From: the human T2T-CHM13v2.0 reference genome, Homo sapiens
Reading direction: 5' to 3' (one strand)
DNA length: 64,000 nucleotides
NCBI RefSeq assembly: GCF_009914755.1
Contig: NC_060948.1
Below the pieces are notes generated by a model. The model saw nothing but the letters and a program-made list of their open reading frames with translations, searched no databases and had not been told where the DNA came from. The position numbers and the translations under genes are program-made. The stretch's first letter is position 1. Every line of letters starts with the position of its first letter. Positions 1 through 64,000 of the stretch are shown here, in pieces.

Positions 1-3000
1 TTCTGTGTAGTTTTTATGTGAAGATATTTCCTTTTCCACAACAGGCCTCAAGGTGCTCCAAATATCCACTTGCAGATTTCACTAAAAGTGTGTTTCCAAG
101 CTGCTCAATCAAGAGGAAGTTTCAAGTCTGTGAGGTGAATGCACACATTACAAAGAAGTTACTGAGAATGCTTCTGTGTAGTTTTTATGTGAAGATATTT
201 CCTTTTCCACCACAGGCCTCAAAGCGCTGCAAATATCCACTTGCAGATTCTACAAAAAGAGAGTTTCAAAACTGCTGTATCAAAAGATAGGGTCAACTCT
301 GCGAGTTGAATAAACACATCACAAATAAGTTTCTGGGAACGCTTCTGTATAGTTTTATGTGAATATATTTCCTTTTCCACCATATGCCTCAAAGCACTCC
401 AAATATCCACTTGCACATTATAGAAACATAGTCTTTCAAAACTTGTCAATCAAAGAAAGGTTCAACTCCGTGAGATGAGTGCACACATCACAGAGAAGTT
501 TCTCGGAATGTTTCTGTGTAGTTTTTATGTGAAGATATTGCCTTTTCCACAATAGGCCTCAAAGCGTTCCAAATATCCAATTGCAGATTCCACAAAAAAA
601 GTTTTTTAAAACTGCTCAATCAAATGATAGATTAAACTCTGTGAGATTAGTGCACACATGTCAAAAAAGTTTCTCAGAATGCTTCTGTGTACTTTTTAGG
701 GGAAGATATTTCCTTTTCCACCATCGGCCACAAAGGACTCCAAATAACCACATGCAGATTCTAGTAACACAGAGTTTCAAAACTGCTCTATCAAAAGATA
801 AGTTCAACTCTGAGAGTTTAGTGCAACCATCGTGAAGAAGTTTCTCAGAATGCTTCTGAGTAGTGTTTATGTGAAGATATTTCCTTTTCCACCATAGGCC
901 TGAAAGCCCTCCAAATATCCACTTGCAGATCCTACAAAAAGAAAGTTTCGAAATGCTCTCTCAAACGATAGTTTCGACTCTGTGGTATGAATACACACAT
1001 CACAAAGAAGTTTCTCAGAATGCTTCTGTGTAGTTTTTAAATGAAGATATTTCTTTTTCCACCATAGGCCTCAAAGCACTCCAAATATGCACTTCCAGAT
1101 TCTACAAAAAGAGTGTTTCAGAACTGCTCAATCAAAAGGAAGGTTCCAGTCTGAGACAAATACACACATCAAAAGGTAGTTTCTCAGAATGCTTCTGTGT
1201 AGTTTTTATGTGAAGATATTTTCCTTTCCACCATAGGCCACAAATGGCTCTAAATACCCACTTACATTTTCCACAAAAAGAGAGTTTCAAAACTGCTCTA
1301 CCAAAGGTAAGTTTAACGCTGTGAGTTAAGAACATCACAAAGAAGTTTCTCAGAATGCTTCTGTGTAGTTCTTACGTAAAGATATTTCCTTTTACACAAT
1401 AGGCAGAAAAGTGCTCCAAATATCCACTTGAAGATTCTACAAAAACCGTGTTTCAAAACTGCCGAATCAAAAGAAAGGTTCAACTCTGTGAGATGAATGC
1501 ACACATAACAAAGGAGTTTCTCAGAATGCTTCTGTGTAGCTTTTATATGAAGACATTTAGTTTTCCACAACAGGCCTCAAAGCTCTCTCCATATCCACTT
1601 GCAGATTCTACCGAAAGAGTGCTTCCAAACTGCTCAATCAAAAGAGACATTCAAATCTGTGAGGTGAATGCAGACATCGTAAAGAAGTTTCTCAGAATGC
1701 TTCTGTGTATTTTTTGTGTGAAGTTATTCGTTTTTGCACCATAGGCCTCCAAGCGTTCTAAATATCCACTTCTAGATTCTACAAAAAGAGAGTTTCAAAA
1801 CTACTCAAACAAAAGGTTCAATTCTGTGAGTTGAAAGCAAACATCACAAAGAAGTTTCTCAGAATGCGTCTGTGTAGTTTTGATGTGAAGATATTTCCTT
1901 TTCACAGTAGAATGCAAAGGGCTCCAAATATCCACTTGGAGATTCTACAAAAAGAGTTTCAAAACCGCTCTGTCAAATGATAGGTTGAACTCCCGGAGGT
2001 GAATACACACATCACAAAGAGGTTTCTCAGCATGCTTCTGTGTAGTTTTTATGTAAACATATTTCCGTTTCTATCATAGGCCTCAAAGTGCTCCAAATAT
2101 TCACTTGTACATTCTACCAAACGAGTATTTCAAAACTGCTCAATCAAATGGAAGGTTCAAAACCGTGACATGAATGCCCACATCACAAAGTAGTTTCTCA
2201 GAATGCTTCTGTGTAGTTTTTATGTGAAGATATTTCCTTTTCCACAACAGCGTGCAAAACGCTTCAAATATGCCCTTAGAGATTCCACAAAAAGAGTGTT
2301 TCCAAACTACTCAAATCAAAAAATGATTTCAACTCTGTGAGATGAATGCACACATCACAAACTAGTTTCTCAGAATGTTTCTGCCTGGTTCTCATGCGAA
2401 GATAGTTCCTTTTTCACCATAGGCCGCAATGTACTCCAAATATCCACCTGCAGATTCTACAAAAGTGAGTTTCAAAACTGCTCTATCAAAAGATCAGTTC
2501 GTCTCTGTGAGTTGAATGCATACATCAAAAAGAAGCTTCTCAAAATGCTTCTGTGTGGTTTTTCGGTGAAGATAGTTCTTTTTCTACCATAGGTCTCAAA
2601 CCACTCCAAATATCCACTTGTAGATTCTATAAAAAGGAATGTTCAAAATTGCTCAATAAAAATAAAGTTTCAACACCGTGAGATGAGTGCACAAATCACA
2701 AAGAAGTTTCTCAAAATGCTTCTGGGTAGTTTTTCTGTGAAGATAGTTCCTTTTCTACCATGGGCCACAAAGGGCTCCAAATACCCACTTGCAGATTCTA
2801 CAAAAAGAGAGTTTCACAACTGCTCTATCAAACAATATGTTCAACTTTGTGGGTTGAACACAAATATCACAAGAATTTTCTCCCAATGCTTCTGTGTAGT
2901 TTTTATGTGAAGACATTTCTTTTCCCTCCATAGTCCACAAAGTGCTCCAAATATCCACTTACATATTCTAGAAAAAGATTGCTTGGAAACTGCACAATGA

Positions 3001-6000
3001 AAAGAAAGGTTCAAATATATGAGATGAATGCACACATCACAAAGAAGTTTCTCAGAATCTCTCTGTGTAATTTTTATGTGAAGATATTTCCTTTCCCACC
3101 TTAGGTCTTAAAACGCTCCAAATATCCACTTGCAGATACTACAAGAAGATTGTTTCAAAACTGCACAAAAAAAGAAATGTTCAATTCTGTTTGATGAATG
3201 CACACATCACAAAGAAGTTTCTCAGAATGCTTCTCTGTAGTTTTTATGTGAAGATATTTCCTTTTCCACAATAGGCCTCAAAGGGCTCCAAATATCCACT
3301 TCCAGATTCTATGAAAAGAATATTTCCAAACTGCTCAATCATAGGAAATGTTCAACTCTGTGAGATGAATGCACACATCACAAGAAATTTCTCAGAATCC
3401 TTCAGTGTAGGTTTTATGAGAAGATAATTCCTTTTCCACAATAGTTCTCAAAGCACTCAAAATATCCACTTGCAGATTCTACAAAAGGAGTATTTCAAAA
3501 CTGCTCAATCAAAAGAAAGTTTCAACTCTGTGAGATGAATGGACACATCACAAAGAAGTTTCTCAGAATGCTTCTGTGTAGTATTTTTGTGAAGATATTT
3601 CTTTTCCACCATAGACCGCCAGGGGACACAAATATCCACTTTCAGATTCTACAACAAGAGAGGTTCAAAACTACTCGATCAAGAGATGGTTTCAACTATG
3701 TGAGTTGAATGCACACATCACAAAGAACTATGTCGGAATTCTTCTGTGTAGTTTTTATGTGAAGATATTTCCTTTTCCACAATAGACGTCAAAGTGATCC
3801 AGATATCCACTTGCAGATTCCACAAAAAGAGTGTTTCAAAAGTGCACAACCAAAAGAAAGGTTCAACTAGGTGAGATGAATGCACACATCAGAAGGAAGT
3901 TTCTCAGAATGCTTCTGCATAGCTTTTAAGGGAAGATACTTCCTTTTCCAACATAGGCCTCAAAGCACTCCAAATATCCTCCTGGAGATACCACAAAAAG
4001 AGTGTTTGCAAACTGCTCAATCAAAAGAAAGATTTAACTCTGTGAGATGAATCCACACATGACAAAGAAGTTTCTCAGAATGCTTCTGTGTAGTTTTTAT
4101 GTGAAGATATTTCCTTTTCCACAATAAGACCCAAAAGGCTCCAAATATTCACTTGCAGATTCTAAAAAAAACAGTGTTTCAAAACTGCTCAATCAAAAGA
4201 TAGTTCAACTCTGTGAGAAGAATGCTCACATCACTGAGAAGTTTCTCAGAATGCTTCTGTGTAGTTTTTATATGAAGATATTTCCTTTCCCACCGTAGGC
4301 CACAAAAGGCTCCAAATATCCACTTGCAGATACTATGAAAAGAGAGTTTCAAAACTGCTCATTCAAAAGATAGGTTCAACTCTGTGGTTTGAATGCACAC
4401 AGCACAAAGAAGTTTCACAGAATGTGTCTGTGTAGTTTTTATGTGCGGATGTTTCCTTTTCCACCATATGCCTAAATATTTCCCAATTTCCACTTGCAGA
4501 TTCCACAAGAAGAGTGTTTCAAAACTGCTGTATCAAATAAAGTTGAACTCTGTGAGGTGAATGCACACAGCACAAAATGGTTTCTCAGAATGCTTCCTTG
4601 TTGTTTTTATATGAAGATGTTTCCTTTTCAACAATAGGCCTCAAAGTGCTTCAAATGTCCACTTGCAGATTCTACAAAAAGAGTGTTTCAAAACTGCTCA
4701 ATCAAAAGAAAGGTTCGACTCTGGGAAATTAATGCACACATCACAAAGAAGTTTCTCAGCTTCTGTGTAGTTTTCATGTGAAGTTATTTCCTTTTCCACA
4801 ATAGGCCGCAAAGGGCTCCAAATATCAACTTACAGATTCTAGGAAAAGAGAGTTTCAAAACTGCTCTACGAAAAGATAGGTTGAACTCTGTGAGATGAAT
4901 GCACACATCACAAAGAAGTTTCTCAGAATGCATCTGTGTAGTTTTTACGGGAAGACATTTCCTTTTCCACCATCTTCCACAAAGGTCTCCAAGTAACCAC
5001 TTGCAGATTCTACAGAAAGACACTTTAAAAACTGCTCTATCAAAAGATCAGTTCAAGTCTGTGGTTTGAATGCACACATCACAAAGAATTTTCTCAGAAT
5101 GCTTCTGTGTAGTTTTCATATGAAGATATTTCCTTTTCCACCATAGGCCTCAAAGCACTCCAAATATCCACTTGCAGATTCTACAAAAAGAGATTTTCAA
5201 AACTAGTCAATCAAAAGAAAGGTTCAACTCTGTCAGTTGAATGCACATATCACAAACAAGTTTCTCGGAATGCGTCTGTGTAGTTTTTATGTGAAGATAT
5301 TTCCTTCTCCACAACAGGCCTCAAAGTGCTCCGAATATCCACTTGCAGATTTTACTAAAGAGTGTTTCCAAACTGCTCAATCAAGAGGAAGTTTCAAGTC
5401 TGTGAGCTGAACGCACACATCACAAAGTAGTTTCTGAGAATGCTTCTGTGTAGTTTTTATGTGAAGATGTTTCCTTTTCCACCATAGGCTGCAAAGGGCT
5501 CCAAATATCCACTTGCAGATTCTACAAAAAGAGAGTTTCAAAAGTGCTCTATCAAAAGATAGGTTCAACTATGTGATATGAATGCACACATCACAAAGTA
5601 GTTTCTCAGAATGCTTCTGTGTAGTTTTTATGTAAAGATATTTCCTTTTCCACCATAGGCCTCAAAGCACTCCAAATATCCACTTGCAGATTCTACAAAA
5701 AGAGATTTTCAAAACTATTTAATCAAAAGAAAGGTTCAAATCTGTCAGTTGAAGGTACATATCACAAACAAGTTTATTGGAATGCTTCTGTGTAGTTTTT
5801 ATGTGAAGATATTTCCTTTTCCACAACAGGCCTCCAGGTGCTCCAAATATCCACTTGCAGATTTCACTAAAAGTGTGTTTCCAAGCTGCTCAATCAAGAG
5901 GAAGTTTCAAGTCTGTGAGGTGAATGCACACATTACAAAGAAGTTACTGAGAATGCTTCTGTGTAGTTTTTATGTGAAGATATTTCCTTTTCCACCGCAG

Positions 6001-9000
6001 GCCTCAAAGCGCTGCAAATATCCACTTGCAGATTCTACAAAAAGAGAGTTTCAAAACTGCTGTATCAAAAGATAGGGTCAACTCTGCGAGTTGAATAAAC
6101 ACATCACAAATAAGTTTCTGGGAACGCTTCTGTATAGTTTTATGTGAATATATTTCCTTTTCCACCATATGCCTCAAAGCACTCCAAATATCCACTTGCA
6201 CATTATAGAAACATAGTCTTTCAAAACTTGTCAATCAAAGAAAGGTTCAACTCCGTGAGATGAGTGCACACATCACAGAGAAGTTTCTCGGAATGTTTCT
6301 GTGTAGTTTTTATGTGAAGATATTGCCTTTTCCACAATAGGCCTCAAAGCGTTCCAAATATCCAATTGCAGATTCCACAAAAAAAGTTTTTTAAAACTGC
6401 TCAATCAAATGATAGATTAAACTCTGTGAGATTAGTGCACACATGTCAAAAAAGTTTCTCAGAATGCTTCTGTGTACTTTTTAGGGGAAGATATTTCCTT
6501 TTCCACCATCGGCCACAAAGGACTCCAAATAACCACATGCAGATTCTAGTAACACAGAGTTTCAAAACTGCTCTATCAAAAGATAAGTTCAACTCTGAGA
6601 GTTTAGTGCAACCATCGTGAAGAAGTTTCTCAGAATGCTTCTGAGTAGTGTTTATGTGAAGATATTTCCTTTTCCACCATAGGCCTGAAAGCCCTCCAAA
6701 TATCCACTTGCAGATCCTACAAAAAGAAAGTTTCGAAATGCTCTCTCAAACGATAGTTTCGACTCTGTGGTATGAATACACACATCACAAAGAAGTTTCT
6801 CAGAATGCTTCTGTGTAGTTTTTAAATGAAGATATTTCTTTTTCCACCATAGGCCTCAAAGCACTCCAAATATGCACTTCCAGATTCTACAAAAAGAGTG
6901 TTTCAGAACTGCTCAATCAAAAGGAAGGTTCCAGTCTGAGACAAATACACACATCAAAAGGTAGTTTCTCAGAATGCTTCTGTGTAGTTTTTATGTGAAG
7001 ATATTTTCCTTTCCACCATAGGCCACAAATGGCTCTAAATACCCACTTACATTTTCCACAAAAAGAGAGTTTCAAAACTGCTCTACCAAAGGTAAGTTTA
7101 ACGCTGTGAGTTAAGAACATCACAAAGAAGTTTCTCAGAATGCTTCTGTGTAGTTCTTACGTAAAGATATTTCCTTTTACACAATAGGCAGAAAAGTGCT
7201 CCAAATATCCACTTGAAGATTCTACAAAAACCGTGTTTCAAAACTGCCGAATCAAAAGAAAGGTTCAACTCTGTGAGATGAATGCACACATAACAAAGGA
7301 GTTTCTCAGAATGCTTCTGTGTAGCTTTTATATGAAGACATTTAGTTTTCCACAACAGGCCTCAAAGCTCTCTCCATATCCACTTGCAGATTCTACCGAA
7401 AGAGTGCTTCCAAACTGCTCAATCAAAAGAGACATTCAAATCTGTGAGGTGAATGCAGACATCGTAAAGAAGTTTCTCAGAATGCTTCTGTGTATTTTTT
7501 GTGTGAAGTTATTCGTTTTTGCACCATAGGCCTCCAAGCGTTCTAAATATCCACTTCTAGATTCTACAAAAAGAGAGTTTCAAAACTACTCAAACAAAAG
7601 GTTCAATTCTGTGAGTTGAAAGCAAACATCACAAAGAAGTTTCTCAGAATGCGTCTGTGTAGTTTTTATGTGAAGATATTTCCTTTTCACAGTAGAATGC
7701 AAAGGGCTCCAAATATCCACTTGGAGATTCTACAAAAAGAGTTTCAAAACCGCTCTGTCAAATGATAGGTTGAACTCCCGGAGGTGAATACACACATCAC
7801 AAAGAGGTTTCTCAGCATGCTTCTGTGTAGTTTTTATGTAAACATATTTCCGTTTCTATCATAGGCCTCAAAGTGCTCCAAATATTCACTTGTACATTCT
7901 ACCAAACGAGTATTTCAAAACTGCTCAATCAAATGGAAGGTTCAAAACCGTGACATGAATGCCCACATCACAAAGTAGTTTCTCAGAATGCTTCTGTGTA
8001 GTTTTTATGTGAAGATATTTCCTTTTCCACAACAGCGTGCAAAACGCTTCAAATATGCCCTTAGAGATTCCACAAAAAGAGTGTTTCCAAACTACTCAAA
8101 TCAAAAAATGATTTCAACTCTGTGAGATGAATGCACACATCACAAACTAGTTTCTCAGAATGTTTCTGCCTGGTTCTCATGCGAAGATAGTTCCTTTTTC
8201 ACCATAGGCCGCAATGTACTCCAAATATCCACCTGCAGATTCTACAAAAGTGAGTTTCAAAACTGCTCTATCAAAAGATCAGTTCGTCTCTGTGAGTTGA
8301 ATGCATACATCAAAAAGAAGCTTCTCAAAATGCTTCTGTGTGGTTTTTCGGTGAAGATAGTTCTTTTTCTACCATAGGTCTCAAACCACTCCAAATATCC
8401 ACTTGTAGATTCTATAAAAAGGAATGTTCAAAATTGCTCAATAAAAATAAAGTTTCAACACCGTGAGATGAGTGCACAAATCACAAAGAAGTTTCTCAAA
8501 ATGCTTCTGGGTAGTTTTTCTGTGAAGATAGTTCCTTTTCTACCATGGGCCACAAAGGGCTCCAAATACCCACTTGCAGATTCTACAAAAAGAGAGTTTC
8601 ACAACTGCTCTATCAAACAATATGTTCAACTTTGTGGGTTGAACACAAATATCACAAGAATTTTCTCCCAATGCTTCTGTGTAGTTTTTATGTGAAGACA
8701 TTTCTTTTCCCTCCATAGTCCACAAAGTGCTCCAAATATCCACTTACATATTCTAGAAAAAGATTGCTTGGAAACTGCACAATGAAAAGAAAGGTTCAAA
8801 TATATGAGATGAATGCACACATCACAAAGAAGTTTCTCAGAATCTCTCTGTGTAATTTTTATGTGAAGATATTTCCTTTCCCACCTTAGGTCTTAAAACG
8901 CTCCAAATATCCACTTGCAGATACTACAAGAAGATTGTTTCAAAACTGCACAAAAAAAGAAATGTTCAATTCTGTTTGATGAATGCACACATCACAAAGA

Positions 9001-12000
9001 AGTTTCTCAGAATGCTTCTCTGTAGTTTTTATGTGAAGATATTTCCTTTTCCACAATAGGCCTCAAAGGGCTCCAAATATCCACTTCCAGATTCTATGAA
9101 AAGAATATTTCCAAACTGCTCAATCATAGGAAATGTTCAACTCTGTGAGATGAATGCACACATCACAAGAAATTTCTCAGAATCCTTCAGTGTAGGTTTT
9201 ATGAGAAGATAATTCCTTTTCCACAATAGTTCTCAAAGCACTCAAAATATCCACTTGCAGATTCTACAAAAGGAGTATTTCAAAACTGCTCAATCAAAAG
9301 AAAGTTTCAACTCTGTGAGATGAATGGACACATCACAAAGAAGTTTCTCAGAATGCTTCTGTGTAGTATTTTTGTGAAGATATTTCTTTTCCACCATAGA
9401 CCGCCAGGGGACACAAATATCCACTTTCAGATTCTACAACAAGAGAGGTTCAAAACTACTCGATCAAGAGATGGTTTCAACTATGTGAGTTGAATGCACA
9501 CATCACAAAGAACTATGTCGGAATTCTTCTGTGTAGTTTTTATGTGAAGATATTTCCTTTTCCACAATAGACGTCAAAGTGATCCAGATATCCACTTGCA
9601 GATTCCACAAAAAGAGTGTTTCAAAAGTGCACAACCAAAAGAAAGGTTCAACTAGGTGAGATGAATGCACACATCAGAAGGAAGTTTCTCAGAATGCTTC
9701 TGCATAGCTTTTAAGGGAAGATACTTCCTTTTCCAACATAGGCCTCAAAGCACTCCAAATATCCTCCTGGAGATACCACAAAAAGAGTGTTTGCAAACTG
9801 CTCAATCAAAAGAAAGATTTAACTCTGTGAGATGAATCCACACATGACAAAGAAGTTTCTCAGAATGCTTCTGTGTAGTTTTTATGTGAAGATATTTCCT
9901 TTTCCACAATAAGACCCAAAAGGCTCCAAATATTCACTTGCAGATTCTAAAAAAAACAGTGTTTCAAAACTGCTCAATCAAAAGATAGTTCAACTCTGTG
10001 AGAAGAATGCTCACATCACTGAGAAGTTTCTCAGAATGCTTCTGTGTAGTTTTTATATGAAGATATTTCCTTTCCCACCGTAGGCCACAAAAGGCTCCAA
10101 ATATCCACTTGCAGATACTATGAAAAGAGAGTTTCAAAACTGCTCATTCAAAAGATAGGTTCAACTCTGTGGTTTGAATGCACACAGCACAAAGAAGTTT
10201 CACAGAATGTGTCTGTGTAGTTTTTATGTGCGGATGTTTCCTTTTCCACCATATGCCTAAATATTTCCCAATTTCCACTTGCAGATTCCACAAGAAGAGT
10301 GTTTCAAAACTGCTGTATCAAATAAAGTTGAACTCTGTGAGGTGAATGCACACAGCACAAAATGGTTTCTCAGAATGCTTCCTTGTTGTTTTTATATGAA
10401 GATGTTTCCTTTTCAACAATAGGCCTCAAAGTGCTTCAAATGTCCACTTGCAGATTCTACAAAAAGAGTGTTTCAAAACTGCTCAATCAAAAGAAAGGTT
10501 CGACTCTGGGAAATTAATGCACACATCACAAAGAAGTTTCTCAGCTTCTGTGTAGTTTTCATGTGAAGTTATTTCCTTTTCCACAATAGGCCGCAAAGGG
10601 CTCCAAATATCAACTTACAGATTCTAGGAAAAGAGAGTTTCAAAACTGCTCTACGAAAAGATAGGTTGAACTCTGTGAGATGAATGCACACATCACAAAG
10701 AAGTTTCTCAGAATGCATCTGTGTAGTTTTTACGGGAAGACATTTCCTTTTCCACCATCTTCCACAAAGGTCTCCAAGTAACCACTTGCAGATTCTACAG
10801 AAAGACACTTTAAAAACTGCTCTATCAAAAGATCAGTTCAAGTCTGTGGTTTGAATGCACACATCACAAAGAATTTTCTCAGAATGCTTCTGTGTAGTTT
10901 TCATATGAAGATATTTCCTTTTCCACCATAGGCCTCAAAGCACTCCAAATATCCACTTGCAGATTCTACAAAAAGAGATTTTCAAAACTAGTCAATCAAA
11001 AGAAAGGTTCAACTCTGTCAGTTGAATGCACATATCACAAACAAGTTTCTCGGAATGCGTCTGTGTAGTTTTTATGTGAAGATATTTCCTTCTCCACAAC
11101 AGGCCTCAAAGTGCTCCGAATATCCACTTGCAGATTTTACTAAAGAGTGTTTCCAAACTGCTCAATCAAGAGGAAGTTTCAAGTCTGTGAGCTGAACGCA
11201 CACATCACAAAGTAGTTTCTGAGAATGCTTCTGTGTAGTTTTTATGTGAAGATGTTTCCTTTTCCACCATAGGCTGCAAAGGGCTCCAAATATCCACTTG
11301 CAGATTCTACAAAAAGAGAGTTTCAAAAGTGCTCTATCAAAAGATAGGTTCAACTATGTGATATGAATGCACACATCACAAAGTAGTTTCTCAGAATGCT
11401 TCTGTGTAGTTTTTATGTAAAGATATTTCCTTTTCCACCATAGGCCTCAAAGCACTCCAAATATCCACTTGCAGATTCTACAAAAAGAGATTTTCAAAAC
11501 TATTTAATCAAAAGAAAGGTTCAAATCTGTCAGTTGAAGGTACATATCACAAACAAGTTTATTGGAATGCTTCTGTGTAGTTTTTATGTGAAGATATTTC
11601 CTTTTCCACAACAGGCCTCAAGGTGCTCCAAATATCCACTTGCAGATTTCACTAAAAGTGTGTTTCCAAGCTGCTCAATCAAGAGGAAGTTTCAAGTCTG
11701 TGAGGTGAATGCACACATTACAAAGAAGTTACTGAGAATGCTTCTGTGTAGTTTTTATGTGAAGATATTTCCTTTTCCACCGCAGGCCTCAAAGCGCTGC
11801 AAATATCCACTTGCAGATTCTACAAAAAGAGAGTTTCAAAACTGCTGTATCAAAAGATAGGGTCAACTCTGCGAGTTGAATAAACACATCACAAATAAGT
11901 TTCTGGGAACGCTTCTGTATAGTTTTATGTGAATATATTTCCTTTTCCACCATATGCCTCAAAGCACTCCAAATATCCACTTGCACATTATAGAAACATA

Positions 12001-15000
12001 GTCTTTCAAAACTTGTCAATCAAAGAAAGGTTCAACTCCGTGAGATGAGTGCACACATCACAGAGAAGTTTCTCGGAATGTTTCTGTGTAGTTTTTATGT
12101 GAAGATATTGCCTTTTCCACAATAGGCCCCAAAGCGTTCCAAATGTCCAATTGCAGATTCCACAAAAAAAGTTTTTTAAAACTGCTCAATCAAATGATAG
12201 ATTAAACTCTGTGAGATTAGTGCACACATGTCAAAAAAGTTTCTCAGAATGCTTCTGTGTACTTTTTAGGGGAAGATATTTCCTTTTCCACCATCGGCCA
12301 CAAAGGACTCCAAATAACCACATGCAGATTCTAGTAACACAGAGTTTCAAAACTGCTCTATCAAAAGATAAGTTCAACTCTGAGAGTTTAGTGCAACCAT
12401 CGTGAAGAAGTTTCTCAGAATGCTTCTGAGTAGTGTTTATGTGAAGATATTTCCTTTTCCACCATAGGCCTGAAAGCCCTCCAAATATCCACTTGCAGAT
12501 CCTACAAAAAGAAAGTTTCGAAATGCTCTCTCAAACGATAGTTTCGACTCTGTGGTATGAATACACACATCACAAAGAAGTTTCTCAGAATGCTTCTGTG
12601 TAGTTTTTAAATGAAGATATTTCTTTTTCCACCATAGGCCTCAAAGCACTCCAAATATGCACTTCCAGATTCTACAAAAAGAGTGTTTCAGAACTGCTCA
12701 ATCAAAAGGAAGGTTCCAGTCTGAGACAAATACACACATCAAAAGGTAGTTTCTCAGAATGCTTCTGTGTAGTTTTTATGTGAAGATATTTTCCTTTCCA
12801 CCATAGGCCACAAATGGCTCTAAATACCCACTTACATTTTCCACAAAAAGAGAGTTTCAAAACTGCTCTACCAAAGGTAAGTTTAACGCTGTGAGTTAAG
12901 AACATCACAAAGAAGTTTCTCAGAATGCTTCTGTGTAGTTCTTACGTAAAGATATTTCCTTTTACACAATAGGCAGAAAAGTGCTCCAAATATCCACTTG
13001 AAGATTCTACAAAAACCGTGTTTCAAAACTGCCGAATCAAAAGAAAGGTTCAACTCTGTGAGATGAATGCACACATAACAAAGGAGTTTCTCAGAATGCT
13101 TCTGTGTAGCTTTTATATGAAGACATTTAGTTTTCCACAACAGGCCTCAAAGCTCTCTCCATATCCACTTGCAGATTCTACCGAAAGAGTGCTTCCAAAC
13201 TGCTCAATCAAAAGAGACATTCAAATCTGTGAGGTGAATGCAGACATCGTAAAGAAGTTTCTCAGAATGCTTCTGTGTATTTTTTGTGTGAAGTTATTCG
13301 TTTTTGCACCATAGGCCTCCAAGCGTTCTAAATATCCACTTCTAGATTCTACAAAAAGAGAGTTTCAAAACTACTCAAACAAAAGGTTCAATTCTGTGAG
13401 TTGAAAGCAAACATCACAAAGAAGTTTCTCAGAATGCGTCTGTGTAGTTTTTATGTGAAGATATTTCCTTTTCACAATAGAATGCAAAGGGCTCCAAATA
13501 TCCACTTGGAGATTCTACAAAAAGAGTTTCAAAACCGCTCTGTCAAATGATAGGTTGAACTCCCGGAGGTGAATACACACATCACAAAGAGGTTTCTCAG
13601 CATGCTTCTGTGTAGTTTTTATGTAAACATATTTCCGTTTCTATCATAGGCCTCAAAGTGCTCCAAATATTCACTTGTACATTCTACCAAACGAGTATTT
13701 CAAAACTGCTCAATCAAATGGAAGGTTCAAAACTGTGACATGAATGCCCACATCACAAAGTAGTTTCTCAGAATGCTTCTGTGTAGTTTTTATGTGAAGA
13801 TATTTCCTTTTCCACAACAGCGTGCAAAACGCTTCAAATATGCCCTTAGAGATTCCACAAAAAGAGTGTTTCCAAACTACTCAAATCAAAAAATGATTTC
13901 AACTCTGTGAGATGAATGCACACATCACAAACTAGTTTCTCAGAATGTTTCTGCCTGGTTCTCATGCGAAGATAGTTCCTTTTTCACCATAGGCCGCAAT
14001 GTACTCCAAATATCCACCTGCAGATTCTACAAAAGTGAGTTTCAAAACTGCTCTATCAAAAGATCAGTTCGTCTCTGTGAGTTGAATGCATACATCAAAA
14101 AGAAGCTTCTCAAAATGCTTCTGTGTGGTTTTTCGGTGAAGATAGTTCTTTTTCTACCATAGGTCTCAAACCACTCCAAATATCCACTTGTAGATTCTAT
14201 AAAAAGGAATGTTCAAAATTGCTCAATAAAAATAAAGTTTCAACACCGTGAGATGAGTGCACAAATCACAAAGAAGTTTCTCAAAATGCTTCTGGGTAGT
14301 TTTTCTGTGAAGATAGTTCCTTTTCTACCATGGGCCACAAAGGGCTCCAAATACCCACTTGCAGATTCTACAAAAAGAGAGTTTCACAACTGCTCTATCA
14401 AACAATATGTTCAACTTTGTGGGTTGAACACAAATATCACAAGAATTTTCTCCCAATGCTTCTGTGTAGTTTTTATGTGAAGACATTTCTTTTCCCTCCA
14501 TAGTCCACAAAGTGCTCCAAATATCCACTTACATATTCTAGAAAAAGATTGCTTGGAAACTGCACAATGAAAAGAAAGGTTCAAATATATGAGATGAATG
14601 CACACATCACAAAGAAGTTTCTCAGAATCTCTCTGTGTAATTTTTATGTGAAGATATTTCCTTTCCCACCTTAGGTCTTAAAACGCTCCAAATATCCACT
14701 TGCAGATACTACAAGAAGATTGTTTCAAAACTGCACAAAAAAAGAAATGTTCAATTCTGTTTGATGAATGCACACATCACAAAGAAGTTTCTCAGAATGC
14801 TTCTCTGTAGTTTTTATGTGAAGATATTTCCTTTTCCACAATAGGCCTCAAAGGGCTCCAAATATCCACTTCCAGATTCTATGAAAAGAATATTTCCAAA
14901 CTGCTCAATCATAGGAAATGTTCAACTCTGTGAGATGAATGCACACATCACAAGAAATTTCTCAGAATCCTTCAGTGTAGGTTTTATGAGAAGATAATTC

Positions 15001-18000
15001 CTTTTCCACAATAGTTCTCAAAGCACTCAAAATATCCACTTGCAGATTCTACAAAAGGAGTATTTCAAAACTGCTCAATCAAAAGAAAGGTTCAACTCTG
15101 TGAGATGAATGGACACATCACAAAGAAGTTTCTCAGAATGCTTCTGTGTAGTATTTTTGTGAAGATATTTCTTTTCCACCATAGACCGCCAGGGGACACA
15201 AATATCCACTTTCAGATTCTACAACAAGAGAGGTTCAAAACTACTCGATCAAGAGATGGTTTCAACTATGTGAGTTGAATGCACACATCACAAAGAACTA
15301 TGTCGGAATTCTTCTGTGTAGTTTTTATGTGAAGATATTTCCTTTTCCACAATAGACGTCAAAGTGATCCAGATATCCACTTGCAGATTCCACAAAAAGA
15401 GTGTTTCAAAAGTGCACAACCAAAAGAAAGGTTCAACTAGGTGAGATGAATGCACACATCAGAAGGAAGTTTCTCAGAATGCTTCTGCATAGCTTTTAAG
15501 GGAAGATACTTCCTTTTCCAACATAGGCCTCAAAGCACTCCAAATATCCTCCTGGAGATACCACAAAAAGAGTGTTTGCAAACTGCTCAATCAAAAGAAA
15601 GATTTAACTCTGTGAGATGAATCCACACATGACAAAGAAGTTTCTCAGAATGCTTCTGTGTAGTTTTTATGTGAAGATATTTCCTTTTCCACAATAAGAC
15701 CCAAAAGGCTCCAAATATTCACTTGCAGATTCTAAAAAAAACAGTGTTTCAAAACTGCTCAATCAAAAGATAGTTCAACTCTGTGAGAAGAATGCTCACA
15801 TCACTGAGAAGTTTCTCAGAATGCTTCTGTGTAGTTTTTATATGAAGATATTTCCTTTCCCACCGTAGGCCACAAAAGGCTCCAAATATCCACTTGCAGA
15901 TACTATGAAAAGAGAGTTTCAAAACTGCTCATTCAAAAGATAGGTTCAACTCTGTGGTTTGAATGCACACAGCACAAAGAAGTTTCACAGAATGTGTCTG
16001 TGTAGTTTTTATGTGCGGATGTTTCCTTTTCCACCATATGCCTAAATATTTCCCAATTTCCACTTGCAGATTCCACAAGAAGAGTGTTTCAAAACTGCTG
16101 TATCAAATAAAGTTGAACTCTGTGAGGTGAATGCACACAGCACAAAATGGTTTCTCAGAATGCTTCCTTGTTGTTTTTATATGAAGATGTTTCCTTTTCA
16201 ACAATAGGCCTCAAAGTGCTTCAAATGTCCACTTGCAGATTCTACAAAAAGAGTGTTTCAAAACTGCTCAATCAAAAGAAAGGTTCGACTCTGGGAAATT
16301 AATGCACACATCACAAAGAAGTTTCTCAGCTTCTGTGTAGTTTTCATGTGAAGTTATTTCCTTTTCCACAATAGGCCGCAAAGGGCTCCAAATATCAACT
16401 TACAGATTCTAGGAAAAGAGAGTTTCAAAACTGCTCTACGAAAAGATAGGTTGAACTCTGTGAGATGAATGCACACATCACAAAGAAGTTTCTCAGAATG
16501 CATCTGTGTAGTTTTTACGGGAAGACATTTCCTTTTCCACCATCTTCCACAAAGGTCTCCAAGTAACCACTTGCAGATTCTACAGAAAGACACTTTAAAA
16601 ACTGCTCTATCAAAAGATCAGTTCAAGTCTGTGGTTTGAATGCACACATCACAAAGAATTTTCTCAGAATGCTTCTGTGTAGTTTTCATATGAAGATATT
16701 TCCTTTTCCACCATAGGCCTCAAAGCACTCCAAATATCCACTTGCAGATTCTACAAAAAGAGATTTTCAAAACTAGTCAATCAAAAGAAAGGTTCAACTC
16801 TGTCAGTTGAATGCACATATCACAAACAAGTTTCTCGGAATGCGTCTGTGTAGTTTTTATGTGAAGATATTTCCTTCTCCACAACAGGCCTCAAAGTGCT
16901 CCGAATATCCACTTGCAGATTTTACTAAAGAGTGTTTCCAAACTGCTCAATCAAGAGGAAGTTTCAAGTCTGTGAGCTGAACGCACACATCACAAAGTAG
17001 TTTCTGAGAAGGCTTCTGTGTAGTTTTTATGTGAAGATGTTTCCTTTTCCACCATAGGCTGCAAAGGGCTCCAAATATCCACTTGCAGATTCTACAAAAA
17101 GAGAGTCTCAAAAGTGCTCTATCAAAAGATAGGTTCAACTATGTGATATGAATGCACACATCACAAAGTAGTTTCTCAGAATGCTTCTGTGTAGTTTTTA
17201 TGTAAAGATATTTCCTTTTCCACCATAGGCCTCAAAGCACTCCAAATATCCACTTGCAGATTCTACAAAAAGAGATGTTCAAAACTATTTAATCAAAAGA
17301 AAGGTTCAAATCTGTCAGTTGAAGGTACATATCACAAACAAGTTTATTGGAATGCTTCTGTGTAGTTTTTATGTGAAGATATTTCCTTTTCCACAACAGG
17401 CCTCAAGGTGCTCCAAATATCCACTTGCAGATTTCACTAAAAGTGTGTTTCCAAGCTGCTCAATCAAGAGGAAGTTTCAAGTCTGTGAGGTGAATGCACA
17501 CATTACAAAGAAGTTACTGAGAATGCTTCTGTGTAGTTTTTATGTGAAGATATTTCCTTTTCCACCGCAGGCCTCAAAGCGCTGCAAATATCCACTTGCA
17601 GATTCTACAAAAAGAGAGTTTCAAAACTGCTGTATCAAAAGATAGGGTCAACTCTGCGAGTTGAATAAACACATCACAAATAAGTTTCTGGGAACGCTTC
17701 TGTATAGTTTTATGTGAATATATTTCCTTTTCCACCATATGCCTCAAAGCACTCCAAATATCCACTTGCACATTATAGAAACATAGTCTTTCAAAACTTG
17801 TCAATCAAAGAAAGGTTCAACTCCGTGAGATGAGTGCACACATCACAGAGAAGTTTCTCGGAATGTTTCTGTGTAGTTTTTATGTGAAGATATTGCCTTT
17901 TCCACAATAGGCCTCAAAGCGTTCCAAATATCCAATTGCAGATTCCACAAAAAAAGTTTTTTAAAACTGCTCAATCAAATGATAGATTAAACTCTGTGAG

Positions 18001-21000
18001 ATTAGTGCACACATGTCAAAAAAGTTTCTCAGAATGCTTCTGTGTACTTTTTAGGGGAAGATATTTCCTTTTCCACCATCGGCCACAAAGGACTCCAAAT
18101 AACCACATGCAGATTCTAGTAACACAGAGTTTCAAAACTGCTCTATCAAAAGATAAGTTCAACTCTGAGAGTTTAGTGCAACCATCGTGAAGAAGTTTCT
18201 CAGAATGCTTCTGAGTAGTGTTTATGTGAAGATATTTCCTTTTCCACCATAGACCTGAAAGCCCTCCAAATATCCACTTGCAGATCCTACAAAAAGAAAG
18301 TTTCGAAATGCTCTCTCAAACGATAGTTTCGACTCTGTGGTATGAATACACACATCACAAAGAAGTTTCTCAGAATGCTTCTGTGTAGTTTTTAAATGAA
18401 GATATTTCTTTTTCCACCATAGGCCTCAAAGCACTCCAAATATGCACTTCCAGATTCTACAAAAAGAGTGTTTCAGAACTGCTCAATCAAAAGGAAGGTT
18501 CCAGTCTGAGACAAATACACACATCAAAAGGTAGTTTCTCAGAATGCTTCTGTGTAGTTTTTATGTGAAGATATTTTCCTTTCCACCATAGGCCACAAAT
18601 GGCTCTAAATACCCACTTACATTTTCCACAAAAAGAGAGTTTCAAAACTGCTCTACCAAAGGTAAGTTTAACGCTGTGAGTTAAGAACATCACAAAGAAG
18701 TTTCTCAGAATGCTTCTGTGTAGTTCTTACGTAAAGATATTTCCTTTTACACAATAGGCAGAAAAGTGCTCCAAATATCCACTTGAAGATTCTACAAAAA
18801 CCGTGTTTCAAAACTGCCGAATCAAAAGAAAGGTTCAACTCTGTGAGATGAATGCACACATAACAAAGGAGTTTCTCAGAATGCTTCTGTGTAGCTTTTA
18901 TATGAAGACATTTAGTTTTCCACAACAGGCCTCAAAGCTCTCTCCATATCCACTTGCAGATTCTACCGAAAGAGTGCTTCCAAACTGCTCAATCAAAAGA
19001 GACATTCAAATCTGTGAGGTGAATGCAGACATCGTAAAGAAGTTTCTCAGAATGCTTCTGTGTATTTTTTGTGTGAAGTTATTCGTTTTTGCACCATAGG
19101 CCTCCAAGCGTTCTAAATATCCACTTCTAGATTCTACAAAAAGAGAGTTTCAAAACTACTCAAACAAAAGGTTCAATTCTGTGAGTTGAAAGCAAACATC
19201 ACAAAGAAGTTTCTCAGAATGCGTCTGTGTAGTTTTGATGTGAAGATATTTCCTTTTCACAGTAGAATGCAAAGGGCTCCAAATATCCACTTGGAGATTC
19301 TACAAAAAGAGTTTCAAAACCGCTCTGTCAAATGATAGGTTGAACTCCCGGAGGTGAATACACACATCACAAAGAGGTTTCTCAGCATGCTTCTGTGTAG
19401 TTTTTATGTAAACATATTTCCGTTTCTATCATAGGCCTCAAAGTGCTCCAAATATTCACTTGTACATTCTACCAAACGAGTATTTCAAAACTGCTCAATC
19501 AAATGGAAGGTTCAAAACCGTGACATGAATGCCCACATCACAAAGTAGTTTCTCAGAATGCTTCTGTGTAGTTTTTATGTGAAGATATTTCCTTTTCCAC
19601 AACAGCGTGCAAAACGCTTCAAATATGCCCTTAGAGATTCCACAAAAAGAGTGTTTCCAAACTACTCAAATCAAAAAATGATTTCAACTCTGTGAGATGA
19701 ATGCACACATCACAAACTAGTTTCTCAGAATGTTTCTGCCTGGTTCTCATGCGAAGATAGTTCCTTTTTCACCATAGGCCGCAATGTACTCCAAATATCC
19801 ACCTGCAGATTCTACAAAAGTGAGTTTCAAAACTGCTCTATCAAAAGATCAGTTCGTCTCTGTGAGTTGAATGCATACATCAAAAAGAAGCTTCTCAAAA
19901 TGCTTCTGTGTGGTTTTTCGGTGAAGATAGTTCTTTTTCTACCATAGGTCTCAAACCACTCCAAATATCCACTTGTAGATTCTATAAAAAGGAATGTTCA
20001 AAATTGCTCAATAAAAATAAAGTTTCAACACCGTGAGATGAGTGCACAAATCACAAAGAAGTTTCTCAAAATGCTTCTGGGTAGTTTTTCTGTGAAGATA
20101 GTTCCTTTTCTACCATGGGCCACAAAGGGCTCCAAATACCCACTTGCAGATTCTACAAAAAGAGAGTTTCACAACTGCTCTATCAAACAATATGTTCAAC
20201 TTTGTGGGTTGAACACAAATATCACAAGAATTTTCTCCCAATGCTTCTGTGTAGTTTTTATGTGAAGACATTTCTTTTCCCTCCATAGTCCACAAAGTGC
20301 TCCAAATATCCACTTACATATTCTAGAAAAAGATTGCTTGGAAACTGCACAATGAAAAGAAAGGTTCAAATATATGAGATGAATGCACACATCACAAAGA
20401 AGTTTCTCAGAATCTCTCTGTGTAATTTTTATGTGAAGATATTTCCTTTCCCACCTTAGGTCTTAAAACGCTCCAAATATCCACTTGCAGATACTACAAG
20501 AAGATTGTTTCAAAACTGCACAAAAAAAGAAATGTTCAATTCTGTTTGATGAATGCACACATCACAAAGAAGTTTCTCAGAATGCTTCTCTGTAGTTTTT
20601 ATGTGAAGATATTTCCTTTTCCACAATAGGCCTCAAAGGGCTCCAAATATCCACTTCCAGATTCTATGAAAAGAATATTTCCAAACTGCTCAATCATAGG
20701 AAATGTTCAACTCTGTGAGATGAATGCACACATCACAAGAAATTTCTCAGAATCCTTCAGTGTAGGTTTTATGAGAAGATAATTCCTTTTCCACAATAGT
20801 TCTCAAAGCACTCAAAATATCCACTTGCAGATTCTACAAAAGGAGTATTTCAAAACTGCTCAATCAAAAGAAAGGTTCAACTCTGTGAGATGAATGGACA
20901 CATCACAAAGAAGTTTCTCAGAATGCTTCTGTGTAGTATTTTTGTGAAGATATTTCTTTTCCACCATAGACCGCCAGGGGACACAAATATCCACTTTCAG

Positions 21001-23140
21001 ATTCTACAACAAGAGAGGTTCAAAACTACTCGATCAAGAGATGGTTTCAACTATGTGAGTTGAATGCACACATCACAAAGAACTATGTCGGAATTCTTCT
21101 GTGTAGTTTTTATGTGAAGATATTTCCTTTTCCACAATAGACGTCAAAGTGATCCAGATATCCACTTGCAGATTCCACAAAAAGAGTGTTTCAAAAGTGC
21201 ACAACCAAAAGAAAGGTTCAACTAGGTGAGATGAATGCACACATCAGAAGGAAGTTTCTCAGAATGCTTCTGCATAGCTTTTAAGGGAAGATACTTCCTT
21301 TTCCAACATAGGCCTCAAAGCACTCCAAATATCCTCCTGGAGATACCACAAAAAGAGTGTTTGCAAACTGCTCAATCAAAAGAAAGATTTAACTCTGTGA
21401 GATGAATCCACACATGACAAAGAAGTTTCTCAGAATGCTTCTGTGTAGTTTTTATGTGAAGATATTTCCTTTTCCACAATAAGACCCAAAAGGCTCCAAA
21501 TATTCACTTGCAGATTCTAAAAAAAACAGTGTTTCAAAACTGCTCAATCAAAAGATAGTTCAACTCTGTGAGAAGAATGCTCACATCACTGAGAAGTTTC
21601 TCAGAATGCTTCTGTGTAGTTTTTATATGAAGATATTTCCTTTCCCACCGTAGGCCACAAAAGGCTCCAAATATCCACTTGCAGATACTATGAAAAGAGA
21701 GTTTCAAAACTGCTCATTCAAAAGATAGGTTCAACTCTGTGGTTTGAATGCACACAGCACAAAGAAGTTTCACAGAATGTGTCTGTGTAGTTTTTATGTG
21801 CGGATGTTTCCTTTTCCACCATATGCCTAAATATTTCCCAATTTCCACTTGCAGATTCCACAAGAAGAGTGTTTCAAAACTGCTGTATCAAATAAAGTTG
21901 AACTCTGTGAGGTGAATGCACACAGCACAAAATGGTTTCTCAGAATGCTTCCTTGTTGTTTTTATATGAAGATGTTTCCTTTTCAACAATAGGCCTCAAA
22001 GTGCTTCAAATGTCCACTTGCAGATTCTACAAAAAGAGTGTTTCAAAACTGCTCAATCAAAAGAAAGGTTCGACTCTGGGAAATTAATGCACACATCACA
22101 AAGAAGTTTCTCAGCTTCTGTGTAGTTTTCATGTGAAGTTATTTCCTTTTCCACAATAGGCCGCAAAGGGCTCCAAATATCAACTTACAGATTCTAGGAA
22201 AAGAGAGTTTCAAAACTGCTCTACGAAAAGATAGGTTGAACTCTGTGAGATGAATGCACACATCACAAAGAAGTTTCTCAGAATGCATCTGTGTAGTTTT
22301 TACGGGAAGATATTTCCTTTTCCACCATCTTCCACAAAGGTCTCCAAGTAACCACTTGCAGACTCTACAGAAAGACACTTTAAAAACTGCTCTATCAAAA
22401 GATCAGTTCAAGTCTGTGGTTTGAATGCACACATCACAAAGAATTTTCTCAGAATGCTTCTGTGTAGTTTTCATATGAAGATATTTCCTTTTCCACCATA
22501 GGCCTCAAAGCACTCCAAATATCCACTTGCAGATTCTACAAAAAGAGATTTTCAAAACTAGTCAATCAAAAGAAAGGTTCAACTCTGTCAGTTGAATGCA
22601 CATATCACAAACAAGTTTCTCGGAATGCGTCTGTGTAGTTTTTATGTGAAGATATTTCCTTCTCCACAACAGGCCTCAAAGTGCTCCGAATATCCACTTG
22701 CAGATTTTACTAAAGAGTGTTTCCAAACTGCTCAATCAAGAGGAAGTTTCAAGTCTGTGAGCTGAACGCACACATCACAAAGTAGTTTCTGAGAATGCTT
22801 CTGTGTAGTTTTTATGTGAAGATGTTTCCTTTTCCACCATAGGCTGCAAAGGGCTCCAAATATCCACTTGCAGATTCTACAAAAAGAGAGTCTCAAAAGT
22901 GCTCTATCAAAAGATAGGTTCAACTATGTGATATGAATGCACACATCACAAAGTAGTTTCTCAGAATGCTTCTGTGTAGTTTTTATGTAAAGATATTTCC
23001 TTTTCCACCATAGGCCTCAAAGCACTCCAAATATCCACTTGCAGATTCTACAAAAAGAGATTTTCAAAACTATTTAATCAAAAGAAAGGTTCAAATCTGT
23101 CAGTTGAAGGTACATATCACAAACAAGTTTATTGGAATGC
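1..23140 (-). repeat. Four canonical 34-mer HOR units (phased on window start: 1-5785, 5786-11570, 11571-17355, 17356-23140)
   Basis: Exact 5785-bp offset holds across all four copies with no net indel; only scattered SNVs were seen (e.g. unit positions 212, 1882, 1907, 2164, 3520). Confidence 0.95.
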
Positions 23141-26100
23141 TTCTGTGTAGTTTTTATGTGAAGATATTTCCTTTTCCACAACAGGCCTCAAGGTGCTCCA
23201 AATATCCACTTGCAGATTTCACTAAAAGTGTGTTTCCAAGCTGCTCAATCAAGAGGAAGTTTCAAGTCTGTGAGGTGAATGCACACATTACAAAGAAGTT
23301 ACTGAGAATGCTTCTGTGTAGTTTTTATGTGAAGATATTTCCTTTTCCACCGCAGGCCTCAAAGCGCTGCAAATATCCACTTGCAGATTCTACAAAAAGA
23401 GAGTTTCAAAACTGCTGTATCAAAAGATAGGGTCAACTCTGCGAGTTGAATAAACACATCACAAATAAGTTTCTGGGAACGCTTCTGTATAGTTTTATGT
23501 GAATATATTTCCTTTTCCACCATATGCCTCAAAGCACTCCAAATATCCACTTGCACATTATAGAAACATAGTCTTTCAAAACTTGTCAATCAAAGAAAGG
23601 TTCAACTCCGTGAGATGAGTGCACACATCACAGAGAAGTTTCTCGGAATGTTTCTGTGTAGTTTTTATGTGAAGATATTGCCTTTTCCACAATAGGCCTC
23701 AAAGCGTTCCAAATATCCAATTGCAGATTCCACAAAAAAAGTTTTTTAAAACTGCTCAATCAAATGATAGATTAAACTCTGTGAGATTAGTGCACACATG
23801 TCAAAAAAGTTTCTCAGAATGCTTCTGTGTACTTTTTAGGGGAAGATATTTCCTTTTCCACCATCGGCCACAAAGGACTCCAAATAACCACATGCAGATT
23901 CTAGTAACACAGAGTTTCAAAACTGCTCTATCAAAAGATAAGTTCAACTCTGAGAGTTTAGTGCAACCATCGTGAAGAAGTTTCTCAGAATGCTTCTGAG
24001 TAGTGTTTATGTGAAGATATTTCCTTTTCCACCATAGGCCTGAAAGCCCTCCAAATATCCACTTGCAGATCCTACAAAAAGAAAGTTTCGAAATGCTCTC
24101 TCAAACGATAGTTTCGACTCTGTGGTATGAATACACACATCACAAAGAAGTTTCTCAGAATGCTTCTGTGTAGTTTTTAAATGAAGATATTTCTTTTTCC
24201 ACCATAGGCCTCAAAGCACTCCAAATATGCACTTCCAGATTCTACAAAAAGAGTGTTTCAGAACTGCTCAATCAAAAGGAAGGTTCCAGTCTGAGACAAA
24301 TACACACATCAAAAGGTAGTTTCTCAGAATGCTTCTGTGTAGTTTTTATGTGAAGATATTTTCCTTTCCACCATAGGCCACAAATGGCTCTAAATACCCA
24401 CTTACATTTTCCACAAAAAGAGAGTTTCAAAACTGCTCTACCAAAGGTAAGTTTAACGCTGTGAGTTAAGAACATCACAAAGAAGTTTCTCAGAATGCTT
24501 CTGTGTAGTTCTTACGTAAAGATATTTCCTTTTACACAATAGGCAGAAAAGTGCTCCAAATATCCACTTGAAGATTCTACAAAAACCGTGTTTCAAAACT
24601 GCCGAATCAAAAGAAAGGTTCAACTCTGTGAGATGAATGCACACATAACAAAGGAGTTTCTCAGAATGCTTCTGTGTAGCTTTTATATGAAGACATTTAG
24701 TTTTCCACAACAGGCCTCAAAGCTCTCTCCATATCCACTTGCAGATTCTACCGAAAGAGTGCTTCCAAACTGCTCAATCAAAAGAGACATTCAAATCTGT
24801 GAGGTGAATGCAGACATCGTAAAGAAGTTTCTCAGAATGCTTCTGTGTATTTTTTGTGTGAAGTTATTCGTTTTTGCACCATAGGCCTCCAAGCGTTCTA
24901 AATATCCACTTCTAGATTCTACAAAAAGAGAGTTTCAAAACTACTCAAACAAAAGGTTCAATTCTGTGAGTTGAAAGCAAACATCACAAAGAAGTTTCTC
25001 AGAATGCGTCTGTGTAGTTTTGATGTGAAGATATTTCCTTTTCACAGTAGAATGCAAAGGGCTCCAAATATCCACTTGGAGATTCTACAAAAAGAGTTTC
25101 AAAACCGCTCTGTCAAATGATAGGTTGAACTCCCGGAGGTGAATACACACATCACAAAGAGGTTTCTCAGCATGCTTCTGTGTAGTTTTTATGTAAACAT
25201 ATTTCCGTTTCTATCATAGGCCTCAAAGTGCTCCAAATATTCACTTGTACATTCTACCAAACGAGTATTTCAAAACTGCTCAATCAAATGGAAGGTTCAA
25301 AACTGTGACATGAATGCCCACATCACAAAGTAGTTTCTCAGAATGCTTCTGTGTAGTTTTTATGTGAAGATATTTCCTTTTCCACAACAGCGTGCAAAAC
25401 GCTTCAAATATGCCCTTAGAGATTCCACAAAAAGAGTGTTTCCAAACTACTCAAATCAAAAAATGATTTCAACTCTGTGAGATGAATGCACACATCACAA
25501 ACTAGTTTCTCAGAATGTTTCTGCCTGGTTCTCATGCGAAGATAGTTCCTTTTTCACCATAGACCGCAATGTACTCCAAATATCCACCTGCAGATTCTAC
25601 AAAAGTGAGTTTCAAAACTGCTCTATCAAAAGATCAGTTCGTCTCTGTGAGTTGAATGCATACATCAAAAAGAAGCTTCTCAAAATGCTTCTGTGTGGTT
25701 TTTCGGTGAAGATAGTTCTTTTTCTACCATAGGTCTCAAACCACTCCAAATATCCACTTGTAGATTCTATAAAAAGGAATGTTCAAAATTGCTCAATAAA
25801 AATAAAGTTTCAACACCGTGAGATGAGTGCACAAATCACAAAGAAGTTTCTCAAAATGCTTCTGGGTAGTTTTTCTGTGAAGATAGTTCCTTTTCTACCA
25901 TGGGCCACAAAGGGCTCCAAATACCCACTTGCAGATTCTACAAAAAGAGAGTTTCACAACTGCTCTATCAAACAATATGTTCAACTTTGTGGGTTGAACA
26001 CAAATATCACAAGAATTTTCTCCCAATGCTTCTGTGTAGTTTTTATGTGAAGACATTTCTTTTCCCTCCATAGTCCACAAAGTGCTCCAAATATCCACTT

Positions 26101-27239
26101 ACATATTCTAGAAAAAGATTGCTTGGAAACTGCACAATGAAAAGAAAGGTTCAAATATATGAGATGAATGCACACATCACAAAGAAGTTTCTCAGAATCT
26201 CTCTGTGTAATTTTTATGTGAAGATATTTCCTTTCCCACCTTAGGTCTTAAAACGCTCCAAATATCCACTTGCAGATACTACAAGAAGATTGCTTCAAAA
26301 CTGCACAAAAAAAGAAATGTTCAATTCTGTTTGATGAATGCACACATCACAAAGAAGTTTCTCAGAATGCTTCTCTGTAGTTTTTATGTGAAGATATTTC
26401 CTTTTCCACAATAGGCCTCAAAGGGCTCCAAATATCCACTTCCAGATTCTATGAAAAGAATATTTCCAAACTGCTCAATCATAGGAAATGTTCAACTCTG
26501 TGAGATGAATGCACACATCACAAGAAATTTCTCAGAATCCTTCAGTGTAGGTTTTATGAGAAGATAATTCCTTTTCCACAATAGTTCTCAAAGCACTCAA
26601 AATATCCACTTGCAGATTCTACAAAAGGAGTATTTCAAAACTGCTCAATCAAAAGAAAGGTTCAACTCTGTGAGATGAATGGACACATCACAAAGAAGTT
26701 TCTCAGAATGCTTCTGTGTAGTATTTTTGTGAAGATATTTCTTTTCCACCATAGACCGCCAGGGGACACAAATATCCACTTTCAGATTCTACAACAAGAG
26801 AGGTTCAAAACTACTCGATCAAGAGATGGTTTCAACTATGTGAGTTGAATGCACACATCACAAAGAACTATGTCGGAATTCTTCTGTGTAGTTTTTATGT
26901 GAAGATATTTCCTTTTCCACAATAGACGTCAAAGTGATCCAGATATCCACTTGCAGATTCCACAAAAAGAGTGTTTCAAAAGTGCACAACCAAAAGAAAG
27001 GTTCAACTAGGTGAGATGAATGCACACATCAGAAGGAAGTTTCTCAGAATGCTTCTGCATAGCTTTTAAGGGAAGATACTTCCTTTTCCAACATAGGCCT
27101 CAAAGCACTCCAAATATCCTCCTGGAGATCCCACAAAAAGAGTGTTTGCAAACTGCTCAATCAAAAGAAAGATTTAACTCTGTGAGATGAATCCACACAT
27201 CACAAAGAAGTTTCTCAGAATGCTTCTGTGTAGTTTTTA

Positions 27240-27581
27240 ATTGAAGATATTTCTTTTTCCACAATAGGCCTCAAAGCGCTCAAAATATCCACTTTCACAT
27301 TCTACAAAAAGAGTGTTTCAAAACTGCACAATCAAAAGATAGTTCAACTCTGTGAGTTGAATGCGCACAACAAAAAGATGTTTCTCGGAATTATTTCTGT
27401 GTAGTTTTTATGTGAAGATATTTCCTTTTCCACAATGGGCCTCAAAGTGCTCCAAATATCCACTTGCAGATTCTACAAAAAGAGTTTTCCAAAACTGCTC
27501 CATCAAAAGAAAGTTTCACCTCTGTGAGATGAATGCACATACCACAAAGAAGTGTCTCAGAATGCTTCTGTGTAGTTTTTA
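27240..27581 (-). repeat. Two alpha monomers absent from the 34-mer (342 bp)
   Basis: Alignment to unit position ~4100 breaks at tagtttttaattgaag (27240) and resumes at atgtgaagatatttccttttccacaataagcccc (27581 onward). Breakpoint is approximate because monomers are homologous. Confidence 0.88.
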
Positions 27582-28613
27582 TGTGAAGATATTTCCTTTT
27601 CCACAATAAGCCCCAAAAGGCTCCAAATATTCACTTGCAGATTCTAAAAAAACAGTGTTTCAAAACTGCTCAATCAAAAGAAAGGTTCAACTCTGTGAGA
27701 AGAATGCTCACATCACTGAGAAGTTTCTCAGAATGCTTCTGTGTAGTTTTTATATGAAGATATTTCCTTTCCCACCGTAGGCCACAAAAGGCTCCAAATA
27801 TCCACTTGCAGATACTATGAAAAGAGAGTTTCAAAACTGCTCATTCAAAAGATAGGTTCAACTCTGTGGTTTGAATGCACACAGCACAAAGAAGTTTCAC
27901 AGAATGTGTCTGTGTAGTTTTTATGTGCGGATGTTTCCTTTTCCACCATATGCCTAAATATTTCCCAATTTCCACTTGCAGATTCTACAAGAAGAGTGTT
28001 TCAAAACTGCTGTATCAAATAAAGTTGAACTCTGTGAGGTGAATGCACACAGCACAAAATGGTTTCTCAGAATGCTTCCTTGTTGTTTTTATATGAAGAT
28101 GTTTCCTTTTCAACAATAGGCCTCAAAGTGCTTCAAATGTCCACTTGCAGATTCTACAAAAAGAGTGTTTCAAAACTGCTCAATCAAAAGAAAGGTTCGA
28201 CTCTGGGAAATTAATGCACACATCACAAAGAAGTTTCTCAGCTTCTGTGTAGTTTTCATGTGAAGTTATTTCCTTTTCCACAATAGGCCGCAAAGGGCTC
28301 CAAATATCAACTTACAGATTCTAGGAAAAGAGAGTTTCAAAACTGCTCTACGAAAAGATAGGTTGAACTCTGTGAGATGAATGCACACATCACAAAGAAG
28401 TTTCTCAGAATGCATCTGTGTAGTTTTTACGGGAAGATATTTCCTTTTCCACCATCTTCCACAAAGGTCTCCAAGTAACCACTTGCAGATTCTACAGAAA
28501 GACACTTTAAAAACTGCTCTATCAAAAGATCAGTTCAAGTCTGTGGTTGGAATGCACACATCACAAAGAATTTTCTCAGAATGCTTCTGTGTAGTTTTCA
28601 TATGAAGATATTT

Positions 28614-30318
28614 TCTTTTCCACCATAGGCCTCAAAGTGCTCCAAATATCCACTTGCAGATTCTACAAAAAGAGTGTTTCAAAACTGCTCAATCAAAAGA
28701 AAGGTACAACTCTTTTTGATGAATTCACTAATAACAAAGACGTTTCTCACAATGCTTCTCTGTAGTTTTTATGTGAAGATCTTTCCTTTTCTACCATAGG
28801 CATCAAAGCACTACAAATATCCAATAGCAGATTCTACAAAAAGAGTGTTTCAAAACTGTTCAATCAAATGAAACGTTCAACCCTGTGAGATGAATGCAGA
28901 CATTAAAAGATAGTTTCTCATTATGGTTCTGGGTAGTTTTTATGTGAACTTATTTCCTTTTCCAAAATAGGCCGGAAAGTGCTCCAAGTATCCACTTGCA
29001 GATTCTACAAAAAGAGATTCAAAACTCCTCCATCAAAAGATAGGTTGAACTCCGTGAGATTAATGCATACATCACAACGAAGTTTCTCAGAGGGCTTCAT
29101 TGTAGTTTTATGGGAAGATATTTCCTTTTCCACTATATGTCTCAAAGATATCCAAATATACACTTGCAGATTCTACAAAATGAGAGTTTCAAAACTGCTC
29201 TGTCAAAAAAAGAGGTTCAGCTGCATGAGTTGAATGCACACATCACAAAGAAGTTTCTCAGAATGCTTCTGTGTATTTTTTATGTTAAGATATTTTCTTT
29301 TCCACCATAGGCTGCAAAGGGCTCCAAATATCCACTTGCAGATTCTACAAAAAGAGATTTTCAAAACTGCTCAATCAAAAGAAAGGCTCAACTCTGTGAG
29401 ATGAATGCACACAAAACAAAGGAGTTTCTGCAAATGCTTCTGTGTAGTTTTTAAGTGAAGATACTTCCTTTTCCACAATAGGTCTCGAAGCCCTCCAAAT
29501 ATCCAAATGTGGATTCTACAAAAAGAGTGTTTCAAAACTGCTCAATCAAATGGAAGCTTCAACTCTAAGAAATGAATACACACCTGACAAAGAAGTTTCT
29601 CAGAATGATTTTGTGTAGTTTTTTGGGGAAGGCGTTTTCCTTTCCACCATCGGTCACAAAGGCCTCCAAATAACCACATGCAGATTCTACACAAGGAGAG
29701 TTTCAAAACTGCTCTGTCAAAAGATAGGTTCAGCTCTGCGAGTTGAATGCACACATCACAGACAAGTTTCTCAGAATGCTTCTGTGTAGTTTTCATGTGA
29801 AGATATTTCCTTTTCCACTTTAGGCCACAAAGCACTCCAAATATCCACTTGCAGAAACTACAAAAAGAGTCTTTCAAAACTGCTCAAGCAAAAGAAAAGT
29901 TCAACTCTGTGAGATGAATGCACACATCACAAAGGAGTTTCTGAGAATGCTTCTGTGTAGTTTTTATGTGAAATATTTCCTTTTCCACCATAGGCTTCAA
30001 AGTGCTCCAAATATTCACTTGTAAATTATAAAAACAGAATTTTTCAAAAATGCTCAGTTAAAAGAATGTTTCAACACTGTGAGATGAATGCACACATCAC
30101 AGAAAGTTTCTGGGAATGCTTCTGTGTGGTTTTTATGTGAGGATATTTCCTTTTCCACCATAGACTACCAAGGGCTCCAAATATCCACTTGCAGATTCTA
30201 CAAAAAGAGAGTTTCGAAATGCTCTATCAAAAGATAGGTTCAAATATGTGATATGAATGCACACATCACAAAGTAGTTTCTCAGAATGCTTCCGTGTAGT
30301 TTTTATGTAAAGATATTT
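28614..30318 (-). repeat. Ten alpha monomers absent from the 34-mer (1705 bp)
   Basis: The 34-mer sequence ttttcatatg-aagatattt-ccttttccaccataggcctcaaagcactcc (unit ~5113-5161) is split; its left half ends at 28613 and its right half starts at 30310, sharing aagatattt. Confidence 0.88.
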
Positions 30319-30972
30319 CCTTTTCCACCATAGGCCTCAAAGCACTCCAAATATCCACTTGCAGATTCTACAAAAAGAGATTTTCCAAACTAGTCAATCA
30401 AAAGAAAGGTTCAACTCTGTCAGTTGAATGCACATATCACAAACAAGTTTCTCGGAATGCGTCTGTGTAGTTTTTATGTGAAGATATTTCCTTCTCCACA
30501 ACAGGCCTCAAAGTGCTCCGAATATCCACTTGCAGATTTTACTAAAGAGTGTTTCCAAACTGCTCAATCAAGAGGAAGTTTCAAGTCTGTGAGCTGAACG
30601 CACACATCACAAAGTAGTTTCTGAGAATGCTTCTGTGTAGTTTTTATGTGAAGATGTTTCCTTTTCCACCATAGGCTGCAAAGGGCTCCAAATATCCACT
30701 TGCAGATTCTACAAAAAGAGAGTTTCAAAAGTGCTCTATCAAAAGATAGGTTCAACTATGTGATATGAATGCACACATCACAAAGTAGTTTCTCAGAATG
30801 CTTCTGTGTAGTTTTTATGTAAAGATATTTCCTTTTCCACCATAGGCCTCAAAGCACTCCAAATATCCACTTGCAGATTCTACAAAAAGAGATGTTCAAA
30901 ACTATTTAATCAAAAGAAAGGTTCAAATCTGTCAGTTGAAGGTACATATCACAAACAAGTTTATTGGAATGC

Positions 30973-33219
30973 TTCTGTGTAGTTTTTATGTGAAGATATT
31001 TCCTTTTCCACAACAGGCCTCAAGGTGCTCCAAATATCCACTTGCAGATTTCACTAAAAGTGTGTTTCCAAACTGCTCAATCAAGAGGAAGTTTCAAGTC
31101 TGTGAGGTGAATGCACACATTACAAAGAAGTTACTGAGAATGCTTCTGTGTAGTTTTTATGTGAAGATATTTCCTTTTCCACCGCAGGCCTCAAAGCGCT
31201 GCAAATATCCACTTGCAGATTCTACAAAAAGAGAGTTTCAAAACTGCTGTATCAAAAGATAGGGTCAACTCTGCGAGTTGAATAAACACATCACAAATAA
31301 GTTTCTGGGAACGCTTCTGTATAGTTTTATGTGAATATATTTCCTTTTCCACCATATGCCTCAAAGCACTCCAAATATCCACTTGCACATTATAGAAACA
31401 TAGTCTTTCAAAACTTGTCAATCAAAGAAAGGTTCAACTCCGTGAGATGAGTGCACACATCACAGAGAAGTTTCTCGGAATGTTTCTGTGTAGTTTTTAT
31501 GTGAAGATATTGCCTTTTCCACAATAGGCCTCAAAGCGTTCCAAATATCCAATTGCAGATTCCACAAAAAAAGTTTTTTAAAACTGCTCAATCAAATGAT
31601 AGATTAAACTCTGTGAGATTAGTGCACACATGTCAAAAAAGTTTCTCAGAATGCTTCTGTGTACTTTTTAGGGGAAGATATTTCCTTTTCCACCATCGGT
31701 CACAAAGGACTCCAAATAACCACATGCAGATTCTAGTAACACAGAGTTTCAAAACTGCTCTATCAAAAGATAAGTTCAACTCTGAGAGTTTAGTGCAACC
31801 ATCGTGAAGAAGTTTCTCAGAATGCTTCTGAGTAGTGTTTATGTGAAGATATTTCCTTTTCCACCATAGGCCTGAAAGCCCTCCAAATATCCACTTGCAG
31901 ATCCTACAAAAAGAAAGTTTCGAAATGCTCTCTCAAACGATAGTTTCGACTCTGTGGTATGAATACACACATCACAAAGAAGTTTCTCAGAATGCTTCTG
32001 TGTAGTTTTTAAATGAAGATATTTCTTTTTCCACCATAGGCCTCAAAGCACTCCAAATATGCACTTCCAGATTCTACAAAAAGAGTGTTTCAGAACTGCT
32101 CAAACAAAAGGAAGGTTCCAGTCTGAGACAAATACACACATCAAAAGGTAATTTCTCAGAATGCTTCTGTGTAGTTTTTATGTGAAGATATTTTCCTTTC
32201 CACCATAGGCCACAAATGGCTCTAAATACCCACTTACATTTTCCACAGAAAGAGAGTTTCAAAACTGCTCTACCAAAGGTAAGTTTAACGCTGTGAGTTA
32301 AGAACATCACAAAGAAGTTTCTCAGAATGCTTCTGTGTAGTTCTTATGTAAAGATATTTCCTTTTACACAATAGGCAGAAAAGTGCTCCAAATATCCACT
32401 TGAAGATTCTACAAAAACCGTGTTTCAAAACTGCCGAATCAAAAGAAAGTTTCAACTCTGTGAGATGAATGCACACATAACAAAGGAGTTTCTCAGAATG
32501 CTTCTGTGTAGCTTTTATATGAAGATATTTAGTTTTCCACAACAGGCCTCAAAGCTCTCTCCATATCCACTTGCAGATTCTACCGAAAGAGTGCTTCCAA
32601 ACTGCTCAATCAAAAGAGACATTCAAATCTGTGAGGTGAATGCAGACATCGTAAAGAAGTTTCTCAGAATGCTTCTGTGTATTTTTTGTGTGAAGTTATT
32701 CGTTTTTGCACCATAGGCCTCCAAGCGTTCTAAATATCCACTTCTAGATTCTACAAAAAGAGAGTTTCAAAACTACTCAAACAAAAGGTTCAATTCTGTG
32801 AGTTGAAAGCAAACATCACAAAGAAGTTTCTCAGAATGCGTCTGTGTAGTTTTTATGTGAAGATATTTCCTTTTCACAATAGAATGCAAAGGGCTCCAAA
32901 TATCCACTTGGAGATTCTACAAAAAGAGTTTCAAAACCGCTCTGTCAAATGATAGGTTGAACTCCCGGAGGTGAATACACACATCACAAAGAGGTTTCTC
33001 AGCATGCTTCTGTGTAGTTTTTATGTAAACATATTTCCGTTTCTATCATAGGCCTCAAAGTGCTCCAAATATTCACTTGTACATTCTACCAAACGAGTAT
33101 TTCAAAACTGCTCAATCAAATGGAAGGTTCAAAACTGTGACATGAATGCCCACATCACAAAGTAGTTTCTCAGAATGCTTCTGTGTAGTTTTTATGTGAA
33201 GATATTTCCTTTTCCACAA
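30973..33219 (-). repeat. Truncated terminal HOR unit (about 13 monomers) with extra SNVs
   Basis: Matches unit positions 1-2247 at offset 30972. Identity ends at 33220 (tccacaaTaggtaac versus tccacaaCagcgtgc in the HOR). Confidence 0.9.
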
Positions 33220-33787
33220 TAGGTAACAAAGCGCTCTGAAGTTCCAATTGCACACCCTACAAAAAGAATGTTTCAAAACTGCTCAATCAAATGAAAGGTT
33301 ACACTCTGTGAGATGAATGCACACATCACAAAGAAGTTTCTCAGAATGCTTCTGTGTAGTTTTTAGGGGAACACATTTCCTTTTCCACCATTGGCCACAA
33401 AAGGCTCCAAATAATCACACGCAGAATCTACAAAAAGAGAGTTTCAAAACTGCTGTATGAAAAGATAGGTTCAACTCTACGAGTTGAATGCACACATCAC
33501 AAAGAAGTTTCTTAGAATTTTTTTGTGTAGTTTTTATGTGGAGATGTTTCATTTCCCACCATATGCCTCAAAGCATTCCAAATAACCCCTTGCAGATTCT
33601 ATGAAAAGAGTGTTTCAAAAGTTTTCAGTCAAAAGAAAAGTTCAACTCTGTGAGTTGAATGCCCACATCAGAAAGAGGTTTCTCATAATTCTCCCGTATA
33701 GTTTTTATGTGAAGATATTGCCATTTCCACAACAGACCTGCAAGGGCTCAAAAAATCCACTTGCAGATTCTACAAAAAGAGAGTTTA

Positions 33788-34095
<308 letters not shown>

Positions 34096-37000
34096 GAGAG
34101 AGATTTTAAAAACTGCTCTATCAAAAGATATGTTCAACTCAGTGAGTTGAATGCACACATGACAAGGAAGTTTCTCAGAGTGCTTCTGTGTAGTTTTTAT
34201 GAGTAGATATTTCCTTTTCCACAATGGGCCTCAAGGGGCTCCAAATATCCATTTACAGATTCTACAAAAAGTGTGTTTGAAAACTGCTCAATCAAAATAA
34301 ACCTTCAACTCTGTGAGATGAATGCACACACCACAAAGAAGTTTCTCAGAATGATACTGTGTAGTTTTTATGTGAAGCTAATTCCTTTTCCACCACAGGC
34401 CACAAAGTGCTCCAAATATCCACTTGCAGCCTCTACAAAGAGAGAGTTTCAAAACTGCTATATCAAAAGATAGGTTCAACTCTGAGATGAATGCAGACAT
34501 CACAAAGAAGTTTCTCAGAATGCCTCTGTGTAGTTTTTATGTGAAGATTTTTCCTTTTGACCATAGGACTCAAAGTGCTCCACATATCCACTTGCAGATT
34601 CTACAGAAAGAGTGTTTCCAAATTGCTCCGTCAAAAGAAAGGTTCAACTCTGTGAGATGAATGCAAACAAAACAACTAAGTTTCTGAGAATGCTTCTGTG
34701 TAGTTTTTATGGGAAGATATTTCCCTTTCCACAATAGGCCTCAAAGCACAGCAAATACTTGCAGAATCTACAAAAGTGTGTTTCAAAACTGCTCAATCAA
34801 ATCAAATATCCAACACTGTGAGATGAATGCACTCTTCAAAAGAAGGTTCCCAGAATGGTTCTGTGTAGTTTTTATGTTCAGATATTTCCTTTTCCATTAT
34901 CAGCCAGAAAGGACTCCAAATACCCACTTGCAGATTCTACAAAAAGAGAGTTTCAAAACTGCTCTATCAAAAGATAGGTTCAACTCTGCGAGTTGAATAC
35001 ACACATCGCAAAGTAGTTTCTCAAAATGCTTCTGTGTAGTTTTCATGTGAAGGTATTTCCTTTTCCACCATAGGCCTCAAAGTGCTCCAAATATCCACTT
35101 TCAGATTCTATAAAAAGAGTGTCAAAACTGCTAAATCAAAAGAAAGTTGAACAATATGAGATGAATGCACACAAAACAAATAAGTTTCTGAGAATACTTC
35201 TGTGTAGTTTTTATGTGAAGATATTTCCTTTTCCACAACAGGCCTCAAAGCACTCAAAATATACACTTGCAGATTCTCCAGAAAGAGTGTTTCAAAATTG
35301 CTCAATCAAATGAAATGTTCAACTCTGTTAGATGAAAGCATGCAACACAAAGATGATTCACAGCATGCTTCTGTGTAGTTTTTAGGGGGAAATTTTTCCC
35401 TTTCCACCATCAGCCTCAAAGTGGTCCAAATAACCACGTGCAGATTCTACAAAAGGGAGTTTCAAAACTGCTCTATCAAAAGAGAGGTTCAACTCTGCGA
35501 GTTGAATGCACACATCACAAAGAAGTTTCTTCTAATGCTTCTGTGTAGTTTTTAAGGGAAGATATTTCCTTTTACACCTTTGACCCCAAAGCGCTCCAAA
35601 TATCCACTTGCAGATTCTATGAATAGAGTGTTTCAAAACTGCTCAATCATAAGAAAGTTTCAACTCTGTGATATGAATGGACACATCCAAAAGAAGTTTC
35701 TTATAATGCTCCTGTGTAGTTTTTACGTGAAGATATTTCCTTTTTCACAATAGACTTCCAAGTGCACCAAATATTCACTTGCAGATTCTACTAAAAGAGT
35801 GTTTCCAAACTACTCAATCAAAAGAAATGTTCAACTCCGTGAGATGAATGCACACATCACAAAGAAGTTTCTCCGAATGCTTCTGTGTAGATTTTGTGGA
35901 AAGATATTTCCTTTTCCACAATAGGAATCAAAGCACAGAAAATATCCACTTGAAGACTCTACAAAAAGAATGTTTCAAAACTGCTCAATCAAAAGAGAGT
36001 TTCAACTCTGTGAGATGAGTGCACACATCAGAAAGAAGTTTCTTAGAATGCTTCTGTGTAATTTTTATGTAAAAATATTTCCTTTTCCACCATGTGCCCC
36101 AAAGGTCTCCAAATATCCACTTGAAGATTCTACAAAAAGTGAGTTTAAAAACTCCTCTATCAAAAGATAGGTTGAACTCTGTGAGATGAATGCACACATC
36201 ACAAAGAAGTTTCTCAGAATGCTTCTGTGTAGTTTTTATGTGAAGATATTTCCTTTTCCATCGTAGGCCTGAAAGAGCTCCAAATATGCACATGTAGATT
36301 CTACAAAAAGAGTGTTTCAAAACTGCTCAATCAAAAGAAAGTTCAACTCTGTGAGGTGAATGCACACATCACAAAGAAGTTTCTCAGAATGCTTCTGTGT
36401 TGTTTTCATGTGAAGATATTTCCTTTCCCACCATAGGCCTCTAAGTGCTTCAAATTTCCACTTCCAGGTTCTATAAAAAGAGAGTTTCCAAATGGCTTAA
36501 TCTAAAGAAAGTTTTAACTCTCTGAGATGAATGCACATATCAGAAATGAGTTTCTTGGAATGCTTCTGTCTAGTTTCTAAGTGAAGATATTTCCTTTATC
36601 TCAGTAGGCCACAAAGCCCTCTAAATATCCTCTTGCAGATTCTACAAATAGTGTGTTTCAAAACTGCTCAATCAAAAGAAATGTTCAAGTCTGAGGGATG
36701 AATGTACACATCACAAAGAAGTTTCTCAGAATACTTCTGTCTAGTTTTTATGTGAAGATATTTCCTTTTCCACTATAGGCGGCAAAGCCCTCCAAATATC
36801 CGCTTGCAGATTCTACAAAAAGAGTGTTTCAAAACTACTCAGTCAAAAGAAAGGTTCAACTCCGTGAGTTGAATGCACACATCACAAATAAGTTGTTCAG
36901 AATGCTTCCGTCTAGATTTTACGTGACGATATTTCCTTTACCGGCAAAGGATGCAATTCGTTCCAAACATCCCCTTACAGATTTTACTAAAAGAGTCTTG

Positions 37001-38450
37001 CAAAACTGCTGAATCAAAATAAAGGTTCAACGCTGTAAGATGAATGCACACAACACATTGAAGCTTTTCAGAATGCCTCCATCTGGTTTTTATATGAAGA
37101 TATTTCCTTTTCCACAATAGACCTCAAAGTGCTCTAAATGTACACTTGCAGGTTCTGCAAAAAGGGTGTTTCAGAACTGTTCAATGAAAGGAAGGTTCAA
37201 CTCCGTGAGACCAATGCACAGATTACGAAGGAGTTTGTCAGAATATTTCTGTGTCCTGTTTGTGTGAAGATATTTCCCTTTCCACCATAGGCATCAAAGT
37301 GCTCCAAATGTCCACTTGCAGATTCTACAAAAACTGTGTTTGCAAGATGCTCAATCGAAAGAAATGTTCAATTCTGAGATGAATGCACACATCACAGAGA
37401 AGTTTCTCAGAATGATTCTTTCTAGTTATTATGTGAAGATATTTCGTTATTCACCATATGCCTCAAAGCAATCTTAATGTCCTCTTGTAGATTCTACAAA
37501 AACTGTGTTTCCAAGCTGTTCAATCAAAAGAAATATTCAATTCTGTGAGACGAATGCACACATCACAAAGAAGTTTCTCAGAATGGTTCTGTCTAGTTAT
37601 TATTTGAGGATATTTCGTTATCCACCAAAGGACTCAAAGAGCTCCAAATGTTCACTTGCAGATTCTACAAAAAGAGTGTTTCAAAACTGTTCAATGGAAA
37701 TTAAGGTTCAACTCTGTGAGATGAATGCACACATCACAAAGAAGTTTGTCAGAATGTTTCTCTCTATAGTTTTTATGTGAAGACACTTCCTTTTCCATCA
37801 TAGGCTTCAAGGCGCTCCAAAAGTCCACATGCAGATTGTACAAAGTGTTTCACGGCTGTTTAATCAAATGAAAGTTTCAACCCTGTGAGATGAATACACA
37901 CATCACAAAGAAAATTATCAGAATGCTTCTGTCTAGTTTTGTGAAGATATTTCCTTTTCCAGAATAGGCCTCAATGTACTCCAAGTGTCCAGTTGCAGAT
38001 ATTAAAAAAAATGGTGTTTCAAAACTGCTCAATCAAAACTAAAGTTCAACTCTGTGAGTTCAATGCATATATCACAAAGAAGTTTGTCAGAATGCTTCTG
38101 TCTAGTTTTTATGTGAAGATAGTTTCTTTTCACCTTATGCCTCAAATCGCTCCATATGTCCACTTGCAGATTCTGCAAAAAGAGTTTTTCCAATCTGTTC
38201 AATAAAAAGAAAGGTTCAACTCTGTGAGAAGAATGAACAAATCACACAGAAGTTTCTCAGAATGCTTCTGTCTAGGTTTTATGTGAATATATTTCCCTTT
38301 CCACCATAGGCGTCAAAGTGCTCCAGTCCACTACACTGCATTCCATTTCGTCCCATTCCATTCCACTCCAATCCACTCCACTCCAATGCACTCCATTCCA
38401 TTCCATTCCTTTCGATTCCACTCTATTCCAATCCAGGGTATTCCATACAA

Positions 38451-41400
38451 TTTTTTGAAAGGATCTCATTCTGTCTCCCAGGTTGGAGTGCAGTGGCACA
38501 GTGTCAGCTCACATTTCATTTCAACATTCCATTCCATTCCGTGGCATTCCATTCCATTCTATTCCATTCCACTCCACACCACTCCACTCCACTCCATTCC
38601 ATTCCATCCCATTCCACTCCACTACATTCCACTCGACTCCACTCCACTCCACTCGACTCCACTCCACTCCACTCGACTCCACTCCAATATACTCAGTTTC
38701 AATTCCATTCCATTCCATTCAACTCCATTGCATAACACTCCTTTATTTTGACAGGATCTCACCCTGTCAAAAAGTCTGGACTGCAGTGTCACAATCTCAG
38801 CTCACATTTCATTTCACCATTCCATTCCATTCGATTCCATTCCTTTCAACTCCATTCCATTCCACTTCACTCCACTCCACTCCATTCTACCCCAATCCCT
38901 TCCATTACACTAACTTCCATTCCATTCCTTTCTTCTGACAGGATGTCACTCTGTCATCCAGGCGGGAGTGCACTGGAACAATCTTAGCTGATATTTCACT
39001 TCACCTTTCCAATGCCTTGCCTTCCATTCCATTCCATTCCATTCCATTCCATTCCATTCCATTCCATTCCATTCCGTAACATTCCACTCCACTGCACCCA
39101 ACTCCAATCCACTCCACTTCAGTCCACTCCACTTCAATCCACTCAAATCCATTCCCTTCAATTCCACTCCATTTCATTCCACTCCATTACCCGCCACTCC
39201 ACTCCAGTCCACTCCACTCCATCCCATTCCATCCCACTCCATTCCACTCCATTCCACTCCACTCCACTCCATTCCATTCCAATCCATCCCACCCATTCCA
39301 CTCCATTCCACTCCACTCCACATCATTCTAGTCCACTCCACTCCACTCCATTTCGTTGAATCTCATTCCATTCCACTCCATTCCACTTCACTCCACTCCA
39401 CACCACTCCACTCTACTCCACTCCATTCCATCCCATTCCATTCCACAGCATTCCACTCCACTCCACTCCAGTAAACTCCACTCGACTCCATTGCATTCTA
39501 TTCCATTTCAATCGATTCCACTCCACTCCATCCCTTTCTTTCGACAGGATCTCACTCTGCTCCACATTCTACAATGCAGTGGCACAACCTCAGCTCACAT
39601 TTAATTTCACCATTCCATTCCATTCCATTCCATTCCATTCCATTCCACTCCACTCAACTCCAATCCATTCCACTCCAGTACATTCCATTAATACCAGTCC
39701 ACTCTACTACACTCCATTCCATCCCATTCCAATTCACTCCATTCCATTCTCCTCCACTCCACTCCAATCCACTCTACTCCACTACACTCTATTTCACTGC
39801 ACTCCATTCTATTCTACTCCATTGCATTCCATTCAATTCCACTCCATTCCACTCCACTGCCCTCCATTCCATCCCATTTCATTCCATTCCATTCCACTAC
39901 ATGCACTCCACTAGGCTCCACTCCATTTCATTGTATTCCATCCCATTCCTTTCCACTCGACTCCACTCCACTCCACTCCACGCCACTCCACTCCACTCCA
40001 TTCCATTCCATTCTATTCCATTCCATCCCATTCCTCTCCATTCCATTCCACTCCACTCAACTCCATTCAATTCCTTTCCATTCCACTCCACTTCATTGTA
40101 TTCCATTCCTTTCTTTAAATAGGATCTCACTCTGTTACACAGGCTGGAGGGCAGTGCCACAATCTAGATCACATTTCATTTCACCATTCCTTTCTATTCC
40201 ATTATATTCCACTCCATTCCACTCCTCTCTATTCAATCCCATTCCATTCCACTCCAATCCAATCCACTACACTACACTCCGTTCCTTTCCATTACATCAT
40301 ATTCCACTCCACTTCATTCCACGCCAATCGACTCCACTCCATTCCATTCCATTTCATTCCAATACACTCCATTACATTATATCCCTTTCTTTTGACAGAA
40401 TCTCACGCTGTCACCCAGGCCGGAATGCAGTGACACAATCTCAGCTCACATTTCATTTCACAATTCCATTCCATTGCGTTCTGTTCTGTACTGTTCTGCT
40501 GCATTCCACTCCACTCAATTCCACTCAACTAAACTCCAATCCACTCCCCTCAACTCCACTGCCATACACTCCACTTCAATACACTCCATCTCAATCCTTT
40601 CCACTCCATCCACTCCACTGCACTCCACTCCACTACATTCCATTTTATTCCATCCCATTCCATTCCACTCCTTTCAAAACCATTCCACTTCACTCCATTC
40701 CATTCCATTCCAACCCTTTTCATTCCATTCCATTCCATTCCATTCCATTCCATTCCATTCCATTCCATTCCATTCCATTCCATTTCATTTCATTCAGTTG
40801 GAATCCATTCCATTCCACTCGTTTCCATTCCATTCCTTTCCATTCCATTCCATTCCATCCCATTCCACTCCATTCCATTCCACTCCACTCCACTCCATTC
40901 CCCTCCTATCCACTTCATTACATTCTACTCCACTCCATTACATTCCTTTCTTTAGGCAGGATCTCACTCTCTCACCCAGGCTGGAGTGCAGTGGTGAATC
41001 TCAGCTCACATTTCATTTCTCCGTTCTATTCCATTCCATTCCATTCCATTCCATTCCATTCCATTCCATTCCACTCCACTCCAAACCATTCTATTCCATT
41101 CCATTCCATTCCATTCCATTCCATTCCACTCCACTCCAAACCATTCTATTCCATTCCATTCCATTCCATTCCACTGCATTTGCAGTCCACTGCTCTCCAT
41201 TCGACTCCACTCCACTCCACTCCACATCATTCCATTCCTATGCATCCCATTCTATTCGGCTGCAACCCCCTCAACTCCACTCCACTCTACTACACTCCAG
41301 TCCACTCCACTCTACTCCACTCCACTCCATTACACTCCATTCCATTCCATTCAACTCCATTCCATTCAATTCTTTTCCTTCAACAGAATCTCACTCTGTC

Positions 41401-44400
41401 ACCCAGGTTGGAGCTCAGTGGAACAATCTCATCTCACATTTCATTTCACCATTACATTACATTCCATTGCATTCCACTCAACTCCACTCAACTCCACTCC
41501 ATTCCATCCCATTGAGTTCCACTCCATTCCACTCTACTCAACTCCACTCCACTCCATTTTATTCCATTAAATCAAATTCCTTTCCAATCCATTAAACTCC
41601 ACTCCACTCCACTCCACTCCACTCCACTCCATTCCATTCCATTCCATTCCATTCCATTCCATTCCATTCCATTCCATTCCATCCTATTCTATTGAACTCC
41701 ATTCCACTCCACTCCATTCAATTCCATTCCACTTCATTCCATTTGATTTCTTTCTTTCGAAATTATCCCACTCTGAAACCCAGACTGGAGTGCAGTGGCA
41801 CAATCTCAGCACACATTTCATTTCACAATTCCATTAAATTCCATTAAATTCCATTCCATTCCACTACACTCCACTCTAGTCCACTCCTCTCCACTCCATT
41901 CCACTCCATTCCACATCACTCCAATCCAGTCCATTCCACTCCATTCCACTCCATCCCATTCCATTCCACTCCATTCCTCTCCACTCCATTCCACTCCACT
42001 TCACTCCACTCCACTTCATTCCATTCCACTCCATCCCTTTCCATTCCACTCCATTAAACTCCACTCCACAACACTCCTTCTCCCGCCATTCCATTCCATT
42101 GCACTCCATTCCTTTCCATTCCATTCGATTCCATTCCATTACATTCTATTCAGTTCAATTCCTCTCCATTACATTGCGCTCCACTCCACTCCACTACACT
42201 CCATTCCATTCCATTCCTTTCCACTGCATTCCACTCCTTTCCTTTCCAATACTTTCTTTTGACAGGATCTCACTCTGTCTCGCAGGCTGGTGTGCAGGGG
42301 CACATTCACAGCTCACATTAGATTTCACCATTGCATTCCATTCCATTTCACTCCACTCCATTCCATTCCACTACACACCTCTCCACTCCACTCCACTCTA
42401 TGCTACTCCACTCCATTCCAATCCACTCTATTCCATTTCATTCCACTCCACTCCACTCTATTCCATGCCATTCCTTCCCATTCCATTCCATTCCATTCCA
42501 TTCCATTCCATTCCATTCCATTCCATTCCACTCCATTCCATTCCATTCCATTCCGTTCCATTCCGTTTTGTTCCATTCCATTCCATTCCATTCTATTCCA
42601 TTCCATTCCATTCCATTCCATTCCATTCCATTCCATTCCTTTCCGTTGCATTCTGTTCCATTCCATTCCACTCCAATCCATTCCATTCCACTCCAATCCA
42701 TTCCATTCCACTCCAATCCATTCCATTCCTTTCTTTCGACATGGTCTCAATCAGTCACACAAGCTGGAGTGCAGTGGCACAATATCAGCTCAGATTTCGT
42801 TTCACCATTCCATTCCATTCCATTCCATTCCACTCCACTCCACTCCACTCCACCCCAATCCATTCCTCTCCACCCCACTCCACTCCACTCCACTACATTC
42901 CATTCCATACCAGTCCATTCCATTCCATTCCTTTCTTTCGACAGGTTATCACTCTGTCACGAAGGTTGGAGTATAGTGGCAGAATCTCTTTTCACATTTC
43001 ATTTCAGCATTCCGTTCCATTTCATTTGATTCCACTCTGCTCTATCCCATTCCTTTCTTTTGACAGTATCTCACTCTGTCAACCAGGCTGGACTGCAGTC
43101 GCATAATGTCAAGTCACATTACATTTCACCATTGCATTGCATTCCATTCCAATCCATTCCATTCCATTCCATTCCATGCCATTCCATTCCATGCCATTCC
43201 ATTCCATGCCATTCCATTCCATTCCATGCCATGCCATTCCATTCCATTCCATTCCATTCCATTCCATTCCATTCCATTCCATTCCATTCCACTCCATTCC
43301 ATTCTATTCTATTCCTTTATTTTGAAAGGATCTGACTCTGTCACACAGGCTGGAGGGCAGTGGAAGAATCTCAGCTCACATTTCATTTCACTATTCCATT
43401 CCATTCCATTCCACTCCACTCCACTCCACCCCACTCCACTCCATTCCTCTCCACTCCACTCAACTCCACTCCACTCCACTCCACCCCACTCCACTCCATT
43501 CCTCTCCACTCCACTCAACTCCACTCCACTCCACTCAACTGTACTCCATTCTGTCCCAATCAATTCCATTACACTAACTTCCATTCCATTCCTTTCTTTT
43601 CACATGATCTCACTCTGTCACACAGGGTGGAGTGCAGTGGCACAATCTCAGCTCACATTTCATTTCAACATTCCATTCCATTCCTTTCCATTCCATTCCA
43701 TACTTTTCCATTCCATTCCACTCCACTCCACTTCACTCCACCCAATTCCATTTCATTCCATTCCATTCAAATGCATTCCATTCCATTCCTTTCTTTCGAC
43801 AGTATCTCACTCTCTCACACAGGACTTAGTGTAGTGTCATAATTTCAGCTCACATTTCATTTCACCGTTCTATTCCTTTCCGTTCCATGCCATTCAATTC
43901 CATTCCATTCCACTGCAATCCACTCCTCTCCACTCCTTTCTATCCCATTCAATTCCAGTCCATTCCAATCCACACCACTTCACTCCAATCAATTCCATTC
44001 CATCCCATTCCATTCCACTCCATTCCACTCCACTCCACTCCATTCAATTCCATTTCATTCCATTCCACTACATTCCATTCCATTCTGTCTTTCGACAGGA
44101 TCTCACTTTGTCACATAGGTTGGAGTGCAGTGTCAAAATTTCATCTCATATTTCATTTCACCATTCCATTCCATTCCATTCCATTCCATTCCATTCCATT
44201 CCATTCCATTCCATTCCATGCCATGCCATGCCATTCCACCACACTCCGCTCTACTCCACTCCACTCCATGACATTCCATTCCACTCCATTCCATTCCTTT
44301 CTGTCTACAAGATCTAACTCTCTCACAATGGTTGGAGTTCAGTGGCAGAATCTCAGCTCACATTTCATTTCACCAATCCATTTCATTCCACTCCACTCAA

Positions 44401-47400
44401 TTCCACTCCACTCCAGTCAATTCCATCCCATTTCATTCCACTCCATTCCACTCCACTTCACTGCACTCCACTCCACTCCATTGTATCCTATTCCATTCCA
44501 TTCCACTCCAGTCCAATCCACTCCACTCTACTTCTTTTGATTCCATCCCATTCCATTCCAATCAATCCATTCCACTCCACTCCACTCAATTCCATTCCAT
44601 CCCATTCTATTCCACTACATTCCACTCCACACCACTACACGCCATTCCACTTCTTTCTATTCCATCCCATTCCATTCAACTCCAATCCACTCCACTCCAG
44701 TCCAATCCTGCCTACTCCATTCCATTCCACTTCATCCCATTCCATTCACGCAAATTCATTTCACTCCATTCCACTACACTCCATTCAATTCCATTCTATT
44801 CTATTCCATTCCACTCCACTCCTTTCCATTCTATTCCTTTTTTCGACAGGATCTCACTCTGTCACCCAGGCTGCAGTGCAGTCACACATTCTGAGCTCAC
44901 ATTTCATTTCACAATTCCATGGCATTACAGTCCATTTTATTGCATTCCATTCCATTCCATTCTATTCCATTCCATTCCATTCCACACAATTCCTCTCCAC
45001 TCCACTCTGCTGCATTCCATTCCATTCCATTCCATTCCATTCCATTCCATTCCATTCCATTCCATTCCATTCCACTCTATTCCACTCCATCCTAATCCAC
45101 CCAATTCCTTTCCACTCCATTCCACTCCACTCCAATGCAGTCCATTCCATTACATTCCATGCCATCCAATTCCACTCCATTCCACTCCACTCCACTCCCC
45201 TCAATTCTTTTCCATTCAATTCCACTCCATTCCATTCCTTTCTGTCAACAAGATCTCACTATGTCACACTGGCTGGAGTGCAGTGGCACAATCTCAGCTC
45301 ACATTTCATTTCTCCATTTCACTCCACTCCACTCCACTCAATCCAATTATATTCCACTCCATTCCACTCCACTTCTCTGCACTCCACTCCATTTCATTCC
45401 ACTCCATATCATTCCATTCCCCTCAACTGCACTCCACTCCTGTCCTCTTCTCTCCACTCCATTCCATTCCACTCCATTCCATTCCATTCCTTTTCTTCGA
45501 CAGGATCTCGCTCTGTCACTCAGGCTGGAGTGCAGTGGCACAATCTCAGCTCACATTTCATTTCACCATTCCATTTTATTCCATTGCATTCCATACCATT
45601 CCCTTTAATTCCAGTCAATTCCAATCCACTCCATGCCATTCCATTCCATTACTTTCCAGTTAATTCCACTCCATTCAACTCCACTCCACTCCACTATATT
45701 ACATTATATCCCGTCCAATTCCACTCCACTTCACTCCTCTCCACATTATTCCATTCCATTCCATTCCACTCCATTGCACTCCATTCCTTCCTTTTGACAA
45801 CATCTCACTATGTCACGCAGGCTGGGGTGCAGTGGCACAATCTCAGCTCACATTTCACTTCACTATTCCATTCCATTCCATTCCATTCCATTCCATTCCA
45901 TTCCATTCCATTCCATTCCACTCCACTGCACTGCACATCACTCTACTCCACTCCATTCCATTCCATTCCATTCCATTCCATTCCATTCCATTCCATTCCA
46001 TTCCACTCTTTCCCACTCCATTCCACTCCAGTTCACACCAATCCACTCTTCTGCACTCCATTCCATTCTATTCCATCCCATTCCTTTCCACTGAATTCCA
46101 CTCCACTCCACTCCACTCCATTCAATTCCATTTCATTCCATTCCACTCCATTCCATTCCATTCTGTCTTCAACAGGATCTCACTTTGTCACTTAGGCTGG
46201 AGTGCAGTGTCACAATTTCAGCTCACAATTCATTTCACTTTTCCATTCCATTCCATTCCTTTCAATTACATTCCACACCATTCCACCACCCTCCACTCTA
46301 CTCCATTCCATTCCATTGCATTCCATTCCATTTCGTTCCATTCCATTTCATTCCATTCCATTCCTTTTGTCTACAAGATCTAACTCTGTCACACCGGTTG
46401 GAGTGCAGTGGCAGAATCTCAGCTCACATTTCATTACACCAATCCATTTCATTCTACTCTACTCAATTCCACTCCACTCCAGTCAATTCCATCCCATTGC
46501 ATTCCACTCCATTCCACTATATTTCACTGCACTCCACTCCACTCCATTCCACGCCATACCATTCCATTCCCGTCCACTCCACTCCACTCCACTCAACTAC
46601 GCTCCACTCCATTGCATTCCATTCCATTCCACTCTATTGCATTCCATTCCTTTTCTTCGACAGGATCTCACTCTGTCCCTCAGGCTGAAGTACAGTGGCA
46701 CAATCTCAGCTCAAGATTCATTTCACCATTCCATTGCATTCCGTTGCATTCCATTCCATTCCATTTAATTCCGATCTACTACACTCCACTCCACTGCATG
46801 CCATTCCATTCCATTCCATTCCATTCCATTCCATTCCATTCCATTCCATTCCAGTACATTCCACTCCATTCCACTCCACTCCACTCTGCTATATTCCAGT
46901 CCATCCAGTTCCATTCAACTCCATTCCACTCCTCCACTCTAATCTACTCCACTGTACTCCTCTCCCCTCCATTCCATTCCAATGCATTCCATTCCATTCC
47001 ATTCCATTCCATTCCATTCCATTCCATTCCATTCCATTCCTTTCTTTCAACATCTCACTCTATCACACAGGCTGGAGTGCACTGGCAAAATCTCAGCTAA
47101 CTTTTCATTTCACCATTCCATTCCATTCCATTCCATTCCACTCCATAGCAATCCACTGTACTCCACTCCACTCCGTTCGCTTCCATTCCATTCCACTCCA
47201 TTCTACTCCACTCCCTTCCACTTCATTCCAATCCATCCCGTTCCATTCCACTCCATAAAACACCACTCCGCTCCACTTCATTCCATTCCATTCCACCCGA
47301 TTCCATGCCACTCCATTCCACTCCACTCCACTCCACTCCAATACATTCCAATCCATTTCATTCTATTCTACTCCATTCCATTCCATTCCTTTCTTTCGAC

Positions 47401-50400
47401 AGGATCTCACTCTGTCACACAGGCTCAACTGCACTTTTCCAATCTCAGCTCACATTTCACTTCACCATTCCATTCCATTCCATTCTATTCCATTCCTCTC
47501 CACTGCATTCCAGTCAAATCTATTTCATTCTATTACATTCCATTCCATTCGACTCCATTCCACTCCACTCCACTCCACACTACTCCAATCCACTCTATTC
47601 CATTCCATCCCTTTCAATTCCACTCCACTCCATTCCACTCCACTCCACTCCATTCCTCTCCTTCCCATTTCATTCCACTCCACTCTACTCCACTCCTCTC
47701 CACTCTATCCTATTCCATCCAGTTCCATTCCACTCCATTCCACTCCACTCCTTTTCATTTCATTCCATCCCATCTCATTCCACTCCATTCAACTCCACTC
47801 CACTAAACTGCACTCCACTCCACTCCATTCAATCCCATTCCATTCCACTCTATTCCATTCCATTCCTTTCTGTCAACAAGATCTCAGTCTCTCATACTGG
47901 CTGGAGTGCAGTGGCACCATCTCAGCTCACATTTCATTTCTCTATTCTATTCCATTCCACTCCACTCCACTCCACTCCACTCCACTCCACTCCACTCCAT
48001 TCAAGTGCATTCCACTCCATTCCACTACACTTCACTGCACTCCACTGCACTCCATTCCATTCCACTCCATACAATTCCATTACACTCCACTCCACTCCAC
48101 TCCACTCCTGTCAACTACTCTCCACTCCATTCCATTCCACTCCATTCCATTCCCTTCCTTTTCCTAGACTGGATCTGACTCTTTCACTCAGGCTGGAGTA
48201 CAGTGCACACTCTCAGCTCACATTTCATTTCACCATTCCATTGCATTCCATTCCCTTCCATTCCATTTAGTTCAAATCCATTCCACTCCACTCCACTCCA
48301 TGCCATTCCATTCTATTACATTCCAGTCCATTCCACTCCATTCTGCTCCACTCCACTACGCTATATACCATTACATCCTGTCTCATTCCACTCCATTCCA
48401 CTCTTCACTCTACTCCACTCCACTCCACTCCTCTCTACTCTATTCCATTCCATTCCATTCCATTCCACTCCATTCCACTCCATTCCATTCCATTCCTTCC
48501 ATTCGACAACATCTCACTCTGTCATGCAGGCTGGAGTGCAGTAGCGCCATCTCAGCTAACATTTCGTTTCAACATTCCATTCCATTCCATTCAATTCCAT
48601 TCAATTCCACTCAACTCTACTACATTACCCTCCCCTCCACTCTATTCCATTCCATTCCATTCCATCCCATTTCATTCCACTCTATTCCACGCCACTCTAC
48701 TCCACTCCACTCGATTCCACACTAGACTCCACTCCACTCCATTCCTTTCCATTCCATAACATTCCATTCCACTCCACTTTATTCCACTCCACTCCATTAA
48801 ATTCCATTCCTTCTTTCAACAGGATCTCACTCTGCCATACAGGCTGGAGCGCAGTGGCATAATCTCAGCTCACATTTCATTTTACCATTCCGCTGCATTC
48901 CATGCCATTCCACTCCATTCCACTCCACTTTTCTCTACTCCATTCCATTCCATTCCATTCCATTCCATTCCATTCCACTCCATTCCACTCCACTCCACTC
49001 AAGTCCACTTCACTCCATTCCATTCAATTCCAATGTACTCCACGCCACTCGTCTCCTCTCCATTCCATCCGATTCCATTCCATCCCTTCCATGCCACTCC
49101 ACTCCATTCCGTTCCTTACCATTACATCACATTCCACTCCACTCCACTCGACTCCACTCCACTCCATTACATTCCATTCCATTACGGTCCATTATATTAC
49201 ATTCCTTTCTTTTGACAGGATCTCACTCTGTCATCCAGGCTGGAATGCAGTGGCACAATCTCAGCTTACATTTATTTTAACGGTTCCATTCCTTTCCATT
49301 CCATTCCATTCCATCCCATTCCACTCCACTCCACTCAATTCCACTCCACTCCACTCCAGTCCACTAAACTCCACTCCATTCATTTCCATCCTATTACATT
49401 CCACTGCATTTCACACCACTTCACTCTCCTCCACTCCACTCCAATCCACTCTACTCCATTCCATCCCATTCCATTCCATTCCATTAAACTCCATTCCATT
49501 TAATTCCCTACTTTCTACAGAATCTCACTCTGTGAAACAGGCTTGAATGCAATAGCAAAATCGCATCTCACATATCATTTCACTGTACCATTCCTCATCA
49601 TTCCACTCCACTGTACTCCTCACCAATCCACGCCATTCCGCTCCATTCCATTCCACTCCATTCCATTCCGTTCCTTTCTTTCGACAGGATCTCACTCTGT
49701 TACCCAGGCTGGAGTGCAGTGTCACAATCTCAACTCACATTTCATTACACCATCCCAATCCATTCTATTCTGTTCCATTCCATTCCATTCCATTCCATTC
49801 CATTCCATTCTATTCTATTCCACTACTCTCCACTCCATTCCACTGCATTACATTCCACTCCATTCTATTCCATTTCACTCCACTCCACTCCAATCCAATC
49901 CACTCCATTTCACACCATCCCATTCCACTCCACTCTACTCCAATCCAATCCATTCCATTCTACTCCCTTACATTCCATTCCTTTCTCTCGACAGGATCTC
50001 ACTCCCTCACCCAGGCTGGATTGTAGTTGCACAATCTCACCTCACATTTTATTTCACCACTCTATTCCATTCCATTACATTGCATTCCATTTCATTGCAT
50101 TCCATTAATTGTATTCCATTCCATTCCATTTCATTCAATTCCATTCCACTACACTCCATTCAACTCCAATACACTCCACTCCACTCCATTCCATTCCATT
50201 CCATTCCTTTCCAATCCAGTCCACTCCACTGCACTCCACTCGACTCCACTCCTCTCCACTACTCTCCACTCCATTCCAATCCCCTCCATCCCATTGTTTT
50301 CCACTTCATTCCCCTCCACTGCACTGTAATCCACTCCTGTCCACTCCACTTCATTCCACTCCATTCCTTTCCACTCCTTTGAATTCCATTCCTTTATTTC

Positions 50401-53400
50401 TACAGGATCTCACTCTCTCACCCAGTTTACAGTGCAGTGGAACAATCTCAGCTCCCGTTTCGTTTCACCTTTCCGTTGTATTCCATTCCATTCCATACCA
50501 TTTCATTCTATTCCATTTCATTCCACTCCACTCCATTCCAATAAACTCCATTCCACTACGTTACACTCCATTCACTTCCATTCCAATCCATTCCACTCTA
50601 TTTCATTCTATTCCTTTCTTTTGACAGGATCTCACTTTGCCACATAGGCTGAAGTGCAGTGGCAAAGTCTCACCTCTCATTTCATTTCACCATTCCATTC
50701 CATTCTATTCTATCCACTCCATTCCACTCCACTCCACTCAATTCCATTCCATTCCACTCCACTCCACTTCACTCCAGTCCACTCCATTCAATTACATTCC
50801 ATTTCATTCCACTTCTATCCATTCCATTCCCTTCTTTCAACAGGATCTCACTCTCTCACCCAGCCTGGAGTGCAGTGGCACAATCTCTGCTCACATTTCA
50901 TTTCCCCATTCCATTGCATTCCATTCTATTGCATTCCATTGCATTCCATTACACTCTGCTGCATTCCATTCCATTCCACTCCATTCCACTCCACTCTACT
51001 CCACTATTCTATACTCCATCCCATTCCATCCCATTCAATTGCAATCCACTCCACTCCAGTATACTCTACTGCATTCCCTCCTATCCCATTCTACGCCATT
51101 CGATTCAAATCCACACCACTCCACTCCACTCAACTCCACTCCATTCCATTCCATTCCATTCCATTCCATTCCATTCCATTCCATTCCATTCCATTGCATT
51201 CCATTCCATTCCATTGCATTCCATTCCACTCCACTCCACTCCACTCCACTCCACTCCATTCCATTCCATTCCATTCCATTCCATTCCATTCCATTCCATT
51301 CCATTCCATTCCATTCCATTCCATTCAATTCCATTCCATTTCTTTCTGTCTAGAAAATCTCACTCTCATACTGGCTGTAGTGCAGTGTCGCACTTTCAGC
51401 TCACATTTCATTTCAACATTTCTTTCCACTCCTTTCACCTCCACTCCACTCCATTCCATCCCATTGCATTCCACTCCATTCCACTCCACTTCACTGTACT
51501 CCACTCCACTCCATTCCATTCCACTCCCTACCATTCCATTCCCCTCCAATGCACTCCACTCCAGTCAACTCCTCTCCACTCCACTACAATCCATTCCACT
51601 CTATTACATTCCATTCCTTTTTTTCAAAAGTATCTCACTCTGTCCCTCAGGCTGGAGTGCAGTGACACAATTTCAGCTCACATTTCATTTCACCATTCCA
51701 TTGCATTTCCTTTCATTGCCTTCCATTTAATTGCAATCCACTCCACGCCATTCCATTCCATTCCACTCCATTCCATTTCACTCTATTCCACTCCATTCCA
51801 CTAAACTCCACTCCACTTCATTCCATTATATGCCGTCCCATTTCACTCCATTCCACTCTACTCCACTAAACTCCACTGTACTCCTCTCCAATCCATTCCT
51901 TTCCATTCCCTTCCATTCCGTTTTATTACATTCCATCTGTTTCTTTCAACAGCATCTCACACTCAACCAGGCTGGAGTGCAATGACACAATCTCAGCTCA
52001 CATTTCATTTTACCATTCCATTCCATTCCTTTCCATTCCATTCCATTCTACTCTACTGCACTCCACTCCACTCCACTCCAGTCCATTCCATTCCATTTCA
52101 CACCATTCCACTCCACTGCATTCCACTCCATTTAATTCCATTACATTACATTCCACTCCATTCCATTCCTTTCTTTCGACAGGATCTCACTCTGTCACAA
52201 AGGCTGCACTGCAGTGGCCAATATCAGCTCACATTTCGTTTCACCATTCCATTCCATTCCATTCCATTCCATTCCATTCCACTCCACTCCACTCCAATCT
52301 ACTCCATTCCATTCCATCCAATTCCATGCCACTCCACTCCATTCCACTCCCCTCCACTCCACTCCATTCCACTCCATCCCATTCCATTCCAATCCATTCC
52401 ACTCCAGTCAACTCCACTTCACTCCACTCCATTCCATCCCATTCCATTCCATTCCATTCCATTCCATTCCATCCCATTCCATTCCATCCCATCCCATGCC
52501 ATTCCATCCCATTCCATTCCATTCCATTCCATTCCATTCCACTCACTTCCATTCCATTCCACACCTTCCATTTGATTCCTTTCTTTTGAAAGCATCTCTT
52601 CCTCTCACCCAGGCTGGAGTGTAGTGGCACAATCTGAGCTCACATTACATTTCACCATGCTATTCCATTGCATTCCATTGCACTCCATTCCATGGTATTC
52701 CGTTCCATTGCATTCCGTTGCATTCCATTACATTCTATACCATTCCATTGTATTCCATTGCATTTCTTTGCATTCCATTTCCTTCCATTCCTTTCCACTC
52801 CTTTCCATTCCATTCCATTCCATTCAACTCCACTGCATTACACACCTCTCCACTCCACTCCAATCCATTCCATTCCACTTCCTTACATTCCATTCCTTTC
52901 TTTCGACAGAATCTCACTCCCTCACCCATGCTGGAGTGCAGCGGCACAATCTCACCTCACATTTCATTTCACAGTTCTTTTCCATTACATTTCGTTGCAT
53001 TCCATTAATTATATTCCATTCCATTCCATTTCATTCAATTCCACACCACTACATTCCATTCAACTGCAATAAGTTCCACTCCATTCCATTCCATTCCATT
53101 CCATTCCATTCCATTCCATTCCTTTCTATTCCTTTCCACTCTAGTCCACTCTGCTGCACTCCACATCACTCCGCTGCTCTCCAATACTCTCCACTCCATT
53201 CCAATCCTCTCCATCCCATTGTATTCCACTTCATTCCCCTCCACTCCTCTCTACTCCACTTCTGTCCACTTGACTTCACTCCACTCCATTCCATTCCACT
53301 CCATTGAATTCCATTCCTTTCTTTCACCAGGATCTCATTCTCTCACCCTGTTTGCAGTGCAGTGGAACAATCTCAGCTCGCATTTCATTTCACCTTTCCA

Positions 53401-56400
53401 TTCTATTCCATTCCATTCCATTCCATTCCATTCCATTCCATTCCATTCCATTCCATTCCACTCTTTCCCATTCCTTTCCTTTCTTTTGACAGGATCTCAC
53501 TCCATCAAACAGGCTGGAGTGTAGTGGTACAATCTCACCTCAATTTTCACTCCACCATTCCATTCCATTCCATTCCTTTCCATTCCATTCTACTCAACTT
53601 CAACCAACTCCACTGCATTGAACTCCATTCCACTCCACTTCACTCCACTCCTCTCCACTCCTCTACATTACATCTCATTCTATCCCACTCCATTCCACTC
53701 CACTCCACTCCAATCTACTCAATTCCATTACATCACATTCCATTCCATTCCATTCAATTCCACTCCACTCCAATCCACTCAACTGCAATCCTCTATATTC
53801 CATTCCATAACCTTCCATTACATTCCCTTCTGTTCCATTACATCACATTCCATTCCATTCCATTCTATTCCATTCCACTCCATTCCATTCCATTCCACTC
53901 CTTTCCATTCCTTTCCTTTCTTTTGACAGGATCTCACTCCGTCAAACAGGCTGGAGTGTAGTGGCACAATATCACCTGAAATTTCACTCCACCATTCCAT
54001 TCCTTTCCATTCCATTCCATTCCATTCCATTCCATTCCATTCCATTCCACTCCTTTCCATTGCTTTCCTTTCTTTTGACAGGATCTCACTCCATCTAACA
54101 GGCTGGAGTGTAGTGGTACAATCTCACCTCAAATTTCACTCCACCATTCCATTCCATTCCATTCCTTTCCATTCCATTCCATTCCATTCCATACCATTGC
54201 ATTCCATTCCACTGCATTCCTTTCCATTCTACTCAACTTCAATCAACTCCACTGCATTGCACTCCATTCCACTCCACTTCACTCCACTCCTCTCCACTCC
54301 TCTACATTACATCTCATTCTATCCCACTCCATTCCACTCCACTCCACTCCAATCTACTCAATTCCATTACATCACATTCCATTCCATTCCATTCAATTCC
54401 ACTCCACTCCAATCCACTCAACTGTAATCCTCTATATTCCATTCCATTCCCTTCCATTCCATTCCCTTCTGTTCCATTACATCTCATTCCATTCCATTCC
54501 ATTCTATTCCATTCCACCACATTCCATTCCATTCCACTTCTTTCCATTCCTTTCCTTTCTTTTGACAGGATCTCACTCCGTCAAAAAGGCTGGAGTGTAG
54601 TGGCACAATGTCACCTCAAATTTCACTCCACCTTTCCATTCCATTCCATTCCATTCCATTCCATTCCATTCCATTCCATTCCATGCCACTCCATTCCATT
54701 CCATTCCATCCCAGTCCATTCCACTCCATTCTACACCACTCCACTCCACTCCATTCCATTGCATTCCAACAGAATCTATTCCAGCCCACTCCATTCCATT
54801 CCATTCCCTGCTTTAGATAGGATCTCTCTCTGTGACACAACCTGGAATGCAGTAGCACAATCTCATCTCACATTTCATTTGACCATTCCATTCCACTACA
54901 TTCCACTACACTTCAGTCCACTCCACTCCACACTAATCCACGCCATTCCACTCCATTCAATTCCATTTCAGTCCATTCCACTCCATTCGACACCACTCCA
55001 ATCCACTCAACTCCACTTCATTCAACTTCAGTCCACTCCACTCCAGTCCACTCCACTTCATTACAGTCCATGCCATTCCATTCCACTCCATTCCACTGCA
55101 CTGCCCTTCACTCCACTACACGCCACTCCATTCCATTCCATTCCATCCCAGTTCATTGCACTCCATTCCACACCACACCACTCCACTCCACTTCATTCCA
55201 TTCCAATCCATCCCATTCCATTGCATCCCATTCCATTCCATTCCATCCCAGTGCATTCCCTTCCATTCCATTCCATTTCGTTCCATTCCATTCCTTTCTT
55301 TTGACAGGATCTCACTCTCTCACCTTGGCTGTAGTGAAGAGGCACAAACTCAGCTCACATTACATTTCACCATTGCATTCCATTCCATTTCACTCCTTTC
55401 CATTCCATTCCTTTCTACTCCTTTCCATTCCATTCCTTTCTACTCCATTCCATTCCATTCCACTCCAGTCTACTCCACTCCACTGCACTCCACTCCACTC
55501 CCTTCCACTACATTCCATCTCATTCCACTCCACTATGCTCCACTCCATTCCATGCCATTTCATCCCATTCCATTCCACTCCATTCCACTCCACTCCACTC
55601 CACTCCATTCCATGCCATTCCATTCCACTCCACTTGACTTCACTCCACTCCATTCGATTGCATTCCACTCCACTGCACTCTACTTCACTCCACTCCACTG
55701 CATTCCATACCATTCCATTCCACTCAATTCTACTCCACTCCACTTCATTCCAATCCATCCCATTCCATTATACTCCTTTCCCCACCACTCCACTCCACTC
55801 CACTTCATTCCATTTCATTCTATCCCATTCCATTCCACTTCAATCCACTCCACTGCACTCCATTCCACTCTATTAAATTCCTTTCCTTTCCATTCGACTC
55901 CATTCTATTTCTTTCCTTTCTATCAAAAGGATCTCACTCTGTCACACAGGTTCCACTGCACTGGCCCAGTCTCAGCTCTCATTTCATTTCACCATTCGAT
56001 TCGATTGGATTCCATTCCATTCCATTCCATTCCACTCCACTGCACTCCACTCCACTGCACGCCACTCCACTGCACTCCATTCCATTCCATTTCACTCGAC
56101 TCCATTCCAATCCACTCCACTCCATTACACTCCATTCCATTCCATCCCATTCATCCCATTCAATTTCCCTCTACTCCATTCCACTCCACTCCACTCCAAT
56201 TCACTCCATTCCATTCCATGCCATTCCATTCCACTCCTCTCCATTCCACTCCACTCCACTCTCCTCCTTTCCACTCCATCTCATTCCATTCCACTCCATT
56301 CCACTCCACTCACCTGCACTTCATTCCACTGTACTGCATTCCATTTCATTCCACTCCCTTCCATTTCATTCCACTCCCTTACATTCCATTCCTTTCTTTC

Positions 56401-59400
56401 GACAGGATCTCATTCTCTCACACAGGCTGGAGTGTAGTGGCACAATCTCGGCTCACATTTCATTTCGACATTCTATTCCATTGCATTCCATTGCACTCCG
56501 TTCCATTCTATTGCATTCCATTGCATTCCATTCCATTCCATTCCTCTCCACTCCACTCCATTCTACTCCACTCCAGTCCACTCTGCTCCAGTACACTCCA
56601 CTCCATTCCATTCATCTCCATTCCATTACTTTCCTTTCTTTCGACAGGATCTCACTCACCCAAGTTGGTGTGCAGTGGAAAAATCTCAGCTCACATTTCA
56701 TTGCACCACACCATTCCATTCCATCCCATCCCACTCCATTCCTTTAAATTCCATTCCATTACAGTCCACTCCACTCCATTTCACTCCACTCCACACCACT
56801 CCACTCCTTTCCATTCATTCCATTCCACTCCATTCCACTCCACTCCACTTCTTTACCATCCATCCCATTCCATTCCACTGCAATCCACTCCACTCCACTC
56901 CTGTCCACTCCATTCCATTCCATTCCATTCCATCCCATTCCGTTCAAACCAATCAACTCCACTCCACTCCACTCCAGTTCACTCCATACCGTTCCATTCC
57001 ATTCCACTCCTTTCCATTGCATTCCTTTCTTTTGACAGGATCTTATTCTGTCTGCCAGGTTCGAGTGCAGTGGCACAATCTCAGCTCACATTTCATTGCA
57101 CTATAGTATTCCGTGCCATTCCACACCACTCCATTCCTTTAAATTCCATTCCATTCTAGTCCACTCCACTCTACTCCACTTCACTCACTCTACTCCACAC
57201 CACTCTACTCCACTCCATTCCATCCCATTCCAGTCCACACCACTCTACTCCACTCCATTCCATCCCATTCCATTCCACTCCACTCCACTTCTTTCCATTC
57301 CATTCCATTCCACTCCACTCCACCTCACTCCACTCCACTCCTGTCCACTCCACTGCACTCCATTCCATTAAATTGCATTCCATTCCACTCCTTTCCTTTC
57401 CATTCGTTTCTCTTGAGAAGATCTCACTCTGGCACCCAGTCTGAAGTGCAGTGACACAATCTTAACTCACATTTCATTTCACCATTCCATTGCATTCCAT
57501 TCAATTGCATTCCTTTCCATTCTGTTCCATTACATTCCACTCCACTCAACTCCACTCCACTCCACCCTGCTGCTTTCCATTCCATTCCATTCCATTCCTC
57601 TCCATTCCACTCCACACTACTCCATTCCTCTACACTTCATCACATTCCATCCAATTCCATTCCATTCCATTCCATTCCAGTCAACTGCACTCCATTCCAC
57701 TCCATTCCATCCCATTGCATTCCACTCCATTCCACTCCATTTCACTGCACTCCACTCCACTCCATTCCATTCCACTCCCTACCATTCCATTCCCCTCCAA
57801 TGCACTCCACTCCAGTCAACTCCTCTCCACTCCATTACAATCCATTCCACTCTATTACATTCCATTCCTTTTTTTCAAAAGTATCTCACTCTGTCCCTCA
57901 GGCTGGAGAGAAGTGGCACAATTTCAGCTCACATTTCATTTCACCATTCCATTGCATTTCCTTTCATTGCCTTCCATTTAATTGCAATCCACCCCACGCC
58001 ATTCCATTCCATTCCACTCCACTCCATTTCACTCCATTCCACTCCATTCCACTAAACTCTACTCCACTTCATTGCATTCCATGCCGTCCCATTTCACTCC
58101 ATTCCACTCCTCTCCACTCTGCTCCACTCAACTCCACTGTACTCCTCTCCAATCCATTCCTTTCCATTCCCTTCCATTCCATTTTATTACATTCCATCTA
58201 TTTCTTTCATGAGCATCTCACACTCAACCAGGCTGGAGTGCAATGACACAATCTCCGCTCACATTTCATTTTACCATTCCATTCCATTCCATTCCTTTCC
58301 ATTCCATTCCATTCTACTCTACTGCACTCCACTTCACTCCACTCCAGTCCATTCCACTCCATTTAATTCCATTACATTACATTCCACTCCATTCCATTCC
58401 TTTCTTTCGAGAGGATCTCACTCTGTCACAAAGGCTGCACTGCAGTGACCAATATCAGCTCACATTTCGTTTCACCATTCCACTCCATTCCATTCCATTT
58501 CATTCCACTCCACTCCACTCCAATCTACTCCATTCCATTCCATCCAATTCCATGCCACTCCACTCCATTCCACTCCACTCCATTTCACTCCATCTCATTC
58601 CATTCCAATCCATTCCACTCCAGTCAACTCCACTTCACTCCACTCCATTCCATGCCATTCCATCCCATCCCATTCCATTCCATTCCATTCCATTCCATTC
58701 CATTCCATTCCATTCCATTCCATTCCATTCCATTCCATTCCATTCCATTCCATTCCACTCACTTCCATTCCATTCCACACCTTCCATTTGATTCCTTTCT
58801 TTTGAAAGGATCTCTTTCTCTCACCCAGGCTGGAGTGTAGTGGCACAATCAGATTACATTTCACCATGCTATTTCATTGCATTCCATTGCACTCCATTCC
58901 ATGGTATTCCGTTCCATTGCATTCCGTTGCATTTCATTACATTCCATACCATTCCATTGTATTCCATGGCATTTCGTTCCATCCCATTTCATTCCATTTC
59001 TTTCCACTCCTTTCCATTCCATTCCATTCCATTCAACTCCACTCCATTACACTCCTCTCCACTCCACTCCAATCCGTTCCATTCCACTCCCTTACATTCC
59101 ATTCCTTTCTTTCGACAGAATCTCACTCCCTCACCCATGCTGGAGTGCAGTGGCACAATCTCATCTCACATTTCATTTCACAGTTCTATTCCATTACATT
59201 CCGTTGCATTCCATTAATTGTATTGCATTCCATTCCATTTCATTCAATTCCATTCCACTACATTCCATTCAACTCCAATACATTCCACTCCATTCCATTC
59301 CATTCCTTTCTATTCCTTTTCACTCTAGTCCACTCCGCTGCACTCCACTTGACTCCGCTGCACTCCACTACTCTCCACTCCATTCCAATCCCTTCCATCC

Positions 59401-62400
59401 AATTGTATTCCACTTCATTCCCCTCTACTCCACTCTACTCCACTTCTGTCCACTTGACTTCACTCCACTCCATTCCATTACACTCCATTGAATTCCATTC
59501 CTTTCTTTCACCAGGATCTCATTCTCTCACCCTGCTTGCAGTGCAGTGGAACAATCTCAGATCGCATTTCATTTCACCTTTCCATTCTATTCCATTCCAT
59601 TCCACTTCATTCCATTCCATTCCACTCTGCTCCATTCCACTCCACTCCACTGCACTCCGTTCATTTCCATTCCAATCCGTTCCACTCCATTCCATTCCGT
59701 TCCTTTCTTTTGACAGGATCTCACTCTCTCACACAGGCTAAAGTACAGTGGCAAAATTTAAGTTCATATTTCATTTCACCATTCCATTCCATTCCACTCC
59801 ACTCCACTCAATTCCCTTCCATTCCACTCCATTCCACTTCACTCCAGTCCACTCCATTCAATTACGTTCCATTTCATCCCACTCCTATCCATTCCATTCC
59901 TTTCTTTCGACAGGATCTCATTCTGTCACCCAGCCTATAGAGCAGTGGCACAATATCAGCTCACATTTAATTTCATCATTCCATTACATTGCATTCCATT
60001 CAATTCCATACTATTCCATTCCATTCCATTCCAATCTGCTGCATTTCATTCCATTGCATTCCACTTCACTCTACTCCACTACTCTACACTCCATCCCATT
60101 CCATCCCATTCAATTCCACTCCACTCCACTCTATTGCATTCCCTCTCATCCCATTCCAAGCCATTCCACTCAAATCCACACTACTCCACTCCACTCTACT
60201 CCACTCCATTCCATTCCATTCCATTGCATTCCATTCCATTCCATTCCATTACTTTCTGTCGAGAAAATCTCACTCTGTCACACTGGCTGTAGTGCAGTGT
60301 TGCACTTTCAGCTCACATTTCATTTCACCTTTCCTTTCTATTCCATTCCACTCCACTCCATTCTATGCCATTGCATTCCACTGCATTCCACTCCACTTCA
60401 CTGCACTCCACTCTACTCCATTCCATTTCACTCCCTACCATTCCATTCCCCTCCACTCCACTCCACTCCAGTCAACTCCTCTCCACTCCCTTCCATTCCA
60501 TTCCATTCCACTCTATTACATTCCATTCTTTTTCTTCGACAGTATCTCACTCTGTCCCTCAGGTTGGAGTGCAGTGGCACAATCTCAGTCACATTTCATT
60601 TCACCATTCCATTGTATTTCCTTCCATTGCATTCCATTTAATTACAATCCACTCCTCTCCACTCCACGCCATTCCATTCCATTCCAGTACCTTCCACTAA
60701 ATTCAACTCCATTCCACTACACTCCACGCCACTTCATTCCATTCCATGCCGTCCTATTTCACTCCATTCCACTCCTCTCCACTCTACTCCACTCCACTGC
60801 ACTCATCTCCAATGCATTCCGTTCCATTCCCTTCCATTCCATTCCATTCCATTCCACTCCATTCCATTCCATTCCGTTCCATTCCGTTCTGTTCCGTTCC
60901 ATTCCGTTCCATTCCGTTCCATTCCATTCCATTCCATTCCATTCCATTCCATTCCCTAAAATTCCATTAAATTCCAGTCCACTCCTCTCCATTCCATCTC
61001 ATTCTGTTCCACTCCATTCCACTCCATTCCACTCCTCTTCTTTCCATTCCAACCCATTCGATTCCATTCCAGTCCACTCCACTCCACTCCTGTCCACTCC
61101 ATTGCATTCCATTCACGCCAATCCACTGCACTCCACTTAATTCCATTCCATGCAACTCCTTTCCATTCCATTCCATTATTCAACAGGATGTCTCTCTGTC
61201 ACCTAGCTGGAGTGCAGTGGCACAATCTCAGCTCACGTTTTATTTAATCATTCCATTTTATACATTGCATTCCATTCCATTCCACTCTGCTGCATTCCAT
61301 TCCATTCGATTCCATTCCACTCCATTCCACTCCTATGTACTCCACTCGACTCCACTCCACTCCACCACAATCCGCTCCATTCCATTCCACTCCATAACAT
61401 TCTATTCCAATTCATTCCCCTGCACTCCACTCCCCTCTACTCCGTTTCAGTCCACTCCACTCCACTCTATTCCACTCCACTCCGTTACATTACACTCCAT
61501 AACATTCTAATCCAATACATTCCCCGACACTGCAGTCCCCTGTACTTCGTTCCAGTCCACTCCACTCCACTCTACTCCAGTCCACTCCATTCCATTTCAC
61601 TCCATTCCATTACATTCCTTTTTTTCGACAGGATCTCTCACTGTCACACAGGCTGGAGTACAGTGGCACAATCTCAGCTCACGTTTCATTTAACCATTCC
61701 ATTGCATTCCATTCCATTCCATTCCATTGCATTCCACTTCAGTCTGCTGTATTCCATTTCATTCGATTCCATTCTACTCCATTCCACTCCAATACACTCC
61801 ACTCAACTCCACTCCACTCCACTCTATTCCATTACACTCCATAATATTCTATTCCAATAAATTCCTTTCCACTCCACTAAACTCAACTCCATTCCAGTCC
61901 ACTCCACTCCACTCCACTCCATTCCACTCCATTCCATTCCACTCAATTCCATTCCGCTGCATTCCATTCCATTCCTTTCTTCCGACAAAATCTCACTCTG
62001 TCACCCAGGTTAAAGGCAGTTGAACAATATCAGCTCACATTTCGTTTCACCATAGCGTTCCATTCCATTCCATTCCTTTAAATTCCATTCCATTTCAGTC
62101 CACTCCACTCCACTCCACTTCACCCCACTCCACTCCACTCCGCTTCATTCCTTCCCTTTCATTTCCACTCCAGTCCACAACACTCCAATCCACTCAACTT
62201 CTTTCCATTCCATCCCATTCCATTCCACTCTAATCCACTGCACTCTACTCCACTCCTTTCCACTCCATTCCATTCCACTCCATCCCATTCCATTCACGCC
62301 AATCCACTCCACTCCACTCCTTTCCACTCCACTACATTGCGTTCCTTTCCACTCTTTTTCATTCCATTCCTGTCTTTTGACAGAATCTCACTTTTTCACC

Positions 62401-63992
62401 CAGGCTGGAGTGCAGTGGCACAATCTCAGCTCACATTTCATTTTACCATTCCATGGCATTCCATTCCATTTCATTAATTTCCATTCCACTCCACTCCACT
62501 CCACTCTGCTGCATTCCATTCCGTTCCATTCCATTCCATTCCATTCCATTCCATTCCATTCCATTCCGTTCCATTCCATTGCACTCCACTCTACTCCTCT
62601 CCACTCCATCCCATTGCATCCCATCCCATTCCATGTCATTCCACTCTACTCCACTCCATTCCATTCCATCCCACTCCATTTCATTCTGTGCTTTTCTGTC
62701 AACAAGATCTCACTCTGTCACATTGGCTGGAGTGCAGTCACAGAGTCTCAGGTCACATTTCATTCTACATTCCATTCCATTCCACTCCACTCCACTCCAC
62801 ATCACTCCACTGCACTCCACTCCATTCAATCCCATTGCATTCCGCTCCATTCAACTCCACTTCACCGCACTCCACTCCACTTCGTTCCATTCCACTCCAC
62901 CACCTTCCGTTCTACTCCACTACAATCCACTGCAGTGCACTACTCTCCATTCCATTCCATTCCACTCTATTCCATTCCATTCCTTTTCTTCTACAGGATA
63001 TCTCTCTGTCACTCAGGCTGGAGTGCAGTGGCACAATCTCAGCTCACATTTCCTTCACCATTCCATTCCATTCCATTCTGCTTCATTCCATTACATTACG
63101 TTCCATTTAATTCCAATCTATTGCACTGCACTCCTCTCCACACTACTCCATGCCATTCCATTCTATTACATTCCAGTTCAATCCACTCCATTTCACTACA
63201 TTCCACTCCAATTTTTTCCATTACATCCCGTTTCATTCCAGTTCCATTCGATTCCATTCCATTCCACTCCATTCCATTCCATTCCATTCCATTCCATTCC
63301 ATTCATCTCCATTTCATTCATCTCCATTCCACTCCATTCCATTCCATTCCATTCCATTCCATTCCATTCCATTCCATTCCATTCCATTCATCTCCATTCC
63401 ATTCCATTCCATTCCATTCCATTCCATTCCATTCCATTCCATTCCATTCCGTTCCATTCCATTCATCTCTATTCCATTCCATTCATTCCTTTTAACATCA
63501 TCTCACACTGTCACGGAGGCTGGAGTTCAGTGATAGAATCTCAGCTCACATTACATTTCACCATTCCATTCCATTCCATTCCATTCCTTTGTGTTCCATT
63601 CCACTCAACTGCACTGAATCCCACTCCATTCCACTCGCTTCAGTTCCATTCCATTCCATTCCATTTCATTCCATTCCATTCCATTCCACTCCATTCCAGT
63701 CCATTCCATTCCATTCCACTCCATTCCATTCCATTCCATTGCACTCCATCCCATTCCATTCAACTCTTTTCCACATGACTCCACTCCACTCCACTCCATT
63801 CCACAACACTCCAATCCACTCCATTCCATTCCTTTTCATTTGATCCCATTCCATTCCACTCTGTTCCACTCCACTCCACTCCTTTCCATTCCATTCCATT
63901 CCATTCCACTCCATTCCATTCAATTCTTTCCTTCGACAGGATCTCACTCTGTCACACAGGCTGGAGTGCAGTGGCACAATCTCAGCTGACAT
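38451..63992 (-). mobile_element. About 70-75 tandemly amplified ~60-bp Alu 3'-end fragments embedded in the pentamer satellite
   Basis: Recurring tttctttcgacaggatctcactctgtcacccaggctggagtgcagtggcacaatctcagctcac, the reverse complement of the Alu arm 3' end. Examples start near 38455, 38750, 38937, 39543, 40394, 45499, 49683, 56401, 61627, 63935. Each is typically followed by atttcatttcaccattcc. Confidence 0.9.
53480..54640 (+). repeat. Local tandem duplication of a two-unit block (~0.6 kb) in the composite satellite
   Basis: Alu-fragment variant ctcactcc(a/g)tc-aa-aggctggagtgtagtgg occurs at ~53488, 53925, 54077, 54563. Spacer ctactcaacttcaa(c/t)caactccactgcattg occurs at ~53590 and ~54229. 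Confidence 0.8.
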
Positions 63993-64000
63993 TTCATTTC

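What the first reader, a model, noticed from the sequence alone, without database searches (positions are those of the whole stretch)
38451..64000. Composite Alu-fragment / CATTC satellite: one ~60-bp antisense Alu piece amplified about 75 times as a fixed module
Seen: the same Alu segment, with the same two ends, the same orientation and the same flanks (ttcctttcttt before, atttcatttcaccattcc after), recurs about every 345 bp on average, between pentamer spacers of variable length. Inference: these are not independent retrotranspositions. One truncated Alu was captured in a CATTC array and the Alu-plus-pentamer unit was then amplified as a new satellite monomer. Standard annotation would split this into simple repeats plus many tiny Alus and hide the unit. 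I cannot tell whether it is already catalogued as an HSat3 subfamily.
Basis: partly seen in the sequence, partly recalled or inferred. Interest (0 to 1): 0.8.

Follow-up and report, generated by a model that had tools for sequence, protein, structure and literature searches.

The report
Alu fragment module in HSat3 satellite
This stretch is the start of the Y chromosome's pericentromeric HSat3 satellite, where one short piece of an old Alu element recurs as a fixed insert between CATTC-type repeats; the same insert sits in HSat3 on at least twelve other chromosomes and has been noted in print, so it is real but ordinary.

Summary
From 38,321 to the window end the + strand is a CATTC/CACTC pentamer array. 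It holds 74 same-strand copies of a ~79-bp module: a T-rich tail remnant, about 56 bp of antisense Alu 3' end, and a fixed variant-pentamer flank. Mean spacing is 349 bp (122-643).

A single origin is well supported by shared ends, shared orientation and shared derived changes. All four Alu CpG sites were already lost in the founder.

It is not a regular new monomer, and it did not arise in this window. There is no period, and copies are only 78% alike pairwise. The window is the edge of a ~373-kb Y array with roughly 800 modules. The same module with the same ends lies in HSat3 on chromosomes 1, 3, 4, 9, 10, 13, 14, 15, 17, 20, 21 and 22. Y copies do not cluster.

The T2T-Y paper already reports HSat3 intermingled with Alu fragments on Y and the acrocentrics, with one seeding and no local homogenization.

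Verdict: real, old and essentially known. The Alu subfamily and the catalogue name remain unresolved.

The parts
38321..64000 (+). Proximal edge of the chrY pericentromeric HSat3 array (CATTC/CACTC pentamers on the + strand). It runs on beyond the window to about chrY:11,261,600.
   Evidence: TRF period 5 over 38339-63926. GC skew is -0.7 to -0.85 from 38 kb onward. Spacers consist of CATTC and CACTC rotations with 2.8% G. For the extent.
38452..64000 (+). 74 copies of the ~79-bp module: T-rich tail remnant, ~56 bp of antisense Alu 3' end, and the fixed flank ATTTCATTTCACC. Modules make up 22.7% of the array bases in the window.
   Evidence: Profile hits, by start: 38452, 38740, 38927, 39533, 40108, 40384, 40945, 41374, 41750, 42252, 42728, 42930, 43052, 43314, 43591, 43788, 44086, 44296, 44838, 45237, 45489, 45786, 46167, 46365, 46649, 47039, 47388, 47865, 48158, 48495, 48810, 49204, 49507, 49673, 49980, 50391, 50613, 50830, 51342, 51616, 51940, 52168, 52578, 52895, 53316, 53478, 53915, 54067, 54554, 54807, 55293, 55915, 56391, 56633, 57024, 57407, 57867, 58201, 58399, 58794, 59104, 59500, 59702, 59899, 60252, 60530, 61179, 61617, 61974, 62370, 62693, 62983, 63486, 63926. 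The last is cut by the window end. Base share.
43052..43130 (+). Example of a full-length module (profile positions 1-79).
51542..53487 (+). ~1.9-kb segment of the array with a younger copy 6.2 kb downstream.
   Evidence: Module pairs 17 modules apart are 95-97.5% alike. A sliding global alignment gives 0.77-0.98 identity (mostly 0.90 or more) over 51542-53487 against 57793-59711, compared with about 0.6-0.75 outside that stretch.
57793..59711 (+). Second copy of the ~1.9-kb segment.
53554..54707 (+). Local tandem duplication: 53554-54068 matches 54193-54707 at 95.3% over 515 bp.
   Evidence: TRF also reports period 152 with 92% matches at 53846-54224.
26006..38325 (.). Flank: diverged 171-bp alpha-satellite monomers that abut the HSat3 array.
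   Evidence: TRF period 171, 72.5 copies, 78% matches.
33788..34095 (+). Genuine full-length Alu (sense on +, long A tail) inside the diverged alpha satellite. Used here as the in-window Alu comparator; it is not part of the array.

Best explanation
Window 38,321-64,000 is the centromere-proximal edge of the ~373-kb HSat3 array that follows the DYZ3 alpha satellite on Yq.

Proposed history:
- One Alu lay antisense to the CATTC strand in an ancestral HSat3 array.
- Only its last ~56 bp and a remnant of the A tail were kept.
- All four CpG sites in that piece had already decayed by then.
- The piece, with a characteristic variant-pentamer flank, became part of the repeating material. It was multiplied with the pentamers by unequal exchange or duplication.
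- Slippage and unequal exchange in whole pentamers then made the spacers irregular.
- The lineage spread to many pericentromeres and acrocentric short arms. Since then its copies have mostly decayed in place, with occasional kb-scale duplications.

Shown: single origin, fixed ends, genome-wide spread, lack of Y-specific homogenization, in-phase spacer variation.

Inferred: the order of events, the exchange mechanisms and the age.

I infer no sequence-specific function for the module. It is passenger DNA in constitutive heterochromatin.
For: Fixed ends and strand:
- All 74 window copies are on the + strand, and 69 of 75 profile hits are end to end.
- In ten further 10-kb Y samples, 164 of 190 hits are full length.
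- On 12 other chromosomes, 118 of 129 hits are full length.

Alu homology and break points:
- The module aligns to the antisense 3' end of real Alus, from the T run to GCTCAC, then departs into ATTTCATTTCACC.
- The module consensus matches the majority of 17 real Alus at 49 of 56 columns, and at 46 of 50 non-CpG columns.

Shared derived states:
- At the four Alu CpG sites, about 72-82% of 358 modules carry A where the Alu has G. This indicates loss before amplification.
- The module's own CpG is split CG 133 / TG 97 / CA 58 of 358, which indicates decay after amplification.
- One column is A in the module consensus and G in all 17 real Alus.

Tree: all 358 modules form a clade that excludes 6 real Alus.

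Pentamer phase: spacing is 2 mod 5 in 38 of 73 intervals, binomial p = 1.2e-9. Spacer length is 3 mod 5 in 46 of 73.

Genome-wide spread:
- 1,483 junction matches against 0 for the backwards control.
- The consensus is the same on all 13 chromosomes sampled.
- Y-Y identity is 0.765, below Y-to-other identity of 0.785.

Recent duplications inside the array.

Print: passages of Rhie et al., preprint 10.1101/2022.12.01.518724.
Against: - Support for the module clade is only 0.70, on 56 columns with just 6 real Alus as outgroups.
- The left boundary abuts generic pentamers. 'Same left flank' beyond TTTCTTTC therefore carries little information.
- Reading TTTCTTTC as an A-tail remnant is an inference from alignment to the T run.
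- No regular unit length exists. 'Amplified as a unit' cannot be shown directly; one can only say the piece was multiplied together with pentamers.
- Dating is loose. Modules differ from their consensus by 9.6-13.9%, against 10.3% for 17 genomic Alus at the same columns. Mutation rates in satellites are unknown.
- I could not see the RepeatMasker/Dfam or CenSat labels, or any ape genome.
Confidence: 0.85

Rival explanations
1. Many independent Alu retrotranspositions into a pentamer array that acts as an insertion hot spot.
For: The array is rich in T-rich sites, and a real young Alu sits 4 kb away in the alpha satellite.
Against: - The 5' break point, the strand and the non-pentamer right flank are the same in 69 of 75 window hits, and likewise on 12 other chromosomes.
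- The founder's four CpG losses and a module-specific substitution are shared.
- The modules form one clade.
- There are no full-length or variably truncated members in the array.
Confidence: 0.02
2. One reading: a Y-local event in which the Alu-plus-pentamer unit was amplified in place as a new satellite monomer, possibly with Y as the source for other chromosomes.
For: - Module density is highest at the two ends of the Y array, at 27-35 per 10 kb.
- Y copies are the most diverged: 12.5% against 7.9-9.7%. That could mean the Y array is the oldest.
Against: - No period and no lag structure.
- The consensus is the same on 13 chromosomes, and Y-Y identity is lower than Y-to-other identity.
- A Y module's nearest neighbour is another Y module in 175 of 240 cases, against a 0.67 share expected.
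- The higher divergence on Y is equally expected from male-biased mutation.
Confidence: 0.1
3. The module is kept because it does something, for example as a transcription-factor or enhancer site, or as a structure-forming element that punctuates HSat3.
For: - RefSeq lists an 'enhancer' at 38347-38985, covering the first three modules (hub table; not tested).
- The module is the only G-containing island in a G-poor strand: 15.8% G against 2.8% in the spacers.
Against: - Copies have drifted 8-14% from consensus, as much as a sample of ordinary genomic Alus.
- The module's CpG decays freely.
- Density varies five-fold along the array.
- DNA folds of 4 sequences (3 modules; one of them on both strands) give z-scores from +0.6 to -2.6 with different structures.
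Confidence: 0.05

Closest known systems
HSat3 arrays 'intermingled with Alu fragments' on chrY and the acrocentric short arms (Rhie et al., T2T-Y; preprint passages read)
   Same: The same phenomenon and very probably the same array. Alu fragments are interspersed in Y HSat3, group with those on the acrocentrics, show no local homogenization and no clustering by chromosome, and stem from one seeding event. My reproduce each point. Among the Y HSat3 arrays I sampled, only this one holds the module: DYZ17 has 0 in 4 x 10 kb and Yq12 DYZ1-type has 0 in 4 kb.
   Different: The passages I read do not state the fixed ~79-bp module, its break points or its presence on chromosomes 1, 3, 4, 9, 10, 17 and 20. 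They call the fragments AluY, derived from PAR1. My small tests lean towards an older source. I did not see the preprint's figures or supplements.
HSat1B / DYZ2 (composite satellite with an Alu-derived subunit)
   Same: An Alu piece fixed as part of a satellite repeat on Y and the acrocentrics (passages).
   Different: DYZ2 is a regular ~2.4-2.5-kb unit with copies mostly more than 98% alike and a long Alu part. Here a 56-bp piece sits at irregular 122-643-bp spacing, and copies are 78% alike.
Classical HSat3 subfamilies A1-A6 and B1-B5 (Altemose et al. 2014, PMC4022460; Table 1 read)
   Same: A CATTC-derived pericentromeric satellite whose chromosome set overlaps those listed for several subfamilies.
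   Different: None of the 14 representative 24-mers occurs exactly in the window array or in the Y samples L011-L020. Only the chr10 and chr17 samples hold the 3A4 marker, 3 exact matches each. DYZ17 holds the 3A3 marker. One 24-mer per subfamily is too thin a test to assign or exclude.
DYZ19 (125-bp units derived from an LTR fragment; passage)
   Same: A fragment of a mobile element turned into tandem-repeat material on Y.
   Different: In DYZ19 the fragment itself is the head-to-tail unit. Here the fragment is an insert within a pentamer satellite.

Membership tests
HSat3 (human satellite 3) | Array derived from the CATTC/GGAAT pentamer | tested here: met
   TRF period 5 over 38339-63926. 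Spacer 5-mers are rotations of CATTC (about 1,330-1,420 each) and CACTC (about 850-900 each).
HSat3 (human satellite 3) | Pericentromeric position next to alpha satellite | tested here: met
   It abuts 171-bp monomers at 38,321-38,325. Hallast et al. place a 372-488-kb HSat3 array next to DYZ3 on the q side (passage). I measure about 373 kb.
HSat3 (human satellite 3) | Assignment to one of the 14 k-mer subfamilies | tested here: inconclusive
   0 exact matches to any of the 14 representative 24-mers in the window array and in L011-L020. The specialised annotation tool and the CenSat track were not available.
Alu (SINE) insertion | Sequence homology to Alu | tested here: met
   The module matches the majority of 17 real Alus at 49 of 56 columns. 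The in-window Alu hits the core profile at positions 4-65.
Alu (SINE) insertion | Dimeric element of about 300 bp, or variably 5'-truncated copies, each with its own target-site duplication | tested here: not met
   Only the last ~56 bp are present, with the same break in nearly all copies and shared flanks.
Alu subfamily AluY (as named in print) | Diagnostic positions of AluY | tested here: inconclusive
   At the one informative column, the module shares G with the 3 most diverged of 17 real Alus (3 of 3) and with none of the 14 others. No Dfam consensus was at hand, and subfamily labels of the 17 Alus are unknown.
Composite satellite or higher-order repeat with a defined unit | Constant unit length and periodic similarity | tested here: not met
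   Spacing is 122-643 bp. Mean identity is 0.78-0.80 at every lag from 1 to 15. TRF finds only local 2-5-copy duplications.
HSat3-Alu association of Rhie et al. | Fragments on Y group with acrocentric ones; no local homogenization or clustering by chromosome | tested here: met

The most novel reading that the evidence does not exclude
The module marks a distinct, old and so far unnamed HSat3 lineage:
- It is irregular, decayed and carried on at least 13 chromosomes.
- It was seeded from a CpG-depleted Alu of an old type at about the age of the bulk of genomic Alus, rather than from a PAR1 AluY as printed.
- Because its copies then decayed in place, it works as a built-in clock. Y copies are 12.5% diverged against 7.9-9.7% on autosomes, which would be a direct readout of male-biased mutation inside satellite DNA.
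Probability: 0.3. Interest if true: 0.4.

Novelty: already known. Interest (0 to 1): 0.2.

Why it matters
- Annotation. The hundreds of tiny 'Alu' calls in this array, and thousands elsewhere, are one inherited insert. They are not insertions and should not be counted as Alu events or used for insertion-site statistics.
- A lineage marker. The module offers a convenient unique-ish anchor: a junction 21-mer with 1,483 hits against 0 for the control. It could be used to map, count and date this HSat3 lineage in human and ape T2T assemblies.
- Mutation rates. It would allow comparison of decay on Y and on autosomes.
- Mechanism. It does not change the current understanding of how satellites form.

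Tried and rejected
- Subfamily typing. I used the 14 representative 24-mers of Altemose 2014. There were no exact hits in the array, so the test is uninformative.
- Higher-order period. Lag analysis of module identity was flat. A megablast self-comparison found only one 515-bp duplicate.
- Conserved hairpin. DNA folds of 4 sequences were inconsistent.
- A second recurrent non-pentamer element in the spacers. None was found; the commonest G-containing 12-mers are single-base pentamer variants.
- HSAT5 as a possible catalogue name. This is a recalled lead only. The passages read say no more than that HSAT5 is pericentromeric or on acrocentric arms.
- More real Alus for subfamily typing.
- Older literature. 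The Altemose 2022 review and four 1990-93 papers on satellite III clones are not held. Two papers by Cooper, Fisher and Tyler-Smith on the Yq pericentromere are recalled but were not looked up; they may describe this array.
- Literature searches for a prior explicit description. Only Rhie et al. surfaced.
Full report
WHAT IS IN THE WINDOW

The hub places the window at chrY:10,850,001-10,914,000 of T2T-CHM13v2.0.
- TRF shows 171-bp alpha-satellite monomers (78% matches) from 26,006 to 38,325.
- From 38,321 to 63,926, TRF shows a period-5 array with unit CATTC on the + strand.
- Base composition changes at the same place. GC skew falls from about -0.1 to between -0.7 and -0.85.

CHECKING THE OBSERVATION

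- blastn with one copy (40,380-40,470) finds 74 plus-strand copies between 38,453 and 64,000. It also finds one minus-strand hit at 34,012-34,083.
- That minus-strand hit is a genuine full-length Alu with a long A tail inside the alpha satellite.
- A MAFFT alignment of the 74 copies with 40 bp and 130 bp of flank gives a sharply bounded conserved core of 79 bp. On both sides it runs into generic pentamers.
- A profile of the core recovers the same 74 copies. Of the 75 hits (74 modules plus the real Alu), 69 run end to end, from profile positions 1-5 to 75-79.
- Spacing averages 349 bp, with median 332 and range 122-643.
- Modules make up 5,820 of 25,680 bases of the array in the window.

ANATOMY OF THE MODULE

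I aligned the module consensus to the antisense strand of the in-window Alu and of 16 other real Alus. Those 16 came from 90 kb of other loci: L020-L026, L037 and L038 (L038 had none). The alignment shows three parts:
- A short T-rich stretch (TTTCTTTC) lies where Alus have their T run, that is, the A tail seen from the other strand.
- About 56 bp follow that match the last part of the Alu, up to GCTCAC.
- At that point real Alus continue with Alu sequence, but the module switches to ATTTCATTTCACC and then to plain pentamers.

The module consensus equals the majority of the 17 Alus at 49 of 56 columns, and at 46 of 50 non-CpG columns. The left end is therefore the natural 3' end of an Alu. The right end is a truncation.

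ONE ORIGIN OR MANY?

Four lines of evidence point to a single origin.
- Break points and strand are shared, as shown above.
- At the four places where Alus have CpG, the modules carry A in place of G in about 72-82% of 358 copies, and hardly ever G. The founder had lost these CpGs before it multiplied.
- As an internal control, the module's own CpG at the tail junction is now CG in 133, TG in 97 and CA in 58 of 358 copies. That is the two-way decay expected after multiplication.
- One column is A in the module consensus and G in all 17 real Alus.
- In a FastTree tree of the 56 Alu-homologous columns, all 358 modules form a clade that excludes the 6 real Alus then available. Support is 0.70, which is modest for so few columns.

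Independent insertions are effectively excluded.

IS IT A MONOMER?

No.
- Spacing is irregular.
- Mean identity between modules is 0.78-0.80 at every lag from 1 to 15. Pairwise identity averages 0.785, and identity to the consensus 0.876.
- The variation does keep pentamer phase. Spacing is 2 mod 5 in 38 of 73 intervals (binomial p = 1.2e-9). Spacer length is 3 mod 5 in 46 of 73.
- Spacers hold only CATTC-type and CACTC-type pentamers, with 2.8% G and no second recurrent insert.

This fits growth and shrinkage of spacers in whole pentamers by slippage or unequal exchange; that mechanism is an inference.

Younger events are also visible:
- A 515-bp tandem duplicate at 95.3% identity.
- A ~1.9-kb segment (51,542-53,487) copied 6.2 kb downstream at 0.77-0.98 identity per 200-column step, mostly 0.90 or more.

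BEYOND THE WINDOW, ON Y

The assembly can be searched. I took twenty 10-kb samples of chrY.
- Module hits per 10 kb at 10.914, 10.95, 10.99, 11.03, 11.07, 11.11, 11.15, 11.19, 11.23 and 11.26 Mb were 35, 31, 20, 11, 6, 13, 11, 27, 29 and 7. All were on the + strand except one, and 164 of 190 were full length.
- Samples from 11.29 to 11.50 Mb gave only 0-3 partial hits each, none full length.
- Samples from 11.70 to 12.50 Mb gave none.
- In the 11.26-Mb sample the pentamers stop at about base 1,634. The array therefore spans roughly chrY:10,888,321-11,261,600, about 373 kb.
- Hallast et al. give 372-488 kb for the HSat3 array next to DYZ3, followed by DYZ17 (passage).
- From 183 hits in the nine evenly spaced full samples, I extrapolate roughly 800 modules on Y.
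- The samples at 11.9-12.5 Mb are pentamers on the other strand. They hold the HSat3A3 marker 24-mer and no module.
- A 4-kb sample of Yq12 at 30.0 Mb is also pentameric and holds no module and no Alu.

BEYOND Y

- The 91-bp query matches with the same ends on chromosomes 13, 14, 15, 21, 22, 20, 17, 4, 3 and 1 within the 40 scored matches, out of 1,752 first-look candidates.
- The junction 21-mer with up to 1 mismatch occurs 1,483 times. The backwards control occurs 0 times. The part of the list that was shown adds chromosomes 9 and 10.
- That pattern hits 30 of 74 modules in the window, 39 of 189 in the other Y samples and 67 of 110 in non-Y samples. The family therefore numbers several thousand.
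- In 3-4-kb samples of 12 other chromosomes, 118 of 129 profile hits are full length. Spacing there is again irregular, at 149-834 bp.
- The consensus is the same everywhere. Chromosomes 10 and 17 share a variant further upstream.
- Y copies do not cluster. Y-Y identity is 0.765, Y-to-other 0.785 and other-to-other 0.813. The nearest neighbour of a Y module is a Y module in 175 of 240 cases, against a 0.67 share expected.
- Non-Y modules do find non-Y neighbours in 116 of 118 cases. Much of that reflects recent duplications among the acrocentrics. For example, the chr15 and chr13 samples L004 and L005 have identical spacing patterns.
- Non-CpG divergence from the consensus is 12.5% on Y (CI 12.1-13.0), 7.9% on the acrocentrics and 9.7% on the other autosomes.

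The capture therefore predates the spread of this HSat3 lineage, and the Y array has largely decayed in place.

AGE AND ALU TYPE

These remain open.
- At the same 50 non-CpG columns, the 17 genomic Alus differ from their majority by 10.3% on average. Modules differ from theirs by 9.6-13.9%. Taken at face value, the multiplication is about as old as the bulk of genomic Alus, but satellite mutation rates are unknown.
- At the one column that splits the real Alus, the module shares G with the 3 most diverged Alus (68, 70 and 74% identical to the young in-window Alu). It shares it with none of the 14 others.
- From memory, that state belongs to the oldest Alu class. I could not test this against Dfam consensuses.
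- The published label is AluY.

WHAT IS IN PRINT

Rhie et al. (T2T-Y preprint; passages read) state the following:
- The fragments in Y HSat3 cluster with those on the acrocentrics.
- There is no evidence of local homogenization, and no clustering by subgroup or chromosome.
- The seeding was a single event separate from that of HSat1B, from PAR1 AluY elements.

My results reproduce all of this except the subfamily call, which I can neither confirm nor refute. The passages I read do not spell out the fixed 79-bp module, its break points, or its presence on chromosomes 1, 3, 4, 9, 10, 17 and 20. I did not see the preprint's Fig. 5d or its supplements, which are closed.

Other sources:
- Altemose 2014 (passages and Table 1) does not contain the word Alu, according to the search listing.
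- In passages of Altemose 2021, of the preprint 10.1101/2024.10.22.616524, of Hoyt 2021, of a review and of two Y-population preprints, I found no description of the module.
- Searches.

FUNCTION

I see no sign of a sequence-specific role.
- Copies drift as ordinary Alus do.
- The module's own CpG decays.
- Density varies five-fold along the array.
- Folds show no common structure.
- A RefSeq 'enhancer' row covers the junction and the first three modules (hub table). I could not test it.

VERDICT

The single-capture reading is right. The 'new monomer amplified here' reading is not. The phenomenon is already described. What remains is a name, a date and the Alu type.

Noticed in passing
window 33788-34095: A full-length Alu (sense on +, A tail of about 20) sits inside the diverged alpha satellite. 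It carries 7 extra bases relative to five other Alus in the alignment. From memory, that is typical of the young AluYb group. Hallast et al. mention an Alu at the q-arm boundary of the Y centromere.
   Followed up: partly
window 38347-38985: The RefSeq 'enhancer' row of the hub table spans the alpha-satellite/HSat3 junction and the first three modules (38452, 38740, 38927). Its basis is unknown to me.
   Followed up: no
L015:710-6843 (chrY about 11,070,710-11,076,843): A ~6.1-kb LINE-1 on the minus strand interrupts the HSat3 array. ORF1 is open (356 aa, L1 RBD, dsRBD and trimerization domains). ORF2 is split into 833 aa (endonuclease plus reverse transcriptase) and 477 aa.
   Followed up: partly
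G000:C22:5,943,080-6,007,746 (places): Module hits on chr22 recur at steps of 12,630-12,660 bp (5,969,737; 5,982,397; 5,995,027; 6,007,657). There the composite seems to be embedded in a larger, recently homogenized tandem unit.
   Followed up: no
L004 (chr15) vs L005 (chr13); L006 (chr21) vs L008 (chr13): Module spacing patterns are identical or nearly identical between samples from different acrocentric chromosomes. This points to recent interchromosomal duplication of this HSat3 lineage.
   Followed up: no
358 modules, all sampled loci: Y copies are more diverged from the common consensus (12.5%) than acrocentric copies (7.9%) or other autosomal copies (9.7%). This is the direction expected from male-biased mutation, but an older Y array would look the same.
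   Followed up: partly
module columns matching the four Alu CpG sites: All four founder CpG losses go the same way: G to A on the window's + strand, that is, C to T on the Alu sense strand. By chance this has a probability of 1 in 16, so it may mean nothing.
   Followed up: no
L027-L030 (chrY 11.9-12.5 Mb) and L026 (11.70 Mb): The DYZ17-region samples carry the HSat3A3 marker 24-mer exactly: 2, 5, 2 and 0 times. They are on the opposite strand to the proximal array. L026 holds one exact HSat2B marker.
   Followed up: no
L020:8853-9898 (chrY about 11,268,853-11,269,898): A 1-kb GATGAT/GATGGT-type tandem array (period 6/9/12) lies just distal to the end of the HSat3 array.
   Followed up: no
window 1-26005: The hub's mask intervals repeat every 5,785 bp (1326, 7111, 12896, 18681, 24466). 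This fits the DYZ3 higher-order alpha-satellite repeat. I did not analyse it.
   Followed up: no
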